From positions 1 to 64,000 of the forward strand of contig CAZSKP010000025.1 of assembly GCA_964607485.1 (NCBI GenBank): 64,000 bases of DNA, in the 5' to 3' direction. Numbering within the stretch: the first letter of the stretch is position 1; each line of letters starts with the position of its first letter. The position numbers and the translations under genes are program-made. The notes under the pieces were generated by a model. It did no database searches. It was not told the origin of the DNA and worked only from the letters and a program-made list of their open reading frames with translations. Positions 1 to 64,000 of the stretch are shown here, in pieces. Source of the stretch: an uncultured bacterium (GTDB lineage Bacteria > Abyssobacteria > SURF-5).

Positions 1-206
1 CCCATGGTTGAAGTGTCGCGCCCCAGCCGTTCCGCTATCTGCTCAGGACGCTCCGGCACCAGCTTCAGGGAGCCAGCTATCTCGGCTTCGTCCTCGGTGA
101 AAATCTTCCTGAGCACCTTCAGCTCAACTCCGCTTTCGGTGCGAGGAAAACCGTTGGGGAGCGCATCCAGTCTCTGCGCCAGGCGTTCATACACATCTTG
201 GCTCAT
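1..206 (-). CDS. 4Fe-4S binding protein, N-terminal part (runs off window start)
   Basis: Not in ORF track. Reads MSQDVYERLAQRLDALPNGFPRTESGVELKVLRKIFTEDEAEIA..., with AGGAGG RBS at 215-220. This N-terminus is typical of 4Fe-4S dicluster proteins. Confidence 0.8.
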   Translation of the reverse strand, partial: MSQDVYERLAQRLDALPNGFPRTESGVELKVLRKIFTEDEAEIAGSLKLVPERPEQIAERLGRDTSTM

Positions 207-248
207 GATAACAACCTCCTGTGAGAATCTGCCTCTCCATCAAAATCA

Positions 249-2417
249 TTATTTCTGAATCCTGCAGCGAATGTACTTATGGTACGGAGTCCCGGTGAAG
301 GGTTCCCTGTGTTCCGCTGCAATGAGCTCATTCACGTTCACACCGACCTGTTTGAGCTCGCCCGTTTGTTTGTCCGGATAAAGCATGCCGAAGCCGTGTG
401 GAATCGACAGGTTGCCCGGATAGATGTCGTCGGTCACTTTCACGGGGATAGAGACCGTCGAAGTGTCTGTCACGACCTGCACCGTCTCGCCGTCGGATAT
501 TTCCAGGCGTTCCGCATCTTGCCTGCTCATTCTGAGGTAATTCGTCGGAAGCTGGGCGGCGCGCCACGAATGCTCGCGGATGAGAGAATTGGCCGTGTAG
601 TTTGTGCGCTCTCCCGTCTGGAGAATAAACGGGAAGTCCTCACTATCGGTGATATCCACCTTCTCAGGGACTTTCAGTTTCTTGAGCAACTCCAAGACCA
701 TCGGAACGGCGAGATGGATCTTTCCGTCCTGTGTCTTGAGGTTGTCGAGATTATTATCATCGATCGTGTCGCACAGGTAGATGCCCTCGGGATGGTCGAG
801 CACAGCCTGGAACAGCTCGGCCGTGTCGTCGCCCTCGCCGGTGATGACGCCGTTCGCTATCAGCGCATCGCGGTGCTTCATGGCGAACATCATACAGAAG
901 GCCCTTATCAGAGAAAGGACGGGCTGTTCCTCGCAGGCGTCCTTTGCCTGTTTGAGCATTGCGAAAGGAAGCAGCCCGGAGACATCCACGCCTATCTTCT
1001 CCAGAATCATGAGATGAATATCGCACTCCTGCCTGGCGAGTTCGGGACCCTTGCAGACGGGATGGCGCAGGTGATAATAAATTCGGGGGTATCCCTTCGG
1101 GAAGAGAGACGCCTCGAATTTTTCGTGACCACATTTCGCCGGCAGCACGTAATGTGCAAGCATGGCGGCCTCGCTCATGATCGGATCGACCACCACCAGC
1201 AGGTCGAGCGCCTTGAACGCCTCCTCGAATTTCTTGCTGTCCGCATAAGAACGAAGCGGGTTGCTGCCCTCGACAATGACGGCCCGAATGCGGTCGTCAC
1301 CTGGAGTGAGTATCTCCTCGGGCAGGGCGTTCGGCGGGAACAGACCGCGTATCTGTTGGATGCCCGCGACGCGAGTCTTCCATTTCTCCCCTTCCTCCGG
1401 CAGGTCAACGGCCATGAAGGCCTCGGGGAAGGTCACTCCCCCGGGAACCCCGATGTTGCCCGTTATGGCCAAGAGAATCCGCTCGAGATACACGTTCTCC
1501 ATCATGAATATGTTATGGTATATCCCGAGGTCTATGTACGTGGCCGCTCGTTTCGCCTTGGCGAACATGCGCGCGAGGTCGCGAATCTGTGCGGCATCGA
1601 GGTCGCAGAGCTGCGCAGCCTTTTCGGGCGTCACGAGGTCGGCAATCCACTTCACTTCATCCCAGCCGGTCGTGTGTTCGGCGATGTACGTGTCGTCGCA
1701 CAGGCCTTCGTTCACGATGACGTTGATGAGAGCCAGCAGAAAATAGATGTCCGTTCCCGGCTTAATCTGCAAGAAGATGTCGGCCTTCTTCGCGGTCTCG
1801 TGTCGGCGCGGGTCAACGACAACCAGCTTGCGGTTCGGGTCCTTCGAGATTTCGGTAATTACATTTCTCGCGCGTTGAATGCCGTGACTCATCCAGGGAT
1901 TGCTTCCGATCAGGAGGAGCACGTCGCAGCGATGTTCGTCGAAATGAAAATCGAGCCCTTCGCTGCCGAACATCTGGCCGTTGACCCAGTATTTCTGAGT
2001 GTATTCCTGTGCGAGGGGGTTGTAGATATACTTTGTCCCGAGAGCCTGCAAGAAGAAGACGGCGTAGGGCACGTCGAGGTGGTTGGCCTGACCGCCTCCT
2101 CCCATGAAGGCAACGGTTTTGGAGCCGTGTGCATCGATTATCTTCTTGAGCTTGGCGGCAATCTCGCTCGTCGCGGTATCCCAGTCGATCTCCTCGAACG
2201 AGCCGTCGTCGCGGCGCCTGAGCGGCGAGAGAACACGCTGGGTGTTGTTCTGGTAGTGCGGATTATACATCGACTTGTTGCAGACGTATCCCTTGCTGAA
2301 AGGATTCTTCTTGTCGGCTCTCACCTTGACGATGCGGTCGTCTTCGACCTTCACTTCGATGCCGCAATTATTGCTGCACATACAGCACGCGGTGGATTTC
2401 CAACCGTCGTCGCTCAT
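249..2417 (-). CDS. Molybdopterin-dependent (DMSO reductase superfamily) oxidoreductase, cytoplasmic
   Basis: N-terminal CxxCxxxC...C Fe-S motif, 'IGSNPWMSHG', 'VVVDPRRHETA', C-terminal Mo-dinucleotide binding domain; no TAT signal. Confidence 0.9.
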   Translation of the reverse strand: MSDDGWKSTACCMCSNNCGIEVKVEDDRIVKVRADKKNPFSKGYVCNKSMYNPHYQNNTQRVLSPLRRRDDGSFEEIDWDTATSEIAAKLKKIIDAHGSKTVAFMGGGGQANHLDVPYAVFFLQALGTKYIYNPLAQEYTQKYWVNGQMFGSEGLDFHFDEHRCDVLLLIGSNPWMSHGIQRARNVITEISKDPNRKLVVVDPRRHETAKKADIFLQIKPGTDIYFLLALINVIVNEGLCDDTYIAEHTTGWDEVKWIADLVTPEKAAQLCDLDAAQIRDLARMFAKAKRAATYIDLGIYHNIFMMENVYLERILLAITGNIGVPGGVTFPEAFMAVDLPEEGEKWKTRVAGIQQIRGLFPPNALPEEILTPGDDRIRAVIVEGSNPLRSYADSKKFEEAFKALDLLVVVDPIMSEAAMLAHYVLPAKCGHEKFEASLFPKGYPRIYYHLRHPVCKGPELARQECDIHLMILEKIGVDVSGLLPFAMLKQAKDACEEQPVLSLIRAFCMMFAMKHRDALIANGVITGEGDDTAELFQAVLDHPEGIYLCDTIDDNNLDNLKTQDGKIHLAVPMVLELLKKLKVPEKVDITDSEDFPFILQTGERTNYTANSLIREHSWRAAQLPTNYLRMSRQDAERLEISDGETVQVVTDTSTVSIPVKVTDDIYPGNLSIPHGFGMLYPDKQTGELKQVGVNVNELIAAEHREPFTGTPYHKYIRCRIQK

Positions 2418-2473
2418 CCTTATTTATCCCTTCGTTTCGGGCATTAATTCGCGATATCGCGTTTTACCGATAT

Positions 2474-2502
2474 ATTGTACCAGCCCCTAAAGAGTTTGTC
2501 AA
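2474..2502 (-). promoter_or_regulatory. sigma70-type promoter for the Mo-oxidoreductase
   Basis: TTGACA-N17-TACAAT on the minus strand. Confidence 0.7.
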
Positions 2503-2547
2503 GTGCCTTTTTTCTTTCACATCTATATGCGGGCAAGAAAATCTCCA

Positions 2548-3420
2548 CTACCTCTTGCCCAGTTTGCCGAAGTCGCGCGTTTTGCGGCCGGTGAAAAGCG
2601 AGTACACAACCACGGCCGGAATCATGAAGCCGAATACGTAGGCCCAGAGCCCGAGCCAGACGAAGGGATTGGGCCGCTCCTCGACTCGCTTTACCTTTCG
2701 TTTGTTCGCCATGGTGATGGCTTCCGACGGACAATGCTCGGCGCAAAGGCCGCACCCCAGACAGGCTTCCGTATCAAGTTCAGGCTGAGAGCCGCTGATG
2801 AGAGCCTTCGGGGGACAGATTTCGACGCACGTTCCGCATTCCGAACACTTGTCGCTGTCGAACTCCGGAACGTAATAGCTTGAGCGCATCGCGTTGTATA
2901 TTCCATGGTCGTACCGGAGTCTCATAGCGACACAGCAGCATCGACAACAGCAGCAAATGGAGTAATTGTACGGCGCCATGCAGCTCTCCAGTTGCGTGAC
3001 CAGTCCCTGTTCAGCCGCGTTCTTTAGGATTGCGATTGCCTCTTCTTTCGTTATCAGGCTGTTTTCGTGGCCCTCGGCGTAAGCTTCAGCGGCGGTGTTC
3101 ACCTTGAAGCAGGTTCTCCCCTGTCGGTCGCAGTTGTGCCAGAGGTTTCGGCAAATGCACTCATCAACGGCGATAACCTTGGCCTGTTCTATCACGTCGA
3201 GTATTTGGGGAAGGGGGAGCGGAAACGCGGCGGCATGGAGATGGCTGGCGTAAATCCCCAGGAACGGCTTCATCAACGGCCCGATAACCGGGGTATCGGA
3301 CAACTTTCCCAAGAAGTCGTAAAAGCTCAGCGATTCATAGACGTTATCGAAAAAACGTTTGAGGAAATTCTTGTAGAACGTGGTGGGATTATCGTAGAGC
3401 TTGACGTTTGCTTCGCGCAC
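2548..3420 (-). CDS. 4Fe-4S dicluster ferredoxin-like protein with C-terminal transmembrane helix
   Basis: CSECGTCVEICP and CLGCGLCAEHCP motifs, Cys-rich 'CCCCRCCC', hydrophobic C-terminus. Confidence 0.8.
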   Translation of the reverse strand: MREANVKLYDNPTTFYKNFLKRFFDNVYESLSFYDFLGKLSDTPVIGPLMKPFLGIYASHLHAAAFPLPLPQILDVIEQAKVIAVDECICRNLWHNCDRQGRTCFKVNTAAEAYAEGHENSLITKEEAIAILKNAAEQGLVTQLESCMAPYNYSICCCCRCCCVAMRLRYDHGIYNAMRSSYYVPEFDSDKCSECGTCVEICPPKALISGSQPELDTEACLGCGLCAEHCPSEAITMANKRKVKRVEERPNPFVWLGLWAYVFGFMIPAVVVYSLFTGRKTRDFGKLGKR

Positions 3421-3590
3421 TACCTGAGGGGGATTCTCTGAATACAGATATTAATTCTCAAGTTTCATACGAATCAGTTTGGAGAAAATTTATCACGGCA
3501 TCCGCCTGATGTCAAGCATTTTCTGTATCTTACAATAGTGAGAAATCATACAAAAAATGCACAGTTCAAACCATGACCGGGGTTGGAGTT

Positions 3591-6230
3591 TCACTGGATA
3601 TATCCCAGCGAGCGCAGCTTCTCCTCTTCTTCGGGAGAAAGTGTTCTCTGGGCAGCCTCGTGCGTGGGTTTCACTATCCAGGCAAGGAGCGCCTTGTCGG
3701 TTTCAGGGGCTGTTATGCGATTTTTCTCCGTGCCGAGGTCGGCGGCGCGTATGACGAAAAGAAACTCCTTGCTCGAGTCTTGCGGTTTAAGCAGCAGGCT
3801 CATGCCCTCAACTTTTTGGTCCTTGATAACCAATTCCGACTCCGCACCGAATCTGACCTTGCAGAGAAAATTTGCGGGGTCGGTCGGCAGGTTGTTCTCA
3901 AGCATTTCGATGTTGAAACCGTACACACTGTTTATGTATTTTCCCGCTTCGCTCAGTTTCATCTCGTACTGGCCATCCGCAAAATCGGCAAATGAGATGT
4001 GGATTCCGGGAACAGATTGTATTGTGTCTTCAGCGAATTTCTTCAGTGAATCGGGAAGCTCCTCCCCTGCCTTGAGAAGGTTTTTCCTTTCCAGCGGGTC
4101 GTTCGCCAAGTCGAACAATTCCTTTTTCCCATAGTTTTCCTTTTGAATCGAGGCCCGCAGAATGAACTTGTACTTGTTGTCGGTTTGCCACGAGAACCCG
4201 TTTTCGGGAACGAACGAGTAAAATCTATGGTCCGCCTTTGCGCCTTTTCGCTCGATAAACGGCTTGAGCGTGTGCCCGTCAAACGAGCCCTGAGGCTCGA
4301 TCCCGAGCAGGTCCAGGACAGTCGGCACTATGTCTATCGTGCTGACATGCTCGTTCACCGAAACATCTGCCGGAAGCAGCGCGGGCGCCCAGAATATCAG
4401 CGGAATTCTCAGGTTCTCGTCGTACAGAAGGCCGTGCTCGAGCAGTTCGTGCTCGAAAAACGCCTCGCCGTGATCGGCCGTGAATATGACGATGGTATTC
4501 TCGAGCAGGCCCTCCTTGCGAAGATGTTCGAAAAATTCTCTCAGCCGCTCGTCCACAAAGCCGATCTCGCTGTTGTAAACCTCTTCGATATACTTCACGT
4601 CGTCCAGGGTCACGCGAGAGCTTTCCGGTGCGTCGTCACTCTCATCGAACACGACGTATTTGCCGATTTCAGACGGGGCCAGCCTGTCTCTTCCGTGCAT
4701 ATGTGGGATGTATACGGACTCCTTGTCCCTTGAGACAATATCCGAAGTAACATCACACTGGAAGAATTTTTCCCTCTTATAATATGGGCCGTGGGGCTCA
4801 TACGAATGGACGAACAGGAAAAAAGGAGACCCGGAATTTCGCTGGGCCCATTTCAATGCCCTCGGCAAAACCGAGTCTATATCGGTCTTTCTCGCCCCGT
4901 CTATGTAGAGCGTATCTTCTTGATAAAACGATTCGAATCCCTTGTCGAACTCCTGCTTGTCGGCTACAAGTACTCCTCCCGTGAACGCGGCGGTGATATA
5001 ACTGTCATCGCGCAAGATTTCGGCAAGGGTCGTCGTTTTTCCCAGAGTCCCCTCGAACCCCAGAAAGTTGAGCTTTAACGGTTCCAGCCCCGTCAGCATG
5101 GAGCCATGCGACACGTGTGTCACCGACGAATTCGCAAACGCATTCTCGAAAACGACTCCCTGGCGCGCCAGCTCTCTCAGGAACGGGTCCGTGTTTCTGA
5201 CGCCGCCATACAATGAGAGATGCCTTGCACCCAACGTGTCGATGGAGATCAACAGAACGTTGGGTTTTTCGGGGTGCTCGACGCGGGATGAAATCATCGG
5301 GTTAGAACAAAACACGAGGCCGGTCGAGCCGCTCTCCAAAGGACCCGTAGTCAGGATGATTTTGCATTTCTTGCCCGCGTATCTGCCGAGGCTCAATTCA
5401 TAGTCAGACCAGCCCTCTTCGTCGTCAACGGCCAAGTGTTTGTCGAACAAAATCTCCTTCTTGCGTCCGGGCCGTTCAAGAACAACCTGAAAAAGGCAAT
5501 CGGCATCGTTAGGCTTGAACTTGCTGAGCCCAAAAGAAAAGACATCGTCCTTCCCGATTTCGACCGCTCTCTCCACTTGCCGGCCAGGCTGCAACACAAA
5601 CGCCTCCCTTGTTTCGTTGTGTATCTTGACCTTGCCGGCTTTGACGTCAGGGGTTTCGTAGTCGGATGAGACTGAGTGAGCGATCCTGTAAAACGTGATC
5701 GATTTGAACGTGAGGCCGACCTTCTTATCAATCGGATCGATCCTGAATTTATATCCGTACAGGGCCGGATTCAGTTCGTCCCACAGATTCACCGCATATT
5801 TTTTGAAAGTATCCGACTTCCCAATCGTTACGCGTTTCATTCTGGATCCGTCAAAAGAATCATCTCCCCTTGACCAGAAAACCTCGAGATGCCCCCTGCC
5901 GGAGGACGAGAGCTCCACCTCCAGCATGTTATATCTCATCCCGTCATTCTCAAACACCATCGCAGGATCCGCCGACTGGGGGGAGATTTTGAGTCCGTCG
6001 TCGGCCGGCTCGTATTCAATGTTTTGAAATGTTATCCCTTCCGGCTTCTTTTTCCCTGTAAAATCTATCACTGCCTTATCGGCCAACACGCCCCCGATCA
6101 CCCTTGCCTCCGAGTATTCGTTCTGAATAAACATGCGGGGACGATGCTCGGCCTTCTTGTTCCCACCGCAGGATGCGGCGAGAACCGCCGCCAAGAATGC
6201 AAGAAACATCAACCTTCTACAACGAGCCAT
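3591..6230 (-). CDS. Sulfatase-like/alkaline-phosphatase-superfamily lipoprotein
   Basis: Lipobox LAASC, 'PNVLLISIDTL', 'HSYEPHGPY', 'TADHGEAF', C-terminal 'LRSLGYIQ'. Start uncertain (ORF extends to 6299). Confidence 0.8.
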   Translation of the reverse strand: MARCRRLMFLAFLAAVLAASCGGNKKAEHRPRMFIQNEYSEARVIGGVLADKAVIDFTGKKKPEGITFQNIEYEPADDGLKISPQSADPAMVFENDGMRYNMLEVELSSSGRGHLEVFWSRGDDSFDGSRMKRVTIGKSDTFKKYAVNLWDELNPALYGYKFRIDPIDKKVGLTFKSITFYRIAHSVSSDYETPDVKAGKVKIHNETREAFVLQPGRQVERAVEIGKDDVFSFGLSKFKPNDADCLFQVVLERPGRKKEILFDKHLAVDDEEGWSDYELSLGRYAGKKCKIILTTGPLESGSTGLVFCSNPMISSRVEHPEKPNVLLISIDTLGARHLSLYGGVRNTDPFLRELARQGVVFENAFANSSVTHVSHGSMLTGLEPLKLNFLGFEGTLGKTTTLAEILRDDSYITAAFTGGVLVADKQEFDKGFESFYQEDTLYIDGARKTDIDSVLPRALKWAQRNSGSPFFLFVHSYEPHGPYYKREKFFQCDVTSDIVSRDKESVYIPHMHGRDRLAPSEIGKYVVFDESDDAPESSRVTLDDVKYIEEVYNSEIGFVDERLREFFEHLRKEGLLENTIVIFTADHGEAFFEHELLEHGLLYDENLRIPLIFWAPALLPADVSVNEHVSTIDIVPTVLDLLGIEPQGSFDGHTLKPFIERKGAKADHRFYSFVPENGFSWQTDNKYKFILRASIQKENYGKKELFDLANDPLERKNLLKAGEELPDSLKKFAEDTIQSVPGIHISFADFADGQYEMKLSEAGKYINSVYGFNIEMLENNLPTDPANFLCKVRFGAESELVIKDQKVEGMSLLLKPQDSSKEFLFVIRAADLGTEKNRITAPETDKALLAWIVKPTHEAAQRTLSPEEEEKLRSLGYIQ

Positions 6231-6335
6231 TTCCGCTCCGATTCCGGGGATGTTTGAACCATGGTGTTCGCGGGAAAATGGTGGATTTTGGCACGTCATT
6301 CTATCACAATCTGAACCGGTCCCTCAAGAAGGAAC

Positions 6336-6364
6336 TGGGGACACGACGCACCGTCGTGTCCCCA
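6336..6364. repeat. Perfect REP-like hairpin
   Basis: TGGGGACACGACG-CAC-CGTCGTGTCCCCA. Confidence 0.6.
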
Positions 6365-6387
6365 ATATTCAGGAATATTCGAGCCCG

Positions 6388-6807
6388 CTACTCCCCCGCT
6401 AGGCCCTCTTCTAGTTGGCTTATTGTGAGGAGCAGCGTCAAGAGGTTCTGCCTGTCCTGCTCGCTCAATTCGTCAAACTCGGAGCCGATGACATAGAACC
6501 CGCTTGTGGTAGAGGGACGGGTGTGAAGGACTTTTATTCTCGCCGTCATTTCCGGCCCAATGATGGGCCGGACCTTGAAGTGCATGTTGGCCCCTCGAGG
6601 GGGCTCGAAATTGGTTTCGAAACAGGCCCCGTTGATGCATATATTCAGGAGAAGCGCCCCCAGCTTTTTCTCAATGTCGGCCGCACCGGCATGGCCCGCT
6701 TGCGGCTTCACCGTGCAAGAGCAGGCGAATCTCGAGCACGTGAGCCTAGCGCAGCTGCGGCGTTCGTGGTGGGGTCTTTCACACATCTCTATGTGTCCGG
6801 TTTCCAT
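6388..6807 (-). CDS. PilZ-domain protein (putative c-di-GMP receptor)
   Basis: RxxxR ('RRSCAR') and NxxxxG ('NICING') motifs, C-terminal 'GSEF..LSEQDRQNL'. Confidence 0.75.
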   Translation of the reverse strand: METGHIEMCERPHHERRSCARLTCSRFACSCTVKPQAGHAGAADIEKKLGALLLNICINGACFETNFEPPRGANMHFKVRPIIGPEMTARIKVLHTRPSTTSGFYVIGSEFDELSEQDRQNLLTLLLTISQLEEGLAGE

Positions 6808-6831
6808 GGCTTGGCACCGTGAGAGAAATCT

Positions 6832-6846
6832 GCATAAACCTTGCCA
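6832..6846 (-). promoter_or_regulatory. sigma54 (-24/-12) promoter for the PilZ gene
   Basis: TGGCAAGGTTTATGC = GG-N10-GC, 25 nt upstream of the ATG. Confidence 0.6.
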
Positions 6847-6930
6847 AACCGGAGCAAAATGGTGTGATTGCAGGGCCTTTTTACAGAAATTTTCCGATAT
6901 CCCAACGGTTTTTCAAGCCGCCGGCGTCCC

Positions 6931-8460
6931 CTACCGCTGATGACATTGGTAGCAGAGCTCGCCGCCTGTGACGCCCACACGCAAAAGAAACACGATATCC
7001 GTGGCGTGTGGTGTGTGACAGGTGGTGCAGACGACCTCGTCATCGGGGCCGAAATTGAGCTTGTTGTCGGGTCGGATGTCGAGGTCGGCAGAGGGCTTGA
7101 CCCCTACCGGATGGGGGAAATCCTTATGCCGGCTGGGGTGACACAACGAGCAGAGCTGTTCGGTCTCCATCGTCAAATTGCCATTTCCCACACCTGAGTG
7201 GGGCATATGACACGTCGAGCAATTCCCCTCCTTGTACGGAAAATGAACGAAGCGATAAATTCGCTGGGGGCGTGAGTCGTGACAGCGGAAGCACAGGGCC
7301 TGGCCCTCGTCCTTCAAGAGCGCCGGCAGATTACCCATGTGCGGCTGGTGACAGGCGACGCATCCCTGTTCAACCGCCGTATGAGGATGTTGTTCCTGTA
7401 TCTGCTTCGCAATCTCGGAATGACATTTGAAACAGGTCTCTTTTTCGGGACCGGCCAGAATTCCCGGTACGTCCGAACCGTGCGGATTGTGACACTCCAC
7501 GCATTGTCCGTTCGAGAAAGGCTCGTGCAGCCGCGCACCCTCAGGGGGCACGAGTGCATCGGCGTGACAGCGGGAGCAGAGGCCCACGCCCGGCTCGATG
7601 AGCAATGAGCTGTTGGGCGTGGCATGAGGCCCGTGGCAGTTCAGACAATCTTCCTCAGCGGGAAGGTGCGGAAACTTGGATTTCAAGAGCTCCTCGATAT
7701 CCGAATGGCACACGGTGCAGAGTTGCGACCCGACGGCGACCAGCTTCACCTGCTTTTCGCCCTCGGAGATCACATGACAGCTATCGCACATCCCCTCGCT
7801 GAACGGGTAGTGCGCGTTCTCCAGAATCAGCGCTTTGTTCGATGAGAAGTGGCCCTTATGACAAGAGAGACAATCGGTGCCCTCCGAGAGCAGATTCAGG
7901 TGAGCCTTGTTGAAGGCTTCGTCGGTGACGTCGTGACAGCCGGTGCACAGGTCCCACGGCTTCTCAACCAGCAGGGCGCGATTGGGAGAAGTATGCGGAT
8001 TGTGACAGGTCGTACATTCGCCGTCCTCGAACGGCGGATGCACCGAGGCGGGCCTTTCCCCCGCCGGCATTCCCTCGTGGCACATAAGACACAGGTCGGG
8101 CAGCCGGTCAAGCAGGAGAGTGGGATATTCCGACGAATGCGGGCTGTGGCAGGTGGTGCACTCGTCCACGACCGGATGCACCGACTTCATCTCTTCTTCT
8201 TTGGCGTAATCCCTGTGGCAAACCGTGCATATCGCCGAACCCTGCTCGGTAAAGCCGAACGTTTCGGGGTCATGACAGGCGTCGCATTGCTTTGATTCGA
8301 AGGGATAGTGAAGATATTTCTTCTGCAGGGCTTCCTTCATGTCGGCGTGACAGTCGAGACACTCGGTCTTCGTCGGGTCGTGTTCGACGTTAAATCCGGA
8401 GAAAACAAAGAAAACACCCAGCAAGAAGAAGAACCCGCATACGTTTTTTGCCGTTATCAA
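6931..8460 (-). CDS. Multiheme cytochrome c, 20 CXXCH
   Basis: 20 CXXCH counted, arranged as paired H-P..CxxCHxPH..CxxCH repeats; N-terminal signal; TTG start after AGGAG. Confidence 0.92.
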   Translation of the reverse strand: MITAKNVCGFFFLLGVFFVFSGFNVEHDPTKTECLDCHADMKEALQKKYLHYPFESKQCDACHDPETFGFTEQGSAICTVCHRDYAKEEEMKSVHPVVDECTTCHSPHSSEYPTLLLDRLPDLCLMCHEGMPAGERPASVHPPFEDGECTTCHNPHTSPNRALLVEKPWDLCTGCHDVTDEAFNKAHLNLLSEGTDCLSCHKGHFSSNKALILENAHYPFSEGMCDSCHVISEGEKQVKLVAVGSQLCTVCHSDIEELLKSKFPHLPAEEDCLNCHGPHATPNSSLLIEPGVGLCSRCHADALVPPEGARLHEPFSNGQCVECHNPHGSDVPGILAGPEKETCFKCHSEIAKQIQEQHPHTAVEQGCVACHQPHMGNLPALLKDEGQALCFRCHDSRPQRIYRFVHFPYKEGNCSTCHMPHSGVGNGNLTMETEQLCSLCHPSRHKDFPHPVGVKPSADLDIRPDNKLNFGPDDEVVCTTCHTPHATDIVFLLRVGVTGGELCYQCHQR

Positions 8461-8502
8461 ACTCTTTAACTCCTTTTTTGGCGCCCGATTCTGGGCGTTC
8501 GC

Positions 8503-9288
8503 TCAGTGGGAGATGCCCTTGATGGTTTCCCACTCCTGCAACACGGCGCCGTGGGCCTTTTCCCTCTCGGCTTCGGTGGATTCTAACTCCTCCCTCGTGG
8601 GAGCAAGTGGAATGACCGGCTCCTCTATGGGCTTGGCCGGCACGAGCTCTTTCTTCACTTTCAGGGGGAGCCTCGCGACGTAGCCTTCTTTCCCTTCCGG
8701 ATACATCGCCGCCCCGAGCGCCTGCACCATGTCTTTCACCACGATTTCGGACAGAACTCCCAGCGAATTCACTCTCCCTATCCCAAAGACGATTTCCTTA
8801 TAGTCGCCCTGAAGCGAATGGGTCGCCGACCACACAATCTCACCACTGTTCGCGTCGACGAGCCTCAGGGTTATCGAGACTGCGGGCAACAAGCCCAGGT
8901 CGGTCGTGATGGTGGCGTATTCGTTCACGCTCCCAAAGATGATGCCGTCGGCGGTGAGCTCCCGCGAGGCTGCGCGTATGGTGTCGAGATCGAGCTGCGC
9001 CGCGACCCGAATCCGCGAACGGATTATGAACTGTTGAATCTCGCCCGGCTCGACCAGGTTCACAAGGTTCGAATTGTACAACTCCGAAACCAGAATACTC
9101 GTCACCCGGCTTCCGGCCTCGGGCGCACCGCTGAGGTTCTCCAGCGGAAACACCGCTATGCGGTTGAACCGTGTCACCTCGGGCGCGGGCCGCACGCTGA
9201 ACTGTGTGCGTCCGCAGGAGGCGAACACAAGAATGAGTCCAACAGCCACGAAACGCTCTAACGTGCTTTTCTTCGTCATCATTGTCAT
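8503..9288 (-). CDS. Lipoprotein, CsgG/DUF799 (GNA1162)-like
   Basis: Lipobox FASC, 'RIAVFPLENLS', 'ADGIIFGSVNEY', 'ITLRLVDANSGEIVWSA'; ATGA overlap with the upstream gene. Confidence 0.75.
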   Translation of the reverse strand: MTMMTKKSTLERFVAVGLILVFASCGRTQFSVRPAPEVTRFNRIAVFPLENLSGAPEAGSRVTSILVSELYNSNLVNLVEPGEIQQFIIRSRIRVAAQLDLDTIRAASRELTADGIIFGSVNEYATITTDLGLLPAVSITLRLVDANSGEIVWSATHSLQGDYKEIVFGIGRVNSLGVLSEIVVKDMVQALGAAMYPEGKEGYVARLPLKVKKELVPAKPIEEPVIPLAPTREELESTEAEREKAHGAVLQEWETIKGISH

Positions 9289-9860
9289 CTCACCATGTCT
9301 ATCAGTTTGCGACATACCCTTCGAGTGAGAACCGAAAAAAGCTGCTCCTCGCCCACGTCGACCACCGGCACCCTCGGGCTCCCCTCCTCCGACGCGGTAC
9401 CCATGAAGATGATGGTTCCCGTGTTCACGTCCACCCAGCGGACGTTGACCGCCACAACCGGATAGCTTTCGTTCCGAAACCGCTCCCTACCGTACTCCTG
9501 AACGCTGCCGAAGATGAGCGTGTCGGCCCGAAGCGCATTGCCGACCGATTTGATCTGGCTCTGGCTCAGCTTGCTTCCGACGATGCTGTTGTCTCTCAGA
9601 ACGCGCGCCACCTCTCCCGGCTCGACGACTTCGACGTCTATATCCATCAGGAGCTCTGAGATGTAGATCGTCGTCACCTTTTCACCCGCAAACTGGGTAA
9701 CGGTAAGGTTCTCAAACGGAATGACCGCCACGCGCGCGATTGCGCTCAAATCGGCCTCGGGATGCCTGAACGCCTGCACTCCCGTCGCGCATCCCGCAAA
9801 CAGCAACGCCGACACAAGCAGCCAGCTCAGAAAACGCACTCTAAGGATGTTAGATTTCAT
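9285..9860 (-). CDS. Lipoprotein, CsgG/DUF799-like (paralog of the downstream gene)
   Basis: Lipobox FAGC, 'RVAVIPFENLT', 'ADTLIFGSVQEY', 'VNVRWVDVNTGTIIF'; GGAGG RBS before 9860. Confidence 0.75.
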   Translation of the reverse strand: MKSNILRVRFLSWLLVSALLFAGCATGVQAFRHPEADLSAIARVAVIPFENLTVTQFAGEKVTTIYISELLMDIDVEVVEPGEVARVLRDNSIVGSKLSQSQIKSVGNALRADTLIFGSVQEYGRERFRNESYPVVAVNVRWVDVNTGTIIFMGTASEEGSPRVPVVDVGEEQLFSVLTRRVCRKLIDMVR

Positions 9861-9981
9861 CCCCGCCTCCCGGGATCTGTCCCTGTCGCCACGCTCCAAT
9901 TGGTTCACAGCCATCTTCGTCACTCTCCATCTTCAAGCCAAAGTTTCACAGCACAATAAAGAAACGTTCATGGTGCTGCTC

Positions 9982-12486
9982 TCAGAAAATCTTCGTCAGC
10001 TCGACGAACAGGAAATTGCTGTCGGACTGTTGCCCTTCCTCGATCTCCCAATTGATCGACATTCTGGTGTCCCAAAAGAAAGGAAACTTCGCCTGAGTCC
10101 TGAAGCTGAATACTTTCTCCTCATCGGAGCCGCCCCGGTATCCGACGAAGAAAGTCAGTTTGTCGTTCATCTTCCAGACGAGGTTCGATAAATAGCTCAG
10201 CCTATCCGTGGTCATGCCGTCGGACTTGCTCTCTACGTAATCCATATCCAGAAATAAGTCGAGCCGACGGCTGATGGCCCACGCGAGATCCATGCTCCCG
10301 AAGATCGTCTCCGAGCTCACATCGTCCAGCCCGGCGAACTTGCTGTCGCTCTTATTATATTCGGCAGTCGTGTTCAATGTCATGTTGGGCCTCGGCACAA
10401 GCCTCAGCCGACCCCGAACTCGTTGGCTGTCCACCGTGCCGTCGGCCTCGAAATCCTTGGACTGGCTGCTCGAAAGCTGCACATTGAGGTCGACGCCCCG
10501 ATATATTTTCATGTCGGTCGTGGCCGAGAACGTGTCCGTTTCCAGCACCTTCTCGTTTTCCTGCTCATTCTGCTGGTTCGAGTAGCTGAGGTCCACTCTG
10601 ACCCTGTCGGTGGGGAGCAGGTTCAGGCTCAGGTTTGTAAACGTGCTGTCCTCGTCGGGGCCGATATTGGTGTTCAGGTTGGCCAGCTGGTACGTCGCCG
10701 ACATGTTTACCCGAGGTATCGGCTGGAGAGAAAGCGTGTGGGTCTGGATGAATTCGTCACGCTTCGACTTCACATCTCCCGCCTCGGTTTCGAAAAGCTC
10801 AAGGTCGAACAGCGATGTAAACGATACCCAGCGATAGGGCTGGAGTCTGACCTGGGTGGTCAATTCGTGGGTAAGAGACGAGACCAGCTCCTCTCCCGTG
10901 TCCTTGTCCTCCTCCTTCGATTTGAAAAACTCGTAGTCCACAGAGGCATAGACTCCCTGAACCAGCTCGCGGGAATAGATGATGTTGAACGAATCCGACA
11001 TCAGATGCGTGCTCCGGCCCCGCTCCTCGCCGCTTATGGAGCCGACCTGGAAGATGAACATGCCGGCGCTCGTGAGCACCTGAAACCTGTCGTTTCCCGT
11101 GTCGGCAACAACGACGTCGTCGGCCGGCGTCAGGGCTATTCCACTGGGGGCATTGAACTCGCCGGGGCCGGTTCCCGAGGCGCCAAATTCATTCAGGAAC
11201 GCCCCCGCCGTGGTGAACACCTGTACCCTGTTGTTTCCCGTATCCGTCACGTACACCCGATTGACGGAATCGAGCGCGACATCCGTGGGAGATTGAAACT
11301 GGCCGGGGCTGGAGCCGAACGAGCCCCACTGAGTCACGAATGCGCCAGCCGTCGTGAACACCTGCACGCGGTGGTTCTGGGTGTCGGCCACGAACACGAG
11401 GCTGCCGTTCGACGCGATTCCCGACGGCGCGGAGAAGTTGCCCGGACCGGAACCGGTGGTGCCGAACGAAAACAAGAAGGCTCCGGCGTCGGTGAACTTC
11501 TGCACGCGGTCGTTCCCCTGGTCTGTCACGTACACGCCCGTGCCGTCAACCGCGACGCCATAGGGAGCGTCGAATTCACCCGCGCCGAGGCCGAACGTGC
11601 CCCATTCGGAGACGAACGTGCCCGTCTGGTCGAACCTCTGCACGCGGTCGTTGTCCGAATCGACCACGTACACAAAACTCGGAGTCACGTCTATCCCCAA
11701 CGGATTCCTGAACTGGCCCTCGCCGCTTCCGAAGCTGCCGAATTCTCCCAGAAACGCTCCCGAAGAGCTGAACCTGAAGACACGGTTCGCCGTTGAATCC
11801 GTCGCGTAAATGACCCCCGCGGAATCCACGGCGACGCCCCTGACATTCTGCAGGGTCGTGGTGGTGAGCGTGGAGAGGTTGTTATCGAATTCCGTTTCCC
11901 GATGCGAATACCTTACGGACAGCGGCCCATTATCGTACGTCGAGCGTATTCCCCAGTTGGTCTCGACGAAATCGGTCTGCGGCTCCTCCGCATCGTCTTC
12001 GGTTGAGATCCTTGAGAAATCCACCGTAAGGTCGGGATAGTCAGGGTCGGGCTCATAGTAGAAATTCGAGAAGAGAGTGTTGGACGTCAGGGTAAGGCCG
12101 CCTTCCTCGAGGTCTTTCTGTTTGAACTCTCGATATTCCACCAGCCATCGGTATTCCGGCCCCCTCAGGTTGAATCCGGCCAGCGGCCTGAGTTCCTCGG
12201 AGTCGGGGTTGTTTTGCTCCTCTCGGGAGAACTGAAAATAGAGGTCCAACAAATCCACGTTGCTCAGGGCCGTGCTCCAATTCAGGCGAAACCTCTGTTC
12301 AAAAGAGGAGAAGACCTCGCCGTCTTCTTCCTGTCTAAGGTAGTTCACGGTCGCCGATCCGCTCATTTCGCCGGCCCGCACGCTCACCGACCACAACAAC
12401 AATGCGCCGGTTACGAGCAAGAGCCGGCCTGCTCCTATGCATGAGGAAGACAGTTTACGCGGTTGCACATTCGATTTCTGGTTCAC
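9982..12486 (-). CDS. Outer-membrane beta-barrel with an inserted six-bladed NHL propeller
   Basis: Signal peptide, alternating amphipathic beta strands on both sides of six NHL repeats, C-terminal Phe ('FVELTKIF'). Confidence 0.8.
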   Translation of the reverse strand: MNQKSNVQPRKLSSSCIGAGRLLLVTGALLLWSVSVRAGEMSGSATVNYLRQEEDGEVFSSFEQRFRLNWSTALSNVDLLDLYFQFSREEQNNPDSEELRPLAGFNLRGPEYRWLVEYREFKQKDLEEGGLTLTSNTLFSNFYYEPDPDYPDLTVDFSRISTEDDAEEPQTDFVETNWGIRSTYDNGPLSVRYSHRETEFDNNLSTLTTTTLQNVRGVAVDSAGVIYATDSTANRVFRFSSSGAFLGEFGSFGSGEGQFRNPLGIDVTPSFVYVVDSDNDRVQRFDQTGTFVSEWGTFGLGAGEFDAPYGVAVDGTGVYVTDQGNDRVQKFTDAGAFLFSFGTTGSGPGNFSAPSGIASNGSLVFVADTQNHRVQVFTTAGAFVTQWGSFGSSPGQFQSPTDVALDSVNRVYVTDTGNNRVQVFTTAGAFLNEFGASGTGPGEFNAPSGIALTPADDVVVADTGNDRFQVLTSAGMFIFQVGSISGEERGRSTHLMSDSFNIIYSRELVQGVYASVDYEFFKSKEEDKDTGEELVSSLTHELTTQVRLQPYRWVSFTSLFDLELFETEAGDVKSKRDEFIQTHTLSLQPIPRVNMSATYQLANLNTNIGPDEDSTFTNLSLNLLPTDRVRVDLSYSNQQNEQENEKVLETDTFSATTDMKIYRGVDLNVQLSSSQSKDFEADGTVDSQRVRGRLRLVPRPNMTLNTTAEYNKSDSKFAGLDDVSSETIFGSMDLAWAISRRLDLFLDMDYVESKSDGMTTDRLSYLSNLVWKMNDKLTFFVGYRGGSDEEKVFSFRTQAKFPFFWDTRMSINWEIEEGQQSDSNFLFVELTKIF

Positions 12487-12527
12487 TTACCCTTCGCACA
12501 GCGCTTCCGCCCCCGCGCTCGAAAATA

Positions 12528-14012
12528 CTAATTATGACAAGCCACGTTGCAGTCGCCTTCATCCCAATCTCCGCTCGGCCCCCAGTTCGGGATATCGCTC
12601 TCCAACAACAATACCGTGCCGCCCCGGAGCCTGGCCGGGTCGCTCGTGGTCACGAGCAACGCCCGCCGGTTGATTCCATGCGGAATCTTGTCATGGCAGT
12701 CCATACACCCGATTGGCCGGTTCGCGACGACATTGTCCTGCTGAGAGTGAAATCCATGCAGGTTTCTAGTCCCGCCGTCCGAGGAAAAACCCGTGTTGCG
12801 ATTATCGTTTGCCTGCGCGTAGGTCGAAAAATCGTGGCACAGGAAGCAGAGGTGTCCGCTCGTGTCCTGCGTGGGCTGACCGGTTGTCACATCCCACGTA
12901 GCCTTCAACAGAAACTGAAGTTGGGAACCGTGGGGGCCTTCGGGGTCGCGCTCGACGTCGCTGCCGTGACAGTCGGAGCAGTACATCTGAGAGTCCCATC
13001 TCCAGCCGTTCACGAATTCGCCCCGGCCGTCGAGGTTGGGCGTCTGGATGACGTTGTGCGAACTCTCGTTGTTGGGGTTGAACTCGATCGACTGGTCCGT
13101 CTCCTGGCCTCCTCCCAGAGGCAACAGAGGCGGAAACGATCCATAGGCCCAGTATGAATGACACTTGAAACAAAGCTGATATTCGAATTGAATGTCGAAG
13201 GTCTGGTCCTTCGGCTCAAACGTCGGGAACGTGTCGGGCATGCCTCCATAGTTGGCCACGACGAAACTCGAGCCCATAAGCACGCCCGATGCCTGGTTTG
13301 TGCCCTGAACGTGAAGGTCCCCGGTGTGTACGTGCACGTTGTGGCAATCGACGCACTCGACATGTCGGCCCTGACCGGAAAAATTCGAGGAAATCATCTC
13401 TTCTCCCGCCCTGTGACGCCCGGCCATCTGGCGGTTGTCTATCTGGTGGGTAAATTGGTAAGTCAACTGCGTCTGGATGTCCTTCTGAGCGGGACCGGCC
13501 ACCCTGTGGCATCCCAGACACAAGTCTTCCTCCCGCCTGAACAAAAGCGAAGGCATCAGCCCCTCCGCGTCGCCCCAGCCGTGCGGCGTGTGACAGTTGA
13601 CGCACTTCCCCTTGGCTTCCGGCTCCATCCGGGCCGGAGGCTCCGGGCCAGGCCATCGCACCAGAAAGTCATTCTTGTGAATGGAGCGCTCGTACACGGA
13701 CGAGTCGCGATATGTCTCCTTCGGGCTTTCACCCGAGTGGCAGGTGAAGCACAACTGGTTGGTATCCTCCATCCAGAGCGCAAAATCGGTGGCGGCGCCG
13801 GGCGTTCCGTGCATCGAATGGCAATGCTCGCAGTCGCCCGGCGGAAGCGACGGGTCGCGCTTCACCCCTGTCGTCGGGTCTCCATGCAGCGTAGATGTGT
13901 ACAGTCCACCGCGCGCCCATCCGACGGATGCAACGCGCAAGGTAAGAATCGAGAGCGCGGCCAGCGCTGCGGCGACCATTACGATTTTCTTGACTGTCTG
14001 TCTCTTAGTCAT
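12528..14012 (-). CDS. Multiheme cytochrome c (9 CXXCH plus terminal CX3CH)
   Basis: CEHCH, CFTCH, CVNCH, CLGCH, CVDCH, CFKCH, CSDCH, CFLCH, CMDCH, CNVACH; signal peptide. Confidence 0.9.
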   Translation of the reverse strand: MTKRQTVKKIVMVAAALAALSILTLRVASVGWARGGLYTSTLHGDPTTGVKRDPSLPPGDCEHCHSMHGTPGAATDFALWMEDTNQLCFTCHSGESPKETYRDSSVYERSIHKNDFLVRWPGPEPPARMEPEAKGKCVNCHTPHGWGDAEGLMPSLLFRREEDLCLGCHRVAGPAQKDIQTQLTYQFTHQIDNRQMAGRHRAGEEMISSNFSGQGRHVECVDCHNVHVHTGDLHVQGTNQASGVLMGSSFVVANYGGMPDTFPTFEPKDQTFDIQFEYQLCFKCHSYWAYGSFPPLLPLGGGQETDQSIEFNPNNESSHNVIQTPNLDGRGEFVNGWRWDSQMYCSDCHGSDVERDPEGPHGSQLQFLLKATWDVTTGQPTQDTSGHLCFLCHDFSTYAQANDNRNTGFSSDGGTRNLHGFHSQQDNVVANRPIGCMDCHDKIPHGINRRALLVTTSDPARLRGGTVLLLESDIPNWGPSGDWDEGDCNVACHN

Positions 14013-14021
14013 TACGGAAGC

Positions 14022-15107
14022 TCACTCGTTGTGACACTGTTGACAGGGCGCATACGCGTCGGCGACGTTTCCGGGTGTTTTGAAAGGCCACGTCGCGCCG
14101 GCGCCATAGGGACCTCCGTGGGCGAAATGGCAGCTTTCGCAGAAGACCTCATTGCTTGCGGAAACCGCCCTGGCGGTCTCGAGGCTCGTCGCCGAAGGGT
14201 TCTGAAAGCGAACCCTCGGCATACCCGGCGTCGCGTCGCCCGTCGCCAGCCCAAAGCCGGCCCCCTCGCCGCCCAGCCAGTGCTGGAGGTCGACATGCGA
14301 GCCGCCGATTCCCATGCTGACATCCGCCGGATGCGCCTGGAAATGAGCGGGAAGCGTTCCCGCCTGCGTGGGGAGCAGCCCGTCGTGACATTCGGCGCAC
14401 CACTCTGACATCCTCGAACGATAGGCCACGTTGGAAATCCTGTATGCCTCCGCCGGATTGGTCCCGTCGGGATGGACCTCCTCGAACACGTCGTCGGTCG
14501 GAAGCTCCGGGTCGTGGTGGGCCAAGGGCGTGCCCGCTCCGGCGCCCGGACGGCTCTTGAGGTTCCTGTAGTACTGATTTCCGTGAGGGTCGTGGCAGCT
14601 CGTGCACTTGAGCACCGCAGGCGCCATTTCGCTGAAGGGAACCTCTGCGGGGAACACTCCGAGGTCGTGGCCCTTTTCGCTCTCGCTGCCTCCACTGTAC
14701 TCGAAGTATCCACCGGCGGAGAATTCGTCGGGCCCATAGGGTGTCGAAACAGGCGCCAACACGTCGGCCGCATCGACATCGGAGCCGTCGTGACAACTCA
14801 GGCACAGCTTGGTCGGAGACGAGAAGAGGAGAAGCTTCTCGAACGGGCCCCCCGGCTCCGCCCCGACGGGAGGCCTGCCATGCTGGCTGAAGTGGGCCGT
14901 GTGGCACTTCGAGCACACCTGTCCCTCGATGTGAAACTCGCCTGCAAGGGTCGTGCCCGCGGAGGCCGAGAACAGAAGCGCGAACAGCAGCGCCAGCTTC
15001 CCGAACCTTCCGAGAAGGCGATTACCTCTGCAACATCTTGAAGGCCTGAAGCCTCGAGGCCCCTTTTTCGAGAACATAGAGAGTCCTCTCGCCGAAGGCA
15101 ATATCAA
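14022..15107 (-). CDS. OmcS/OmcT-like hexaheme cytochrome c (second copy)
   Basis: Mature start 'FHIEGQVCSKCHTAH', six CXXCH, 'CTSCHDPHGNQYYRNL', 'MSEWCAECH'. True start uncertain because the ORF overlaps the upstream NHL gene. Confidence 0.8.
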   Translation of the reverse strand: MILPSARGLSMFSKKGPRGFRPSRCCRGNRLLGRFGKLALLFALLFSASAGTTLAGEFHIEGQVCSKCHTAHFSQHGRPPVGAEPGGPFEKLLLFSSPTKLCLSCHDGSDVDAADVLAPVSTPYGPDEFSAGGYFEYSGGSESEKGHDLGVFPAEVPFSEMAPAVLKCTSCHDPHGNQYYRNLKSRPGAGAGTPLAHHDPELPTDDVFEEVHPDGTNPAEAYRISNVAYRSRMSEWCAECHDGLLPTQAGTLPAHFQAHPADVSMGIGGSHVDLQHWLGGEGAGFGLATGDATPGMPRVRFQNPSATSLETARAVSASNEVFCESCHFAHGGPYGAGATWPFKTPGNVADAYAPCQQCHNE

Positions 15108-15945
15108 TCGGGTAGAAAAGCTCGCCGTCGCCCATTCCCGTCCTGCCCCATCGAAAAAGAAAGTTTCCGTCGAGGCTGAAGACTTTCAGGTCCTGCTTGA
15201 AGCTATCGACTATCCAAAGGTTCCCGTCGGGCCCAATCGCCGCCCCGGTGGGAAAAGAAAACTCCGAATCCTTTGGGCCGTGCCTTCCAAAACTTCTCAG
15301 ATGAGAACCGTCGCGGTCGAATACATTGACGGCCAGCCCCTCGGAGCTCAGGATGTACACGTTTCCCTCTGCATCCACCGTCACGTCCTGAACCTTCCAT
15401 TTCGGCGTCCCGTCAGCGGGCGTCTGTGCTATTCGCCGCACTGCATTGTCCGGCCTGGAAACGATGAAGACCGTGGGAGTCGCTCTGTCCGCGACGTATA
15501 TCTGGCCGGCGGGCCCGGAGCAGATTCGCCCCGGCGACGGAGGCGTGTCGCCCAAGGGCTCAAGCAGTATCGGTGGAAAGCGATTCCCAAGAATATCCAG
15601 CCGCATGACCTGCGGCCTGTCCATTTCCGTGAAGTATATTTCCTCATCCTCGCCGGCGGCGACGCCGACCGGGCTTCGGATACCGGCGAGCCGGCCGATA
15701 CTCTTTATGAGCACGCCATCCCTGTTGAAGACACGAATCTGATGATTGCCCGTGTCTGCGACCAGAATGTCTCCCGACGACTTGGAGATATCCAGCCCGA
15801 GCGGGTCGCGCAGGCTGGTTCCGTCGGCCAGACGGGAGACCGAGAAAACAAACCTGAGATTTCCATCGAGAGAATAGGAAGGAGAGTTGTAGAACAACAA
15901 CAGAGAGGTTATGAGCAGGCCGCCTATTTGAACGCGTTTGTTCAT
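15022..15945 (-). CDS. Exported NHL-repeat beta-propeller protein
   Basis: Signal peptide; repeats 'DPLGLDI..DILVADTGNHQIRVF', 'FSFPTGAAI', 'LFYPIDIA'; GAGG RBS. Confidence 0.88.
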   Translation of the reverse strand: MNKRVQIGGLLITSLLLFYNSPSYSLDGNLRFVFSVSRLADGTSLRDPLGLDISKSSGDILVADTGNHQIRVFNRDGVLIKSIGRLAGIRSPVGVAAGEDEEIYFTEMDRPQVMRLDILGNRFPPILLEPLGDTPPSPGRICSGPAGQIYVADRATPTVFIVSRPDNAVRRIAQTPADGTPKWKVQDVTVDAEGNVYILSSEGLAVNVFDRDGSHLRSFGRHGPKDSEFSFPTGAAIGPDGNLWIVDSFKQDLKVFSLDGNFLFRWGRTGMGDGELFYPIDIAFGERTLYVLEKGASRLQAFKMLQR

Positions 15946-16085
15946 ACCTCTCGGACACCGTGTCGGCCGATGGAATCCGGCAATGTCAACTCAAATTGTA
16001 CCAACTATATTAGCAATGTTTTCGGTCAAAAGCAATCGAAAACGAGCATTCTGAAGGTGCCAGATTCTTGCATCAGCGTCAAGCG

Positions 16086-16130
16086 AAAAAATCGAAGGAG
16101 GCGCTCCCTCGTTCAGGAAGCGCCTCCTCC
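16086..16130 (-). terminator. Intrinsic terminator downstream of the OmcS-like gene
   Basis: GGAGGAGGCGCTTCC-N7-GGGAGCGCCTCCTTC followed by GATTTTTT on the minus strand. Confidence 0.65.
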
Positions 16131-16253
16131 CCTCTTTGCTCCTTCGCTTCACCGCTCGACGAAGCGGTGATCGCACATCCGTCTCACAGTGTCAGCAAGG
16201 AGTTACACATTTACTCCGCTGGCGCATGGCCAGCCCAACAATAGCAAACAACT

Positions 16254-17351
16254 TTACGGCACGACCGGCGCTGCTACCACGATCTCGTCGCCGGCGTCCT
16301 GTGCGTGACACTTGTTGCACAGACTCCTCTGGTTCAACATATCCAGCGGAGCGCCGTCATAAGTGCTGATGTACGGCTCCGTTGCAGGATCCGGATGACC
16401 CTCTTCGAGCAATGTCGCTGCGAAATCCCAACGGCCCGCGTCCGGATAAGGAGACGCATGGGCACGGTGACAGGTCAGGCACATGACTTTGCTGGCCGCC
16501 GTCGGACCTGTCGTGCTGGTGGTCGTGTTCGCAGCATCCTCGAACGGAACGAGCGGCAGGTAGGCCGTTCCCTGAGAACCGCCGGTCATATCGCTTGTGG
16601 TCACATACGCGTTGTAGTTACCCGCGAGCGTGGAACCGAGGCTCTCATCCGTCGGGTGCACGAGGTTGGCACTCATGCCGGAATGCATATCCGTGTGGCA
16701 GTTCGCGCACCAGTCGCTCATGCCACTGATGTAAGCGGTGTGGTTACCGATATACTCCTCGCCGGAATCTCCCGGGTTGGTTTTCCGCGAATTCCCTATG
16801 GCTATCGGCGCAGCCTCGGTGAAGCTGTAGCCGGCGGCCGGATAGTTCGCGGCCGTCTCACCTGCACCGTACAGCATCCGGAAATTCGTGTTGCCGTGCG
16901 GGTCATGGCACGAGTTACAGCCCAGGTACGTGGAATCGTACGTTCCGCCCGGCGCTTCGGTGAGCACGTCGTCCTCGACCAAGCCATGGCCGGGAGCATC
17001 AAGGTTGTGGCCGTGTTCACGACCCTGAACGGTAACGTCGCCGTGATGCCCTGCCCACGTGATGTCCTGAGTCAGCCAGTAGAAGTCGCCGCCGGGACCG
17101 CGTCCCAGGCCGGTGGCGAGCTGGCCGTAATCAGCGTGACAGCTCAGGCAGGTGTCGCTGGGTGTTGCGTCGACCAGCAGGTAAGCGTTGCCGGTCGGCG
17201 AGTCTGCGTCTACCGGCGCGCCGTCCTGGCTGTTGTGCATGGTATGGCATCCGCTGCAGCGAGCCACACCAGCATCGTGGAACGCCATGGCCGCCGTGGA
17301 GTAACCCGCCACAAACAGAAGGGCTACTACTAGTACAATCGCCTTTTTCAT
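16254..17351 (-). CDS. omcS: OmcS-like hexaheme cytochrome c (candidate nanowire subunit)
   Basis: Signal MKKAIV..AAMA, then 'FHDAGVARCSGCHTMHNS'; 'PGGDFYWL', 'GHNL', 'CNSCHDPHG', 'MSDWCANCH', 'VMCLTCHRAHAS', 'QRSLCNKCHAQD'; six CXXCH; GGAGG RBS. Symbol is by family resemblance, orthology not tested. Confidence 0.85.
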   Translation of the reverse strand: MKKAIVLVVALLFVAGYSTAAMAFHDAGVARCSGCHTMHNSQDGAPVDADSPTGNAYLLVDATPSDTCLSCHADYGQLATGLGRGPGGDFYWLTQDITWAGHHGDVTVQGREHGHNLDAPGHGLVEDDVLTEAPGGTYDSTYLGCNSCHDPHGNTNFRMLYGAGETAANYPAAGYSFTEAAPIAIGNSRKTNPGDSGEEYIGNHTAYISGMSDWCANCHTDMHSGMSANLVHPTDESLGSTLAGNYNAYVTTSDMTGGSQGTAYLPLVPFEDAANTTTSTTGPTAASKVMCLTCHRAHASPYPDAGRWDFAATLLEEGHPDPATEPYISTYDGAPLDMLNQRSLCNKCHAQDAGDEIVVAAPVVP

Positions 17352-17410
17352 CAGTTCACCTCCTTCCATTTTCGAATGTTTCAGGTTTCCTCTTTGTGCC
17401 CCAGAAGCTC

Positions 17411-18478
17411 TCATTCAAATTCCTCCTTTACCTTGAGAACCTGTACCTTGTTTCCGAATCGTTGTGAAACATAAATCCTTCCGTACCTGTCAATCTCTAG
17501 ACTGCTCGGGTAGAAAAACCAGCCGGGGCGTGAGCCCATACCGCCGAATTCGGTCAGGTAGCGGCCTTCCCCGTCATAGACCGATATGCAATGCCTCAGC
17601 TTATCGAGCACGAAAAGGTGGCCGTGTCTGTCGATGGCGACATCCACCGGAAACGCCAGCTTGCCCGGCCCACCGCCCTGGATGCCGAAGCCCATGACCT
17701 GCTCCCCCTCGGTGTTGAACACGTAAACTCTCCCGAGGGTGCTGACGGGCAGGTACAGCCTGTCTTCCTTATCCACGGTCAAGTTGCCGAATACGACTTC
17801 TTTCCGATCTTTCTCGTCCATCTCGGGCATGATTTTGAAACGAAACTGCCCCTCGCTGTCGAAGACGAGGATGCAGCCGGTTGTCGGATTGGACAGGTAG
17901 ATGTTGTCCTGGGAATCCATAGCCATTCCCACCGGGGCGCAAGTCTCGCCGTCGGGCAAACCCTTCAGCTCCAGCTGTGACAACCCTTTCCCCCGATAAT
18001 CGAAGATGTCTATCTGTCTGCCCCCAAAATTGTTTTCGAGCACGTATATGTCGCCCCGGCTGTTCACCACAACGTCGAGCGGATTTCTCAGGATGCCGTT
18101 GTGGCCGAACTGGAATATCTGCATTCCCTCTTTGCCAAAGATGCGAACGCAGCGGTTTCCCGTGTCCGCAATGTAGACCTCATTATTCCCGTTGTCGCAA
18201 AACACGCCGTTCTGCCGTTGAAAATGCGAATCCTTCGTCGTGCCCTGCAGGTCATAAAGATACGTAGCCTGGATGTTCAGCCCTGCATATGCAGGTATGG
18301 CTATCAGTGAAAAGATGAGAAAACCGAGGGCTGATGCAACGACGGGTGTTTTCACGAAACGGGGGCAGTACGCCTCCTCTTGGGCTGCCGAATCAGGGGC
18401 AACATCTTGAGTAGCAGTCTTTCTCAAGTGCGATATCATGTTTCTGACTGAAATCTTCACGGTCAACATTTCCTTCAC
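17411..18478 (-). CDS. Exported NHL-repeat beta-propeller protein
   Basis: Hydrophobic signal ending 'PAYA'; NHL repeats 'EVYIADTGNRCVRIF', 'LAFPVDVAID', 'FFYPSSLEID'. Start uncertain. Confidence 0.88.
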   Translation of the reverse strand: MKEMLTVKISVRNMISHLRKTATQDVAPDSAAQEEAYCPRFVKTPVVASALGFLIFSLIAIPAYAGLNIQATYLYDLQGTTKDSHFQRQNGVFCDNGNNEVYIADTGNRCVRIFGKEGMQIFQFGHNGILRNPLDVVVNSRGDIYVLENNFGGRQIDIFDYRGKGLSQLELKGLPDGETCAPVGMAMDSQDNIYLSNPTTGCILVFDSEGQFRFKIMPEMDEKDRKEVVFGNLTVDKEDRLYLPVSTLGRVYVFNTEGEQVMGFGIQGGGPGKLAFPVDVAIDRHGHLFVLDKLRHCISVYDGEGRYLTEFGGMGSRPGWFFYPSSLEIDRYGRIYVSQRFGNKVQVLKVKEEFE

Positions 18479-18502
18479 GGCGTATTTCGTCCCTCTATAT
18501 GG

Positions 18503-18517
18503 GCAACACCCATGCCA
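18503..18517 (-). promoter_or_regulatory. sigma54 (-24/-12) promoter for the NHL-omcS unit
   Basis: TGGCATGGGTGTTGC, near-consensus GG-N10-GC. Confidence 0.75.
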
Positions 18518-18758
18518 TTCTCACCTTCGTCATCGAAGCGGGGAAGATATTTCCCAATCATATATCCTTCAGACGAATTCGGGCGGTCGCTTGTAAAGCT
18601 GTAAGATGCTTATTGTAAAGGGGTTATGCATCTATACAAAAACGTAAGGACGGTAACCCGCACGGTGCTGAATTTCTGGGGGAATCCGACGAAGAACTGA
18701 ATGTTAAAAAAATCCTCTTTGGGGAGCTTCCCGTGGGCGGCTGTTCGGTGGAAAAAGC

Positions 18759-18789
18759 GTGAAATAACCCACTTCGATGGTTATTTCAC
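18759..18789. promoter_or_regulatory. Perfect 11-bp inverted repeat, candidate bEBP enhancer
   Basis: GTGAAATAACC-N9-GGTTATTTCAC, about 240 bp upstream of the sigma54 site. Confidence 0.55.
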
Positions 18790-18868
18790 CCATTCCGCCG
18801 ATTTCGGACGATTGTGGCGGGCGTCTTTGATTTCAAAGGGAAAAAGATAGCTCTAAGTAAAATAAGCG

Positions 18869-20125
18869 TCAGGTCGACTTGTGACACTGGATGCATAGTT
18901 CGCGGTCACGGGGATAGTAGGTCAGATAGTCCTCATTCGAGGAGTGCGGGTCGTGGCAGCTCACGCAGTCGAGCCTCGAGCCGTCGCGCGGGTCGATGAC
19001 CCCCTCGCCGAAGGGATGGCTGATGGTATGCTGCCCGGCATGGCACCGCTTGCAGAGCTCCATGACATCGGCCTTCAAGAGGGAGGCCATGTTTGAACCA
19101 TGAGGCTCGTGACAGAGTTCGCACTGCCCCTTCAAGACCGGTTCGTGCACGACCTTGAGCTCGAGCTTCTGCGTGAAATCCGAGTGGCACTCCGCACAGA
19201 GCAGGCGTTTGTTTTCCTTCATCAGGAACCGCTCGTCGGAGGCATGCGGGGAGTGGCAGGCGGTACAATTGCCCTCGATGACGGGCGGGTGTGTGACCGG
19301 CCTTGCGAATTCCTTCCACGTGTCGGCATGGCAGGAACGACACAGGCTTTCTTCGGCCTTGACCAGCTTGAACGGATTCGAGCTGTCAGCCGGCAGGTGA
19401 CAGAACGAACAGAGCTTCTTCGTCATGGGCACGTGCGCGACCTTCCTGGTGAGTCCTTGCTGAGAAGAGGCGTGCGGGTCGTGGCAGTCCGCACAACCGA
19501 CGTTCTGCACGGGATAGTTGGCGTGCGCTTTTCTGAAGGCCAGCTTGGAGCTGTCGTGGCACTGGGTGCATAGCTCAAAGGGCTGCTTCTTCAACAGGTT
19601 CTCCTGGGACGAGGTGTGCGGTGAATGACATCTCAAGCACTCGGCCCGTTCGACGGGAGGATGCACATACTGCTTGGCGAACTGCTCTTTTTCCTCCTGA
19701 TGGCAAACATAGCAGAGCTCCTTCTGAGGCGAATTGAGCAATCGCGCTTGTGTCGAGGCGTGAGGCTGATGGCAGCTCAGGCACTGGCCCTCTTCCACCG
19801 GTTTGTGCGCGTACTCAGAACCGAATTCGGGCGAGCTCTTATCGTGGCAATCGTAGCAGTATCTGCTCTTCGAGCTACGGACAAGGTTCGGGTGATTCGA
19901 GGCATGCGGGTTGTGGCACCCCACGCAGTTGCCCAGTTCCACGGGGGCGTGAACGTGCTTCCCCTGCCACGACTGCTTGAGCTCTTTGTGGCAGGTGTAG
20001 CAGAGCTTCTCGTAGCTCTTCTCGCGCACGATTTCCTTTCCCGCCCCGAAGACGTGCGTGTTCGCGCCGAACATCCCTACAAGGGCAAGCGCGAGAAGGA
20101 TGATGACTGTTCTTCCGCTCCTCAT
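18869..20125 (-). CDS. Multiheme cytochrome c, 16 CXXCH
   Basis: 16 CXXCH counted; signal peptide. Confidence 0.92.
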   Translation of the reverse strand: MRSGRTVIILLALALVGMFGANTHVFGAGKEIVREKSYEKLCYTCHKELKQSWQGKHVHAPVELGNCVGCHNPHASNHPNLVRSSKSRYCYDCHDKSSPEFGSEYAHKPVEEGQCLSCHQPHASTQARLLNSPQKELCYVCHQEEKEQFAKQYVHPPVERAECLRCHSPHTSSQENLLKKQPFELCTQCHDSSKLAFRKAHANYPVQNVGCADCHDPHASSQQGLTRKVAHVPMTKKLCSFCHLPADSSNPFKLVKAEESLCRSCHADTWKEFARPVTHPPVIEGNCTACHSPHASDERFLMKENKRLLCAECHSDFTQKLELKVVHEPVLKGQCELCHEPHGSNMASLLKADVMELCKRCHAGQHTISHPFGEGVIDPRDGSRLDCVSCHDPHSSNEDYLTYYPRDRELCIQCHKST

Positions 20126-20195
20126 AGATTATCCGATCTCAATTCCCCTGTCCCGGCGGCCATGCAAAGGCCCGCGCCTTCAGGGGGCTGAATCG

Positions 20196-22169
20196 TCAAT
20201 GACAAAGTTCGCAGCGAAATTCTCCGTACGGTTCGTGGACAATGGCCGGCTCCAGCCCCTTTTGCTGGGACGCATGCGGGTCGTGGCATCCGGCGCAGTT
20301 CGCCTTGGTGACGTCGTAGCCTTTGTGCGCAGTAAGAAATTCTGGGGCCCCGGTATCGTGGCACGTCGCGCAGAGCTCGCTGGGTTTTTCGGGCAGCAAC
20401 GCGCTGAACTTGCTCAGGTGCGGCTCATGACACACCAGGCAATCGCCGTCGCCGACAGGCCCATGAACCACGGCCTTGCTGAACGCCTGTTTCTGAGTCG
20501 TATGGCAGTCGTAACAAAGCGGGGAGCCCGATTTCTTGAGAATCGGCGCCTGGGATGAAGCATGCGCCTCGTGGCATCCGAGGCAGTTTCTCTCTTTCAC
20601 GGGCTCGTGCACGTAACCGCCCGCGGCTTCCTCGGCATAATCGGCGTGGCAGTCGTAGCAAAGCTCGGTCAACGTAGTTTCAAGTAGTCCTTCGTTGGGG
20701 CTCGCATGCGACGGATGACAGGAAGAACACACGCCCTCGGCGACCGGCTCATGCACGCTGCTTACCTTCAGCGACTTTTCGAATTGCTCGTGACAGGTGA
20801 AGCAGAGCTTCGGCTCGACGGCCGTCAGGTAATTGGCATTGTCGCTGGAATGCGGGTCGTGGCATTGGACACACTGCCCCGCGACGAAGGGATCGTGTCC
20901 GCTCTTGCTCCGTTGCTGCTCTTTGATATCCGTATGACATTCGGAGCAGAGTGCGAACGGTTTGTCCCTCAATAGGGAGGCGAGCTGCGAGGTGTGCGGG
21001 ACGTGACAATTCAGGCAGTCCCCTTCCTTAAACGGAGCGTGAAGCTTCGCCCGCTTGAATTTGGGTTCGTCCCTGTGACAGTCGAGACACAGCTTCTCGC
21101 GCGGCTCATGCGTCAGGTACGGATAATCGCTGGCGTGCGAGTCGTGACAGGCCGAGCAGTTTCCTTCCACGAAGGGCTGGTGAGCCGCGGGCGGCTTCTT
21201 CGTCGGGAAAAGCGCCTCGTTTTCATGACATTGCCGACAAACCGCCTCCTGCCGGTCATTCAGGAGAGCGGCATATCGCGAGGCGTGAGGCTGATGGCAG
21301 CTTTCACACGTTTTGTCAGCGAACGGCGGATGCACGTCTTGAAGCCCGAGCTTCTGCTCCTGGTCGGTGTGGCAGGTGAGGCAGAGGTCGCCCTCGGCCT
21401 GCGCAAGGCCGGGCTTCTCGCCTGGCGCCGGCGGAGTGTGGCAGGTCTGACAATCGGCCTCCGTCAACGGCGGATGAAGCGCGGTTTGAAACAGTCCTTT
21501 CGTCTCGGATGAATGCGGATTATGGCACGAGTCGCAGGCTCCCTGCGTGACATCGTAGTTCTGATGCTTCCGAACGAACGACGCATCGTTAAAATTGTGG
21601 CAGTCGGAACAGACGCTCGCCTCGGACTTTTTGAGCAGTGAAGCGTTGGGGCCGGCGTGCGGCACGTGGCATGTGAGGCACTCCCCCTCTTTCACTGGCG
21701 CGTGAACGACGGGCCTGGTGAATTCCTGCTTTTGGTTCTCGTGGCAAATGTAGCAGAGGTTGACTCCCTCCTGCCTCAGCAATCCCTTGTTTGGGCTGGA
21801 ATGCGGGTCGTGGCACTTCCAGCAAACCCCCTGCTCGTCTTTGAAATGAAGGACCGGCTGCTCGAACATATCTTTCTGGTCTTCGTGACACTGAAAACAG
21901 AGCGACGCGTCCTCCTGCTTCAGCAGCAGCACCTTCATCAGCCCGTGCCGTTTGTGACACTTCTCGCAGTCTTCGCTCTTGAACGGCGCGTGGACCACCC
22001 TGTCGGAGAGTCGCGGGCGCATGTCCTCGTGACATTCGAGACACGACCGGCCCATCCGCCTGCGGGCGGGCCGAGGGCCGGCGCAATACAGCACCGACAG
22101 CGCTAGCACACCAAGAAATGACAGGTAGACGATGCGGCGTAATTGTGAGGCTGATGCGGGTTTTGCCAA
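20196..22169 (-). CDS. Multiheme cytochrome c, 26 CXXCH (possible lipoprotein)
   Basis: 26 CXXCH counted; hydrophobic N-terminus ending 'VLYC'; TTG start. Confidence 0.92.
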   Translation of the reverse strand: MAKPASASQLRRIVYLSFLGVLALSVLYCAGPRPARRRMGRSCLECHEDMRPRLSDRVVHAPFKSEDCEKCHKRHGLMKVLLLKQEDASLCFQCHEDQKDMFEQPVLHFKDEQGVCWKCHDPHSSPNKGLLRQEGVNLCYICHENQKQEFTRPVVHAPVKEGECLTCHVPHAGPNASLLKKSEASVCSDCHNFNDASFVRKHQNYDVTQGACDSCHNPHSSETKGLFQTALHPPLTEADCQTCHTPPAPGEKPGLAQAEGDLCLTCHTDQEQKLGLQDVHPPFADKTCESCHQPHASRYAALLNDRQEAVCRQCHENEALFPTKKPPAAHQPFVEGNCSACHDSHASDYPYLTHEPREKLCLDCHRDEPKFKRAKLHAPFKEGDCLNCHVPHTSQLASLLRDKPFALCSECHTDIKEQQRSKSGHDPFVAGQCVQCHDPHSSDNANYLTAVEPKLCFTCHEQFEKSLKVSSVHEPVAEGVCSSCHPSHASPNEGLLETTLTELCYDCHADYAEEAAGGYVHEPVKERNCLGCHEAHASSQAPILKKSGSPLCYDCHTTQKQAFSKAVVHGPVGDGDCLVCHEPHLSKFSALLPEKPSELCATCHDTGAPEFLTAHKGYDVTKANCAGCHDPHASQQKGLEPAIVHEPYGEFRCELCH

Positions 22170-22196
22170 GTGTCTGCTTTCTCGCTTCAGGTTCGA

Positions 22197-22625
22197 CTAG
22201 TCCATGTTCTTGTACGCGATGAACTGAAAATAGTAACCGGGCTGGTGGATCATGTGAGGGATGGGGTTCTGGTACAAAATCCACGTTTCATACATCAACT
22301 TCTCCTGGTACAAGACCGCCAACTGCAACGCCGGATTCAGCGGCTTGTCCGAGCGGGAGGAGACCTTCTTGGTCTTCATGTTAATCACAAAATCGGGAAT
22401 GAACCTCTCCACCTTCACTGAGTACTCAGTGTCCGCAATGAAAAACTCCTCGCCCACGCGCACCCAATGGTCTTCGTAAGCTTGCTCGTCCAAAATGTGG
22501 CGGACGCGGATGTCGTACGTCGGGCCGGTCGCCTTCGTCGTCTGGCACGCGACAATCGTAACCAGAATCGCCCACACAAACGCAGCGATTACTTTCGCTC
22601 GGATTCTGGTTCCTTGAAATTTCAT
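22197..22625 (-). CDS. Lipoprotein resembling the periplasmic domain of the neighbouring ResB
   Basis: Lipobox IVAC; 'VERFIPDFVINMKTKKVSSRSDKPLNPA'. Confidence 0.7.
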   Translation of the reverse strand: MKFQGTRIRAKVIAAFVWAILVTIVACQTTKATGPTYDIRVRHILDEQAYEDHWVRVGEEFFIADTEYSVKVERFIPDFVINMKTKKVSSRSDKPLNPALQLAVLYQEKLMYETWILYQNPIPHMIHQPGYYFQFIAYKNMD

Positions 22626-22813
22626 GTTGAAGTCAACGTTATAAAGCAAAAAGAGTTCTTGAAGGACTCGCAATTTTCATGCCACGAGCGCTCAAACAAT
22701 ATAACATTATACATGCTTTTCGGCAAAACGCAACTCCCGGCCACAGAGCCGCTCAACTTTTTCTTCACCACAGGGTACACGACACGCACAGCGATCAAAT
22801 TCCTGGAAACCTC

Positions 22814-22896
22814 ACGCCAAGACGCCAAGGCGCAAAGAACGCAAAGGAAGACGTCGTTCAAGACTCTGGACTCTGGACCTTGGACTTTGGACTCAG
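22814..22896. repeat. Two short tandem-repeat tracts
   Basis: About 4x (A/G)CGC(C/A)AAG at 22814-22846 and 5x GAC(T/C)nnG heptamer at 22862-22896. Confidence 0.7.
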
Positions 22897-23699
22897 GCGT
22901 AGGCGTGGAGGCCGGCGAGCCAGTAGTTGACGCCGAGGTAGGTGAACACGACGCAGCAGAATCCCACGACAGCCATGATCGCCGAGGCTCTGCCGCGCAT
23001 GCCGCCGAATCGCATATGCAGGCAGCCCGCGTAGATAAACCACGTGATGAACGACCAGCTTTCCTTCGGGTCCCAGCTCCAGTAGCTTCCCCAGCACGTG
23101 TTCGCCCACACGGCTCCCGTGACGACGCCCAGCGTGAGCAGCGGGAACCCGAACGCGATCGCCCGGTAGGTGAACCAGTCGAGAAAGTCGGCGGTCTCGC
23201 CGATGCGAACCCGAACCGGAAGTCTCAGCAGGCGGACTATTCCCATGTCGAGAAACAGGTAAGCCGCCGCAGAAACGAACGCAAGCCCGAACGAGGCGTA
23301 CCCGAGGAAAGAAGCGAGAACGTGGAACAGCAGCCAGTTGCTCCTGAGCGATGGCAGGAGCGGCTCGATCTCGGACGACATCAGCGAACACGCCGACAGA
23401 ACGACGGCGGCGGCGAGGCTCGCGAACCCGCCCAGCGCCGGCAGCCCGTACCGCTTGTGCGCAACGATGGAGGCGGCCATCAGGAGCAGCGAAAAGAGGA
23501 CCAGCGTCTCGTACGTGTTCGTCACGGGCATCCTGTGTGCGACGATGCCGCGATGGACGATGTAGGCGAGGTGAATAACGATGCCCGAGAGCCCCAGTGC
23601 CCCGGCGAGCTTCGATTGCCACGGCCGCCTCGACAGAGCCGCCAGAAAGAAAAAGATGCTGGCGGCGAAATAGATCAGTTGCACCACTCCGAGCCACAC
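22893..23699 (-). CDS. ccsA: Cytochrome c biogenesis system II heme channel (CcsA/ResC)
   Basis: WWD motif 'GAVWANTCWGSYWSWDPKE', conserved His residues, C-terminal 'GLHAYA'. Confidence 0.95.
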   Translation of the reverse strand: MWLGVVQLIYFAASIFFFLAALSRRPWQSKLAGALGLSGIVIHLAYIVHRGIVAHRMPVTNTYETLVLFSLLLMAASIVAHKRYGLPALGGFASLAAAVVLSACSLMSSEIEPLLPSLRSNWLLFHVLASFLGYASFGLAFVSAAAYLFLDMGIVRLLRLPVRVRIGETADFLDWFTYRAIAFGFPLLTLGVVTGAVWANTCWGSYWSWDPKESWSFITWFIYAGCLHMRFGGMRGRASAIMAVVGFCCVVFTYLGVNYWLAGLHAYA

Positions 23700-23706
23700 G
23701 GCAGGT

Positions 23707-25065
23707 TCACTCCCCTATCGCTTTGCGCAGTTGCGCGAGCAGTCCGTTCCACTCATACACAAAGTCGGGTCTATTCTTCACGCTGTAACTCAAAACTCTT
23801 ATGCGCCCGCTTTCGCCCGACTCTCCGCCGTCGAACTCAACCCGGACGAACCGCCGGAACATGTAGCAAGAAACGAGCGCGCCGCCCACGAGGAGCACAA
23901 ACCCGAAATAAGCGAACGCGGCGCCGGGGTCTTTCACTATCTTGATGCCGGAATAATATTTCAGACTCACTCGCTCGATAGCGAGCGTGAGCGGGCCGGA
24001 CGAGGAGTCGTGCCGCGGCACAATTCCCTTGAAGGCCCATCCGGTCCACACAGGCTGCTCGCTCCGGGCCGGAGAATACACGGACACCTTCGCTGCCGGG
24101 TTCAGGAAGAACCGGCTGCGCGAAAACACATTGTTCTTCGAGTCGATGGCGAAATCGGGAACGATCTCTTTCAGCTCGACCGCCATGTCCCGGCCGGCTA
24201 TGTCGGCGCGTTTGCCGGGCACAAGCCTTATGCTTGCGACAGGCGAGCGGGTTGCCGGTTTAAACGCGACGAGGCTCACATAGCGGACGTCGGGGCGATA
24301 ACGCATTTGATAAAGAGTCGCCCCTCCGACGGAGAGCGGCTGATTCACGCGCAGCATGTGCCAGCTTGGGGCGCCGTCGTTGCCTGTGACCATCAGGGTG
24401 CTGACATATTCCTCGGGCTCTCTCGTGCCCGGATGATGAACGATGGAGAATTTCTCGAGCCTGAGTTTCGTCTGAGTATCGGGAATCGTGTACGTCTCTC
24501 CCTCGCCCAGCATGATTTCGCGGACGGTTCCGAAATTGTGGGTGACGAGCCCGCCGACAAATGCGACGACCAGCCCGAGATGCACAACCAGCGGCCCCAG
24601 CACTCCGGCGCGTCCCTTGTCGAACAGGACGGCCTCGTCGGCCGGTTCGGCAGAGGCTGCGCGCGCGTGGTATCCCCTGTCGCGCAGAATTCGCGTTACT
24701 TTCTTGCGGACCGTTTCTCTTGAAGCCTCGGAAATAGGAATGGAGTGCGTCGCCACTCCGTCCTCGCGGGACCACGCCGCTTTGTCGGGGATGAAAGCGA
24801 AGGCCCTGATTACCGAGGGCAGCCTCCTGAGCGAGCAGTAGATCATCAACGAAGCGAGGAAGACGAGAAGCGATGTGTACCACCACGTGTGATAGAGGTT
24901 CTCCGCGCCGATAGCCCGGAGCAGCCCGGATAAAACTCTCCCGACGGTTCCGGTCTCAAGAAGCTTGACCGGAATCGTGCCGAGAACGGAAGCGAGCCCA
25001 ACGGCGCAAATGAGGGCGATGGTCAGCGCCGGCGAGCGCAGTTTCTGGTCGATCGTCCGCCACAC
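23707..25065 (-). CDS. resB: Cytochrome c biogenesis system II protein (ResB/CcsB)
   Basis: 'SVLGT', 'YHTWWY', 'CSLRR', 'VHLG', 'VNQPL..G..LYQ', 'KDPG'; adjacent to ccsA. Confidence 0.9.
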   Translation of the reverse strand: MWRTIDQKLRSPALTIALICAVGLASVLGTIPVKLLETGTVGRVLSGLLRAIGAENLYHTWWYTSLLVFLASLMIYCSLRRLPSVIRAFAFIPDKAAWSREDGVATHSIPISEASRETVRKKVTRILRDRGYHARAASAEPADEAVLFDKGRAGVLGPLVVHLGLVVAFVGGLVTHNFGTVREIMLGEGETYTIPDTQTKLRLEKFSIVHHPGTREPEEYVSTLMVTGNDGAPSWHMLRVNQPLSVGGATLYQMRYRPDVRYVSLVAFKPATRSPVASIRLVPGKRADIAGRDMAVELKEIVPDFAIDSKNNVFSRSRFFLNPAAKVSVYSPARSEQPVWTGWAFKGIVPRHDSSSGPLTLAIERVSLKYYSGIKIVKDPGAAFAYFGFVLLVGGALVSCYMFRRFVRVEFDGGESGESGRIRVLSYSVKNRPDFVYEWNGLLAQLRKAIGE

Positions 25066-25099
25066 GAGCTTATATTACCAGTTGCGGCTGTATTCTGAC

Positions 25100-25147
25100 A
25101 AAAAAACATAGCTGAAACGGACCGAGCCGGTTCCAGCTATGTTCTTT
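25100..25147. terminator. Intrinsic terminator after the porin gene
   Basis: AAAAAAACATAGCTG...CAGCTATGTTCTTT hairpin with T tract on the minus strand. Confidence 0.65.
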
Positions 25148-25168
25148 CTCCGTTGCGGTCAGGCGAGC

Positions 25169-27181
25169 TCAGAATCGATACGCGAGCGCCACATAGAAGC
25201 CGTGCCCGTGGTAATCTTCAAAGCCGTCGCCCAACTCGTCATCAAAGTCGAAGTATTCGTATCGCGCGCTGACGGTCTTGTTTTCGGCCAACTTGTACTC
25301 CACCCCCAACCAGATTTCGTCAAGCGCGTTGTCCACATCTTTACCGCCGCTCTCAGTGTGCTGGTATGCTGCTTTGGTGGCCCACTTATCGTTTATCACG
25401 TAATTGCCGCTCGTGAAGAATACCAATGAATCGTACCTGTAGTCGTACTTGCCGGTGCCGGGCGCCCACTGGTTGCCCACCGGCACGTTCGTCGGGGTGT
25501 CCAGTCTGTAGTTCTCGTACATCGCCATGCCGGTCAGCGTGATTCGGGTGGTGGGACTGCCGAAGACAGTCGCGGAAATCCGGTGCACGTCCAGGTCCTG
25601 CCCGTCAGTATTCTGAATGTCGAACCGCCTCTCGTCGCTCTCGAACTGATACTTGACCGTTGTCGTCCAGGCCGGCAGGAAATGCCAGTCTCCCTTTAGA
25701 GTAACCTCGTGAACGTCCCGCTTGAGGTCACCCAATATGCCAGGGTATGCGTCCGGTTCGAGGTCAAATTCTTCATCGTAGTCTTCATCGTTATCCTTAA
25801 AACGGTACCGAGCTGTCAGCCTTAGTTTCGGGCAGGGACGGTTCACGACGGTAATCGTGTACTCTTGGTTGTTGTAGTCGATATCGGCATCCCGCGAGAA
25901 GGTTCCCTCCACGACCTCTTTGACGTCCATGAACCTTTGTTCCCACTCTCCTTCGAGCGAGACGGTCGTATTCGGGAATCCCTTCCACACCAGCTCGACC
26001 GACTCGCCCAGCCGTGTGTCTTCCCAATCGGTCGCATTCGTCACCGGTTCGAGAACCCCGCCAAAGGGCGTCTGCTGACCCGTATGGTCGCCGTCGGTGT
26101 CGGAATGTTCCGCCCTGAAATTGGTGTGAATCGTCAGGTCTTTTGCTACATTCAAAAACACGAGCCCGAGAGTGACCACATCAGTTGTGCGGTCGTTGTC
26201 AACGTCGGTATCGATGAATACAAAAGGCCTGGTGAGACTGCCCGGTTGGAACACGTCGCGCTCAAACTCGTTCTTGATATCGCTGTGGTAGTAGTTTGCG
26301 CTCACGTAAATGTTCTCGGTGAGGAAGCTGTCGAAGCTAAACAGAGTTCGAAACTCCCTCCACTCCGGACTGTCGTCATGGATAACCGTGTCGCCAACGA
26401 CGTTGGAGAGAGCAACGGAGAGCTCGTCGTCCCGGAAATCCTCATACTCTTGTCTGAATTTGAAGTTGTACTTGTCGTTGATGGTCACGGGAATTTCCAC
26501 ATACACGGTGTCGCTTTCGCCGTCGAGGTCGTTGATTGTCGGAATCGAGCGCTGCCTCGGGAGCGGGTCGTTTTGCGCGAGCCCTCCCAGGAGCAGTTTC
26601 TCATCCCCGAAGCGTTCCCAGTGATGCCATCCCAGTACGACGTGAGGAATGTCGGGAATCAGCAGCGTGCCCTCTAGGTTCAGGTCAACACGGTCCGCGT
26701 ACAGGTTGTCATCGTCAAAATCGTTAAAACTGCTAGGCAGGCCGTAAAGGGTCGGGTCCCACACATCATTGGAAGAGCCGTCATAATATCTACGGTGCTT
26801 GGCGAATTCGAAATCCACGCGAAACACGTCGGGCTTGATGTAGTGCGCATCGCCTGCAAACTGATCCTCAGGTATCGCGCGAATGGAGACTTTGAGATTT
26901 TCGCTCGAGTAGGAAAGATGCTCGAAGCCGCCAGTGAAATCGTTGTCGATGAAGCGGTCTTCGCGAAAGCGGCCCTCGTCGCCGTTCACCTCGTAGTAGG
27001 TCAATCCCCCGCGCGCGTACCAGCCGTAATACCAGCCGTTCAAATCGTCTTCTCCATAAGGATAATACCAACTGTTCAAGTTTTCCAGCGGGTCCTCGTC
27101 CGCGCCGGCGATGGCAGGGCAAACCATAACCACAAGCAGGCCGACCAGCAACGCCGGAAGGAATTTCTTGGTCGCGTTCAT
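25169..27181 (-). CDS. MtrB/PioB-like outer-membrane porin
   Basis: Signal peptide, 'GDEGRFRED', long acidic amphipathic beta-strand pattern, C-terminal 'YVALAYRF'; follows an MtrA-like cytochrome. Confidence 0.78.
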   Translation of the reverse strand: MNATKKFLPALLVGLLVVMVCPAIAGADEDPLENLNSWYYPYGEDDLNGWYYGWYARGGLTYYEVNGDEGRFREDRFIDNDFTGGFEHLSYSSENLKVSIRAIPEDQFAGDAHYIKPDVFRVDFEFAKHRRYYDGSSNDVWDPTLYGLPSSFNDFDDDNLYADRVDLNLEGTLLIPDIPHVVLGWHHWERFGDEKLLLGGLAQNDPLPRQRSIPTINDLDGESDTVYVEIPVTINDKYNFKFRQEYEDFRDDELSVALSNVVGDTVIHDDSPEWREFRTLFSFDSFLTENIYVSANYYHSDIKNEFERDVFQPGSLTRPFVFIDTDVDNDRTTDVVTLGLVFLNVAKDLTIHTNFRAEHSDTDGDHTGQQTPFGGVLEPVTNATDWEDTRLGESVELVWKGFPNTTVSLEGEWEQRFMDVKEVVEGTFSRDADIDYNNQEYTITVVNRPCPKLRLTARYRFKDNDEDYDEEFDLEPDAYPGILGDLKRDVHEVTLKGDWHFLPAWTTTVKYQFESDERRFDIQNTDGQDLDVHRISATVFGSPTTRITLTGMAMYENYRLDTPTNVPVGNQWAPGTGKYDYRYDSLVFFTSGNYVINDKWATKAAYQHTESGGKDVDNALDEIWLGVEYKLAENKTVSARYEYFDFDDELGDGFEDYHGHGFYVALAYRF

Positions 27182-27248
27182 ATTCAAAACCCCCTGATTG
27201 TGCGCTGTGACCATTGTTTGTTGGCAACCTTCGGATTCGTTCCGCCGT

Positions 27249-28028
27249 CTAATTCAGGAAGTTACGTTCGATGTTAGACCCGTGAGGAGCGGAGTGATGG
27301 TCGACGCATTGCTCTCCCCGGCCCACCTGAACGACAACGCCGTGGGGGAAGTCGCCGATGGATCCAAGCACAGTATTTACGGAAGGCTCCCAATGGCATC
27401 GGATGCACGTCACAGTCTGATCGGCAACCAGCATCTTTTCGTAGACCGAACCGTGCGGATCGTGACATATTTGACAGCCGTCGCGCACGGGGTCGTGCTC
27501 GAACACGAACGGACCTCTTTGTTTCTTATGACATCTGAAGCAGATTTCCCCCGGTCGCAGGACCGAGACGGCCGACCACGGCCTCACGTCTTCGCCGTGG
27601 GGGTTATGACAATCCGTGCATTTCATCCACTTTTCCGGGACGGGATGATGATACTGAAGCTGAAACCTGCCGCGTATGTCCACGTGGCAAGTGAAGCAGC
27701 GGTTGGCGGAATACCTGACAATCTTGCTTGGGTCTCCGCCGGCATCGACGTGGAGGCTGCCCGCCCCGTGGCAGGACTCGCAAGCCTCGCCCTTGACCTG
27801 CTCCCCCTCTTTCACGCTTGTGCCAAAGTGGGAGGTCAGTCGAAATCGCTCCGCCTGATCGGGGTGGCACGCCTCGCAGGTTTCCATGCCCACGTATTCC
27901 GCCCCTTTGATCATCGGCCCGGCGAGACTCATCTGGCCGTGAGGTGAAGTCGTTTGACAGGAGAGGATGAGCGCGGAACCCAGGAGGCCAGCTACCAAAA
28001 TCCTTACTACCCAGCGAACTGTCGGCAT
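27249..28028 (-). CDS. MtrA/DmsE-like multiheme lipoprotein cytochrome (7 CXXCH plus CVDHH)
   Basis: Lipobox ILSC; 'YVGMETCEACH', 'CESCHGAGSLH', 'HHPV', 'KQRGPFVFEHDPV', C-terminal 'HGSN'. Confidence 0.88.
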   Translation of the reverse strand: MPTVRWVVRILVAGLLGSALILSCQTTSPHGQMSLAGPMIKGAEYVGMETCEACHPDQAERFRLTSHFGTSVKEGEQVKGEACESCHGAGSLHVDAGGDPSKIVRYSANRCFTCHVDIRGRFQLQYHHPVPEKWMKCTDCHNPHGEDVRPWSAVSVLRPGEICFRCHKKQRGPFVFEHDPVRDGCQICHDPHGSVYEKMLVADQTVTCIRCHWEPSVNTVLGSIGDFPHGVVVQVGRGEQCVDHHSAPHGSNIERNFLN

Positions 28029-28220
28029 ATCTGCACCCTTTCTTTCTCAACCTAAGCAGTTCAGTCTTCCCAGGGTTACAGTGGGGTGTATATGTGTGGT
28101 GGTATGGGGTGTGTTTTGAGCGCTAGAGGCAGGTGATAGCTAGAAAATCGGAAAGATTGACGCGGAAGATATTACCTTGACACCTCCTTACAAAGATTTC
28201 GAGGGATTGGATACCAATTC

Positions 28221-28255
28221 TGCAATATATTGCACAATAAACGGTTGCTTGTCAA
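28221..28255 (-). promoter_or_regulatory. sigma70-type promoter with a palindrome over the -10 element
   Basis: TTGACA-N17-CAATAT on minus; perfect palindrome TGCAATATATTGCA at 28221-28234. Confidence 0.55.
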
Positions 28256-28766
28256 GGGAAAAAACCGAGGTTGGAAGAGATTTCCCCATTTTTCTCTTCT
28301 TTTTCGTCACGAAATGCTGCTTTTCAAGAACATTGCTACTCTTTCTTTAAGGCAACTCTCCGGAAGCAAACGCAGGCCGCATGGCCGTGCATCCTTGCGA
28401 CCGACTCTCAAGTGTGGCATCGGGATAATGAAGACACGTTAGCAGAATCAAGTACACGATGCCGCACCATGTACCGGGCATGCCAGCTTCATACCAAGCC
28501 TCATCCGGAGTTGACCACAGACCTCAAATGAGGCGCTGCGCGGCCGAATTTGTCCAGCGCGCGTCTGCAGAATCCCCCCATCGAGTATGCACATTACGTA
28601 ACCCCTCGTTTCCACCGTCTGCTTCCTCGCACCGATGTTCCGCACGCACGCGGAAGCAACTCCTGTCTCTCGAATTTTTCTGTAACCAAGAGAGTTACAG
28701 GAGCGAGGGCCATTTGTTGCGGAAGAACTGGAAGGCAAAATGCAATCCGGCGGGGATTACAATTCG

Positions 28767-28805
28767 GACATTTTTTCTCTCAAAATGTCGTGGATTTCTT
28801 GACAT
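28767..28805. promoter_or_regulatory. Overlapping inverted repeats, candidate bEBP enhancer
   Basis: GACATTTT-N7-AAAATGTC and ATGTC-N11-GACAT, about 100 bp upstream of a sigma54 site. Confidence 0.5.
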
Positions 28806-28888
28806 ACAATCAAAAGCCGACGCGTATCCCTTCATTACCCATTGGAACATATGGAGATAGGTGCAAATATCAGGCGAATTCCGACTAT

Positions 28889-28903
28889 TGGCATAGTAAT
28901 TGC
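28889..28903 (+). promoter_or_regulatory. sigma54 (-24/-12) promoter
   Basis: TGGCATAGTAATTGC, near-consensus GG-N10-GC. Confidence 0.75.
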
Positions 28904-29264
28904 CTTTTCCTCGACACAAAATAAGAGGCACCATCAGCGAAGACCGTCGAAAGCCCGCTGATGGCGCCGGGAAATGTGGGGATTACTCTTTCTTCCCCTT
29001 CATATTCTACCATTCATTCGAACGACTGTCAAACAATCACGTCAGCAGAGTATTTCCCCACATCTTCCCGAGCGTTTGGTCAGTGCGGCGCGTCGGCGGC
29101 CGAAGTCAAACCGCGAAACCATAACCGTCTGGAAAATACTGACATCAGGAATTGCAGAGAGGGGGGATGCGCTTACAAAGAGGCAGGCGTCTGGATCCCA
29201 AGATATGGGAGAAAGCATGCATCGGTTGTTTTTCAAAATGCAGGGTAATTCTTAGGGGGAAACA

Positions 29265-30308
29265 ATGAAGCTCAGATTCCTTTTGCTAGTGACAGTGTTC
29301 CTGGCAGCAATCTGTCTGACGGTGTTTTCACCGACGCAGGCCACAGCCGAACCGACTTTCTTCGCGCAGTACTGCGCGGGCTGTCACACGAATGATAGTG
29401 CCACATGCAACGGCTGCCATGCGCACGGCGTGTGGCAGAGCTCTTCGAGACAGGTCATGAACCTGACGGCTACCACCGACCTCGACCAGTATCAGCCCGG
29501 CCAGACGGTGACGGTCACATTCAGTGGAGGGTATCGCCACGGATGGATTCGAGCGATACTGTACGATCACAATTCGCAGGAGGTTGACAGGATCACCGGC
29601 CCGACCGGCATGGGCGACGACGGCACTGGGTCCTCCGACCTGGAGTTCCCGGTGCTGCTCTCGGCAGCGGCTCCTTCGACACCGGGTTTCTACACATGGA
29701 GCGTCTCCTGGTTCGGCTCGCCGTTCGATACAAACAACTCGAACGTATATCCTCACGTTCAGGAAAACGTCCCGACCAACGAGTTCGAAGTCCTTCCCGT
29801 TAGCTGTAACGACGCCGACGGCGACGGCTACGAAGATGCCGCGTGTAATCCCGACCCCGCGAACGGGGGCGGCGACTGTGACGACACCGACGCATCGGTC
29901 AATCCGGGAATGACGGAGGTCTGCGACGACGGCATCGATAACGATTGCGACGGGCTTGTAGACGCAAACGACCCGGACTGTGGAACGGCACTGACGCAGA
30001 TAACTCTCAATTCTCCACAGAATCTTGCTAACGTTTCCTCACCTCCGACGTTCTCCTGGACGCCCGACGGAGGCACGAATTGCGTCTTCGCGGTTGACCT
30101 GGCCCTGTCGCCCACGGGTCCGATTTACTCCACTTACGAGAACATGCATCAACCCATTCACGTCACGACGTGGACCATGCCCGCGTCGATATGGAACAAA
30201 ATCCCTTCAGGAAAGCGGGTGTACTGGCGGGTGCGCGGCGCAGACATGGACGTAGTGCCGCGAAACATCATCACGTCCAATAGCGTGCGGTCGTTCTACA
30301 AGCAATGA
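29265..30308 (+). CDS. Exported diheme cytochrome c with acidic Cys-rich metal-binding repeat and C-terminal beta domain
   Basis: Signal peptide; CAGCH and CNGCH; 'CNDADGDGY..DCDDTDASVNPGMTEVCDDGIDNDCDG' (MopE-like putative metal-binding motif); GGGGG RBS. Confidence 0.8.
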   Translation: MKLRFLLLVTVFLAAICLTVFSPTQATAEPTFFAQYCAGCHTNDSATCNGCHAHGVWQSSSRQVMNLTATTDLDQYQPGQTVTVTFSGGYRHGWIRAILYDHNSQEVDRITGPTGMGDDGTGSSDLEFPVLLSAAAPSTPGFYTWSVSWFGSPFDTNNSNVYPHVQENVPTNEFEVLPVSCNDADGDGYEDAACNPDPANGGGDCDDTDASVNPGMTEVCDDGIDNDCDGLVDANDPDCGTALTQITLNSPQNLANVSSPPTFSWTPDGGTNCVFAVDLALSPTGPIYSTYENMHQPIHVTTWTMPASIWNKIPSGKRVYWRVRGADMDVVPRNIITSNSVRSFYKQ

Positions 30309-30318
30309 ACTGACTCCT

Positions 30319-30367
30319 CCGCTCTCCCCCATTTCGCGGCTGGGACCGCCGTTATGGGGGAGAGCGG
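30319..30367 (+). terminator. Strong hairpin after the diheme gene (terminator-like, no U tract)
   Basis: CCGCTCTCCCCCAT...ATGGGGGAGAGCGG, 14-bp stem. Confidence 0.45.
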
Positions 30368-30693
30368 CCCATCGCGAGACAAACAGAGACCCAATCTGAA
30401 ATTCTTCTAAGTATCCTTTCCGTAGAGTCCGTCTTCTTGAAACAAATGCGTCATCATATTCAGTCGGTGCAAGTCCGAAAGGCTCAGAACATCATCTTTT
30501 TCGCCTAGTCGATGGCAGGCGCTAGGGCCTATGCCGCCGTATTTCTTCCCCGTCGTCTGAAACTTTTCCTCATCCCATTCGTTTAACCGGTTAGAAGCCA
30601 TGGCGGACCCCGGGTGGCAAGTCCGCCGGCTTCATACGAAGCCAAAACAATTTCCGCGGTTTAGCGCAGTGGACCATGAAGGAGGGCGGTAAA

Positions 30694-32994
30694 ATGAAAC
30701 TCCTGAACAAATGTCTCGCGCTGGTAGTACTAATTGTGTTATCGGTTTCAATTCCCGCGTTTGGACAGGACGCCGAACCCGCCAACGACGACACGCTCTC
30801 TCCATATTTCTTTGTGCATAGCGACGACCCGACCGTCGACCGGCTGCCCCTGCAAAGCACGCGCGCCGATGTTGACATCGCGGGCGTGATCGCGCGAGTG
30901 CGGGTGACACAGGTGTACAAGAATGCGGGCAAACGCCCCATCGAGGCCACGTACGTGTTTCCGGCGTCGACGCGCGCCGCAGTTTTCGGCATGAGGATGA
31001 CCATCGGCGAAAGGGTCATCGAAGCGAAAATCCGCGAACGGCAACAGGCGCGAGCTGAATACGAACAGGCCAGGGCGCAGGGGAAAAGCGCCACGTTGCT
31101 CGAACAGCAGCGGCCCAACGTGTTTCAGATGAACGTTGCGAACATCATGCCCGGAGATATCATCAAGGTTGAGCTCGATTACGTGGAGCTGCTCGTGCCC
31201 GAGGACGGAACCTATGAATTCGTTTATCCGACCGTCGTCGGCCCGCGTTATTCGAACACGCCGAGAGAAGGCGCCTCGGACAGAGACAAATGGGTGGAGA
31301 ACCCGTATCTGAAGGAAGGCGAACCGGAGCCGTTCACGTTCGACATCAAGGTCGCCCTCAACTCCGGCATTCCCATCAGCAGAATGGCCTGCTCGTCGCA
31401 CGAAACGAACATCGCGTATGACGGACCTTGGACGGCAACCGTTACCCTGAAGAACAATGAAGGCGCCGGCACGAAAGATTTCATTCTGCGCTACAGCCTC
31501 GAGGGAGACCGCATCCAGTCGGGAGTGTTGCTTTATCCGGGCGAGGACGAAAACTTCTTCCTCGTCATGATGGAACCGCCCGCCAGGGTGACCGAAGCCA
31601 CGATACCACCCCGCGAGTACATCTTCGTCCTCGACGTGTCCGGCTCGATGAGCGGATTCCCTCTCGACACCGCGAAGAAGCTCATGCGCGGCCTCATCAC
31701 TCAGCTCAAGGAGACCGACACCTTCAACGTCGTGCTCTTCTCGGGAAGGGCGGCCGTGCTGTCGGAAAAGTCGCTGCCCGCAACGCGCGAGAATATCGAC
31801 AGCGCGATGAACACCATCGACGGCATGCGGGGCGGTGGCGGCACCGAGCTCATCAACGCCCTAAAAACCGCCTTCTCGCTGCCGCGACAGGAGGAGAACG
31901 TGTCCCGCACGACCGTTATCGTTACGGACGGATACGTAAGCTGCGAGGAGGACGCATTCGAGCTTATACGACAAAACCTCAACCGCTCTAACCTTTTTGC
32001 GTTCGGCATCGGCTCCAGCGTCAACCGCCACCTCATCGAGGGAATGGCTCATTGCGGAAGAGGCGAGCCGCTGATTGTGACCGATCCGAGCGAGGCCGCG
32101 TCAAGAGCGGAGAAGTTCCGCGAGTACATCCGCGAGCCGGTTTTGACCCAGATAAAGGTCGACTTCAAAGGCCTCGACACATACGACGTAGAGCCGCCGT
32201 CGGTCCCCGACGTTCTGGCCAACCGGCCCGTCATCGTGTTCGGCAAGTACAAAGGTAAGCCGTCGGGCACGGTCCGCGTCTCGGGTTACTCAGGCTCGGG
32301 AGAGTATGAAGTGCAGCTTCAAGTCGAACCCGGAATGGCGGAAGAGTCCAACGTCGCCCTGCGCTACCTCTGGGCACGGCATCGGATCAAAACACTTTCC
32401 GATTACAACAAACTTCGCCGTGACGATGAGCGGGTGAAGCAGGTGACCAGCCTCGGGCTGACCTATAACCTTCTGACGGATTACACCTCGTTCGTGGCCA
32501 TCGACTCGCTCGTGAGGAACACAGAAGGCGAACCGACTTCCGTCGCCCAGCCTCTGCCTTTGCCCCAAGGGGTGTCGAACCTGGCGGTCGGCCGGACGGC
32601 GATGAAGTCGGCAGCGCCGCAGGCGATGAGATATGCGCTTCCGGCAGGGGATGCCAGAGCGATGTCCTCCTTGCACACTGAGGGATACTCCTCGGGCTCG
32701 AAGACGCAGGTTCCGAAGGTTCTGTCTGCTCCCTTGAACCTGTTGAAGAATTCCAAGCACGACAGCGACGTCGTGAACGGAAAGGAACTCTCCTCGCCCG
32801 ATGTGGCGGCCGTTGAAGAAAAGGTCGTTGCCGGCGAGAGCGAGCCTACCTTCAAGAAGACAGCGCCCGTCGGCAGCAATGTCTTCGTTAAACTGCTGCT
32901 TGCCGGAGGTCCGATACTAATCATATGCCTTCTGCTCTGGCGTCGGCATAACCGTATGAAGACCATGCCTAACGAAAAGGAGAACGCCGGCTAG
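30694..32994 (+). CDS. Exported VIT + VWA domain protein with C-terminal membrane anchor
   Basis: Signal peptide, VIT 'EATYVFP', MIDAS 'DVSGSM', 'TDG', 'FAFGIG', C-terminal TM followed by WRR. Confidence 0.9.
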   Translation: MKLLNKCLALVVLIVLSVSIPAFGQDAEPANDDTLSPYFFVHSDDPTVDRLPLQSTRADVDIAGVIARVRVTQVYKNAGKRPIEATYVFPASTRAAVFGMRMTIGERVIEAKIRERQQARAEYEQARAQGKSATLLEQQRPNVFQMNVANIMPGDIIKVELDYVELLVPEDGTYEFVYPTVVGPRYSNTPREGASDRDKWVENPYLKEGEPEPFTFDIKVALNSGIPISRMACSSHETNIAYDGPWTATVTLKNNEGAGTKDFILRYSLEGDRIQSGVLLYPGEDENFFLVMMEPPARVTEATIPPREYIFVLDVSGSMSGFPLDTAKKLMRGLITQLKETDTFNVVLFSGRAAVLSEKSLPATRENIDSAMNTIDGMRGGGGTELINALKTAFSLPRQEENVSRTTVIVTDGYVSCEEDAFELIRQNLNRSNLFAFGIGSSVNRHLIEGMAHCGRGEPLIVTDPSEAASRAEKFREYIREPVLTQIKVDFKGLDTYDVEPPSVPDVLANRPVIVFGKYKGKPSGTVRVSGYSGSGEYEVQLQVEPGMAEESNVALRYLWARHRIKTLSDYNKLRRDDERVKQVTSLGLTYNLLTDYTSFVAIDSLVRNTEGEPTSVAQPLPLPQGVSNLAVGRTAMKSAAPQAMRYALPAGDARAMSSLHTEGYSSGSKTQVPKVLSAPLNLLKNSKHDSDVVNGKELSSPDVAAVEEKVVAGESEPTFKKTAPVGSNVFVKLLLAGGPILIICLLLWRRHNRMKTMPNEKENAG

Positions 32995-33169
32995 CAATTA
33001 GCTGCGTGAATAAACACAGCTCGGAAATCCCCCCTTCCCCCCCTTCCAACAGGGGGGATATCCGAGTTTTCCCCTTTTCCCTCCGTTCTCGACCGACCAT
33101 GTTGAAATCGAAAGGCATGACGGGTATCATGTCTCCCAGACAAGAGAATGCCCAAGGATCTCATATTGA

Positions 33170-33237
33170 GATGGGGACTGTCCCAAGAATTACGGCCCGA
33201 GCTTGTCGAGGGCGTAGATTCGGGACTGTCCCCATCG
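33170..33237. repeat. REP-like inverted repeat pair
   Basis: GATGGGGACTGTCCC...GGGACTGTCCCCATC; a further C-run/G-run hairpin at about 33028-33060. Confidence 0.5.
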
Positions 33238-33271
33238 CGGGCTATCCATCAGACAGATTCCTTCCATCCAA

Positions 33272-33643
33272 ATGTGGCTCAGCCGAAAGAAATTTGAAGC
33301 GATAGTCGCCGAAGCGCTCGACGAGCTTCCCGACGAAATAGCAGAAGCGCTTAACAACGTTTCTGTCGTCGTCGAAGCATGGCCCTCGCGCGATGTCATG
33401 AAGAAGATGAATCTGCGCAGTCGCTACTCACTGCTGGGGCTGTATGAAGGAATACCGCTCACTCGCAGGGACACAAGTTACGGCGGCGTGCTTCCCGATA
33501 AGATAACCATTTTCCAGGGGCCGATAGAGGCGACGGGAAGAACCGAGTCGGAGTTGAGAGAGCAGATAAAGAGCGTCGTCGTGCACGAGATTGCTCACCA
33601 CTTCGGAATCGACGATCGCAGAATACGCGAACTCGGCTACTGA
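33272..33643 (+). CDS. Zincin-like metallopeptidase family protein
   Basis: 'LLGLYEGIPL', 'PDKITIF', 'HEIAHHFG'. Confidence 0.9.
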   Translation: MWLSRKKFEAIVAEALDELPDEIAEALNNVSVVVEAWPSRDVMKKMNLRSRYSLLGLYEGIPLTRRDTSYGGVLPDKITIFQGPIEATGRTESELREQIKSVVVHEIAHHFGIDDRRIRELGY

Positions 33644-33648
33644 GGGAT

Positions 33649-33975
33649 TCAGTCATCCCAGGGGATATCGAGGTGGAGCAAAGGGGCGTGCTGTTGGGCG
33701 CCGAAGACGTCGCTGTCGCCGGCGGTGCCGGAGCTTACCGGCCGCGCGATGGTAGCCTTGACCGCATACGCCTGGTCGAAAAAGCAGAAATTGAGAACGC
33801 TACTGACAGGGACGCGATAGAGTTCCGCGAACAGCTCGCGCGAGAAGACGCCGCTTCTTTTCACGCGCTCGTACGTTTCGGCGTCTTTGAATATGATGTC
33901 GAACGTCAGCTCGAACGGGCCTGCGTTCTTGCTCCTGATAACGCGGGCAAGCTCGGTGATGTTTCTCGTTGCCAT
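33649..33975 (-). CDS. DUF4387 family protein
   Basis: 'IRSKNAGPFELTFDIIF', 'DVFGAQQHAPL'. Confidence 0.85.
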   Translation of the reverse strand: MATRNITELARVIRSKNAGPFELTFDIIFKDAETYERVKRSGVFSRELFAELYRVPVSSVLNFCFFDQAYAVKATIARPVSSGTAGDSDVFGAQQHAPLLHLDIPWDD

Positions 33976-33982
33976 AAGAATC

Positions 33983-35362
33983 TCACATCTCGATGATATC
34001 CATCGGAAACAGGCGGCAGGGGTCGTCTTCCTCCATCAGATGGTAGATGTTGAACTCATACACGGGTCCAGCGGGGATATCGAGCGGAGAGAACGGAAAC
34101 GCGAGGTTGCCCGCGGTCGAGATGCGGCCGGGAAATCCATAGTGAAGCATGATGGTGTGCGCGCAGCCGCAGATGCCGGTCGCCAGCTCCTGGTGGGGCG
34201 CCACCGCCTCGATCACTATTCCCAGCTCACGCGGCGGCAATCCGCCCTCGGCTTCGAGTTCGCGCATGACGCCGTCGCGTCCATAGACGTGAAAGAAGAG
34301 CTTGTATGAATCCGCGCGATTGCCGAACTTCGCGCTCACCTCTTTTCTCGCCTCGCGGATGAGCTCGTCTATTCGACCAATGGTGCCGGGGTCGCGAACT
34401 CCGGCGATGCAGATGGTGCGGTATCCCGTCCGCTTCGAGCCCTCGAGCTTTATCCTGTACGCGGCGTCCGGAACGTATCGACTTCCCGAGACCCTCACCG
34501 TGCGGTCTCCCTGCTGCTCGAACCTGACACCAGAGAGGTCCACCATGCCGCCGGGACCATACAGATGCAGCGGGTCGGACTTCTCGTACAGGCTGTGAGC
34601 GGCGACCGACGTCGTGCTGCAAATTCGCGCGGGATTGAGCGGTTCGACGAGAAAGTGGTCCTTCCTCAATGTTCCAATCATGGCGTCGCTTCCGCTTCCC
34701 GGCTCGGCAGCTATCGCCGCGCACTCGAGAATTTTCGCCATATGGAGCGCGAGCCCTTTGTCGAATCCTTCAACGAAAGGAAGCGCGGCGAACATACTGG
34801 GGTCGTTCGCCCTGCCCGCGACGATTACCTGCGCGTCCGCCTCGAGCGCCTTCACGAAAGGCTCGACGCCCATCTGCCCGACGATGCGAACGCTGGCATC
34901 CACTTCTTCCTCGGTCAGTTCAGGCACGGGACCGAGCGGACGTATTTTCCCGTCGCGCAGCTTCTGCTTCACGTGGTCCTTCCCAACTTCGGCATGGATG
35001 ACAGCCATCCTGAAATGAAGCCCCATCTGCTCGGCCAGGTTTCGAATCAGCATGACGGTCGCCTGAAGATGAAGCTCCGCGCCCGCGAAACCGGCCGACC
35101 CGATTATAAGCGGAATGCCCGCGCCGGTGGCCGCCTCGAGCAGCGGGCCGACGTCGCCCGACAGCATTTCGAAGAAAGCCGAGGCGCCGCCTCCCATGCC
35201 ACCACTGCCTGGCTCGATTCCTAGGTAGTAGGGACCTCCGTCGGTCGAACCGCCATCGACGGCGACGACGTGCGGTTTCCGCCTCATGCCTTCCTCAAGC
35301 GATGCGCGCGGATAGCCGTATCCAAGTATCGCGGTGGGCGAAAGAACCCGTATCTCTTCCAT
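33983..35362 (-). CDS. AtuA-like (DUF1446) family protein
   Basis: 'LSPTAILGYG', 'DGGSTDGGPYYLG', 'IVGQMG', 'AHSLYEKSDP'; usual partner of DUF4387. Confidence 0.85.
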   Translation of the reverse strand: MEEIRVLSPTAILGYGYPRASLEEGMRRKPHVVAVDGGSTDGGPYYLGIEPGSGGMGGGASAFFEMLSGDVGPLLEAATGAGIPLIIGSAGFAGAELHLQATVMLIRNLAEQMGLHFRMAVIHAEVGKDHVKQKLRDGKIRPLGPVPELTEEEVDASVRIVGQMGVEPFVKALEADAQVIVAGRANDPSMFAALPFVEGFDKGLALHMAKILECAAIAAEPGSGSDAMIGTLRKDHFLVEPLNPARICSTTSVAAHSLYEKSDPLHLYGPGGMVDLSGVRFEQQGDRTVRVSGSRYVPDAAYRIKLEGSKRTGYRTICIAGVRDPGTIGRIDELIREARKEVSAKFGNRADSYKLFFHVYGRDGVMRELEAEGGLPPRELGIVIEAVAPHQELATGICGCAHTIMLHYGFPGRISTAGNLAFPFSPLDIPAGPVYEFNIYHLMEEDDPCRLFPMDIIEM

Positions 35363-35611
35363 TGTCTTTCCTCGATTGCGGGTCGCGTCAAAGAGTGCGA
35401 ATGTTCGGCGCTGCTATATTACCCCGAAGGCGGCAGGAATGTCCACGTGTGGTGAATACGTCCGTGCCAACCCGCGCCCTCATGGTTTAATCTCCCGGAT
35501 TTTTGCAGCGGACTTTACGGAAACCGTGTCATGAGGTATAATATTATTTCGTTGTTTCGCATGGAAGCGACAGGTGGGAATGATTCTTTTGAACGGAAGC
35601 GAGGGAATACG

Positions 35612-36742
35612 ATGGCACGAATGAATTTTGGGGGTGTGCGAGAAAAGGTTGTCACAAGGGGCGAGTTCCCGCTGTCAAGAGCCAGAAAGGTGCTGAAGAA
35701 GGAAACGGTCGCCGTGTTGGGTTACGGCGTACAGGGACCGGCGCAGGCGTTGAACATGCGCGACAACGGCATCAACGTCATCGTCGGCCAGTGGCCGGGC
35801 GACAAGCCGTACTGGAAAAAGGCGATCGCCGACGGATGGAAGCCGGGAAAGACGCTCTTCTCCCTGGAAGAGGCGACCGAACGCGGGACCATCATCCAGT
35901 TCCTCATTTCCGACGCCGGCCAGATGGCGCAGTGGCCCAGGATAAAACCGTACGTCAAGCGGGGCGACGCTCTGTATTTCTCACACGGATTCTCGATCGT
36001 GTACAGCAGACAGACCGGCGTGAAACCGCCGAGGAACATCGACGTGATAATGGTGGCGCCGAAGGGCTCGGGCACGACGGTACGCCGCAATTTCCTCGAG
36101 GGTACCGGCATCAACAGCAGCTACGCAGTGCACCAAGATTACACCGGTCGCGCCGAGGAGAGGACGCTGGCGCTCGGCATCGCCATCGGTTCGGGCTACC
36201 TCTTCCCCACCACGTTCAAGAAGGAAGTCTATAGCGACCTCACCGGTGAACGCGGCGTGCTGATGGGGGCGCTCGCGGGAATAATGGAGGCGCAGTACAA
36301 ATGCCTCCGCAAGCACGGCCACAGCCCGAGCGAAGCTTTCAATGAGACGGTCGAGGAACTCACGCAGAGCCTCATCCGGCTCGTCGGCGAGAATGGCATG
36401 GACTGGATGTACGCCAATTGCAGCACCACCGCCCAGCGCGGCGCGCTCGATTGGCGGCACGACTTCCGCAAGGCCGTCACGCCAGTGTTCGACAAACTGT
36501 ACAAGAGCGTCGCGTTGGGCGAACAGACGGCCATAGTACTCAAGGCCAACAGCGCGCGCGACTACAAGAAAAAGCTCGACAAAGAGCTCTCTGAAATGAG
36601 AAATTCGGAGATGTGGCGCGCCGGCGCGGCCGTCAGGTCGCTCAGGCCCGAGAGAGCGACGAAGCCAAAAAAGAAAACCGCAAAGTCAAAAGCGAAGAGG
36701 AGAACCACCAAGAAGAGAACCGCAAGAAAGAAGAAGCGGTAA
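35612..36742 (+). CDS. ilvC: Ketol-acid reductoisomerase with a basic C-terminal tail
   Basis: 'GYGVQG', 'FSHGF', 'MVAPKGSG', 'SDLTGERGVLMG', 'CSTTAQRGA'. Confidence 0.95.
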   Translation: MARMNFGGVREKVVTRGEFPLSRARKVLKKETVAVLGYGVQGPAQALNMRDNGINVIVGQWPGDKPYWKKAIADGWKPGKTLFSLEEATERGTIIQFLISDAGQMAQWPRIKPYVKRGDALYFSHGFSIVYSRQTGVKPPRNIDVIMVAPKGSGTTVRRNFLEGTGINSSYAVHQDYTGRAEERTLALGIAIGSGYLFPTTFKKEVYSDLTGERGVLMGALAGIMEAQYKCLRKHGHSPSEAFNETVEELTQSLIRLVGENGMDWMYANCSTTAQRGALDWRHDFRKAVTPVFDKLYKSVALGEQTAIVLKANSARDYKKKLDKELSEMRNSEMWRAGAAVRSLRPERATKPKKKTAKSKAKRRTTKKRTARKKKR

Positions 36743-36780
36743 AACGAACACTGATGAGCCTGCGAGGGCGAAGCTCTCCA

Positions 36781-37767
36781 TCATTCGGCGGATATGGTAA
36801 GCACATCGCCCTCGCGGCGAACGGTCGCGCCAAAAGCCCGCGAAGATTCTTGCATCCGCCTCATCACGAATGAAGCCTCTTCCCCGTACACCCTGTTCGC
36901 CTGAAAATTCTCTATCTTCGTCGGCGTCAGGGTCAGCTTCCAATCGGCGTCGCGCCAGTCCAGCATGAACAGGAACGAAAGGTCGTTCCTCTCTCTGGCG
37001 TCAACGGCGTAATCGTCGATGAAATCGCCGGTGCTGTAAAGGATCGGCTTGCCGCGGCACACCTCCACTCCCTGCGGCGTGTGATTCGAGTGCCCCCAGT
37101 AGCAGTCGGCGCCCATCTCGACAAGCTCGTGCGCGAGCACCCGCATCGCCGGCGACGGCGGCCCCCAGTTCGGACCGACGTGGGCGCAGACGATGACGAT
37201 GTCGGCGGCGCTTCTTGCCTCGTTCATGGTACGCTCAACGTATGAGCGGTACGGCTCGCGAAGGCCGCCCGAATCGTAATCGACGTAGAACGTGCCGTAA
37301 TCGGAGCCTTTGGCCTCCCACGCCGGCTCGTTGTCGGTCAGCGAGACGATTGCGAGCTTCTTGCCGTTTCTTGCGAGCACCGCCCGGCGGCGCGACTCGG
37401 CCTCGCCCCTTCCGGCACCGGCGTGGGCGATTCCCGCTCGGTCGAGCAGTTCCAGACATTCCGCGAGCGCCTTGGTTCCGTAATCCATCGAATGATTGTT
37501 GGCAAGCGAGACAAAGTCTATCTTCGCGGCTCTCAGCCATTCAATCGCTCCCGGATTCGCGCGAAAATGGAACATCTTGGCGAGCGGCCGCCAAGGTCGG
37601 CCGGAACCGGCGACGACGCACTCCAGATTGATGAGCCGGAGGTCAGCGGTCTGGAGCAGAGGTAGGCAATCCCCCCACACGTACGCTGCGCTGGCGTCGG
37701 GATCCCGAACGACAAATTCATCGACGAGACGCCCCAACATCACATCGCCCGTGATCGCCATCCTCAT
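36781..37767 (-). CDS. CapA-family metallophosphoesterase
   Basis: 'GDVMLGR', 'INLEC', 'SLANNHSMDYG', 'GHSNH', 'YSTGDF'. Confidence 0.88.
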   Translation of the reverse strand: MRMAITGDVMLGRLVDEFVVRDPDASAAYVWGDCLPLLQTADLRLINLECVVAGSGRPWRPLAKMFHFRANPGAIEWLRAAKIDFVSLANNHSMDYGTKALAECLELLDRAGIAHAGAGRGEAESRRRAVLARNGKKLAIVSLTDNEPAWEAKGSDYGTFYVDYDSGGLREPYRSYVERTMNEARSAADIVIVCAHVGPNWGPPSPAMRVLAHELVEMGADCYWGHSNHTPQGVEVCRGKPILYSTGDFIDDYAVDARERNDLSFLFMLDWRDADWKLTLTPTKIENFQANRVYGEEASFVMRRMQESSRAFGATVRREGDVLTISAE

Positions 37768-37874
37768 ATCCACCACCAACCGGCTCTGCCGTCTGCAACT
37801 GCCTCACCATCGTACTACTTGCCCATCTATCAACTTTACGGAAGAAATAAGAAATCGGCAATCCAATTGATGTG

Positions 37875-38588
37875 TTAGAAAGCCTCTTTATATCGAAGCC
37901 TTTCTTGCACGAGCTTTTCAATGGCAGAAATGATAGGCGAGATGTTGTCGTTGAGCTTTCTGTATGATTCGTGAATCATTCTACGGTCTGTATCTTCCTC
38001 TCCGACTTCTCTAGTTACTAAGACATCCCACATTAGTTCATCAGCCTTATTGAACTGCTCCTTCAGTTCTTCGCTCAAGAAAATGCGATTTCTTGTAATG
38101 TAGCTGTGAAAGTCTGAGATTCTTGATCTTGCTTCGCTAAGACGCTGCCAAAATATTGTATCTTTGAAACAGTTGATTTTGTCATCAGCGCTAATTAGGT
38201 CAGCAATTTGGTAGTCCTCCCACTCGTAGTCCTTTAAAATACTTCTAATCTCAATCTCTCTTAGCCGGTTAAAATCCGGATAATTTTGAAGAGGCGAGAC
38301 AAGGCTGGCAATATAATCCTGTGCATCATGAAGCTTAGTCCAGGCAGCGGGCAGGACTTCGTACTCTTTTTCATGTATCTTTAGTACCCTATTAAAGAGA
38401 GTGTTTATTTTATATCTGAAATCTTCGAGTTCTTTATCTTGAGCCGATTTATATTCTTCGAGTTTTGTCGCAAATCTATTTTCAATCCATTTCTTCCCCA
38501 AGAAAATAAAGAGACAATATGCTATGCCTACAGCACTGCCCCCGTACAGAACGAGTTTACCAACAGATTCAAGAACTATATTAGTCAT
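37875..38588 (-). CDS. Hypothetical protein with N-terminal TM, low GC
   Basis: Open frame with AAGGA RBS; AT-rich codon usage unlike the flanks. Confidence 0.7.
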   Translation of the reverse strand: MTNIVLESVGKLVLYGGSAVGIAYCLFIFLGKKWIENRFATKLEEYKSAQDKELEDFRYKINTLFNRVLKIHEKEYEVLPAAWTKLHDAQDYIASLVSPLQNYPDFNRLREIEIRSILKDYEWEDYQIADLISADDKINCFKDTIFWQRLSEARSRISDFHSYITRNRIFLSEELKEQFNKADELMWDVLVTREVGEEDTDRRMIHESYRKLNDNISPIISAIEKLVQERLRYKEAF

Positions 38589-38603
38589 ATATTGTCCTTC
38601 ACT

Positions 38604-38677
38604 TTCTACCCTTGCGCTGACCGAGCGAGGGTTGATCGCCAGCGAAACAACAGTCAGCGTCCAGCAAATTGTTTGAC
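38604..38677 (-). mobile_element. Degenerate integron attC-like site
   Basis: GTCAAAC-AATTT-GCTGGACG...GGTCAGC-GCAAG-GGTAGAA between two co-oriented low-GC ORFs. Confidence 0.5.
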
Positions 38678-38693
38678 GTGCGCTTTCCAATGC

Positions 38694-39173
38694 TCACCAC
38701 AAGTCATCCCAGTCCTTGTGACGTGTGAACCGGAGCAGAAGCAAGTCGTTTAGCACGCGCAGTCCCGTATGCGCAAATAGAACTCCACTGCCAAAAATGA
38801 GTGCGGTAAGCATGCCGACAGTAAACGATAGAACTACCTCGATCCTAGTGGAGTTGGCAAAGGAGGGAAGCTTGAGCAAGGCAAATATGAAATATTTCAG
38901 AATTGACGCAATCAACACTAGAATTGCGCCATGAAGGAGGCGTTCTCCCGCAAACGTGATGCGATCTTTCAGCTCGTCAGATTCGACAACCCGAGCAAAA
39001 GAAAATGATAGCGCAGCTAAGGTCGCCATAATGGCGAATCCTGCATTAGTGACGCTTGTTGTGTCTTGACGATAATTAAAGGCGATTTGCGCGGTGTACA
39101 AGAAGCCAAGAATCCCAACTAGAACCACGGGAGCTCTATACACAAACTGGACAATACGGGGTTGTTGAATCAC
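38694..39173 (-). CDS. Hypothetical membrane protein (about 4 TM), low GC
   Basis: Hydrophobic helices; GGAGG RBS before GTG. Confidence 0.7.
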   Translation of the reverse strand: MIQQPRIVQFVYRAPVVLVGILGFLYTAQIAFNYRQDTTSVTNAGFAIMATLAALSFSFARVVESDELKDRITFAGERLLHGAILVLIASILKYFIFALLKLPSFANSTRIEVVLSFTVGMLTALIFGSGVLFAHTGLRVLNDLLLLRFTRHKDWDDLW

Positions 39174-39227
39174 GCATCCCTCCCAAATCGTACTTACTGC
39201 CTATTCATCACTTGCTCCCGCTAAACG

Positions 39228-39386
39228 TTAACCGACCCCTCTTTTCCTTGAATCTTTCCCCCCAGCCACCCTGTCCCCAGAATCTTTGTCGGCTGGTTCT
39301 TTTTTCTTCAGCTCGTAACGCTTGATTCGCCGGTTGAATTCGTAGAGGTCGCTGAGCTGTTTGAGTACTCTATCGATCTTCTTCAT
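39228..39386 (-). CDS. Small basic protein (52 aa) coupled to the nucleotidyltransferase
   Basis: Below the ORF track cutoff: MKKIDRVLKQLSDLYEFNRRIKRYELKKKEPADK...; ATG lies within the end of the upstream gene. Confidence 0.5.
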   Translation of the reverse strand: MKKIDRVLKQLSDLYEFNRRIKRYELKKKEPADKDSGDRVAGGKDSRKRGVG

Positions 39387-39828
39387 CTTCAAGCTTCTCT
39401 ATGTCTGCCCGGTCCTGCTTCGAATCTCGCATTTTCTTGAGCCATATCAGGTCTTTCCTGCTCGCTATTCTAACCTTTCCTTCCTCCGATTCGGCTTCAA
39501 CGGAGTCGCTGATTATTCTCCTGACCTCATCGGTTTTGGCGACGAGGATGTCGATAAGCATTTCGTCTTCACTGCGCACCTTCAAAAAACGATGAAGCTC
39601 TATGGACGTCTCGCTGAATTTCCACGGGGAAATCGATTCGAAATATCCATCCTTCTCCAAGATGCCTTTGGTTTTCTCATAGTCTTCAGAATGAATCAAG
39701 AGATCGATGTCCCTCGTGAAGCGTGGTTCAGCGTAAAATGCCATCGCCACTCCTCCGACAAGGGCATAGCGCACCTCACTTTTCTCCAATTCCTTAATCA
39801 GGCGGGTGAATTCTTCAAATACGTTCAT
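39370..39828 (-). CDS. Nucleotidyltransferase-fold protein (DUF6036/AbiEii-like)
   Basis: 'YALVGGVAM..PRFTRDIDLL', 'LIWLKK..KQDRADIE'; GAGG RBS. Confidence 0.8.
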   Translation of the reverse strand: MNVFEEFTRLIKELEKSEVRYALVGGVAMAFYAEPRFTRDIDLLIHSEDYEKTKGILEKDGYFESISPWKFSETSIELHRFLKVRSEDEMLIDILVAKTDEVRRIISDSVEAESEEGKVRIASRKDLIWLKKMRDSKQDRADIEKLEDEEDR

Positions 39829-40139
39829 TTCACCTCTTCTCAACTTAAAGCCGGAAGGCGCGGCCCCTTACCTTCACTGAAAATACCACACCCACCATGT
39901 AAAGTCAATTGTTCCAGCGGTCTTATGAGATTTTCGCGGAGTCGAGAAGACGCTGAGATATGCCTGAGCATTTATCTTTCTGGACATTGTGGCGTTCACT
40001 CCTCAGGTGTCGGGTCTTTGAATTGAATTCATCAATCGCGGGGATATCTCAGCGTTCTACAGAGGGTCAGTATGTTAAGCTGTAATATCTTAATTATGAG
40101 TATATTATGACTAATGATTTTGGCTCCATCTCTCTCCTC

Positions 40140-40186
40140 TTGACAAATCTTATTCAATGTGATAGGATTTAAGTGAATCTGATTCA
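40140..40186 (+). promoter_or_regulatory. sigma70 promoter with downstream operator palindrome
   Basis: TTGACA-N17-TAGGAT with extended TGn; TGAATC-T-GATTCA at 40174-40186. Confidence 0.7.
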
Positions 40187-40227
40187 GATAACGGCAAGTG
40201 TCGAGGAAAGACAAGGTAAAAGGACTG

Positions 40228-40908
40228 ATGACGACGATGGGCGTCAGGGCGAGGACACTCAAGGACAAGCAGCAACGAAGGCGGTTGATTCTGGAGGCCG
40301 CGAAGGAGCTTTTCTTCGACAGGGGCTATCGCGACACTACGATAGAAATGATAACAGAGCGCGCGGGTCTGAGCACCGGCGCGTTCTACCTCTATTTCAA
40401 GAGCAAGCGAGAAATCTACACGACGCTCTATGCCGACGGTATAGACATCTTTCACCGAATGGCCGAGGAAGCGATCTCGTGGCCCGGCATGAAGACCCTC
40501 GCGCGACTGTCCGCCATCGCACAGGCCTACTATCGCTTCTACACCGAGTACACCGCCTATTTCGACATCCTCGCATTCATTCATTTGCATCAAGCCGAGC
40601 TCGTAGAACGGAGCGAGATGGCGTCGATGCTCGACAGCAAGGCGATCGAGCTGCTGAAAATGATAGAGGGCGTGATAAAGGAAGGGGTCGAAAGCGGCGA
40701 GCTTGCCCCGATGGACACATGGAAGGCGACCAACGTCCTGTGGGGCATGATGGACGGGCTCGTCGTGCTCGCCGAGCGGAAGAACGTGATGGTGATGGGA
40801 GTGAGCCTCGAGGATTTGATAAAGCAGGCTCTCGAGATAGTATTCTACGGCATCGTGACGCGGAACGCGTCCGGCCAAAACGGCAGTGAAAGGGAGAACA
40901 TGGCATGA
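40228..40908 (+). CDS. TetR/AcrR family regulator
   Basis: 'ILEAAKELFFDRGYRDTTIEMITERAGLSTGAFYLYFKSK'. Start uncertain (40198, 40228 or 40237). Confidence 0.92.
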   Translation: MTTMGVRARTLKDKQQRRRLILEAAKELFFDRGYRDTTIEMITERAGLSTGAFYLYFKSKREIYTTLYADGIDIFHRMAEEAISWPGMKTLARLSAIAQAYYRFYTEYTAYFDILAFIHLHQAELVERSEMASMLDSKAIELLKMIEGVIKEGVESGELAPMDTWKATNVLWGMMDGLVVLAERKNVMVMGVSLEDLIKQALEIVFYGIVTRNASGQNGSERENMA

Positions 40909-43406
40909 CTTCGACCAGGGCTATCGCGCATGAAAAAAGCAAGGCCGCGTCTGGGCGCTCGAAGTTCATCGAGGCTCTGGAGAAGAGTCTGGACAACGGC
41001 AGCACCGATTTCGTCAAGTTCATCATCGAGAATCAGGGGCCGACTACGGAGCGCAACCGCCGCAGGCGCGAGGCGTTTTTCGACACCACCTTCAGCATCT
41101 GCATAGAACGCGCGCGCTACTTCACTGACAGTTTCAAGCAAACCGAGGGCGAGCCTCGCGTCATGCGGATGGCGAAGGCATTCCGAAATTATCTGGAGAA
41201 TGTCACGCTGGTGCTCGACGACAGCGACCTGTTCGCCGGTTATGCGGGCGGCAAGATGCTGTGCTCGCAGCTCTTCCCCGAGCTCTGCTCCTCCTACCTC
41301 GACGAAGACGCATGGGAGGAAGCGGGGAATTTCAACATCAATCCGGTCCAGATAAGCGAGGAGGAAATCGCCGAGCTCAAGGAAATGGCACCGTACTGGC
41401 GCGGCAAGGCCTTGCAGGATTATTACAATCACATCAAGCCACACAACGACGACCTGCTGCATCAGCGCGGCCTCATCTTCGCCTATAACATGCTCGCCGG
41501 AATCGGCCACGTCATCGTGGACATCGAACGCGGGCTCAAGCGCGGGCTCGGAAGCATCCGCGAGGAGGCTCTTAAGAAGGCCGCGCGGCTGAGAGAACAT
41601 CCCGAAGACGCGCTGACGCCCAAGAAGATAGCGTTTTACAACGCCGCCGCGATCTCGATAGACGGGCTCATCGCATATGCTCACCGCAATGCCGAGCACG
41701 CTGAACGGCTCGCGGAAAACGAGGATGACGAAGAGCGGCGCGCCGAGCTGTTGAGGATCGCCGAAGCATGCAGGTGGGTGCCCGAGCATCCCGCGCGCAA
41801 CTTCTTCGAGGCGCTCCAGTGCACACTACTGCTGCTCGTGGCGAACCAGATGGAATCCTCCGAGATATCCATCTGTCCCGGCAGGATGGACCAGTTCCTT
41901 TACCCCATCTACCGGTTGGATATCGAAGAGGGCGCAACCACGAGGCGGGAGGTCGTCGAGCTTTTTGAAAATTTCCTCATCCGCATCGGCCAGAGCTCGT
42001 GGCTCTACAGCGGACGCCAGCAGGGCACGCTCTTCTACCCAAAGCGGGGCAACCTGGTGACCATCACCCTTAGCGGAAAGGACATGGCCGGCCGCGACAC
42101 GACCAACGAGCTCACCTATCTCATGATGTATGCCCACGCCAACAACCGGCTCGGCCATCCGAGCCTCGCAGTCAGGCTCCACAAGAATTCGCCCAATGCT
42201 CTCCGCGAAGCGTGCGCCCGGCTGATAGGCACCGGCAAGGGCCAGCCCGGCATAATGAACGACGAGGTCATGATCCCTGCCCTCACTCGGCTCGGCTTCG
42301 AGGAAAGAGACGCGTACGAGTATGCCGACATCGGATGCATCGAGATGGGGAGCGCCGGCACGTCCATCGGCCCGTCCAGCATCGGTTTCGTCAACCTCGC
42401 AAAATGCCTCGATCTTGCGCTTCACAACGGCCGCTGCTCCATTTTCGGCGACCTTGTCGGACCCGAGACGGGCGACGCCTGCGCTTTCACGTCCTATGAA
42501 CAACTGGTCGACGCATACGCCCGACAGGTGCGTTTCGCCGTGACCCAGTTCAATCAGTCGGTGTCCGCCATCGAGATGGGGCACGAACTGCTGAGGCCGA
42601 TTCCGTTCATGTCTTCCATTACGGATGACTCGATGGAACGCGGGCTCGACCTGACCGACGGCGGGTCGAAATACTACTTCGCAGGCATCGAGGGAATAGG
42701 TGTCGCCGACGTGGCAGATTCGCTGGCGGCGGTTAAGAAGCTGGTCTTTGATGAAAAGAAGATCACGATGGCCGAACTCGTGGATGCGTTGCGCGGCAAT
42801 TTCGTGGACAACGAGCGGCTGCGGCAGATGCTGCTGAACGCTGCCCCAAAATTCGGGAACGACGACGACTTCGTGGATGAGATCGCGCGCGAAAGCTGCT
42901 CGGTGTTCCTCAAAGAGGTCAAGAAACACAGGGACTACTGGGGAAGCGTTTACTGTCCGGGGATATGGTCGATAGAGCTTGCGATGATTCTGGGAGGCGC
43001 GGTCGGCCCGCTGCCGAGCGGACGGTACGGCTTCGAATCGCTCACCGAGGGAGTCTCACCCTCACGCGGTTGCGACAGGCATGGCCCGACGGCATCCGTG
43101 AAATCGGTCGCCAAGCTCGACCATCACCTGATCGAAAACGGCAGCATTTTCAACATGAAGTTCAGCCCCGACACCTTCAGGAATGAGAACATCGGCAGGT
43201 TCGTCGATGTCATGAAGACCTACTTCGACATCGGCGGATTCCAGATGCAGTTTACCGTTGTCGACAAGAATGCGTTACTGGAAGCGCGCGAACACCCGGA
43301 AAGACACCGCGACCTGGTGGTGAGAGTGGCGGGCTACAGCGCATACTTCGTCGAACAGTCGCCCCGTGTGCAGGAACACATAATCGAGAGAACCGAACAC
43401 TCCTGA
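40905..43406 (+). CDS. Glycyl radical enzyme (PFL/diol dehydratase superfamily), substrate unknown
   Basis: Cys loop 'IGCIE', 'GRMDQFL', 'PKFGNDD', glycyl motif 'RVAGYS'; ATGA overlap with tetR. Confidence 0.93.
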   Translation: MTSTRAIAHEKSKAASGRSKFIEALEKSLDNGSTDFVKFIIENQGPTTERNRRRREAFFDTTFSICIERARYFTDSFKQTEGEPRVMRMAKAFRNYLENVTLVLDDSDLFAGYAGGKMLCSQLFPELCSSYLDEDAWEEAGNFNINPVQISEEEIAELKEMAPYWRGKALQDYYNHIKPHNDDLLHQRGLIFAYNMLAGIGHVIVDIERGLKRGLGSIREEALKKAARLREHPEDALTPKKIAFYNAAAISIDGLIAYAHRNAEHAERLAENEDDEERRAELLRIAEACRWVPEHPARNFFEALQCTLLLLVANQMESSEISICPGRMDQFLYPIYRLDIEEGATTRREVVELFENFLIRIGQSSWLYSGRQQGTLFYPKRGNLVTITLSGKDMAGRDTTNELTYLMMYAHANNRLGHPSLAVRLHKNSPNALREACARLIGTGKGQPGIMNDEVMIPALTRLGFEERDAYEYADIGCIEMGSAGTSIGPSSIGFVNLAKCLDLALHNGRCSIFGDLVGPETGDACAFTSYEQLVDAYARQVRFAVTQFNQSVSAIEMGHELLRPIPFMSSITDDSMERGLDLTDGGSKYYFAGIEGIGVADVADSLAAVKKLVFDEKKITMAELVDALRGNFVDNERLRQMLLNAAPKFGNDDDFVDEIARESCSVFLKEVKKHRDYWGSVYCPGIWSIELAMILGGAVGPLPSGRYGFESLTEGVSPSRGCDRHGPTASVKSVAKLDHHLIENGSIFNMKFSPDTFRNENIGRFVDVMKTYFDIGGFQMQFTVVDKNALLEAREHPERHRDLVVRVAGYSAYFVEQSPRVQEHIIERTEHS

Positions 43407-43425
43407 GAATCCCCTTAAACACATG

Positions 43426-45630
43426 CTAATCGCGGCGGGCGAGCGCTCGGCGCTTAAACAAGTAGAACGCCCCTACCCTCCTGTCAAATTCATAATTGCT
43501 GGATATGTATTCTCCGACAGGGGGCAACAGACGAAAGAAGCTCCGTGCGTCCAAATCCGCCCTGGGCGCGGCATTATAGATTATGAAAGGAGGCTTCTTC
43601 TCGCTCAGGTCTTTCGCGAGTTCCATCTGCTGTTCCTTTAACATGAATTGGGGCCAGATGTATCTGTATCTGGACTTAAACTTTCTGTCGGCCAGAAAGT
43701 TAAACATGCCCGTCGAGGGAGCGCCAAAGAGAAAGTCGTCTTCGTCGGTATTGGCCCGTATGTATCGAACTACTTTTTCAATCTTTGTAAGAAACGCACT
43801 GTTTATATAGATGCCCCCCTTGTCGCCCTCGATCTTCCTGAGAAGACTCTCACATTGTTTGCCCGTCTCTCTCGAAAAGTCTTCGCAGTACTCTACGTTC
43901 GCCTTGTATTGCAGGTGGAAAATGATAAGCGCCCTCCCGACGTATGGCACGAGAAAAGGCAGCGAGGCGGCGACGAGGATTCCCGTCTTCCTCCACCTCG
44001 TCGCGAACTGCGGATTTACCAGTATCCTCCAAGCTCTGCTGTATACAAGATAATATGCGTAACCGAGCAATACAAGCCACGGGAAGATGTTCATCTGGTA
44101 GTGGACCCTGTCGGCGAATATGTAGAGGCTCAGAAAACTGTAAATATTGAAAATGGCCAGCGTCAAGACCGCGAATACTTCCTTCGGATCGCCAAAAGAG
44201 AACAGGTTGCCCCCAGGTTTCTTTGACAAAGCGAAAAGAAGAAAGAGTTCCAGAAGCAAGGGTAGATAGAACATCGAGCCCCCGTTCGGGTCGACCGGGA
44301 AGACCAATCGCCAGATAATGATCAGGGCCCCTAAGGAAACGGCGAAAGTGACCCACAACGTCCTTCGCGACCTGCTAACAACAAGAAGGAAGATGACCAA
44401 CGCGCACATCAAACACAGCGCAAGATAAAACAACACGGCCTCGCCCCGCAACGGCTGAAGCGGGATGGAGAAAGCATACGACCGCCTGAAACCCTGCTGC
44501 GACGGGTCGGTCACGGAAATGATTCTGTAGAATTTTCTCCACCCCATCAAGCTGGAGAAATAGACGAACCACGGGACCACCGAAGCGGCAAAGCCCGCCG
44601 CAAGCGCCGATTCTCTTTTCAACAGAGCCCAGAACAGTTTGCGAAAGTCGCCCGGCTCATTCCGATACACCGCGGTTTTGAGAAGCGACGCCAGTATCAG
44701 CGAATTAACAATGAAGACTGGTACAAGAAACACAAGGAAGGCCTTCGCGTCGAGGGTTCGGTAAGATGTGTGTAACTGTTTCAGAAACACGAGGGGAAAC
44801 ACGACGTAGCCGGGGAGCAACAGTGCGATATCGAAAAGAATGATGAGATACCGGAAATGGGGGAAATTCCCGGAGCCATCGGATTGCGTCTTGCTTCCCC
44901 AATTCTCCATTATCTGAACGCTGACGGCCGTGGCAATTGCAATGGCAACGAGATTGAGCACGCCCACGTGCTGTTTGAAAGAAAAGGTCAAGCCCAGAGC
45001 CACTCCCGTCGCCGCCAGCCACAGGTATTTCCCCTTCGAAGCGCCGAGATATTTCACAAATCCCAGAAGCGCAAGCAGTCCGAAACAGTTTGAGAACCAT
45101 CCGCTGTAAGGGAGGTTCACGGTAAAATTTCCCCATAGCAGCGACACCAGCGCGACTGCCAAGGCGACTGGTTTCGGCATCACTTTTTCGGAGATGCAGA
45201 ACAATGTTGTCGCCGATATGGCTATGAATATGGCGAGAAGCAGCTTGGCCGAAAATATGCTGACTCCAAATATCTTAAAAGCAAACGCATTGAGATAAAA
45301 CGTGGCCGGAGCCCAGTTTTCCCAAAAGTCCCGCAGAGGAACCTCGCCCATGAGGGTCATTTCGTAATTGTACAACTGATGGCCAAGGTCGCTGAAGTTA
45401 AATTTATCAATGAAACCGAGGTCAAACGTTGAAAAGAAAATGCAGACGAAGCTGCTGACAAGGATTACTATCGGAAGGTAAAGCTTTGCCCCCCGTTTAT
45501 CAGAGGTCAAACCTGAATCTCCTCCCAGATCCAGAGGGACTGCCGAATGTTGCTGGAAAAAAACCCGAAAGTCCTGATTGGCAGCCAGAATATCAACCCA
45601 TCTGAGCAAAGTCAACCCCGTTGTTGACAA
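43426..45630 (-). CDS. Polytopic GT-C/ArnT-like membrane protein
   Basis: Many TM helices, 'GEVPLRDFWENWAP', 'FKQHVG'. Start uncertain. Confidence 0.65.
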   Translation of the reverse strand: MSTTGLTLLRWVDILAANQDFRVFFQQHSAVPLDLGGDSGLTSDKRGAKLYLPIVILVSSFVCIFFSTFDLGFIDKFNFSDLGHQLYNYEMTLMGEVPLRDFWENWAPATFYLNAFAFKIFGVSIFSAKLLLAIFIAISATTLFCISEKVMPKPVALAVALVSLLWGNFTVNLPYSGWFSNCFGLLALLGFVKYLGASKGKYLWLAATGVALGLTFSFKQHVGVLNLVAIAIATAVSVQIMENWGSKTQSDGSGNFPHFRYLIILFDIALLLPGYVVFPLVFLKQLHTSYRTLDAKAFLVFLVPVFIVNSLILASLLKTAVYRNEPGDFRKLFWALLKRESALAAGFAASVVPWFVYFSSLMGWRKFYRIISVTDPSQQGFRRSYAFSIPLQPLRGEAVLFYLALCLMCALVIFLLVVSRSRRTLWVTFAVSLGALIIIWRLVFPVDPNGGSMFYLPLLLELFLLFALSKKPGGNLFSFGDPKEVFAVLTLAIFNIYSFLSLYIFADRVHYQMNIFPWLVLLGYAYYLVYSRAWRILVNPQFATRWRKTGILVAASLPFLVPYVGRALIIFHLQYKANVEYCEDFSRETGKQCESLLRKIEGDKGGIYINSAFLTKIEKVVRYIRANTDEDDFLFGAPSTGMFNFLADRKFKSRYRYIWPQFMLKEQQMELAKDLSEKKPPFIIYNAAPRADLDARSFFRLLPPVGEYISSNYEFDRRVGAFYLFKRRALARRD

Positions 45631-45719
45631 CTTTCTCCCGACAACTTATACTTCAGGACGCACAGCCGTGCGCCCGTACTTCGTCATAGATACTAAAGCA
45701 TGTACTCAGGAGGCAAAAC

Positions 45720-46976
45720 ATGGGAGCGGTATTGGACCTTTCGGAAAAACTCTGGACTGGCGAGACGACGACCGACGAGCGCCACCCTTTTGCGGCCCTC
45801 GACGACTTCGATGAGATCGCCGAACGAACCATCTTCTACTATTCGTTCGCCAATGTCACCGCATTTGACACCGATGCCGGACTGGTGCTGGTGGATACGG
45901 GCACATTCTTCAACCAGGAGATTGTTTTCGACGCAATCCGCAGGTGGTCGGCGGCTCGGCTCGATACCGCGATCTTCACCCACGGCCACGTTGACCACGT
46001 GTTCGGCGTGCCTCTCTACGCGAAAGAGGCAATGGGACGCGGCTGGGCGCCGCCGCGCGTCGTTGCGCACGAGGCGGTCGTCCGCCGCTTCGACCGCTAC
46101 ATCATGACGGCGGGCTACAACTCGGTCATCAACCAGCGTCAGTTTGGCCAGCCGGTCGAGTGGCCCACGTCCTACACCTATCCAGACATCACTTACCAGA
46201 AATCCATGACGCTGTCGGTCGGGGGCGTGCGTTTCGAGCTTCATCACGCCCGGGGCGAAACCGACGACCACACGTGGGTATGGGCGCCGGAGCGAAGGGT
46301 GCTCTGCACCGGAGACCTCATCATCTGGGCGGTGCCCAATGCCGGCAATCCGCAGAAAGTACAGCGGTACTGCGCCGAATGGGCGGCGGCCCTGAAGAAG
46401 ATGGCAGGGCTGAACGCGAGAGTCCTGTGCCCCGGCCACGGCGTTGCCGTAGTCGGCGAGGAGCGCGTCCGACAGATGTTACTCGAAACGGCTGAATTCA
46501 TGGAGTCGCTCCACGAGCAGGCCCTCCGGCTCATGAACGAGGGCGCGACGCTGGACACCGTTCTTCATTCCGTCCGGCCTCCCGCGCATCTTGAAGGCCG
46601 ACCGTTTCTCCAGCCGGTGTACGACGAACCGCAGTACATCGTCCGAAACATCTGGCGTCTGTACGGAGGCTGGTATGACGGAAATCCAGCACACCTCAAA
46701 CCTGCGCCGGAGGCGCAGCGGGCGGCGGAGGTAGCGCGGCTTGCGGGAGGTGTCGCCCCTCTTATGGAACGGGCGCGCGCCTTGTTGCAGGAGGGCGACC
46801 TGCGCCTGTCCTGTCACCTCATCGAGTGGGCGGCCATGGCTGCTCCGAAAGACCGCGCCGTGCATGAGCTACGGGCGGAGATTTACGGACGCCGCGCGGA
46901 CGAGGAGCGGGCGTTGATGACGATGAACGTTTTTCGCGCCGCCGAACGCGACTCAAGGACTGAGACGGAAGGCTGA
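45720..46976 (+). CDS. MBL-fold alkyl-sulfatase-like hydrolase
   Basis: 'THGHVDH', 'GETDDH', 'PNAGNPQKVQRY', 'PGHG', 'YGGWYDGNP'. Confidence 0.88.
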   Translation: MGAVLDLSEKLWTGETTTDERHPFAALDDFDEIAERTIFYYSFANVTAFDTDAGLVLVDTGTFFNQEIVFDAIRRWSAARLDTAIFTHGHVDHVFGVPLYAKEAMGRGWAPPRVVAHEAVVRRFDRYIMTAGYNSVINQRQFGQPVEWPTSYTYPDITYQKSMTLSVGGVRFELHHARGETDDHTWVWAPERRVLCTGDLIIWAVPNAGNPQKVQRYCAEWAAALKKMAGLNARVLCPGHGVAVVGEERVRQMLLETAEFMESLHEQALRLMNEGATLDTVLHSVRPPAHLEGRPFLQPVYDEPQYIVRNIWRLYGGWYDGNPAHLKPAPEAQRAAEVARLAGGVAPLMERARALLQEGDLRLSCHLIEWAAMAAPKDRAVHELRAEIYGRRADEERALMTMNVFRAAERDSRTETEG

Positions 46977-46997
46977 ACCTCGGGCTCCGTCACAACT

Positions 46998-49190
46998 CTA
47001 TTTTTCTTCCATCTGCCGAAGGAGTTCGCTTGCCTCACGCAGGTCAGGGTCGAGCTTCAGCGCCCGCCTTAGCTCGTCGGCGGCCATCTTTCTCATTCCC
47101 TTGCGCGCGTATATCCTGCCGAGCTGAAGCCGCACGGTCGCGTTGCGCCGGTCCAACCTCTTCAGCCTCCTGAAATATTTCTCCGCGTCGTCCAGTCGGC
47201 CGAGCGCAAGATTCAGGTTGGCGAGATTCGTGAGGTTCGCCACCGAGCGCGGGCTCAATCGGTCCACCGCCTCGAACTCGGCCAGGGCTAACGAATACAG
47301 CCTCTGCTTCCAGTACACCACGCCCAGGCCGGCGTGGGCGACCTCGGAATCGGGATAGATGTCCAGCGCCTGCCGATACAGCAGCCGCGCGTTGTCATAG
47401 TATCCGAAGGCGCTGCAGAAACTGGCCCTCGTGATCTCGGCGAAAGGGAAGACCTGCCGGGGAATTTTGTCGGTAAGGCGTGGAAGCAGACCGAGAGCCC
47501 CGGAGAAGTGAGACTCTTCAATATCGCTTGGAAGGCTCGCGTCGAATTTTTCCTTCTCGTTTTCGAACGTGGCGAAGTCGATGCCAAATTTTTCTATCAC
47601 TTTGGCGTTCTCCGGCGTGTTTCTGACAAACAGTAATGAGACATCGTCGAAGTAGACCGGCTTCCACCGTGGAGAAACCATCAGGTGCTCGATCAAGTTC
47701 TTCGGCATGTATCCGATTGTGTAGTGAAGCAGCGCATAGCCGACATTCATCGCCGCGGCACGCTCTTCGAACAAGACGGGATTGGCATACATCAGGCCAT
47801 AATTCTCCAGAAACTTGTTTCCATACACCTCCCAGCGGCCGTCGTAGTAGACCTTGCGTTCCGGGTAGAAGCGCCAGATTAAGTATCCGCCGTCTCTGGG
47901 ATCGTTGAACATATTTCCATCCAGATTCTCCGCCTCGATGAAGTTGGCCGCCTTGATTGGGTAGGCGTGCTCCGCGACCCCGAACCCGAACCGCGTGAGG
48001 TCCCTGTCGGATATGTAATAATTGTCCGTCACTATCTGACAGATCATATATATGATTCCCACCATTATCAGGGGCGCGATGACGAGCTGCACGACCGCGA
48101 ACACGCGCGACAGGTTGACTTGCCTAAAATTCTCGGAAACGTCGTTCATGAAGCTGCCGACGTTCGTGACGGCGATTGGAGCTGCGATAACCGCAAAGAT
48201 GTCCATGTTTCGGCGGGCGGTGACAGCGAGGTAGGCAAAGGCGCCGAACAGGCAGAGATGCGTCAGGTTCAGCCTTCTCAGATTTAACAGAAAACAAAGG
48301 GCCGAGATATAGATCATCCACTTGAAATAGTTCTCGGCCCGGCTGAGGTCAAAGCCCGCGAGCGGCGGCATGAGCTCCGTAACGCTGGCAGCCACGAGGT
48401 TGGTTTCGCCATGAATCTCCTTAAACAGAGTGAAAGGATACAACGCCACGTCGGTCGTGTAGGGATTCAGGAAGCTCTCCAATATCATGACGACCAAGAC
48501 GACGACAAGCCACACATATCTCTTTCCGCGAAGCCCGTCTCCCACATCGCGCTTCCACGGCAGCCTGACCTTCCACTCGATGAGCGCAAAAAAAAGATAG
48601 ACAGCGGGGAGGATCAGACCCATTACGAACAGACCGTGCATGTTCACCCAAAACAGTTGAAGCACGGGCAGAAGGAAAATCGCCCGAGTATCTCGCCTCT
48701 TGTGTCGTTCAAGTATGAAGAAATAGGCGGCGAGAAAAAGCAGCGTGACGATATGCGGGCGCGCGAGGAATCTTTCGCCAGCGATAACAACCGCGGCCAC
48801 CGTGAACACCGAGGCCGCGACATACTTCTCCCTGTCGTATCCGATGAAATAGACCAGCAAAAACGTGACCAGCAGCGCGCCCGTCACGAGCAGGGTCGGC
48901 CCGACGATTCCGAGCAGCCGGTAAGAGACAAACAGCAACAGTTGAAACAGCCAGTGCGAGTCGATGTACTTGTTGCCCGTGACCGTGAACGAGTAGAAGT
49001 CGGCCCGGGGAACCTTGTGGGTTTCATAGATATATTCCCCCGTCTTCAGCAGCCACCCGAAGTCGCGATTCTCGACCTTGTGAACCGAGAAGATTAGCAC
49101 GAGCAGAAGCGTGAGACAGAGCAGGAGCGCCCTCGCGGTTTTATTCAGCCGCTCCATCAGGCTGCCGTCCTGTGGGCAATCGTCATTCAT
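46998..49190 (-). CDS. Polytopic membrane protein (GT-C-like) with C-terminal TPR repeats
   Basis: 'DFGWLLKTGEYI', 'WVNMHG', 'YYDGRWEVY', TPR-like C-terminus. Confidence 0.75.
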   Translation of the reverse strand: MNDDCPQDGSLMERLNKTARALLLCLTLLLVLIFSVHKVENRDFGWLLKTGEYIYETHKVPRADFYSFTVTGNKYIDSHWLFQLLLFVSYRLLGIVGPTLLVTGALLVTFLLVYFIGYDREKYVAASVFTVAAVVIAGERFLARPHIVTLLFLAAYFFILERHKRRDTRAIFLLPVLQLFWVNMHGLFVMGLILPAVYLFFALIEWKVRLPWKRDVGDGLRGKRYVWLVVVLVVMILESFLNPYTTDVALYPFTLFKEIHGETNLVAASVTELMPPLAGFDLSRAENYFKWMIYISALCFLLNLRRLNLTHLCLFGAFAYLAVTARRNMDIFAVIAAPIAVTNVGSFMNDVSENFRQVNLSRVFAVVQLVIAPLIMVGIIYMICQIVTDNYYISDRDLTRFGFGVAEHAYPIKAANFIEAENLDGNMFNDPRDGGYLIWRFYPERKVYYDGRWEVYGNKFLENYGLMYANPVLFEERAAAMNVGYALLHYTIGYMPKNLIEHLMVSPRWKPVYFDDVSLLFVRNTPENAKVIEKFGIDFATFENEKEKFDASLPSDIEESHFSGALGLLPRLTDKIPRQVFPFAEITRASFCSAFGYYDNARLLYRQALDIYPDSEVAHAGLGVVYWKQRLYSLALAEFEAVDRLSPRSVANLTNLANLNLALGRLDDAEKYFRRLKRLDRRNATVRLQLGRIYARKGMRKMAADELRRALKLDPDLREASELLRQMEEK

Positions 49191-49274
49191 GCGTCGGCGT
49201 CCATCGGCCTCGGAAACCCATCGGGGAAAGATACCATCGAATGCGGAAGCTTGTCAACATCGCCATGCCGCCCC

Positions 49275-49303
49275 TTGATTAGCAGGGTGATTTATGGTAT
49301 ATT
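49275..49303 (+). promoter_or_regulatory. sigma70 promoter upstream of the sulP leader
   Basis: TTGATT-N17-TATATT with extended TGn. Confidence 0.6.
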
Positions 49304-49585
49304 CAAGTCCGGGTGGCCTCAAAACGACGGGGAACAACTCCCCGCGAGGGCGGGAAGTACGACGCGTTCCGCTTCTTTGAGCGACCACACGGCCTTCCGG
49401 GGTTTCTCCCCGGCATGGGGGCGGAAAAACCTTGCTCCGCCCGGCAGACTCAAGCGTGAAATTATGGTATCTATCACCCCCTCGGACACTTCGGGAGATG
49501 GCTTCCCGTAAGAGGTCCTAGATAGATTCTGCGCGGATTCACGAATTAGTTGCATCCATAACCGAAGCGGGAGAAATAGAACGAA

Positions 49586-51718
49586 GTGCTGACACGCATT
49601 TTCCCTTTTCTCTCCTGGTTCAAAGAGTTCAACGGCCAAACGCTTCGGGCCGATTTCGTTTCGGGCCTAACGGTGGCCCTCGTGTTGATTCCGCAGTCGA
49701 TGGCCTACGCCCAGTTGGCCAGCCTGCCAGCCTACTACGGCCTGTATGCGGCCTTTCTTCCCCCCATCATCGCGGCCCTGTTCGGCTCCAGTCGCCAACT
49801 GGCCACCGGTCCCGTCGCCGTTGTCTCACTGATGACGTCCGCGGCACTGGAACCCATCGCCAAGGCCGGAAGCGAAGGCTTCATCATGTACGCGATCCTG
49901 TTGGCTATGATGGTCGGAGCCTTCCAATTTCTTCTCGGAGTGCTGAGGCTGGGTGTGGCGGTAAACTTTCTCTCACATCCCGTTGTGAACGGATTCACCA
50001 ATGCCGCCGCCATCATCATCGCCACGTCTCAGCTCTCGAAAATATTCGGCGTATACGTCGACGCGGCGGAACACCACTACGAGACAATATACAGGGTGAT
50101 CAAAGCGGCCATCGCTTACACGCACTGGCCCACGCTGGGCATGGCCATTCTGGCGTTCGCCATCATGTACGGCCTCAGGCGTCTGAATCCCAAGATTCCC
50201 AATGTGCTCGTGGCGGTCATGGTCACGACACTTCTTTCTTGGGCGACGGGTTTCCAGAACAATTACAAGACCGACGCGTCTATGATCGAGTCCTCCCAGA
50301 TGAAGGAAACGATCCAGGAATACAACGCATGTCTGCTCGAAATCGAAAGACTCTCCGAAGCCCGCACGGCACTGGACCCTACAATCAAGGAAACTGAAAA
50401 AACCCACGGCAAGCGCTCGGCCGAGGCAATGCAACTCCGCCACAAGCTTGCGCTGCTGAACCTCCAGCTCAACGAGCATAAGGAACAGAGTCTCGCCTAC
50501 AAGACCAAGCTGCGCTCCTACCATTTAGAAGCGGTGGAAGGCGCCGACGGGAAGAAGAGGTTTTACATCCGCGGGAATGTGCCGCCGGGGGAAAACGGCG
50601 ATGGGCATCGATGGCGGCTGAAGATAGGAAATAACATCATCAATGAAAGCTCCATCACGCTGGCCGGCGGGGGCGACGTGGTGGCCTCTATCCCTAAGGG
50701 ATTGCCGAAGTTCATCCTGCCGAGGCTCGATTTCAGGTTCATCCTCCAGCTCTTCCCCATGGCGGCCATCATCTCGCTGCTCGGCTTCATGGAAGCCATT
50801 TCTATTGCCAAGGCCATGGCCGCCAGAACGGGCCAGCGGCTCGACCCCAACCAGGAGCTCATCGGCCAGGGACTGGCCAACATGGTCGGCGCCATCGGTC
50901 AGAGCTACCCGGTCTCGGGCTCCTTCTCCCGCTCGGCCGTGAACATACAATCGGGGGCCGTAACGGGGCTGTCGAGCGTGGTGACGAGCTGCGTGGTGTT
51001 GATAACGCTGCTGTTTTTCACGCCGCTCTTGTACTATTTACCCCAGGCCGTGCTCGCGGCGATAATCATGATGGCCGTTATCGGCCTGATCAACGTAAGT
51101 GGATTCCTTCACTCATGGCAGGCCCAGAAGCACGACGGGGTCATCTCCATCCTCAGCTTTGTTTTCACGCTGGCATTCGCCCCGCACCTCGACCGTGGCA
51201 TCATGATCGGCGTCGTGTTGTCGCTGGGCCTGTATCTGTACCGCAACCTGAGGCCCGGGCTGGCCGTCGTGTCCCTGCACCCGGACGGCTCCCTCAGGGA
51301 TGCGGGACGGCACGGCCTTCGGCGATGCCGGCATATCGCGGCGGTCCGGTTCGACGGTCCCCTGTTCTTCGCCAGCGCCAGCTATCTTGAAGATAAGGTA
51401 CTCGAACAGGTGGCGGCCATGCCCGACCTCCGGCACGTACTCATCATAGCGCACGGCATCAATGAGCTCGATGCATCCGGAGAAGAGATGCTCTCGCAGC
51501 TTGTCAGTCGATTGCGTTCCTCCGGCTACGAGGTCTCGTTCAGCGGGTTGAAGGATGACATCATGGACGTGCTCAAGCGCACCCACTTGTACGAGGAGAT
51601 CGGCGAGGAAAACATGTTCCCCACCCAGGCGCTGGCCATCGAGGCCATCCATGCGAAGGCACACGAGAATTCGCAAGAAAAGGAATGCCCACTGCTGAAG
51701 GTATGCCTCACGAAGTAA
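49586..51718 (+). CDS. SulP/SLC26 anion transporter with STAS domain
   Basis: 'PQSMAYAQLA', 'GSSRQLATGP', 'NQELIGQG', 'GSFSRSAVN', STAS 'DGPLFFA..DASG'. Confidence 0.95.
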   Translation: MLTRIFPFLSWFKEFNGQTLRADFVSGLTVALVLIPQSMAYAQLASLPAYYGLYAAFLPPIIAALFGSSRQLATGPVAVVSLMTSAALEPIAKAGSEGFIMYAILLAMMVGAFQFLLGVLRLGVAVNFLSHPVVNGFTNAAAIIIATSQLSKIFGVYVDAAEHHYETIYRVIKAAIAYTHWPTLGMAILAFAIMYGLRRLNPKIPNVLVAVMVTTLLSWATGFQNNYKTDASMIESSQMKETIQEYNACLLEIERLSEARTALDPTIKETEKTHGKRSAEAMQLRHKLALLNLQLNEHKEQSLAYKTKLRSYHLEAVEGADGKKRFYIRGNVPPGENGDGHRWRLKIGNNIINESSITLAGGGDVVASIPKGLPKFILPRLDFRFILQLFPMAAIISLLGFMEAISIAKAMAARTGQRLDPNQELIGQGLANMVGAIGQSYPVSGSFSRSAVNIQSGAVTGLSSVVTSCVVLITLLFFTPLLYYLPQAVLAAIIMMAVIGLINVSGFLHSWQAQKHDGVISILSFVFTLAFAPHLDRGIMIGVVLSLGLYLYRNLRPGLAVVSLHPDGSLRDAGRHGLRRCRHIAAVRFDGPLFFASASYLEDKVLEQVAAMPDLRHVLIIAHGINELDASGEEMLSQLVSRLRSSGYEVSFSGLKDDIMDVLKRTHLYEEIGEENMFPTQALAIEAIHAKAHENSQEKECPLLKVCLTK

Positions 51719-51832
51719 CCTTCAAGCCGACTGTCCCGATTTCCTCAGACCATGCCGTCTCCGGCGAGAACTCTCCGCTTCTCATTGCTTTTCGAGGCAT
51801 TTCTGAAACACGATGCTGGAAGGGAGTAAACG

Positions 51833-53410
51833 TTAGGAGGCCGCTTTGACCTGTTCGAGGTCGGCCGGAAAAGTGGTGATCGGCAAACGGATGATGAATG
51901 TGGACCCTGTTCCGACCTTGCTGTTGACGCTGATGTGGCCGCCGTGTTTGGCCACGATTCCCTGACATATGGACAGCCCCAGTCCCGTTCCCTTGGACTT
52001 CGTGGTGAAGAACGGGTCGAATATGGTGGGAAGCACGTGGTCCGGGATGCCCGGGCCGTAGTCTGTTATCTTGACCGCCACATAGTTGGGTTCGTCGGCG
52101 GGAATAACAAGAATCTGTATTCGTCCGCCCTTTTCCGTGACATCGATGGCATTGAGGATAACGTTCAAGAACACCTGCTCAAGCTGTTGCCTGTCTCCGT
52201 GGACGCGAGGAAGGTGCGGCATGATCTTCAGGTCAGTGTGGATGCCGGCGAGCGCAATCTGGTTGCCGGCCAAAGCCAGCGTCCCTTTTATGACGTTCCC
52301 CAGGTCGAGGGGTTCCATGTTGCTTTCGCTCTCCCTCGCGAAGTCGAGCAAGTTGCGAACGATCGTCTTGGTCCTGTCAGCTTCGTTAATCAGGTCGTTG
52401 ATCATATCGAGTCGCTCGTCGTCCGGAAGGTCCCTGTAGTCTTCCTGCAGCATGTGCGCCGTCAGGGAGATGTTGTTGATGGGATTGTTCAGCTCGTGCG
52501 CCACGCCGGCTGTGAGCGTGCCGACGGCCCGCAGTTTGTGAGTCTGGACGAGGATGTCCTGCCGCCGCTCCAGCTCGCTTATCATATGGTTGATGGCCAC
52601 GGCGAGGTTCGAGAATTCGTCGCGGTAGCGACGGACGGGCATGATGGGCGAGTAATCACCGGCGGCGATACGGTCGGCATACGACAGAAACCGCCTGAGC
52701 GGGGTGAGAACTCTGTATCCGAGCACCACGGTGTTGAAGACAAACAGGATCAAGAGGAAAAGGAAGGAATATATGTGAACCCTTCGGGAAAACACTATCA
52801 TCTTGTCAAGGGCCACCTTTTCCTTCTGCATCAGGTCTTGGGCGAACGAGACCATCTCTTGCCCGTGCTTGCGCACTTCCACCTCGGCGTCCTTTTTCCT
52901 CCAGAAATAATCCTCGGCTTTGGGGTCGCGCTCGATGTCTTCCAATTTTTCCAACAGGCCTTCGTACTGGTCGAGGTGCGCCAGGATGGCGGCAGAGGAG
53001 CCCCTTCCCACCACTTCCTCCAGTCTGTCCGCGTTCTCTAACAGAATTCTTCGGGCCGCGTATATGTTTTCCAAGGCATCCGCCAGGTTGGTTCCGTACA
53101 GGAAGTAGTTCTTCTCGAAACGGCGGGCCTGCTGGATCTCGAAGAGATAACTATTCGAGACCTCAAGCAGCTTCACTTTGTCCTCTATCATGTATGTTGC
53201 AAACAGGAGGGCCGTTGCAATGCCGAAGAACAAGACGACGGAGAGCACAACGGCAAGGTAAATCTGCATCCTGATGCTGAACTTGGGGCGGCCTTTCAAG
53301 GCCTTAAGAGCGACCTCGGTGGCCTTTTCCCCTTGGTCGATCGATTCCGCGTTTTCCGTCGGGTCGGACGGACGGTCGTCGGTCGCCTTGTTCGACGCGT
53401 TCTCGCTCAT
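51833..53410 (-). CDS. HAMP sensor histidine kinase
   Basis: Two TM, 'AGVAHELNNP', 'LEQVFLN', 'DPFFTTK', 'GTGLGL'. Confidence 0.95.
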   Translation of the reverse strand: MSENASNKATDDRPSDPTENAESIDQGEKATEVALKALKGRPKFSIRMQIYLAVVLSVVLFFGIATALLFATYMIEDKVKLLEVSNSYLFEIQQARRFEKNYFLYGTNLADALENIYAARRILLENADRLEEVVGRGSSAAILAHLDQYEGLLEKLEDIERDPKAEDYFWRKKDAEVEVRKHGQEMVSFAQDLMQKEKVALDKMIVFSRRVHIYSFLFLLILFVFNTVVLGYRVLTPLRRFLSYADRIAAGDYSPIMPVRRYRDEFSNLAVAINHMISELERRQDILVQTHKLRAVGTLTAGVAHELNNPINNISLTAHMLQEDYRDLPDDERLDMINDLINEADRTKTIVRNLLDFARESESNMEPLDLGNVIKGTLALAGNQIALAGIHTDLKIMPHLPRVHGDRQQLEQVFLNVILNAIDVTEKGGRIQILVIPADEPNYVAVKITDYGPGIPDHVLPTIFDPFFTTKSKGTGLGLSICQGIVAKHGGHISVNSKVGTGSTFIIRLPITTFPADLEQVKAAS

Positions 53411-53817
53411 GTCTGCGTTTCTTCGTCCTCTTTTCCCAGCTTGTGTCCGAGGGCTTCAGCCGCCTTCACGACCACCGCCCTCAGCTCGTCGGGTTCAAAC
53501 GGCTTCGCGATGAAATCGAATGCTCCCTTCTCCATGGCCTCGCGGGCGGTTTCCATCATCGCGTAGCCCGTTATCATTATCACCTTGGTTCTCGAAGACT
53601 TCTTTCTGACCTGCTCCAATACTTCAATTCCGTCCACGTCCTTCATGCGTATGTCGGTCACTACGATGTCAAACTCCTGCTCTCCAATCCTCTTGAGAGC
53701 CTCCTTGGGGTCTTCAAACACCTCCACCTCGCAGCCGATCTTGGCGAGCGCGGGTTTCAGCCTTTTCCCCACGATGGGCTCATCATCCAGCAGGAGAAGC
53801 GTCAATCGGTCCGCCAT
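53407..53817 (-). CDS. Single-domain response regulator
   Basis: 'LLLDDEP', 'VVTDIRM', 'MITGY', 'AKPF'. Confidence 0.93.
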   Translation of the reverse strand: MADRLTLLLLDDEPIVGKRLKPALAKIGCEVEVFEDPKEALKRIGEQEFDIVVTDIRMKDVDGIEVLEQVRKKSSRTKVIMITGYAMMETAREAMEKGAFDFIAKPFEPDELRAVVVKAAEALGHKLGKEDEETQT

Positions 53818-53841
53818 CTTGTTCTCCTCTTGCCATAGCGG

Positions 53842-54666
53842 CTATCGCATCCCGCCCGCGATGCGCTCGAACAAATCTTCAGACATATGCACCTCGACGC
53901 TCACGACGCCGGGCAGTTTCGCTATGCGTTCCTCGATTATCGCGGCGTTCTTCTTCATCGCCCTGCCGGAGGCCTTGGTATGCACGTGAACCTTTCCGTC
54001 CTCGGACCGCACCCGTATGTCGGGGTCTATATCGACGAGGTTCGCCGCGACTCTGCATGACAGCTCTATGTTTTTCAAGAGCTTTACCGAGTATGTGATA
54101 GGCTGGAACTTCTTGTGTTTGACAGTGCTGGTGATAATCTCCACCGATTTCTCCACGCTGATCTGGCTGACGTTTATCACGAGGTCGTACAGGCTCGCGT
54201 CGGTATCGTCTCTGCCGTAGACCCACTTCATCAGCTTGCCATGCTGCTCGTCGGCGCGGAGGATTCCTTTTCGAGCTTCCTTTTCGGGGATGCCGTCGCG
54301 CTCCATTTTCAAGGCAATCCTGTCTTCGAGCGTTGCGGTGATACGGACCCTGAGCAGATGCGACACTCCCTGGATGAGCAGCTCTCCGGCGGGACCGTGG
54401 TAGACGACGTTGTCCTTCAACATGTACGCGGCAAACGCCGCCTTCACATACGCGATATACTTCTTCCTGGCGGTCGGGGTCATGCCAAGAAAAGAGGGCG
54501 CGTCGTGGGTGGCCTTGTAGAGTTTCTCCTCGGGAACTCCGTACTCCTTTGAGGCCGCCAGAAGCACCTCCCGACCGACGCATTCATACCCCAACAGTCG
54601 GGCCACCTCTTCCGCTATTTCCTTGCCCCTGCTGTAGGAACGCCTGGAGATGGTTATGATAGACAT
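53842..54666 (-). CDS. Cytidylate-kinase-like protein with BON-like C-terminus
   Basis: 'IITISRRSYSRGKEIAE', 'NVVYHG', 'YDLVIN'. Confidence 0.85.
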   Translation of the reverse strand: MSIITISRRSYSRGKEIAEEVARLLGYECVGREVLLAASKEYGVPEEKLYKATHDAPSFLGMTPTARKKYIAYVKAAFAAYMLKDNVVYHGPAGELLIQGVSHLLRVRITATLEDRIALKMERDGIPEKEARKGILRADEQHGKLMKWVYGRDDTDASLYDLVINVSQISVEKSVEIITSTVKHKKFQPITYSVKLLKNIELSCRVAANLVDIDPDIRVRSEDGKVHVHTKASGRAMKKNAAIIEERIAKLPGVVSVEVHMSEDLFERIAGGMR

Positions 54667-54858
54667 TGTTCAGACCCCTCTCACGTTACACGGCCCGGTT
54701 TCTGACAACACCACGCCGGGTCCTCCCTGATTGAGACCCATGCCGGGATGTTGAAACACCTCGCATATGTCGGGAAAGCGGTCGACGATGAGGAGGAAGC
54801 TTGCGGGTTTTGGGAGCCCGAATTGCGCATCGAGGCCTCGGTCTTTATCGATTCGGCC

Positions 54859-55272
54859 TTACGGTTTCGCAGGGCCTGCGTCTTCGCGAATGCCGGAGAC
54901 ACCGAGGGCGTCGGCAGCCTTGGCGATTACCTCTCGCAGGTCGGCTGGCTTGAAAGGCTTTGCGATGAAATCAAACGCCCCTTTGGCCTGCGCCTCTCTT
55001 GCCATTTCAAGGGTTGCATAGCCGGTGATCATGATCACCTTGGTACGCGGCGACTTCGCGGTCACGCGTTCCAGTATCTCGATTCCGTCGATTTCTTCCA
55101 TGCGAATATCGGCGACGACGATGTCGAATTCCTTTTCCTCGAGACGCGCCACGGCCTGGCGCGGGTCGGTGAAAATCTCCACCTCGCACCCCACCTTGGC
55201 CAGTGCCGGCTTCAGGCGCTTTCCGACAATCGGCTCGTCGTCGATAAGCAAGACGTCCAGCCTCTTCCCCAT
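54859..55272 (-). CDS. Single-domain response regulator (paralog of 53407-53817)
   Basis: 'DDEPIVGKRLKPALAK', 'DIRM', 'AKPF'. Confidence 0.93.
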   Translation of the reverse strand: MGKRLDVLLIDDEPIVGKRLKPALAKVGCEVEIFTDPRQAVARLEEKEFDIVVADIRMEEIDGIEILERVTAKSPRTKVIMITGYATLEMAREAQAKGAFDFIAKPFKPADLREVIAKAADALGVSGIREDAGPAKP

Positions 55273-55341
55273 GGTTCCTCCCCTCTGTATCGAGACATCT
55301 CGACGAATTGCGGCGGAGTGTCCTCGCGTCTCGCCGAGAAG

Positions 55342-56430
55342 CTATGTTTTTGCGTATTCCATGACGACCTGAATACTTCGTCTTCGCCTGTGGGCGCGGA
55401 AGACGTTGTAGAGGATTACCCCTACTCCCCCGAAGCCAGCCGCAAAGAGCAGCAGCTTGCTGGCACCATTGAAATAGGCGTCCCATTCGGGGTTCATTTC
55501 CAGGAAGCCTAACTGGCGCAGATACATTGGAATAGCAACTCCCCGGCTTAGCACACAGATAAGTATGACGAGTCCGGTGACCAATCGTATGTACACTTCG
55601 TTGACCACTTTGACGCCGTATGTGCCGATGAAAATACCCAAGAGAGACCCCAGATACAGCAGCATGGTCAGCCGAAGGTCCACAAACCCTTCCCATGCGT
55701 AGTTGAGCGCTCCCCACGCGCCCATGAACATGGCCAGAAAGAGCTCCGTACCGGCGGCCACGGCGGTGGGGATTCCGAACACGTAGATCATAGCGGGAAC
55801 GCCAATGAAACCGCCGACCCCGATGGTGCCCGCAAGATATCCCGTGGCCAGACCCACCAGCATCAGTATCCACAACGACACTTTTACGTCGGCGACCTTG
55901 AAATAAATCATCGGCGGCAGACGAAGCCGGGAGAGGAACTCACTTATCTTTCTCGATGGCCCCATACCTTCCGGGCCCGAGGTTCTCCTCACGTCTCGAA
56001 GCATCGAGATGGCGACAAGGGAGAGAATGAAAACGAACACCAGGCTAATATAGAGATCGGCCGCCGCGCCTCCGCCGCCTTCGCCGTGTCCGCCGCCTCC
56101 TCCTCCGGCGAACAGCTTGCTGTTAATCCATACGGCCAGCCGAATCCCGATAAAGGACGTGGCGACGAGGTAGATGGCCAGCCTTCTGTCCACGTTACCC
56201 ATCTCGCCATGTTTGCGCGAGCCGACCATCGCCTTGCCGAATTTGTGCGTGATATTGCTCCCGACGGCGATAACCCCCTGCACTCCCAGGTTCATCATGC
56301 CGGGCGTCATAAAGAACGCTCCCCCGCTGCCGATAAACCCGCTCAGAATACCGCCAATAAACCCGAGAAGAACGACCTGGAGTGCAATCATCAGGTCAAG
56401 GTTAATGAAATGCTCTCCCATCAGGTGCAT
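55342..56430 (-). CDS. TauE/SafE sulfite exporter family protein
   Basis: 'SGFIGSGGAF', 'GTIGVGGF', multiple TM helices. Confidence 0.9.
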   Translation of the reverse strand: MHLMGEHFINLDLMIALQVVLLGFIGGILSGFIGSGGAFFMTPGMMNLGVQGVIAVGSNITHKFGKAMVGSRKHGEMGNVDRRLAIYLVATSFIGIRLAVWINSKLFAGGGGGGHGEGGGGAAADLYISLVFVFILSLVAISMLRDVRRTSGPEGMGPSRKISEFLSRLRLPPMIYFKVADVKVSLWILMLVGLATGYLAGTIGVGGFIGVPAMIYVFGIPTAVAAGTELFLAMFMGAWGALNYAWEGFVDLRLTMLLYLGSLLGIFIGTYGVKVVNEVYIRLVTGLVILICVLSRGVAIPMYLRQLGFLEMNPEWDAYFNGASKLLLFAAGFGGVGVILYNVFRAHRRRRSIQVVMEYAKT

Positions 56431-56473
56431 CCAGTACCTCCTTCCGGCTGGAGACCATGCCGGAGCCAGTGGG

Positions 56474-58030
56474 CTATTCGAATTTTAGAAGCTTCAAGAC
56501 GAGACTTGTGACGGTGCCGTACAAATACGCAATTACCGGGATAAACAGAAAGATGGCCGCCATCCTTAGAATCTTTTGTTGCGTATGCTCAGTGGGACCG
56601 AGGAACGACATTATCGGTTCCTGAAACTGAAACACGAGGAAGTACAAGACCGCCACGGCGGCGGCATAAAGCCCTATCTTCAAGAACTGCCTCTTGCCGA
56701 CAAGATATTTTTTCTGCAACTCATCCGCCATAATCACCGGCACCCTGACACGGTCTGAGAGATAACCGCCCAGCTCTCTCATCATTCGCATCTGCGTCTC
56801 ATGAGACTTCGAGAGGAACAGGTCGCCGAGCACGATGAGGCTGTATTTGACATCCTTTCGGATGACGGAAAGCAGCGTGTGGTAGTTTCCCTTCATAGTA
56901 TGAGCGCCGCCGGAACGGCCGATGTTGACGAGTTCCTGGATTGTCGCCGAGACACCTCCTTCGTCCTGCTCGGGCTCGACTTCAACATCGTCCTCTATTC
57001 CCCCATTATACTCCGACTTTCGAGAGCCTCCGTCGACCGGTCCTGCCGCAGCTCGCGCGGGCTCTTCGAAGGCCTGAACTGTCTCGACGTATGAACCTCC
57101 GAACAAATCTTCCAGATCGGGAGGAACGGTGAATCGCACAAGCTCGATGGCGGCGTCCCATCTCTTCGCTATCTGGTTGAGCTGGTGAAAGGCCGCGCAG
57201 TGCGGGTCGAACTTCTCCTGAACCCAGAGGATGTTGGTGCTGGCCATCGTGCACATCAATTCCTTGCACCCCTCCAGGCCTTCCAGCACCTTTGGAATCA
57301 ACTCGGCCACGCCGGGCTGCCTCGGCATGTATGTCACCGTGACGACGCCGTTGGTGGCGCGCACCTTCAAGTCGGCATTGGCTGTCTGAGGGTCCATGGC
57401 CAATCTTTTTCGGGCCCTTACCTCAAGGCTTCGATTTTCCAGCGTTCTCTGCGAGGCCGGCGTGGGCTTGAAGTCGGGCAAATCCGCCATGTAGCACAAC
57501 ATCGCGCTGGCATTGGGCAAGCTCATATTTTCCAGGTTCACGACGACATCATACTGGCTGGGTTCGTCGCGCTCTATGTTGTAGAAATAACGTACCCACC
57601 TTTCGATGTCCTCGTCGATGTTCCTTACATACTCGTCGGCCTTTTCTCTGCCGAGCTTCAGGTTCTCCATCGCCTCCGCAATCCGGGTCTCGCGGCCCAC
57701 CACCAGACGAACCTTTATGATATGAGATATGCCCTGCAGCAGCATGTGCCCGGCTCGACCGTGATAAACAAAATCCTGCTTCAAGGCGCGCTCGCAAAGG
57801 TTGGACGTGATGAAAGCGAGATAGCGCTCCTTTTGCCTGGCTACCCGCTCGTTCATAGCTGGAGACTTGATCATCGCCATTTCGAGTTTTCCGACGGGAA
57901 TGCCCGCCTGCGTGGCTTCGTCGATCAAGTCTTCGCGACAAAGGCAGGAACATCCGAGCTTTTTCGCCAGGTCCTCGGCCAACTGCTTCCGCGAAGTCTT
58001 GGACTCGCTCGAAATAAATATGAGAGGCAT
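56474..58030 (-). CDS. Fusion of cytidylate-kinase-like, BON-like, USP-like and two C-terminal TM segments
   Basis: 'FVYHGRAGH', 'YDVVVN', USP-like end 'SLIVLG..DRVRVPVI', C-terminal TM pair. Confidence 0.7.
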   Translation of the reverse strand: MPLIFISSESKTSRKQLAEDLAKKLGCSCLCREDLIDEATQAGIPVGKLEMAMIKSPAMNERVARQKERYLAFITSNLCERALKQDFVYHGRAGHMLLQGISHIIKVRLVVGRETRIAEAMENLKLGREKADEYVRNIDEDIERWVRYFYNIERDEPSQYDVVVNLENMSLPNASAMLCYMADLPDFKPTPASQRTLENRSLEVRARKRLAMDPQTANADLKVRATNGVVTVTYMPRQPGVAELIPKVLEGLEGCKELMCTMASTNILWVQEKFDPHCAAFHQLNQIAKRWDAAIELVRFTVPPDLEDLFGGSYVETVQAFEEPARAAAGPVDGGSRKSEYNGGIEDDVEVEPEQDEGGVSATIQELVNIGRSGGAHTMKGNYHTLLSVIRKDVKYSLIVLGDLFLSKSHETQMRMMRELGGYLSDRVRVPVIMADELQKKYLVGKRQFLKIGLYAAAVAVLYFLVFQFQEPIMSFLGPTEHTQQKILRMAAIFLFIPVIAYLYGTVTSLVLKLLKFE

Positions 58031-58604
58031 GGTTCCGCTTTTCCTCCTCCCTCTCCCCCACCGGGTGGGTGTGTGAATGTCCCCGCCTTCTCGTAGGGGA
58101 CCCGGCCCGACTGAGGCGGCTGGTCCGGCGCGTCTCAGGCCAAAGGCAAAGACACCGCAACGGCCGGAAAAGGGCTAATGCTCTTTGCGACAATAACCCG
58201 AAGGCGAAAATCCCTCGGGCACAATATATTCCTCTGAGTCAGTCAATATGAATAATTGCTGAAACGGCTTTCCAGCCGGAGATTACCTCGTCAATATTGT
58301 GGGGTGTCGAAGGCCTCTCCCTCACTGGATCGCTTTCAAGAATGCTCGGTTGCTCCGGTTTTTCAGCAAGTCGCATCTATGGGATGGCAGCGACCACCAT
58401 GTCGTTGTGCGCTCATTCCTCGACAACATGTGCAAGTGAGCGAACAACCAGATTATACAACATGTCCGTCTCGCAGTCAACCGCATCAGAATGCCCCGGC
58501 GCCTTGCGGGCAGGAGCCCTCTCATTCGACGGTGGGCGTGTGGTATAATGACCTTTCTCGGATTTCAGACCCAATTTCGCTTCTCCATGCGTGGAGTCGG
58601 CCGA

Positions 58605-60119
58605 ATGAAGACAGGCGCTTTGAGCCGGACATCGAATTTTCTGAGATACGCACTGCTCATCTGTGCACTTGCGTACATCGTCCTCTATATCGCTCTTGCC
58701 TTTTCCCGTATCCGGTATCCGTTTGAATTAGAGTGGCAGGAAGGGGGCACGGTGGACCACGTAAGGAGGATACTCTCGGGGGAAAGACTGTATGTCGCTC
58801 CGTCTCTGGAATTCATCCCGTTCATATACACCCCTCTCTACTACTACGTTTCGGCAGTCGCTTCAAAGATTATCGGCGTAGGATTCGTGCCGCTCAGGCT
58901 GGTGTCGTTCATCTCGTCATTGGGCTGCTTCCTCGTCATTTTTCTCATGGTTAAGCGAGAGACGGGGAGCAACTTCTCGGGCGCGCTTGCCTCCGGCCTG
59001 TTTGCGGCAACCTTCAAGATAAGCGGTTCGTGGTTTGACATCGCAAGAGTGGACTCGCTGTTTCTTTTTCTCCTTTTGCTGGCGCTCTATTTGATAAGAT
59101 TCAGGACTTCGCTGAAATCGTATGTCCTCGCGGGAATGCTTATCTCGCTTTCTTTTCTGACCAAGCAGACGGCGCTGCTTATCTCGCTGCCGGTAATGGC
59201 CTATTGCGTCTATTCGAATCGTCGCTCCGGCGCCGTCCTCATCGGCACCTCGTTTGCAGCTATTGGTCTGAGCACATGGTTGCTCAATCATGTTAATGAC
59301 GGTTGGTACGTGTACTACGTCTTCGACTTGCCGAGAAAACATGCCATCGTAAAAAACATGATCCTCAGCTTTTGGGCCAAGGATCTGGCGTGGCCGCTTC
59401 CGATCGCCTTCGGTGTGTCGGTTTTTTCTCTGTACGCCGACATCCGAGCCCCTGACAAGAGGAGATCCCTTTTCTACCTCTCGATGGCAGTGGGGATGCT
59501 GGGAGGAGGCTGGTTCTCGAGGCTGCATCTCGGAGGGGAGGCGAATGTGCTGTTCCCCGCCTACGCCGCCATAGCAATCCTGTTCGGGATAGGAACACAT
59601 CGGGCGTTTGGGCTCGCTTCGGCCGCGCCCCCGAGCAGGGCGAAACCGATGGAAATCCTAATCTGCGTCCTCTCCATTCTGCAATTCTCTTTCCTCATAT
59701 ATAATCCTTTCCCCCAGGTTCCAACCGAGAAGGACGTAGAGGCGGGAAGGCGCTTCATCCGCACGATGGCACAGATGGAAGGGGAGGTGTACGTTCCTTA
59801 TCACGGTTATCTGCCCGTCCTGGCCGGCAAGAAGACGCACGCGCATGCGATGGCCATGATCGACGTTCTGAGGGGAGATCAGGGACAGGTCAGGGCGAGA
59901 CTGGTCGTCGAGCTGAGGCAGGCGCTGCTGCAGCGAAGATTCGGCGCAATTATCCTTGATTCGGGTCAGTTTATGAAGGATTGGTTCCAAAAGAAGGATT
60001 TTGAAGGGTATTGCATGACGGAACAACCGTTCTTTGAAGACAAATCCGTATTCTGGACGATTTCGGGTATGAAGACCAGGCCGCAGACGATAGTTTACGT
60101 TTGTTCGCACGACGACTGA
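58605..60119 (+). CDS. GT-C/ArnT-like membrane glycosyltransferase
   Basis: 'YPFELEWQEG', 'YTPLYY', 'ARVDSL', 'TKQT', many TM helices. Confidence 0.75.
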   Translation: MKTGALSRTSNFLRYALLICALAYIVLYIALAFSRIRYPFELEWQEGGTVDHVRRILSGERLYVAPSLEFIPFIYTPLYYYVSAVASKIIGVGFVPLRLVSFISSLGCFLVIFLMVKRETGSNFSGALASGLFAATFKISGSWFDIARVDSLFLFLLLLALYLIRFRTSLKSYVLAGMLISLSFLTKQTALLISLPVMAYCVYSNRRSGAVLIGTSFAAIGLSTWLLNHVNDGWYVYYVFDLPRKHAIVKNMILSFWAKDLAWPLPIAFGVSVFSLYADIRAPDKRRSLFYLSMAVGMLGGGWFSRLHLGGEANVLFPAYAAIAILFGIGTHRAFGLASAAPPSRAKPMEILICVLSILQFSFLIYNPFPQVPTEKDVEAGRRFIRTMAQMEGEVYVPYHGYLPVLAGKKTHAHAMAMIDVLRGDQGQVRARLVVELRQALLQRRFGAIILDSGQFMKDWFQKKDFEGYCMTEQPFFEDKSVFWTISGMKTRPQTIVYVCSHDD

Positions 60120-60130
60120 CGCATGCCTTG

Positions 60131-61441
60131 TCAGGTCCCAGGGGCAAGACGGTCGGCCACCTTACGGGCCGAGCGCACCACAGTCTCTATCGTCGAGTGT
60201 CCGTAGTAATCTCCGACCAGATGCAATCCTTCGACCCGGCCGACGCTGTTCAGAAAATCTCTCAGCCTCCGATACACGCCGACTTCGTATCGGGGCATCC
60301 CCGTGTGATGCCGCACCACCTCGAAGGATTCCACCTCTTCATCGAACTCCGGTACGACACGCTTCATTTCGCTCCTGGCCAGCTCGACGATTCTCTCGTC
60401 GGTCTCATCGATAAGCTGGTCGCCTGCTTCGCCGACAAACCACGCCTGAAGAACGGAGTTGCCGGAGGGAACCATCTGGTCGCACTTGAAGGCTGCGTCG
60501 GACGTGAACGACGCCTTGAAATTCTCGGTCCGGGAGAATACATACGCCCAATGATTTTCCGGAAGGCGCCGCTTCATGAAGAACACCGCCATGGGGAACT
60601 GAGAGTATTTGAAATCTCTGATGACGTCTTTCTCTTTATCCGTGAGAATGGGAAGCAAACGGGCCAGCTCCTTCAGCGGCGTTGCGCAAATGACATCAGC
60701 CGCCCCTATCCTCCTCATCTCCCCTCCGACCAGCACGCGTACTCCCGTGACCCGGCCCGACTCCGTCTGGATTTCTTGCGCGTCGGCGTTGTAGGTAACG
60801 GGAAGCGTTCGCGCCAGACGGTCGGGCAGCGTGTACATCCCCGTGGGCAGGCAGGTATCGGAAGATGTGAGGAACTGCTTGGTTATCCTCAAGAAATGCG
60901 CAAGGCTTTCCCCCTCGGGGTCGGACAGGTTGAACGCGGTGATAATCGGACGCACGAGAAATTCCAGAACGTCCTTGTCGCATTTTTGCAGAATATGCTC
61001 CGCAAGCTCGATGTCCTCAAATTCCTCCAGGGGGTCGTTATAATACGTGTCGATCCTTCGGAAATTTCTCAGCGTGGTCCAGATGAGCCTCGCAAACTTC
61101 AGGTTGGAGCCGAGCGGTATCAGCCTGTATCTCAGAGTGTTGTGTTTTACCAGGAATCCGCGCCCGTTCCGGATCAACTTCACGGGCGGCCTGATGGGCA
61201 GAAGCTTCTCTCTGAGGCCGAGCGTGTCGAGCAGTTTCAGCGTTTCGACATAGTTGGTGTGAAAATACTGAGCCCCAACATCGACGCGGGCACCCTCTCT
61301 TTCGAGCAGTTGTATCCTCCCGCCCGGAATGGAAGAGCGCTCGTATATTTCCACTTCACGGCCCGACTCGCGCAGAAAGTGGCCCGAGGCTAATCCGCCT
61401 ATCCCGGCTCCTATTATTACGACCTTCTGAGATGGTTCCAT
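60131..61441 (-). CDS. FAD-dependent oxidoreductase (protoporphyrinogen/amine oxidase-like)
   Basis: 'IIGAGIGGL', 'GGRI', 'DVGAQYF', 'LVGDY'. Confidence 0.88.
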   Translation of the reverse strand: MEPSQKVVIIGAGIGGLASGHFLRESGREVEIYERSSIPGGRIQLLEREGARVDVGAQYFHTNYVETLKLLDTLGLREKLLPIRPPVKLIRNGRGFLVKHNTLRYRLIPLGSNLKFARLIWTTLRNFRRIDTYYNDPLEEFEDIELAEHILQKCDKDVLEFLVRPIITAFNLSDPEGESLAHFLRITKQFLTSSDTCLPTGMYTLPDRLARTLPVTYNADAQEIQTESGRVTGVRVLVGGEMRRIGAADVICATPLKELARLLPILTDKEKDVIRDFKYSQFPMAVFFMKRRLPENHWAYVFSRTENFKASFTSDAAFKCDQMVPSGNSVLQAWFVGEAGDQLIDETDERIVELARSEMKRVVPEFDEEVESFEVVRHHTGMPRYEVGVYRRLRDFLNSVGRVEGLHLVGDYYGHSTIETVVRSARKVADRLAPGT

Positions 61442-61481
61442 AGCCGTTCGCTCCTCAAATCACATTCCGCTCGCATATGGC

Positions 61482-61513
61482 AAAAACGGCTCACATCGAG
61501 ATGTGAGCCGTTT
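61482..61513 (-). terminator. Intrinsic terminator after the radical SAM gene
   Basis: AAACGGCTCACATC-GA-GATGTGAGCCGTTT with T run on the minus strand. Confidence 0.7.
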
Positions 61514-61592
61514 GGGAACATCCAGCTATTTGACACTGCCCGCTCTCAAAAGGTATCCATGACGAGCCCGGCCGATATGATGCTCCGCCGGG

Positions 61593-63689
61593 CTATTGGG
61601 AAACGCCTACGGCCTCGAGCGTGGCCTTCGCAAGCCCTGTGAGCGCCGGATGCGTGAGAACCTTCTTCAGGTCGCCGCCGCTCTTCAGTTCCTCCGCGTA
61701 ATATTCCAGCAGCGCGGCGAGGTTCTCCTTGGCATTCCCGACCATGAAGTCTATCTCGTTCTCCGGATTCTCGCCGGCCTCGACGGCTTTCGCCAGAAGG
61801 CCAACGATTCCCTCCCGCAACTCGGCGGAGAACGCGCTCACGTCCAGCCGGGGCGCTCGCAGATGGCCTGCAAGACAGTTCAGGAGCGATGAGCCGTCGT
61901 CTCGGAGCTCACTCACAACATCGTGCAGCTTTGAGTCGGGGTAATCCAGAACCTGGGCCGCCGCGTGCGCGACCCCCAGCAACGACTGCTCGGCAGCCTG
62001 GATCTTCATGTCGCGTACGTAGTTTGGGTCCTGAGTGAGGTATTCCTTCCTGTAGGGGAGGCTGCCGTCGTCCTTAATGTCCTTTCCGAAGTAGTAGTAT
62101 CGCTTGGCGGGGGGGATCTTTATATAGCGATTAGCAGGGTTGATTATCTCCTTCAGAGTCGCCCATGCCGCCTTGAGTTCAGTGTATTTCCCCTGCACTT
62201 TCAGGAAGGTCGAAGGCTCTCCGAAATGCTGTTTCCAGCGCTGCTCCGCTTCCTTGACCATCCGCCTCACGCGGCCGTTCGGGGCGAAGCGCTCAAGCGC
62301 GGGAATCATCGTGCATGCCTGAAACAACTGGTTGCGGTGGCGCTCGGCAATCTGCCGGAAATACACGTCGTCGGAGTCCTTGTACCGCTCGTATCCCTGA
62401 AAGTGAACCTTTATCATTCGGAGAATGCTCGGCCCCCACGTGTTGAGCATCCGCTCGTCGCCGTTTCGGATGTACTCCAGTATCTCGTGCTCGTAGAGAT
62501 TCTTATGAATCATGCCGCCGCCGTAGAAGCTCACGTCCTCCCACTTGAACGGCTTCACGCGGCCTTCTTCCTTCAGCCGCTTGTAGAGGGGAGTGCCGGG
62601 ATAGGGAGTCACGCGCGTCAGCTGCGCCGTCGTGGGTTCACACGCGAGCAGGTACTGGAAGTCTTCCTCCATTGTTTCGCGCGTGTGGAAGTCGAAGCCG
62701 GCCATCCAACCGATGGTCGTGCTCATGCCCCGTGCGTAGAGCTGGTGGAAAATCTCCTTCGCATCGCCCACCCGCTTGCCGTATCCCTCGTCGGGAGCGA
62801 ACTTGGACTCGAGCCCGATGAACAGATGGGCGATGTTGCAATGAGCCAGGTCATCCAAATCGTCATACGTCGAGAGCGTATTGATGCTGGTGAGAATGGT
62901 TATCATGAACTGTGAGAAGTCTATCTCCGGGTCTTCGCGCAACAGACGCCCCACCTCGAGAATGAAGTCTTTGTCCTGGTCTTCTTCGTAAACGATGAAG
63001 TTTGTGCCGGGCATGTGCTGCTGGCACATTTTTATCTCGTTCTTCACCTGCTCGGGCGAAACCAAAACGATGCGCTTGCCGCCGAAATGGGTGGTCGTCG
63101 TGCAGAAATCGCAGCCGCGGTTGCACCCCACGGCCGCAATGAGCGCGGTCGTCTCACCCTCAGGCCATCTGTTGAGCCACGGCACCGACCCGAACGAGCA
63201 GCGGGGCAGGAAATGCTGTCGGACGGGCGCGTTCACGTCGTCGCCCAGAAGCTCGCGGAACCATCGCACGCCGTCGCCCAGCACAACGTAGTCCGCAAGT
63301 TTCTTCCATTCCTCCTCGGGATAATACGCACCCACGCTCTGAGCGACAAAGCTCCCCAGTACGACTTTGCTCTGAGGCGAGTACTTTCGCACCATCCGGC
63401 ACATCTCCATCACGCTCTCGAGGTTCGGCGTGAGCGCGGAAATGCCCACGTAATCGTAGCCCTTCTTGACCTCCTCGATCCAGTTCTCCATTCTCGGATG
63501 GTCCAAGACCACACACGGAACGGAGATGTTCTGCGCGATTATGAATGAACCGACGAGGTGCATGTGTCCCTCGTGCGTGAAGATTCCCTGCCCCTTCATG
63601 AACCGTTGTCGCATGATGTCGGTCGGCGTATCGTGCCACGGCTGGATGGGGTAAGGAGTGACCGGTGTGGAAAGCAGAACGCGTTTCAT
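61593..63689 (-). CDS. Cobalamin-dependent radical SAM protein
   Basis: N-terminal B12-binding-like domain ('YDYVGIS', 'VVLGDG'), CNRGCDFC, 'IGLES', 'TPYPGTPLY'. Confidence 0.88.
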   Translation of the reverse strand: MKRVLLSTPVTPYPIQPWHDTPTDIMRQRFMKGQGIFTHEGHMHLVGSFIIAQNISVPCVVLDHPRMENWIEEVKKGYDYVGISALTPNLESVMEMCRMVRKYSPQSKVVLGSFVAQSVGAYYPEEEWKKLADYVVLGDGVRWFRELLGDDVNAPVRQHFLPRCSFGSVPWLNRWPEGETTALIAAVGCNRGCDFCTTTTHFGGKRIVLVSPEQVKNEIKMCQQHMPGTNFIVYEEDQDKDFILEVGRLLREDPEIDFSQFMITILTSINTLSTYDDLDDLAHCNIAHLFIGLESKFAPDEGYGKRVGDAKEIFHQLYARGMSTTIGWMAGFDFHTRETMEEDFQYLLACEPTTAQLTRVTPYPGTPLYKRLKEEGRVKPFKWEDVSFYGGGMIHKNLYEHEILEYIRNGDERMLNTWGPSILRMIKVHFQGYERYKDSDDVYFRQIAERHRNQLFQACTMIPALERFAPNGRVRRMVKEAEQRWKQHFGEPSTFLKVQGKYTELKAAWATLKEIINPANRYIKIPPAKRYYYFGKDIKDDGSLPYRKEYLTQDPNYVRDMKIQAAEQSLLGVAHAAAQVLDYPDSKLHDVVSELRDDGSSLLNCLAGHLRAPRLDVSAFSAELREGIVGLLAKAVEAGENPENEIDFMVGNAKENLAALLEYYAEELKSGGDLKKVLTHPALTGLAKATLEAVGVSQ

Positions 63690-63755
63690 TTGTGCTTCGC
63701 CCCCCTTGTTTGTTCCCTTGGCGGGAAAATCGGAGTCAACCTACCATTTATCTAT

Positions 63756-63783
63756 ATTATAACGATTCTGTTGACTGAGTCAA
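63756..63783 (-). promoter_or_regulatory. sigma70 promoter for the radical SAM gene
   Basis: TTGACT-N16-TATAAT on minus; the -35 lies in the palindrome TTGACT-G-AGTCAA. Confidence 0.55.
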
Positions 63784-63886
63784 GTAAAATTTATGAATGA
63801 GCTTCATTTTCATCACCCGAACGCCATTTTCGGCCCAGAATTCAACAGTTCGATTGATGAATGAACATTCATTCACAATAGCCGCG

Positions 63887-64000
63887 CTACGTCACCCGAT
63901 ACGGATAGTAGCCACGGGCAATGTCGAAGCGACCGAGCTGCGCGCCACCCAGCCAGAGCTGTATCTCCTTCACGTCGCGCCAGTACTTTTCCACATGATA
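63887..64000 (-). CDS. Acyl-CoA dehydrogenase, C-terminal end (runs off window end)
   Basis: Not in ORF track: ...YHVEKYWRDVKEIQLWLGGAQLGRFDIARGYYPYRVT*, matching the ACAD 'VE+..RD.K..Q' motif. Confidence 0.75.
   Translation of the reverse strand, partial: YHVEKYWRDVKEIQLWLGGAQLGRFDIARGYYPYRVT

Follow-up and report, generated by a model that had tools for sequence, protein, structure and literature searches.

Known systems

The closest described system is the omcS-osc operon of Geobacter sulfurreducens (GSU2504-GSU2493), and the osc machinery has already been called "widespread and ancient" (Shen et al. 2025, Cell Chem Biol 32:239, as relayed in the accessible text of PMC12977616 and PMC13194489). 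In the same texts, an eight-gene block (GSU2500-GSU2493) is tied to OmcS maturation and secretion. OscH is assigned to folding, OscEFG to secretion and OscD to morphology, and GSU2495 is oscI, with 26 hemes. OmcS is the only Geobacter wire-former known in the accessible text of PMC12977616, which does not count OmcT, OmcJ or GSU2501 among them. For OmcS, a polymer mounted on a porin has been put forward as a model (10.1101/2025.10.22.684050, accessible part).

For comparison we used 78 loci, comprising one from Geomonas silvestris (L043), through which the G. sulfurreducens cluster was compared, and 77 others. The barrel gene was present in 43 of them, from many phyla. The core order in these was NHL protein, hexaheme, (propeller), barrel, short then long lipoprotein, PPIase, 26-heme and 16-heme cytochrome.

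Locus organization

The window analyzed (the whole stretch of DNA, 64 kb) comes from an uncultured deep-subsurface-type bacterium that is not Geobacter, as the preliminary description had supposed, and that is probably Candidatus Abyssobacteria (Hydrogenedentota). Within it, 17 intact and tightly spaced minus-strand genes run in one direction from 28028 to 6388, forming an operon of about 22 kb, and one diheme gene is divergent. Coordinates below are on the minus strand unless stated. All the genes previously named at 6388-30308 were found in the order given, with 92 canonical CXXCH motifs (20+9+6+6+16+26+7+2). The remaining listed ORFs of the window carried none, so this number is far beyond chance. 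GC content was even across the cluster (0.53-0.61). Heme density fell into two classes, about 25 and 55-64 residues per heme.

The locus resembled the G. sulfurreducens cluster in having an NHL gene before OmcS-type hexaheme genes, 26-heme and 16-heme cytochromes, and a same-family large barrel with two CsgG/GNA1162-like lipoproteins behind it, first the short one and then the long one. These companions were homologous to the Geobacterales osc-type cluster, as represented by Geomonas silvestris. The earlier view of a rearranged and expanded cluster was borne out, as the canonical gene order is permuted, with the 26/16-heme pair upstream instead of downstream. A second NHL-hexaheme pair, a 10-heme and a 20-heme cytochrome, ccsBA, an MtrAB-like pair and a PilZ gene are added. 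L040 shares the order 26-heme, 16-heme, NHL, hexaheme, and in L001 a single 42-heme gene replaces the 26/16-heme pair upstream of the NHL and hexaheme genes.

Other features departed from the canonical cluster. The barrel insert is an NHL propeller here and discoidin-like there, and where the canonical long lipoprotein has two domains, the one here has a single domain. Domain and profile searches found no PPIase (OscH position) within the 64-kb window, which also lacked a YncE/lactonase-type propeller (OscD position). The PPIase gene was present in 35 of the 43 barrel-bearing loci and the other eight end at that point, so that none of the 43 was a complete cluster without it. Nor was an inner-membrane quinol oxidase or other electron entry point seen within the window. 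The locus can therefore not be called self-contained, as had been claimed, and the lack of the PPIase and of an electron entry point counts against a nanowire function.

Hexaheme cytochromes

Hexaheme-1 (16254..17414) is an OmcS homologue, matching PDB 6ef8_A over its full length (E 1.6e-48) and Geomonas hexahemes at 32-34% identity (E ~1e-56). A jackhmmer search with the Geomonas silvestris hexaheme matched the window at E 4e-116. Translation likely starts at an internal MKKAIV, and the predicted mature N-terminus is FHDAGVARCSGCHTMH. As in OmcS (PDB 6ef8/6nef), there are six CXXCH motifs in identical order, a mature N-terminus of the form F-H-x-x-G-V-A-x-C-x-G-C-H-T-M-H and a C-terminal LCNKCHA motif, although hexaheme-1 is about 40 residues shorter because of loop deletions. 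Its H60, the equivalent of OmcS His16, was invariant in all 25 aligned homologues. OmcS is a filament subunit, and hexaheme-1 a putative one. In a quick tree, the hexaheme-1 clade (32 rows, support 100) stood apart from a second clade (40 rows, support 97) that took in every Geobacteraceae row, and this separation counts against a nanowire function. Directly 3' of the gene lies an intrinsic-terminator-like hairpin with a U run (16094..16130; 16-bp stem). Its folding energy was -43.9 kcal/mol (z -5.83), and none of 200 shuffled sequences was equally stable.

The partner of hexaheme-1 is an NHL β-propeller (17411..18478; Pfam NHL, E 1.1e-15) that matched the Geomonas NHL protein (jackhmmer E 7.1e-101; BLASTP 30% identity, E 2e-34). 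The NHL gene lies immediately upstream of the hexaheme gene in most cluster-bearing loci. A second NHL β-propeller (15022..15945; Pfam NHL, E 1.7e-22), with 24% identity to the first (E 1e-22), accompanies hexaheme-2 (14022..15107). This compact protein matched OmcS 6ef8 at E 6e-7 and hexaheme-1 at 30% identity (E 2.6e-25). Its family profile aligned with the OmcS-like profile with the six CXXCH motifs in register (probability 100, E 2.1e-47), and six further His residues were invariant in 27 of 27 sequences. On these alignments, hexaheme-2 is assigned to a divergent sister family within the OmcS superfamily. PDB match, profile comparison and BLASTP thus place both hexahemes in this superfamily, in agreement with the preliminary description. 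The AF2 model of hexaheme-2 had low confidence (pLDDT 66), which counts against a nanowire function; its sole significant PDB match was 6ef8_A (TM 0.36-0.40).

Barrel and lipoproteins

The 834-aa product of 9982..12486 is an osc-family outer-membrane barrel of about 28 strands, interrupted at about residues 205-490 by a six-bladed NHL propeller. Against it, 33 canonical cluster barrels gave hhalign probabilities of 98.6-99.6 (E 5e-16 to 2e-23), covering both barrel halves that flank the propeller, and jackhmmer linked it to the Geomonas silvestris barrel (E 4.6e-66). Structure prediction with AF2, one of the checks proposed earlier, gave a propeller flanked by 9 + 19 long strands (pLDDT 83.1, pTM 0.70), and the propeller resembled TRIM71/Thin NHL domains (TM 0.87-0.91). 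The "barrel-NHL fusion" of the preliminary description is correct in that one protein holds both parts, but the propeller is a mid-sequence insertion in a canonical barrel family, not an end-to-end joining. This architecture was found in 16 proteins, and the 15 others showed 46-68% identity. In nine of these, the longest contig was of the same length as one given for a closest hexaheme homologue. Both observations suggest a conserved arrangement under selection. Strand parity would place the propeller on the cell-surface side. This placement depends on counting the strands of a single AF2 model, which weighs against a nanowire function.

The short CsgG/GNA1162-like lipoprotein (9285..9923; lipobox LFAGC; Pfam CsgG 27.0 bits, gathering 20.8) is the counterpart of the short one behind the barrel in other loci, and matched that of Geomonas (28% identity, E 1.4e-16; jackhmmer E 1.8e-48). 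The second (8503..9315; lipobox FASC; Pfam CsgG 27.3 bits, gathering 20.8) corresponds to the long lipoprotein (27% identity to that of Geomonas, E 9e-15). The two share 33% identity, and jackhmmer searches with the Geomonas silvestris lipoproteins gave window matches at E 5e-52. By analogy, CsgG-like outer-membrane lipoproteins adjoin a fibre subunit gene as in CsgG curli and chaperone-usher pili. However, the Pfam matches span only part of the CsgG profile, the large barrel is separate here, and no homology to ushers or chaperones was detected.

Other cytochromes and accessory genes

The OscI-like 26-heme cytochrome (20196..22169; 26 CXXCH, 25 residues per heme) is of periplasmic type and has equivalents in the same clusters elsewhere (e.g., L008, L010, L029 and L038). 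The OscJ-like 16-heme gene (18869..20125; 16 CXXCH) likewise follows the 26-heme gene in L008, L029, L038, L040 and others. The extra 20-heme periplasmic-type cytochrome (6931..8460; 20 CXXCH, 25 residues per heme) occupies the slot held by the PPIase in other clusters. A 494-aa protein (12528..14012) is a 10-heme cytochrome by motif count, with nine CXXCH and one C-terminal CX3CH. It has 55 residues per heme, as in the hexahemes, and no PDB match. Its residues 60-155 aligned with hemes 1-3 of the hexaheme-2 family (hhalign probability 97.2, E 3.6e-11) and more weakly with the OmcS-like family (probability 61.5), so this predicted three-heme module resembles an OmcS-type N-terminus.

At the start of the operon, a heptaheme MtrA/DmsE-like lipoprotein (27249..28028; 259 aa, 7 CXXCH, lipobox ILSC) matched PDB 6r2q_A (E 3.4e-24; residues 80-253 on chain residues 157-325). 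Its NCBIfam scores fell below the cutoffs (DmsE family, 160 against 192 bits; GSU2203 family, 171 against 325). The 681-aa porin that follows (25169..27214) had a partial Pfam MtrB_PioB match (30.6 bits, gathering score 23), an ESM Atlas feature score of 0.98 to MtrB/PioB clusters (16 of 30 matches) and no PDB sequence match. A periplasm-facing multiheme gene followed by an MtrB/PioB-family porin gene recalls MtrAB/PioAB. Unlike in Shewanella Mtr (PDB 6r2q), however, there are seven hemes instead of ten, the match is to the C-terminal two thirds of chain A only, the heptaheme has a lipobox, and no gene for an MtrC-type partner lies alongside.

System II cytochrome c biogenesis is represented by a CcsB-type ResB (23707..25065; Pfam ResB, E 2.3e-47) and a CcsA-type heme-handling/lyase subunit (22893..23699; Pfam Cytochrom_C_asm, E 6.6e-46; NCBIfam TIGR03144, 220.9 bits, cutoff 187.6). 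An ORF overlapping CcsA (22858-23697) was rejected as being in the wrong frame. System II, the Mtr-like pair and the extra 20-heme and 10-heme cytochromes are unusual neighbors, in line with the expansion noted in the preliminary description: CcsA occurred in 4 of the 78 loci, ResB in one, and the porin or the MtrA/MtrB-like pair in none. Also without a counterpart in the 78 loci were the 158-aa small lipoprotein (22197..22673; lipobox IVAC after an internal Met; no Pfam or NCBIfam match) and the PilZ-domain protein at the operon end (6388..6807; Pfam PilZ 33.5 bits, gathering 22.5), in which RSCAR (RxxxR) and N-x-C-x-x-G motifs were read directly.

Proposed function and alternatives

The locus probably represents a lineage-specific variant of the osc nanowire system, in a host in or near Candidatus Abyssobacteria, and we infer filament formation from it. 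Judged by homology, it comprises an OmcS homologue, its divergent paralogue and an NHL propeller gene for each of them, an osc-type barrel with two lipoproteins, 26- and 16-heme cytochromes, System II ResB/CcsA, an MtrA-like/MtrB-like pair and a PilZ protein. The OmcS homology and the conservation of the heme ligands, His16 equivalent included, argue for a nanowire system. So do the cluster homology to Geomonas silvestris, the recurrent core order, the barrel profile and AF2 model, the L040 and L001 gene orders, the terminator, the heme-density split, the MtrA/MtrB likeness and the published Osc roles.

In such a system, ResB/CcsA would attach heme at 92-93 periplasmic sites, and the 26-, 16- and 20-heme proteins (about 25 residues per heme) would relay or hold electrons across the periplasm. 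Hexaheme-1 would be produced in excess, because the strong terminator after its gene sets it apart from the machinery genes. It would travel through the 28-strand barrel, or sit on it, in concert with both lipoproteins, and would polymerize head-to-tail like OmcS, the His16 equivalent ligating a heme of the next subunit. The surface-side propeller and the free NHL proteins may guide or shape the filament, replacing the missing OscD-type propeller and perhaps the PPIase chaperone. Through its OmcS-like N-terminal module, the 10-heme protein might attach to one end of a filament, serving as base or cap. The MtrAB-like pair may be a second, short-range outer-membrane route, and PilZ may couple the system to c-di-GMP.

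A rather unlikely alternative is a surface cytochrome complex, in which the hexahemes and the 10-heme protein would act as monomers or short oligomers at the barrel and propeller, making up a conduit in the outer membrane comparable to porin-cytochrome complexes. We know of no filament seen for any relative in this clade. Together with OmcS being the sole known polymerizer among the Geobacter hexaheme paralogues (PMC12977616, accessible text), this counts against the nanowire system. The absence of the PPIase, a protein tied to nanowire folding, the barrel's own protein-binding propeller as a possible docking site and the Mtr-like conduit in the same operon also fit a complex. However, the His16 equivalent and all twelve heme ligands are kept as in OmcS, the secretion module of barrel and two lipoproteins is retained, and the strong terminator fits a subunit in large excess.

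Electron uptake from minerals, Fe(II) or a partner cell, as opposed to respiratory export, is a question of physiology that fits either structural model, and we regard it as unlikely. MtrB/PioB-family porins also serve as conduits in Fe(II) oxidizers, which favors uptake and, like a direction of electron flow not set by the sequence, counts against the nanowire reading. Outer-membrane cytochrome clusters of sulfate reducers have been linked to electron uptake (PMC5815863, accessible part), and the accessible part of the Abyssubacteria description puts forward respiration of nitrate and sulfur without mentioning metal reduction (PMC6121073). Yet no sequence feature fixes the direction, and multiheme chains are reversible. 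A decaying remnant or chimeric contig, to which the missing PPIase and OscD-type propeller and the permuted order might point, is highly improbable given 17 intact, co-directional, tightly spaced genes, even GC and a barrel-with-propeller architecture apparently under selection.

The preferred reading, a nanowire variant, is less novel than first assumed, since both the osc machinery and how widely it occurs have been published (PMC12977616 and PMC13194489, accessible text). The novelty lies in the variant itself, whose real departures are the propeller-bearing barrel, the lack of PPIase and OscD, the extra 20- and 10-heme cytochromes, and the co-located System II and Mtr-like pair.

The divergent gene (29265..30308, plus strand) had no counterpart in the 78 loci and is a neighbor with a putative link to the cluster. 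It encodes a secreted diheme protein with two CXXCH motifs and a MopE-type metal-binding motif (Pfam Cu-binding_MopE, E 2.7e-11).

Organization and heme content of the cluster

Seventeen genes lay on the minus strand from 28028 to 6388, all in one direction and with mostly short gaps, and the ORF listing of the window placed one divergent gene at 29265-30308 on the plus strand. The numbers of canonical CXXCH motifs per cytochrome gene were 7, 26, 16, 6, 6, 9, 20 and 2, and our recount gave the total of 92 stated in the preliminary description. The 494-aa cytochrome (12528-14012, minus strand), with nine of these motifs, has an additional CX3CH at its C-terminal end beyond the CXXCH count and is called the 10-heme protein here. 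No CXXCH occurred in the remaining ORFs listed across the window, so the concentration of motifs in the cluster is not due to chance. All genes and domains named in that description were borne out by Pfam and NCBIfam. These included three proteins with NHL repeats, of which one has 834 aa, a PilZ-domain protein (6388-6807, minus strand) found in the scan of the cluster ORFs, and two lipoproteins that passed the Pfam gathering score of CsgG. The 26-heme and 16-heme cytochromes are the counterparts of oscI and oscJ in the omcS-companion (osc) cluster of G. sulfurreducens; the heme counts agreed exactly, the two genes were adjacent, and the same pair was found in other loci.

The cluster also contained the System II genes for cytochrome c maturation. 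The ResB-type and CcsA-type genes adjoin, only 7 nt apart, and were identified by ResB (E 2.3e-47) and Cytochrom_C_asm (E 6.6e-46) in Pfam and by TIGR03144, which scored above its NCBIfam cutoff. The correct frame of CcsA is 22893-23699 on the minus strand, and the overlapping ORF 22858-23697 is in the wrong frame.

Directly after the first hexaheme gene (hexaheme-1, 16254-17414, minus strand), the same strand contains a terminator-like element, in which a GC-rich hairpin with a 16-bp stem precedes a run of U; its folding energy is -43.9 kcal/mol (z -5.8). From its sequence, this element would fit the pattern expected behind a subunit gene expressed far above the remaining operon. Geobacter has c-di-GMP/cGAMP riboswitches; across the entire window, Rfam returned 0 matches and thus no riboswitch of this kind. 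Upstream of the operon lies a 1.2-kb divergent intergenic region (28029-29264), also free of Rfam elements. About 1 kb ahead of the first gene of the operon, it contains a promoter-like sequence close to the consensus, TTGACA-17-TAGAAT (29032-29004, minus strand), and a second TTGACA was found by eye around 28255. On the other side of this region, the divergent diheme protein with a MopE motif (29265-30308, plus strand) is closely followed by a VIT-VWA protein (30676-32994, plus strand), which resembles the 'marine proteobacterial sortase target' family and scored 440 bits against TIGR03788, under the cutoff of 552. These two are apparently surface proteins and seem to have no connection with the osc core.

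Relation of the two hexahemes to OmcS

Hexaheme-1 matched OmcS (PDB 6ef8) over its whole length, in two stretches spanning residues 45-373 (E 1.6e-48). Past the signal peptide its N-terminus reads FHDAGVARCSGCHTMH, the OmcS equivalent being FHSGGVAECEGCHTMH. The second hexaheme (hexaheme-2, 14022-15107, minus strand) is a divergent relative that shared 30% identity with hexaheme-1 (E 2.6e-25) and matched OmcS only weakly in direct comparison (E 6e-7). When its family was compared with the OmcS-like family profile to profile, the probability was 100 and the E value 2.1e-47, with the six heme motifs in register. Both hexahemes therefore belong within the OmcS family, as had been proposed, hexaheme-1 by direct match and hexaheme-2 through its family profile. 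The OmcS-like family is large, and 4236 of 8000 scored candidates had E <=1e-5. At E <=1e-3 the hexaheme-2 family comprised 470 representative clusters, of which 22 reached E <=1e-30; the best had 45% identity.

The six CXXCH motifs were invariant and in register in all 25 hexaheme-1 homologues and all 27 members of the hexaheme-2 family. H60 of hexaheme-1, three residues past the first CXXCH, was invariant in 25/25 aligned homologues. H72 of hexaheme-2, at the same position, was invariant in its own aligned family, and both residues matched the CHTMH of OmcS in the alignment. According to Wang et al. 2019, the OmcS hemes are reportedly all bis-His, and His16, the residue at this position (three after the first CXXCH), is reported to ligate a heme of the neighboring subunit. 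Besides the six CXXCH, the hexaheme-2 family has exactly six further invariant His residues (27/27), which fits six bis-His hemes. The AF2 model of hexaheme-2 was of low confidence (pLDDT 66), and its sole significant PDB match was 6ef8_A, at a TM-score of 0.36-0.40. A complex prediction with two mature copies of hexaheme-1 and four hemes scored 0.00, a result that counts neither for nor against binding.

Eight relatives of hexaheme-2 (P0258, P0265, P0266, P0284, P0302, P0303, P0329 and P0333) are giants of 697-2555 aa with 12-40 CXXCH. All of them open with a full hexaheme-2-like module, and five later repeat its N-terminal three-heme part. In these proteins, OmcS-type modules are joined covalently in series, which recalls the 10-heme protein of the window.

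Comparison with the canonical osc cluster

When species-representative genomes were scanned with an alignment of 25 sequences, at least 78 loci from many phyla were retrieved, including Geomonas silvestris, Geomonas limicola and Geomobilimonas luticola. The closest locus to the window among the matches listed had 55% identity. A large barrel gene was present in 43 of the 78 listed loci, where one gene order recurred: an NHL protein, one or more hexahemes, a YncE/lactonase-type propeller (in 27 of the 43), a barrel of about 750 aa, a short and a long lipoprotein, a PPIase-domain protein, and the 26-heme and 16-heme cytochromes. This order matches the G. sulfurreducens osc operon in the available portions of its published descriptions (PMC12977616, PMC13194489). 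There, GSU2500-GSU2493 form an eight-gene block tied to OmcS maturation and secretion, oscC is GSU2501, oscI is GSU2495 with 26 hemes, and oscJ is GSU2494; folding is attributed to OscH, secretion to OscEFG and morphology to OscD. We assigned the other osc letters to genes by position, so that these are to be read as probable equivalences.

Eight Geomonas silvestris proteins were used as jackhmmer queries against the six-frame translation of the window. The NHL protein (E 7e-101), the hexaheme (E 4e-116), the barrel (E 4.6e-66) and the lipoproteins (E 5e-52 and 1.8e-48) all found matches, which upholds the homology claimed earlier for the NHL, barrel and lipoprotein companions. The barrel, the short lipoprotein and the long lipoprotein (OscE/F/G by position) were in the canonical order, and an NHL gene adjoined a hexaheme gene twice, forming two NHL-hexaheme pairs. 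In two of the comparison loci, L053 (17600-21295) and L067 (16993-21290), the ORF of the long lipoprotein exceeds 1200 aa.

Two canonical components had no counterpart in the window. For the PPIase of the OscH position, no Rotamase/PPIase domain was found by Pfam in the window ORFs tested, inside and outside the cluster, and the Geomonas query gave no match in the six-frame jackhmmer search. Of the 43 barrel-bearing loci, 35 had this gene, and in the other 8 the available DNA ends at or just past the lipoprotein genes. Since no comparison locus had a complete cluster without a PPIase, its absence from the window is conspicuous; another part of the genome may carry it. The YncE/lactonase-type propeller of the OscD position likewise had no jackhmmer match in the window. 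Its absence is less telling because the propeller is not universal: 16 of the 43 barrel-bearing loci lack it.

The added genes of the window were also sought around the 78 loci, up to about 10 kb on each side as far as the contig reached. CcsA was found in 4 loci and ResB in 1, and the 10-heme protein had weak matches only, in 7. The porin (25169-27214), the PilZ protein, the 158-aa lipoprotein (22197-22673), all three on the minus strand, and the diheme protein were found in none of the 78 within these flanks. Matches to MHC7 in 38 loci were rejected as MtrA-like orthologues, since they were cross-matches to truncated 26/16-heme genes. The order 26-heme, 16-heme, NHL, hexaheme of the window was also seen in L040, and L001 (5352-8477) has one 42-heme gene where other loci have the 26- and 16-heme pair. 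The arrangement in the window is therefore a permutation of modules and not new in itself. In a Nitrospirota locus (L068, 6706-16431), we noted five full tandem hexaheme genes with two 2-motif fragments, and a barrel split over three ORFs.

A barrel with a built-in propeller

The 834-aa barrel (9982-12486, minus strand) had no phmmer match among 36 canonical barrels, even at E 10. A profile of 33 canonical barrels aligned with it at a probability of 98.6-99.6 (E 5e-16 local, 2e-23 global) over residues 29-789, covering both barrel halves. The kinship was thus visible only with profile methods (hhalign, jackhmmer). A six-bladed NHL propeller occupies the middle of the protein (about residues 205-490); at the equivalent place, the canonical barrel of L008 gave a weak match to a galactose-binding-like domain. 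The AF2 model (pLDDT 83.1, pTM 0.70) contained nine long strands, the propeller, and then nineteen long strands, making 28. Outer-membrane barrels usually have both termini in the periplasm. With this strand count and both termini periplasmic, the propeller in the model would face the cell surface. Foldseek matched the propeller to the TRIM71/Thin NHL domains (TM-score 0.87-0.91), and all matches of the model were to NHL domains, with none to the barrel part.

The possibility that the propeller is a fused OscD was ruled out, because it is nearer to the NHL proteins of the cluster (E 1e-18) than to the YncE-type, OscD-type propeller of Geomonas (E 0.014). With the C-terminal barrel half as query, a set of 5.8 billion proteins yielded 16 proteins including that of the window, in a search that reaches only fairly close relatives. 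All 16 are 787-835 aa long and have NHL domains, and the named ones come from Candidatus Abyssubacteria. For nine of them, the length of the longest contig equalled one given for the closest hexaheme-1 homologues, which suggests that the barrel and hexaheme-1 genes may share a contig in those relatives.

Heptaheme, porin and 10-heme protein

The preliminary description had proposed an MtrAB-like pair, and this was upheld in part. The porin belongs to the MtrB/PioB family according to PF11854 (MtrB_PioB, 30.6 bits, gathering score 23) and the ESM Atlas (0.98 to MtrB/PioB); it scored 18 bits against TIGR03509 (cutoff 240) in NCBIfam and had no match in a PDB sequence search. Its neighbor, the heptaheme (27249-28028, minus strand), is homologous to PDB 6r2q chain A, presumably MtrA of the Mtr complex, over the C-terminal two thirds of the chain (E 3.4e-24), and it carries a lipobox. 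However, it has seven hemes, not the ten of a decaheme MtrA/DmsE-type partner, and scored 160 bits against the DmsE family TIGR03508 (NCBIfam), under the cutoff of 192. The heptaheme is a truncated relative.

The 10-heme protein had no relative in the PDB. The hexaheme-2 family aligned with it over the first three heme motifs of each (probability 97.2, E 3.6e-11). With 55 aa per heme, it is closer to the hexahemes (60-64) than to the 16-, 20- and 26-heme proteins (25-26).

Host lineage and previous knowledge

The closest named relatives of three proteins came from metagenome-assembled genomes of Candidatus Abyssobacteria/Abyssubacteria or Hydrogenedentota, at 72-76% identity for hexaheme-1, 59-64% for the barrel and 79-82% for a glycyl radical enzyme outside the cluster. 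A few close relatives bear other labels (Lindowbacteria, Poribacteria). In the NCBI taxonomy, Abyssobacteria is a class of Hydrogenedentota. In a quick tree, hexaheme-1 fell in a 7-row clade (support 99) with sequences labeled Abyssobacteria/Hydrogenedentota. This clade was nested in a larger one of 32 rows (support 100), with sequences from Krumholzibacteriota, Fibrobacterota, Acidobacteriota and similar lineages, and all Geobacteraceae rows were in a separate 40-row clade (support 97). The host is probably a member of Candidatus Abyssobacteria, and the impression that it does not look like Geobacter was correct.

The accompanying premise, that the machinery was unknown outside Geobacter, was weakened. 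Shen et al. 2025 published the osc machinery, with a title that describes it as widespread and ancient, and the kind of system is already known. Our literature search found no report of Hydrogenedentota with OmcS (Shen et al. 2025 and its supplements, which lay outside the search, may list the lineage), and none of Abyssubacteria with OmcS, multiheme cytochromes or extracellular electron transfer; Osc protein names were rare in the literature searched. In the available portion of the class description of Abyssubacteria (PMC6121073), nitrogen and sulfur respiration are described and multiheme cytochromes go unmentioned, nrfA, cNor and a lack of cytochrome oxidases being the only cytochrome-related content.

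Functional interpretation

The locus is best read as an osc-type operon for nanowire assembly and electron transfer, on the basis of the homology of its parts. In this operon the hexahemes would polymerize and leave the cell by an export route of the osc type, the built-in propeller of the barrel may act in this process, and the 10-heme protein may serve as an adaptor. The homology of the parts is shown, and the roles proposed here and the direction of electron flow are inferred from it. The main rival is a cytochrome complex bound at the surface, without long filaments. This explanation is credible because, in the available portion of PMC12977616, OmcS is the only one of four Geobacter paralogues known to polymerize. 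Beyond the nanowire operon as such, a more specific version seems rather improbable to us: an Abyssobacteria-type, streamlined OmcS-type filament machine in which the surface propeller of the barrel replaces both the OscD propeller and the OscH prolyl-isomerase chaperone, two filament subunits each have a private NHL partner, and the OmcS-like N-terminal module of the 10-heme adaptor plugs the filament into the cell. If true, it would be a minimal design found in nature that reveals what nanowire assembly can do without.

Among biological 'wires', OmcS filaments have been studied best, and their folding, secretion and anchoring are still unsettled. With the barrel and lipoproteins retained, the PPIase and OscD-type propeller missing, and a propeller inside the barrel, the cluster offers testable hypotheses on the essential parts. 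On the nanowire reading, OmcS-type extracellular electron transfer would also reach into the deep-subsurface class Candidatus Abyssobacteria.

Other genes in the window

Mirror-image ORFs of 722 aa were seen on opposite strands at 249-2417 (minus) and 279-2447 (plus). The former encodes a molybdopterin oxidoreductase that starts with an Fe4S4 domain; the latter had no Pfam match and was rejected as a shadow ORF. A 4Fe-4S ferredoxin-domain protein (2548-3420, minus strand) adjoins the oxidoreductase. The glycyl radical enzyme (40905-43406, plus strand) has 37% identity to a protein named (2S)-3-sulfopropanediol dehydratase and lies near several sulfur-related genes. Genes noted with it are at 3591-6299 (minus), 45720-46976 (plus), 49586-51718 (plus) and 55342-56430 (minus), and its neighbors include a sulfatase, an alkyl-sulfatase-like metallo-beta-lactamase, a SulP/STAS transporter and a TauE sulfite exporter. 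This grouping hints at organosulfur metabolism.

Between about 37875 and 40900, the GC content fell as low as 0.454 (38001-40000), compared with 0.52-0.61 elsewhere. The four ORFs there (37875-38690, 38694-39173, 39361-40026 and 40150-40878) had no Pfam match, and the region may be acquired DNA. Finally, a stand-alone response-regulator receiver was paired with a cytidylate-kinase-like (Cytidylate_kin2) protein in duplicate on the minus strand (53407-54666 and 54859-58030), adjoining a HAMP histidine kinase (51833-53410) and the TauE gene.

Follow-up and report, generated by a model that had tools for sequence, protein, structure and literature searches.

The closest described counterpart of the locus analysed here is the osc cluster of Geobacter sulfurreducens, which is said to have been reported by Shen et al. 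in 2025. It comprises GSU2505–GSU2493 (summarised in PMC13194489 and PMC12977616), and an eight-gene block within it was defined as GSU2500–GSU2493 (PMC12977616). The OmcS nanowire (PDB 6ef8/6nef) uses 12 axial histidines, one of which is supplied by the neighbouring subunit (PMC6584659), and OscH has been proposed to fold OmcS (PMC13194489). According to one account, OmcS itself is the only known wire, and sequence does not allow genuine wires to be recognised in other genera (PMC12977616). There is disagreement about what OmcS filaments contribute to iron reduction (PMC12580347, PMC13194489), and the secretion and anchoring of cytochrome nanowires are described as still open (PMC12307469).

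The present locus occupies positions 6388–30308 of the window, that is, the whole 64-kb stretch of DNA that was analysed. All 18 ORFs listed by the first-pass annotation were recovered in the given order, and the motif count agreed with its total of 92 CXXCH: 20 in the 20-heme protein, nine in H10, six each in S2 and S1, 16 and 26 in the 16- and 26-heme proteins, seven in the MtrA-like protein and two in the diheme. A six-frame count gave 93 CXXCH for the locus, compared to a mean of 1.6 (maximum 4) in 30 shuffles and one in the remaining 40 kb of the window. An Rfam search of the window returned no matches.

Genome kinship and named neighbours put the host genome (97.5% complete, 93 contigs) into the same family as Ca. 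Abyssobacteria SURF_17. A non-Geobacter host had been suspected from the start, and a Geobacterales origin could be ruled out; SSU rRNA was absent from the assembly, making 16S placement impossible. Abyssobacteria are anaerobes of subsurface water and sediments. The expectation of a lineage in which such electron transfer is undescribed held with two qualifications: osc-type clusters were spread over many phyla, and marker screens had earlier pointed to Abyssubacteria as possible iron reducers (PMC12501874 Table 3; PMC10809760). No dsrA match over the cut-off was found in the genome, which argues that sulfate reduction is not the sink. Recent transfer of the cluster was rejected, as its G+C content (genome value 57.4%) and codon use resemble those of the genome.

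The 24-kb stretch is made up of two modules side by side, an Mtr-like unit with system II maturation genes (module A) and an osc-type cluster (module B). Judged by its genes, module B is a variant of the published osc-type system and not a new system. All features given below lie on the minus strand, except for the divergent diheme of module A.

Module B and its osc counterparts

Module B extends from 22684 down to 6334. It was compared with the reference locus of G. sulfurreducens (L105/L106, with an OmcS identical to that of PDB 6ef8) and across 11 genomes of the class, five of which carry the cluster (the host, G000, with G003, G004, G006 and G009). Reciprocal best hits against the osc locus were obtained for S1, NHL1, both lipoproteins and the 26-heme protein, and the barrel could be linked by profile only; the proposed homology to the companion genes of OmcS was thereby confirmed. 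The eight genes of the block did not occur in order, but five of the eight had clear counterparts, in two units. The description as a rearranged and expanded version was also upheld, since the 26/16-heme pair has moved upstream of omcS and S2, H10, a 20-heme protein and PilZ have been added. Gene order from lipX to the 20-heme gene was kept in G003, G006 and G009, and in G004 both ends are present, on two different contigs. The proteins were 50–78% identical across four genera with all frames intact.

S1 (16254–17351), the probable major secreted subunit, matched PDB 6ef8 at E 1.6e-48 and was 35% identical to OmcS of G. sulfurreducens, its reciprocal best hit. S2 (14022–15107), a possible minor subunit, is much more distant (PDB 6ef8, E 6e-7). 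Both retain all 12 OmcS histidines, which were invariant in 15/15 aligned rows, and their assignment to the OmcS family stood. The histidine shared between subunits is presumably His16. S1 has six CXXCH motifs and six further histidines at the same places as the OmcS nanowire, but is approximately 65 residues shorter, and its polymerisation is a prediction. A quick tree of 59 rows without bootstrap placed S1 outside the clade of OmcS, OmcT and OscC, together with Krumholzibacteria/Zixibacteria-type homologues, and S2 on its own long branch. S1 showed no special codon bias.

The NHL1 propeller gene (17411–18478) precedes S1 as GSU2505 precedes omcS, and the two proteins were reciprocal best hits (27%, E 1e-32). 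A second propeller, NHL2 (15022–15945; PF01436), matched osc genes at best with E 4e-10 and 1e-5; its placement in a quick tree without bootstrap was weak, and we are unsure whether it is an OscK orthologue. The 26-heme cytochrome (20196–22169) is the orthologue of OscI (GSU2495; 33% over 656 aa, E 1e-122, reciprocal best hit). The 16-heme gene (18869–20125) follows 3' of it, as with OscJ (GSU2494), to which its protein was 37% identical in the first 288 aa (E 2e-55; the reference gene has a frameshift there), and an OscI/OscJ-type pair is thus present. A paralogue of this pair is the 20-heme cytochrome (6931–8460; 32% to OscI), found at the same place in 4/4 relatives. The last gene of the operon (6388–6807) codes for a PilZ-domain protein (PF07238, 33.5 bits); it lies 3' of the 20-heme gene in 4/4 relatives, about 4 kb away in two.

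H10 (12528–14012), initially called a 10-heme protein, is multiheme, with nine CXXCH and a C-terminal CX3CH, and belongs to a widespread, unstudied family (1182 matches). The region of its first two hemes is similar to the beginning of OmcS (HHalign 98.5% over 44 columns), and it had no PDB sequence match and no Foldseek match under E 0.001. As a known nanowire fold H10 was rejected, the best VIA Z scores (7.2 to MtrA, 4.7 to OmcS) being within the chance range.

The outer-membrane barrel (9982–12486) carries an inserted six-bladed NHL propeller where the osc barrel has its central domain. BLAST gave no match to OscE, but a profile built from 35 non-Abyssobacteria barrels matched both barrel halves at E 2.3e-32 (OscE itself, 3.9e-204). 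The AlphaFold model (pLDDT 83.8, pTM 0.58) had 28 long strands by count, predicting a propeller fused into a 28-stranded barrel. The propeller gave a fold match of Z 39 in a search that returned propellers alone and so bears on that part of the protein. The idea that it is a captured OscD was rejected, as the OscD profile has no match there. LipG1 (9285–9923) is the counterpart of OscF (reciprocal best hit 29%, E 6e-19), and LipG2 (8503–9315) has one of the two domains of its counterpart OscG (reciprocal best hit 31%, E 1e-12; profile E 1e-30). These lipoproteins, first annotated as a CsgG/DUF799-like pair, are nearer to PelC among solved structures, with the LipG1/OscF family profile matching PelC (PDB 9h80) at E 2.3e-8. 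In the PelBC export complex a barrel is combined with a ring of PelC lipoproteins. Module B shares the lipoprotein fold and the barrel-plus-lipoprotein arrangement, but its barrel is different and larger, and the cargo would be a cytochrome instead of a polysaccharide.

The lipoprotein gene before the 26-heme gene (22197–22625, with the start most likely at 22625) had been recognized as such and left unnamed. It codes for LipX, 142 aa, a stand-alone homologue of the ResB periplasmic subdomain (BLAST against the ResB of module A, E 6e-6; its profile matches ResB proteins). Full-length LipX occurred in exactly the five cluster carriers and in none of the six other genomes, and co-occurred with the barrel and S1. 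It had no relative of solved structure, and an Atlas match to DUF2155 at 0.84 is taken as a lead only. In all five Abyssobacteria clusters lipX occupies the place of oscH, which in L043, L047, L062, L065, L072, L075 and the reference lies directly upstream of the OscI-type cytochrome gene. An OscH-type gene was present in 27 of the 29 non-Abyssobacteria loci with a large OscI-type cytochrome and in 0/5 Abyssobacteria clusters. OscH had no BLAST match at 1e-3 in the host genome, where its profile found partial housekeeping PPIases only (best 9.7e-29, against 2.6e-165 for OscH itself), likewise in G004, G006 and G009; in G003 a full-length OscH-like gene lies at a different cytochrome locus. Module B also has no OscD orthologue. 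Matches were to the propeller part only in 11/11 genomes, the N-terminal domain having no significant match in the host, and OscD was not seen in 13/44 other barrel-bearing loci, some of them partial. The absence of OscH and OscD had escaped the first-pass annotation.

Sigma-54-type (-24/-12) sites were found before lipX (22670–22684; 5/5 carriers) and before NHL1-S1 (18503–18517; host and 4/4 relatives), against a background of 0.028 per kb, and the genome has a sigma-54 gene. A terminator-like hairpin (16094–16130; 16 pairs and a T run) lies directly 3' of S1, with a similar one in 5/5 carriers and 2/12 consensus pairs changed on both sides. An extended -10 promoter-like motif before NHL2 (16007–16035) was conserved in 4/4 genomes with NHL2 and had one match genome-wide, the pattern being fitted to those four genomes. 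A further terminator-like hairpin lies after pilZ in the host genome (6334–6366; 15 pairs). Thus, sigma-54 promoters may drive lipX-26heme-16heme and NHL1-S1, the terminator after S1 could permit S1 excess, and NHL2-S2-H10-barrel-LipG1-LipG2-20heme-pilZ would be transcribed from a separate promoter.

Linkage of the two modules and explanations weighed

Module A is an independent porin-cytochrome unit. Its MtrA-like lipoprotein cytochrome (27249–28028) matched MtrA (PDB 6r2q_A, E 3.4e-24), but its score against TIGR03508 (160 bits) was below the cut-off of 192. The MtrB/PioB-like porin (25169–27214, 681 aa) adjoins it and exceeded the PF11854 cut-off (30.6 bits, cut-off 23), with a TIGR03509 score far under the cut-off. 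System II maturation is represented by ResB (CcsB; 23707–25065; PF05140, 162 bits), also 3' of mtrB in G003, G007 and G009, and CcsA (ResC; 22893–23699; TIGR03144, 220.9 bits, cut-off 187.6). A divergent secreted diheme with MopE-type repeats (29265–30308, plus strand; PF11617) goes with this module, two homologues being likewise divergent from mtrA in G007. As in MtrAB of Shewanella (PDB 6r2q), a cytochrome and an MtrB/PioB-family porin stand in tandem; unlike it, the cytochrome has a lipoprotein signal, and the locus has its own resB-ccsA. MtrC/OmcA was found neither in the locus nor in a selection of 39 proteins from further cytochrome loci.

Among the 11 genomes, mtrA-mtrB-resB-ccsA adjoins the cluster in the host alone. 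It is unlinked in G003 and G009, was not found in the carriers G004 and G006, and occurs without S1 in G007. The view of a self-contained locus with its own maturation and conduit therefore failed, as module A is separate and is unlinked or missing in 4/4 carrier relatives. Its fuller form, one co-evolved machine with all 92 hemes matured by ResB/CcsA and the wire charged by MtrAB, is improbable: the shared strand and the 267 bases between ccsA and lipX speak for it, and the ResB ancestry of LipX ties module B to system II, but module B begins with a sigma-54 site of its own, another ResB/CcsA pair lies elsewhere in the genome, and the relatives largely refute it.

The best explanation overall, to which we give a probability of roughly 65%, is that module B is an Abyssobacteria-specific osc variant making S1 filaments, with module A independent. 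S1 would be matured in the periplasm and then pass through the OscE-type barrel of about 28 strands, which would sit on a PelC-like lipoprotein ring with its propeller on the outer face. S1 may, with odds slightly better than even, polymerise like OmcS through the histidine shared between subunits. S2 and H10 would be minor, capping or adaptor subunits; the 16-, 20- and 26-heme proteins would wire the periplasm to the filament, and PilZ could link module B to c-di-GMP. As a result, electrons would be exchanged with solids or cells outside, export to Fe(III) probably being the likelier direction.

With OscH missing, the cluster might not make filaments. Module B could instead be a large porin-cytochrome conduit, with a 16-, 20- or 26-heme chain threading the barrel and S1, S2 and H10 acting as monomeric surface reductases. 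We consider this rather unlikely. The lack of OscH and OscD, a barrel near MtrB-type sheaths in size (by predicted strand count) and the account that most OmcS paralogues are without a shown filament (PMC12977616) would agree with it, but S1 keeps the surplus histidine that in OmcS comes from the neighbour, is served by a promoter unit and a terminator of its own, which would suit an abundant subunit, and has a second stand-alone copy in three relatives. Intact frames, the conservation across four genera, retention of all heme ligands and a genome-like G+C content make it very improbable that the filament is mainly structural, serving biofilm or adhesion, or that the cluster is decaying after chaperone loss, even though the PelC-like ring and PilZ are reminiscent of biofilm systems and OmcS deletion is not always harmful to electron transfer (PMC13194489, PMC12580347).

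Under the preferred reading of S1 filaments, LipX, a freed ResB domain, would fill the helper position left by the missing chaperone; housekeeping PPIases could also fill the OscH role, and LipX could do something else. A cluster without two proposed osc parts, one swapped for a ResB-derived lipoprotein, and with a propeller in its barrel, would show which parts are dispensable and offers direct swap tests in Geobacter. It gives Abyssobacteria, flagged as iron reducers by marker screens only, a concrete candidate mechanism.

The CXXHH site and the ResB/CcsA pair

The MtrA-like annotation was borne out by the match to MtrA, but besides its seven CXXCH the protein has a C-terminal CXXHH where heme 10 of MtrA stands; Shewanella MtrA has 10 hemes. 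CXXHH occurred in 56 of the best 120 homologues, and no paper on it as a heme-binding motif was found in the literature. Among seven gene copies, all from related genomes, CXXHH was present in 5/5 with a ResB/CcsA pair and in 0/2 without. The pair of module A most likely serves the module's own cytochrome. CcsBA paralogues that serve a single odd motif have been described in Wolinella succinogenes (NrfI for CXXCK, CcsA1 for CX15CH; PMC10663686, PMC12285233), where an extra system II synthase likewise lies beside an odd-motif cytochrome in addition to a housekeeping copy; in module A, however, the motif has a single cysteine, ResB and CcsA are unfused, and the substrate link is drawn from seven copies only. 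Co-location need not imply an odd substrate, as in G. sulfurreducens a resB-ccsA pair (L162) is next to a different cytochrome cluster whose motifs are ordinary.

For cytochrome c biogenesis, a CXXHH site accompanied by its own maturation pair offers a lead that can be tested separately. More speculatively, and doubtful as a whole, Abyssobacteria may have a chaperone-free OmcS-type filament route, in which LipX hands heme-loaded subunits to the propeller-bearing barrel and S2/H10 form a cap or base, together with a dedicated CcsBA attaching heme by the single cysteine at CXXHH at the porin exit. A metagenome scan for CXXHH with resB-ccsA gave one locus, where the motif was of the CX4CH form, and a pattern search matched 4/401 genomes, all in the host's own family.

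Homology of the cluster to the osc system

The region 6388–30308 of the window carried the 18 ORFs listed in the first-pass annotation, and counting confirmed its total of 92 canonical CXXCH motifs. Across all six frames, 93 CXXCH were present in this region; 30 shuffles averaged 1.6, and the remaining 40 kb of the window had a single one. H10, labelled a 10-heme cytochrome, had nine CXXCH and a terminal CX3CH. The G+C content of the genes was 52–64%, that of the host genome (G000) being 57.4%. The flank downstream of pilZ (249–6299) encoded a molybdopterin oxidoreductase, an Fe-S protein and a sulfatase lipoprotein of 902 aa, which were not kept beside the cluster in relatives.

The osc-like cluster, from lipX to pilZ (module B), was compared with the omcS-companion (osc) cluster of Geobacter sulfurreducens. 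The reference locus was taken from genome G080, whose OmcS was identical to PDB 6ef8 over 407 residues; gene names followed the numbering of PMC13194489 (oscC GSU2501, oscI GSU2495, oscJ GSU2494), with D to H inferred from gene order. Reciprocal best hits, computed against the whole G000 proteome, linked OmcS with hexaheme S1 (35%), GSU2505 with NHL1 (27%), OscF with LipG1 (29%), OscG with LipG2 (about 30%, one of two OscG domains) and OscI with the 26-heme protein (33% over 656 aa). OscJ matched the 16-heme protein as far as a frameshift in the reference gene. The LipG1 family came closest to PelC among solved structures. Against 6ef8, S1 scored E 1.6e-48 and the second hexaheme S2 6e-7, and H10 gave no match. 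OmcS has 12 axial histidines, one of them supplied by a neighbour (PMC6584659); all 12 were invariant in the 15 aligned rows, including S1 and S2. In a quick hexaheme tree (59 rows from 35 of the loci plus the window and the reference), S1 fell outside the clade formed by OmcS, OmcT and OscC, and S2 formed a long branch by itself. Second, stand-alone S1 copies (62–64%) occurred apart from the cluster at G003:C145:34481-35569, G006:C105:4813-5793 and G009:C18:40141-41262.

BLAST detected no match between the window barrel and OscE. A profile of 35 barrels built without Abyssobacteria recovered OscE (3.9e-204) and, at 2.3e-32, matched the window barrel on each of its two halves; a barrel score of 9.5e-126 was circular and hence set aside. 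NHL repeats stood in place of the central domain in the window barrel. Of 3037 candidates in the search for this barrel-NHL fusion, 16 matched, every one with the propeller, and within the class the fusion was confined to five genomes, the same five that carry the cluster. The AlphaFold model (pLDDT 83.8, pTM 0.58) had 9 + 19 long strands; the propeller came after strand 9, and the turn lengths can be read as placing the propeller outward.

On the best reading, module B is of osc type and would secrete and wire an OmcS-family filament, and module A (mtrA-like, mtrB-like, resB, ccsA and a divergent diheme) is an unrelated neighbouring conduit. OmcS is described as the only one known to polymerise, and sequence as unable to identify wires across genera (PMC12977616); secretion and anchoring are considered still speculative (PMC12307469), and whether OmcS filaments are needed is a matter of dispute (PMC13194489, PMC12580347). 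A role for distant OmcS homologues is supported by a Desulfurivibrio homologue up-regulated >100-fold on iron oxide (PMC12545173); the main text of that paper did not contain 'Abyss'. Related systems described in PMC5815863, PMC10954620, PMC13712944 and a peat preprint left the reading unchanged.

Missing and added genes

Among 72 loci examined outside Abyssobacteria, an OscH-type gene was present in 27 of the 29 bearing a large OscI-type cytochrome; it was found in none of the five Abyssobacteria clusters. Elsewhere in the genomes of G000, G004, G006 and G009, only partial matches to housekeeping PPIases were obtained. The fifth carrier, G003, and G001, a class member without S1, did encode an OscH-like gene of full length (E about 1e-45), located at a different cytochrome locus. 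These loci, L131 (G003:C140) and L130 (G001:C290), represent a second locus type in which an OscH-like PPIase of 561 aa is flanked by multiheme genes; it occurs in genomes with and without S1. No OscD orthologue was detected in the 11 genomes of the class; of 44 other loci with a barrel, 13 likewise showed no OscD, so that the loss is not distinctive.

The gene immediately preceding the 26-heme gene, which is the oscH position in the reference and six further loci, was lipX. LipX, in which the histidines H43, H53 and H124 were invariant, resembled part of the ResB periplasmic region. Its profile collected 221 representatives; 19 of the 20 longer ones scanned were ResB proteins, and all 14 short ones scanned were without a Pfam family. 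Full-length LipX was present in 5 of the 11 genomes of the class, exactly the carriers, and in none of the 72 outside loci. Since the CcsB periplasmic region has been proposed to control substrate access and release (PMC10663686), a helper role for LipX is plausible by analogy. A weak stand-alone LipX-like ORF (E 1e-6) was seen in the G. sulfurreducens-type genome far from osc (L160, G080:C1:49154-49408).

The added S2, H10, 20-heme and PilZ genes were shared with G003, G006 and G009. In G004, the barrel-to-PilZ part was located on another contig, and S2 and H10 were not found. Class IIC group II introns insert behind terminators. The end of the G004 S1 contig after the S1 hairpin (L021:10930-11032, C136) and the start of its barrel contig (L161:1-100, C58) resembled the two ends of such an intron, with no Rfam match at gathering score; if both belong to one copy, G004 would be without NHL2-S2-H10.

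The cluster would work like osc but, strictly defined, is not a member, since OscH, OscD and the gene order do not agree; the arrangement is thus a variant of the published system. No description of it was found in the literature searched, which did not extend to Shen et al. 2025 with its supplements.

Module A and the CXXHH motif

The locus had been proposed as a single self-contained machine. This could not be upheld, since module A adjoined the cluster in only one of the five carriers, its mtrA-mtrB-resB-ccsA block occurred in different surroundings in G003, G009 and G007, the last being without S1, and its porin had no match in G004 and G006, where the cluster was present. ResB genes were found in all 11 genomes of the class, three of them in G000; the third (L170:7526-9826, G000:C4) was a frame of 766 aa that may be a fused form, with no NCBIfam match at 1e-8.

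The MtrA-like protein contained seven CXXCH plus one CXXHH, which aligned to MtrA heme 10. Among its top 120 homologues, the last motif was CXXHH in 56, CXXCH in 24 and another form, mostly CX4CH, in 40. Within the class, the CXXHH copies lay in a run ending in resB-ccsA in 5/5 cases and the CXXCH copies in 0/2, all copies being kin. One MtrA-like copy with a canonical last motif (L136:10849-11622, G003:C139) had Met replacing the last distal His. Dedicated CcsBA for odd heme motifs are known (PMC10663686); no paper on CXXHH as a heme motif was found in the literature searched.

Host, distribution and transcription units

The host genome was 4.7 Mb and 97.5% complete, with no 16S gene in the assembly. 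The best named match of S1 (72%) was Ca. Abyssobacteria SURF_17 (L025), whose genome yielded matches identical to those of G006, a member of the same family as G000; the named matches of H10 and the barrel were likewise Abyssobacteria. Based on these matches and the family kinship, the host lies outside Geobacterales, as the first-pass annotation had suspected. In two MAG surveys that postdate the description of the lineage, marker screens flagged iron reduction as possible in Abyssubacteria (PMC12501874, Table 3; PMC10809760). In the available part of the lineage description (PMC6121073), the word 'extracellular' and iron respiration were not found. Scanning 39 chosen proteins of 127 ORFs revealed two QrcABCD sets and Tmc/Hmc-like and bc-type complexes in G000, and dsrA gave nothing over the cut-off.

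The contig collection contained 131 confirmed S1 relatives, for which at least 78 loci were obtained. The phyla among those listed included Krumholzibacteria, Zixibacteria, Fibrobacterota, Ignavibacteria, Calditrichota, Acidobacteriota, Nitrospirota, Rokubacteria and Desulfobacterota, and NHL, OmcS, OscD, OscE, F, G, H, 26-heme and 16-heme were present in most of the longer loci; an osc-type cluster beyond Geobacter is ordinary. Krumholzibacteria/Fibrobacterota-type clusters L033, L034, L035, L043, L046, L056 and L058 encoded a 42-heme protein, an apparent 26-heme and 16-heme fusion, and no OscD was seen in them.

A sigma-54-type site preceded both lipX and NHL1 in all five carriers (genome background 0.028 per kb), and the sigma-54 gene was present in G000. 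A G+C-rich hairpin followed S1 in 5/5 carriers and, beyond it, a promoter-like motif 5' of NHL2 was conserved in 4/4 genomes with NHL2. This layout fits S1 as a putatively abundant product. Two further sigma-54-type sites each lay about 360 bases 5' of a gene, oscC in the reference locus (L105:9425) and the divergent diheme in the window (28889-28903, plus strand).

Follow-up and report, generated by a model that had tools for sequence, protein, structure and literature searches.

How cytochrome nanowires cross the outer membrane and are attached to it is described as an unanswered question in the accessible text of PMC13712944, and the locus analysed here raises this question in a concrete form. 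Within a window of 64,000 nucleotides, the whole stretch of DNA that was analysed, from an uncultured Abyssubacteria-like bacterium, a gene at positions 9982-12486 of the minus strand encodes an 834-aa protein (ORF list and translation) in which a sequence-only reading had seen an outer-membrane barrel with an entire NHL propeller spliced into its middle. Is this a single, genuine and conserved architecture, and what might such a protein do among genes for OmcS-like cytochromes?

Gene, domain layout and predicted fold

The gene starts with a GTG, positioned 4-9 nt 3' of an AAGGG-type ribosome-binding site, its stop codon is at 9982-9984, and a gap of 41 nt separates it from the stop codon of the upstream gene. 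The first 38 residues (12373-12486) were recognised by eye as a putative signal peptide with a charged n-region, a LLLVTGALLLWSVSV core and a cleavage site between VRA and GE, and AF2 places a helix, with low pLDDT, at aa 15-32. The C-terminus, ...VELTKIF, resembles a beta-signal. A terminal Phe, an outer-membrane signature, is present in 17 of the 18 sequences P0001-P0018, P0001 being the protein encoded in the window, and also in most of its distant relatives. Judged from these sequence features, the protein has both marks of a BAM-dependent outer-membrane barrel, in that it begins with a putative signal peptide and ends in an aromatic beta-signal. The remainder divides, on the minus strand throughout, into an N-terminal barrel flank (aa 39-203; 11878-12372) with strands beta1 to beta9 assigned by DSSP on the AF2 model (block pLDDT 65-90), an entry linker (aa 204-212; 11851-11877), a six-bladed NHL beta-propeller (aa 213-484; 11035-11850) and a C-terminal barrel flank (aa 490-834; 9985-11019) with strands beta10 to beta28 assigned from the AF2 model together with an alignment. 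Earlier estimates of ~200 aa before the propeller, ~11010-11880 for the propeller itself and ~340 aa after it were accurate to within a few residues. The linker, described in the sequence-only reading as Thr-rich, does read LSTLTTTTL; its Thr richness varies among relatives (QLTTLTTTDLQ, NLTFLSPIELD, HLTFLTATNLQ), and what the family consensus, N-N-L-T-x-L-x-x-I-x-L-Q, retains is the L-T-x-L spacing.

Six NHL units, as previously claimed, can be delimited in the insert, at aa 213-249, 250-296, 297-342, 343-388, 389-435 and 436-482 (11041-11850). With Pfam NHL (PF01436) the insert gives an E-value of 1.6e-30 and 104 bits, relative to a cut-off of 20, a sequence match far above chance, and with the six-bladed propeller family DUF5128 (PF17170) an E-value of 1e-23 and 84.5 bits, relative to a cut-off of 22.9. 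The AF2 model has 24 strands within aa 215-481 (block pLDDT 79-95), and in Foldseek searches the modelled propeller aligned with 6d69 over 263 columns at a target TM of 0.87 and an rmsd of 1.1 Å, with the TRIM71 NHL domain at a TM of 0.90-0.91, and with the Thin and TRIM71 NHL domains taken together at target TM values of 0.87-0.91 and rmsd values of 1.0-1.7 Å. The insert is therefore predicted to be a closed NHL fold of six blades and 24 strands.

Whether the two flanks belong to one barrel was addressed by co-folding aa 40-205 with aa 490-834, the propeller being left out. This resulted in an ipSAE of 0.62 (best control, 0.25), to be read with the caveat that the halves of a single chain often pass such tests. 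The ipSAE mark was attained by 116 of 157 solved complexes and by 2 of 215 mismatched pairs, counts that serve only as a rough calibration here, as the flank co-fold ran on a self-made alignment. Three runs agreed in at least 98% of their contacts, with a partner pLDDT of at least 85. At one seam, the strand at aa 188-202 lies antiparallel to aa 490-506, joining the ninth strand to the tenth, and at the other aa 42-56 lies against aa 821-834, joining the first to the last. The strand pattern of the AF2 model is consistent with this arrangement. In prediction, the flanks thus make one closed, antiparallel barrel with the propeller in a hairpin loop, which bears out what had been suggested from sequence.

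The AF2 model of the whole protein is of moderate quality (pLDDT 74.3, pTM 0.55, aa 582-681 below 50), so that where the propeller sits with respect to the barrel is uncertain. It has fifteen strands in the C-terminal flank, of about 19 in all; the other four (aa 588-664, low pLDDT) were added by alignment to the model of a relative, P0127, which has a pLDDT of 86.6 and 11 + 17 = 28 strands. The alignment to P0127 takes in the N-terminal as well as the C-terminal flank (hhalign probability 99.7%, E 2.5e-26; reciprocal HMM E 2e-40). The barrel-NHL protein is accordingly modelled as one 28-stranded beta-barrel with the propeller between strands 9 and 10. In both models the loops are very short on both faces of the barrel.

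The gene block and a candidate filament-export pore

The barrel-NHL gene is part of an 11-gene block, the order of which is kept in the window and in three further loci (L001-L003) at 57-77% identity. All of the block is encoded on the minus strand. At its head are two multihaem cytochromes (418 aa with 16 haems and 657 aa with 26 haems by CXXCH count; 18869-22169), and between these and the barrel-NHL gene lie a stand-alone NHL propeller protein of 355 aa (17411-18478; Pfam NHL E 1.1e-15; 27.5% identity to the insert), an OmcS homologue of 386 aa with six CXXCH motifs (16254-17414; PDB 6ef8, E 1.6e-48), a second stand-alone NHL protein of 307 aa (15022-15945; Pfam NHL E 1.7e-22; ~27% identity to the insert), an OmcS-like six-haem cytochrome of 361 aa, also with six CXXCH motifs (14022-15107; OmcS 6ef8, E 6e-7), and a 494-aa cytochrome with nine CXXCH motifs and one CX3CH (12528-14012), for which a search found no solved structural relative. 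By eye, both stand-alone NHL proteins have signal peptides and neither has an obvious lipobox. Downstream of the barrel-NHL gene are two lipoproteins, of 212 aa (9285-9923; lipobox LFAGC) and 270 aa (8503-9315; lipobox VFASC), and a 509-aa cytochrome with 20 haems by CXXCH count (6931-8460) closes the block. In L001-L003, genes for a histidine kinase and a sigma-54 response regulator follow. Neither Rfam families nor tRNA genes were detected in the window.

The 270-aa lipoprotein is PelC-like, with its residues 24-179 matching residues 8-157 of the PelC chain 9h80_C (E 3.8e-8); profile matches to 5t11 (E 1.4e-8) and 5t10 (E 2.1e-8) and a Pfam CsgG score of 27.3 bits (cut-off 20.8) were also obtained. 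Its 212-aa neighbour scores 27.0 bits with CsgG against the same cut-off of 20.8. This protein matched PelC in the PDB weakly when searched alone (E 0.011), its profile had no match in the PDB, and hhalign identifies it as a paralogue of the 270-aa lipoprotein (probability 99.6%, E 6e-25).

This gene content resembles that of the osc (omcS-companion) cluster of Geobacter sulfurreducens, reportedly described by Shen and co-workers in Cell Chem Biol in 2025 as GSU2501 and GSU2500-GSU2493. According to the available portion of PMC13194489, OscH is proposed to fold, OscE, OscF and OscG to secrete and OscD to shape OmcS nanowires. GSU2495 is described as a 26-haem protein (bioRxiv 10.1101/2025.11.06.686851, as far as its accessible text extends), and in the accessible text of citing papers GSU2497 is termed a lipoprotein and GSU2499 hypothetical, with GSU2506 and GSU2507 adjoining omcS. 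The literature searched contained no description of the folds of OscE, OscF and OscG. To the extent that these sources allow gene contents to be compared, the block shares with osc a six-haem cytochrome of the OmcS family (here the 386-aa and 361-aa proteins) beside propeller genes (here two stand-alone NHL genes), lipoproteins, a 26-haem cytochrome and a putative channel, and the kinase and sigma-54 regulator of L001-L003 parallel GSU2506 and GSU2507 beside omcS. It differs in having the propeller inside the barrel, in that scans of ORFs in the window and L001-L003 turned up no PPIase or rotamase family that could correspond to OscH, and in its host, which is Abyssubacteria-like whereas osc belongs to Desulfuromonadia. 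According to the accessible text of PMC13712944, large beta-barrels and beta-propeller lipoproteins are characteristic of the regions around OmcE and OmcS. In the OmcE-type clusters of Desulfuromonadia covered there, however, propeller and barrel are separate genes, and the propellers are lipoproteins, unlike the stand-alone NHL proteins here. A second precedent is PelBC, in which, in the text available from PMC12141448, twelve PelC lipoproteins ring the PelB barrel on its periplasmic side. The window likewise has a barrel next to a lipoprotein that matches PelC over nearly its full length, but there are two paralogous lipoproteins rather than one, and the barrel, with 28 predicted strands and a propeller, has neither TPR nor detectable similarity to PelB; its Pfam and NCBIfam matches include no TPR family and no other family of barrels.

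Our preferred explanation, to which we give an even chance as a whole, 28-stranded barrel included, is that the protein serves an OmcS-type filament system, encoded in an osc-like cluster of this Abyssubacteria-like bacterium, as its pore for export or anchoring in the outer membrane, with the propeller facing outward. A role in filament export or anchoring had been suggested previously, and what favours it is locus context, namely the OmcS homologue and the PelC-like lipoprotein with its paralogue. Under this explanation, the two lipoproteins would, on the model of PelC and PelB, form a ring beneath the barrel on its periplasmic side, and OmcS-like subunits or a cytochrome stalk would traverse, or be held in, the wide lumen of the barrel. 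The propeller might close, as a lid, a pore that has no other long loops, and might serve as a docking platform for the filament base or for a terminal cytochrome. In contrast to PelBC, the cargo is likely to be protein rather than polysaccharide.

An unlikely alternative, albeit one with structural points in its favour, is that the protein is part of a porin-cytochrome conduit, an MtrB/PioB-like sheath around a multihaem cytochrome (the 494-aa or the 20-haem protein) that would conduct electrons through the outer membrane instead of exporting a filament, the propeller clamping the outer cytochrome. A fold search with the whole model was swamped by NHL propellers and so P0127 was modelled and searched instead; this returned generic large barrels only (TM ≤0.42), with the best TM-score being to MtrB (6r2q_B; TMq 0.39, TMt 0.42). 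The barrel-NHL protein resembles MtrB and PioB in being a large, loop-poor barrel, as modelled, among multihaem cytochromes, whose genes occur on both sides of it, and 28 strands place it in the MtrB size class. These TM-scores are, however, low, and TonB-dependent receptors are comparable by E-value. P0001 has no Pfam match to MtrB_PioB (PF11854) at E ≤ 0.01, and only one of 18 distant relatives matched that family, below cut-off (E 0.0063). We know of no domain inserted in MtrB, nor, to our knowledge, are PelC-like lipoproteins part of known porin-cytochrome complexes. Furthermore, the window has an MtrB/PioB-like porin of its own (25169-27214), unrelated to the barrel-NHL protein and the only other barrel present, with an adjoining 7-haem cytochrome (25169-28028). 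In the literature, so far as its accessible text goes, a stabilising role for NHL proteins in the outer-membrane cytochrome complexes of D. ferrophilus has been proposed (PMC5815863), which favours a conduit, whereas PelC-like lipoproteins partner an export barrel (PMC12141448), which argues against one.

For the export pore, the orientation of the propeller can be approached by counting strands. The insert comes after an odd number of strands, nine, and because the two ends of the mature protein, its N-terminus and its terminal Phe, share one face of the barrel, the propeller is expected on the opposite face. In outer-membrane barrels, both termini are usually periplasmic. If this topology applies, the modelled propeller is probably at the cell surface. 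Loop lengths in the AF2 and P0127 models have no asymmetry that would support one orientation of the barrel.

There are precedents for the opposite arrangement, in which a domain lies within a barrel, in the plug domain of ushers and in LptE inside LptD. The inserted domain of ushers gates the pore in which the fibre is assembled, and Hop-family adhesins are said to have been described by Coppens and colleagues in 2018 as an 'interrupted beta-barrel'. Ushers (PapC, FimD) and Hop proteins are similar to the barrel-NHL protein in having a folded domain between strands of an outer-membrane barrel, but are unrelated to it by sequence or family (there is no Usher Pfam match), and the protein here has a larger barrel and an insert of 270 aa, a propeller that prediction places on the outer side. 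It is distinctly unlikely, in our estimate, that the pore is as proposed but that its propeller is periplasmic or a lumenal plug, acting as an inner-side gate or chaperone platform instead of a surface dock. The uncertain domain placement (pTM 0.55) allows for such a plug, and a barrel without long loops must be sealed by some other part. By the barrel-radius formula, a 28-stranded barrel would have a C-alpha diameter of ~55 Å, about the width of a six-bladed propeller, and in the available text of PMC4356140 a plug domain closes the PapC barrel and is displaced as translocation proceeds. Against this, the strand numbers before the insert are odd both here (9) and in P0127 (11), which has a different module, and so both inserts should be on the face opposite the termini, and the periplasmic rim is expected to be occupied by the ring of PelC-like lipoproteins. 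A lumenal cap inserted from outside would still be compatible with the export pore as proposed.

Relatives and conservation of the layout

Sixteen full-length relatives, with 52-71% identity to the window's protein, have the same barrel-NHL layout. A word-index search with aa 495-834, restricted to proteins of 458-1460 aa, gave 16 matches, the protein itself and 15 relatives, all with NHL domains by Pfam. Among the 23 matches of an exhaustive profile search, no full-length barrel free of an insert was found; five of these matches (271-459 aa) resemble gene fragments, and three of them start inside the middle module. HMMs of both flanks and of the distant subfamily, run on every ORF of 100 aa or more in 79 loci and the window, had matches only in the window and L001-L003. 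The 79 loci had been chosen by NHL motifs, with the result that 76 of them hold irrelevant NHL proteins. One of these, L035 (Geobacteraceae), encodes a Big_5-fn3-NHL protein in a housekeeping context. The barrel-NHL family is small, uncultured and undescribed.

In eleven full-length distant relatives, a different all-beta module, with sub-threshold matches to F5/8-type-C (discoidin) domains, takes the place of the NHL propeller. Those that are named come from uncultured Thermodesulfobacteriota and Deltaproteobacteria, and one Atlas cluster has been auto-named for a PEP-CTERM-associated outer-membrane protein. Based on strand counts and the hhalign and HMM register, the insertion follows strand 9 in the NHL branch and strand 11 in the other; fragment-level HMM matches between the insertion loops of the two subfamilies, at 1-3 bits, are uninformative. 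Replacement of one all-beta module by another is as expected of an exposed functional module. F5/8-type-C domains are often sugar-binding. Together with the auto-named cluster and the lipoprotein matches to PelC, this could be taken to indicate that the barrel and lipoproteins export some other polymer, for example a polysaccharide, that they merely lie near cytochrome genes, and that the propeller binds the polymer or a surface. We consider this quite improbable, as the 11-gene block consists of cytochromes, NHL proteins, the barrel and lipoproteins and includes no glycosyltransferase or polymerase, and the PMT_2 genes of the window are >30 kb from the barrel-NHL gene.

Two further relatives, P0125 and P0128, have the same layout at 29-32% identity and are collinear over both junctions, and the alignment shows no variation at F200 and N202, which precede the insert, or at R489 and S492, which follow it. 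An assembly chimera or mis-joined gene, a concern raised with the first description and for which we found nothing in favour, is virtually inconceivable and was rejected, being refuted by those invariant junction residues, by the collinear layout of the 16 full-length relatives, which come from different sources, by three loci with conserved synteny and by the two relatives at ~30% identity. With an insert present as a rule in all detectable homologues, the architecture is a family trait and not a one-off fusion. The related proposal that the gene fuses components encoded separately elsewhere in the locus holds in that stand-alone NHL genes are present (15022-15945 and 17411-18478), but the window has no stand-alone homologue of the barrel, and the insert is only about 27% identical to the stand-alone NHL proteins. 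It is 40-52% identical to NHL domains of unrelated proteins in other phyla and is thus not a recent fusion of a neighbouring gene.

Implications for outer-membrane passage of cytochrome filaments

A literature search for a fusion of barrel and NHL propeller returned separate-gene cases only. NHL propellers beside cytochromes are reported for D. ferrophilus (PMC5815863) and Tenderiales, in the accessible text again as separate genes. A propeller held covalently within a conserved barrel provides a concrete and testable geometry for the relation between barrels and propellers. The barrel-NHL protein is also a compact target for structure determination, with a PelC-like periplasmic ring nominated as a further component, and the locus extends OmcS-type machinery to an Abyssubacteria-like lineage.

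A bolder generalisation, doubtful though worth stating, is that the protein is a 'Rosetta-stone' fusion, indicating that the NHL propellers of extracellular-electron-transfer clusters in various phyla dock on the outer rim of a filament export barrel, and that it represents a new class of 28-strand, loop-less outer-membrane pores with a 'cassette loop'. If so, the cassette loop would have independently taken up an NHL propeller, after strand 9, and a discoidin-like module, after strand 11, with each module acting at once as a lid and as the anchor of a surface polymer. In the lineage studied here, a conductive filament of the OmcS type would be that polymer, and its host would belong to a candidate phylum of the deep subsurface in which nanowires are not known. 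Should the orientation or the cargo prove to differ, the protein would still represent a new and conserved case of a domain inserted in an outer-membrane barrel of very large size.

The barrel protein and its predicted fold

The gene encoding the barrel protein occupies 9982..12486 on the minus strand, precisely the limits assigned by the sequence-only reading, and the ORF list and translation agree on a product of 834 aa. Translation starts at a GTG codon, preceded by an AAGGG-type ribosome-binding site and located 41 nt downstream of the stop codon of the preceding gene. Residues 1-38, as judged by eye, constitute a putative signal peptide with a charged n-region, a hydrophobic core and a VRA-GE boundary. 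The protein has a barrel-propeller-barrel architecture. Matches to Pfam NHL (E 1.6e-30, 104 bits versus a cut-off of 20) and to the six-bladed-propeller family DUF5128 (E 1e-23) are confined to its middle third, and the six NHL repeats originally noted there can be laid out from the sequence at aa 213-249, 250-296, 297-342, 343-388, 389-435 and 436-482. The N- and C-flanks (~aa 39-203 and ~490-834) match no family in Pfam or NCBIfam, and the C-terminus ends, as was read, in Phe (...VELTKIF). The Thr-rich entry linker is present (LSTLTTTTL, aa 204-212, nt 11851-11877, minus strand), but its Thr-richness is peculiar to this copy, the family-wide feature being the spacing L-T-x-L-x-x-I-x-L. There are also long open frames antisense to the gene, for example 10423-11796 on the plus strand (457 aa); their Arg/Gly/Val-rich translations look like products of high G+C content, not genes.

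The AF2 model built from a 17-row family alignment (A1) has a mean pLDDT of 74.3 and a pTM of 0.55. Nine long strands are predicted in the N-flank (aa 41-202), 24 short strands in the propeller (aa 215-481, block pLDDT 79-95) and, in the C-flank, five long strands at aa 493-587 and ten at aa 665-833; the model is poor at aa 582-681. The modelled propeller matches solved NHL domains with target TM-scores of 0.87-0.91 and rmsd values of 1.0-1.7 Å. Barrel closure was evaluated by co-folding aa 40-205 and aa 490-834 as two chains, with the propeller omitted. The pair scored 0.62 versus 0.25 for the best control, a value that is the model's confidence and not a measurement; of 157 solved complexes, 116 reach the mark, as do 2 of 215 mismatched pairs, a calibration that is only rough here because the alignment was our own, and halves of a single chain generally pass tests of this kind. 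Contacts agreed by at least 98% across three runs, with a partner pLDDT of at least 85. In the first seam, strand 188-202 is antiparallel with 490-506 (501-192, 498-195, 495-198), and in the second, strand 42-56 pairs with 821-834. These confident predicted contacts are exactly the two seams needed by a single barrel, and the earlier proposal of one barrel with a propeller in a loop is thus borne out in prediction.

P0127, a distant relative that lacks the propeller, has a much better model (pLDDT 86.6) than the window protein. It has 11 strands, an all-beta module of ~160 residues (aa 243-405) and then 17 strands, 28 in total. Profile-profile alignment of the NHL-bearing subfamily with the subfamily of P0127 (probability 99.7%, E 2.5e-26) pairs N-flank with N-flank and C-flank with C-flank, and the reciprocal HMM from the distant subfamily matches the window protein in two pieces (1.9e-15 and 2.6e-24). 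Strand 13 of P0127 aligns with strand 13 of the window protein, a register from which the low-confidence region, aa 588-664, would contain four strands, and the barrel would then have 28 (9 + 19). By the standard barrel-radius formula, the lumen would be ~55 Å across C-alpha atoms. The strand count before the insert is odd, nine in the window protein and 11 in P0127, and, as the first and last strands pair, the termini lie on one face of the modelled barrels and both inserts on the other. Outer-membrane barrels generally have their termini, and the C-terminal beta-signal, in the periplasm; the propeller, on the opposite face, would then probably be directed to the cell surface. In both models, all loops other than the insert have only 2-7 residues on both faces, similar lengths that give no independent check of orientation. 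Except for the insert, the predicted barrel has practically no loops, and closing off the lumen would be left to the insert or to a partner protein.

Homologues and origin of the insert

Among the 17 full-length matches listed in a word-index search, one is the window protein itself with a later start call, and the remaining 16 (787-835 aa, 52-71% identity) are from several sources, some labelled Candidatus Abyssubacteria or Abyssobacteria. The other matches listed cover only the propeller, ~30% of the query. At the junctions, the alignment shows no variation at F200 and N202, which precede the insert, or at R489 and S492, which follow it. Searching with the C-flank alone, for lengths of 458-1460 aa, returned 16 matches, all from this family and all with NHL domains. 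A C-flank profile run exhaustively with HMMER against 1.84 billion representatives (E <= 1e-3) returned 23 matches, of which one representative and three fragments belong to the clade of the window protein. Two NHL-bearing barrels, P0125 and P0128, are much more distant (29-32% identity); they align collinearly over 730-830 positions, and in them too the propeller follows the N-flank at the same point. A further 11 full-length proteins and five fragments constitute the subfamily with another middle module, and one match was a spurious repeat protein. Neither C-flank search identified an insert-free full-length barrel.

The members of the other-module subfamily, all encoded outside the window (P0126, P0127, P0129-P0131, P0134-P0137, P0140 and P0143; 688-722 aa), have the same 28-strand barrel, with the ~160-residue all-beta module after strand 11 versus the propeller after strand 9. 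This module is tentatively discoidin-like: that of P0140 matches the F5/8-type-C (discoidin) profile (E 1.7e-5) with 25.4 bits, below the cut-off of 28.2, and among 18 members three match one discoidin profile and two the other, all sub-threshold. Atlas placements are mostly in Thermodesulfobacteriota, and those members that are named are hypothetical proteins from uncultured Thermodesulfobacteriota and Deltaproteobacteria. An insert is the family norm, found in every full-length homologue identified, rather than a one-off fusion, and on that one face adjacent loops hold different modules. An assembly chimera, raised as a concern by the sequence-only reading, is excluded, as both junctions are common to 18 relatives, the 16 at 52-71% identity plus P0125 and P0128.

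The window has only three NHL ORFs. Stand-alone NHL genes are indeed present in the locus, as had been noted in describing the protein as a fusion of components separate elsewhere, but the insert is not a copy of either: it is 27.5% identical to the product of 17411-18478 and ~27% identical to that of 15022-15945, versus 40-52% for NHL domains of unrelated multidomain proteins elsewhere. These identities argue that the fusion is old.

The conserved gene block

From 22169 down to 6931, every gene is encoded on the minus strand. The barrel gene is eighth in a block of 11 that encodes, in order, a 26-haem cytochrome (657 aa), a 16-haem cytochrome (418 aa), an NHL protein (355 aa), a six-haem OmcS homologue (386 aa; PDB 6ef8, E 1.6e-48), an NHL protein (307 aa), a second six-haem protein (361 aa; OmcS, E 6e-7), a 494-aa cytochrome (12528-14012), the barrel, lipoproteins of 212 and 270 aa, and a 20-haem cytochrome (509 aa). 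The order of all 11 genes is identical in three related loci (L001-L003), at 57-77% identity. Directly upstream of the barrel, the 494-aa cytochrome has nine CXXCH motifs and one C-terminal CX3CH (CNVACH), a low haem density, and no solved relative at E <= 1. It is 71-77% identical to its counterparts in the three loci and may represent a new type of cytochrome, either associated with the barrel or forming filaments.

Similarity to PelC extends over nearly the full length of the 270-aa lipoprotein (9h80_C, E 3.8e-8; profile versus 5t11, E 1.4e-8). The 212-aa lipoprotein is a paralogue of the 270-aa one (hhalign probability 99.6%, 32% identity), is itself only weakly similar to PelC (E 0.011), and its profile had no match among solved structures. 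Both exceed the Pfam CsgG cut-off over part of that profile. As listed, the two genes, within 8503-9923 on the minus strand, overlap by 31 nt (9285-9315); the 270-aa gene may in fact start further downstream, and relatives are called with different starts (262-309 aa).

In L001-L003 the block is followed by genes for a fused periplasmic-binding protein, a HAMP histidine kinase and a sigma-54-dependent response regulator (16498-21665, 15850-21935 and 16211-21545, respectively). In G. sulfurreducens, a sigma-54 regulator and a kinase (GSU2506 and GSU2507) are located beside omcS. The window instead has genes for a 902-aa sulfatase-domain protein, a ferredoxin-like protein and a molybdopterin oxidoreductase. 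In the 902-aa protein (3591-6299, minus strand), the sulfatase domain extends only over aa 346-745, and the N-terminal ~340 residues have no family match. Elsewhere, G+C content dips to 0.454 at 38001-40000, versus 0.52-0.61 in the rest of the window; a 271-aa ORF at 37875-38690 has no Pfam match, and scans of the window found no Rfam families or tRNAs.

Possible roles of the barrel

The main alternative to a filament pore is an MtrB-style electron conduit. Cytochrome genes flank the barrel gene, and the highest TM-score of the scaffold is to MtrB, although it is only 0.39-0.42. The window protein, however, has no MtrB_PioB profile match, the partner lipoproteins are PelC-like, and a separate MtrB/PioB-like porin (681 aa; PF11854, E 1.8e-7, 30.6 bits versus a cut-off of 23) is encoded with its own 259-aa, 7-CXXCH cytochrome at 25169-28028 on the minus strand. 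The pair resembles a porin-cytochrome conduit and is adjoined by a gene for ResB-like cytochrome c biogenesis (23707-25065, minus strand); neither this gene nor the porin has a match in L001-L003 within the flanks covered, where the 259-aa cytochrome matches other multihaem genes only. Alternatively, the propeller may be periplasmic, or a plug inside the lumen, arrangements for which the whole-protein pTM of 0.55 leaves room.

In the omcS-companion (osc) cluster of G. sulfurreducens, an eight-gene block (GSU2500-GSU2493) follows OmcS-like GSU2501 (bioRxiv 10.1101/2025.11.06.686851), the mode of nanowire secretion 'remains unanswered' (PMC13712944) and, in PelBC, a periplasmic ring of twelve PelC lipoproteins is mounted on the PelB barrel (PMC12141448). 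In D. ferrophilus (PMC5815863) and Tenderiales (bioRxiv 10.1101/2022.05.06.490989), NHL proteins are also reported as separate genes beside cytochromes, whereas here the propeller is inside the barrel. No barrel with an internal NHL propeller is described in the literature searched.

The barrel-propeller feature is real, conserved and in a sensible context. Its ingredients are known: cytochrome-filament clusters have a barrel, propeller proteins and lipoproteins, and in ushers and Hop adhesins, too, a domain is inserted into a barrel. As a filament pore, the window protein would be a 28-strand export or anchoring pore, with the PelC-like lipoprotein and its paralogue forming a ring under the periplasmic rim and OmcS-like subunits, or a cytochrome stalk, occupying the lumen; exposed at the cell surface, the propeller would seal the mouth, which has no other loops, and keep the base of the filament in place.
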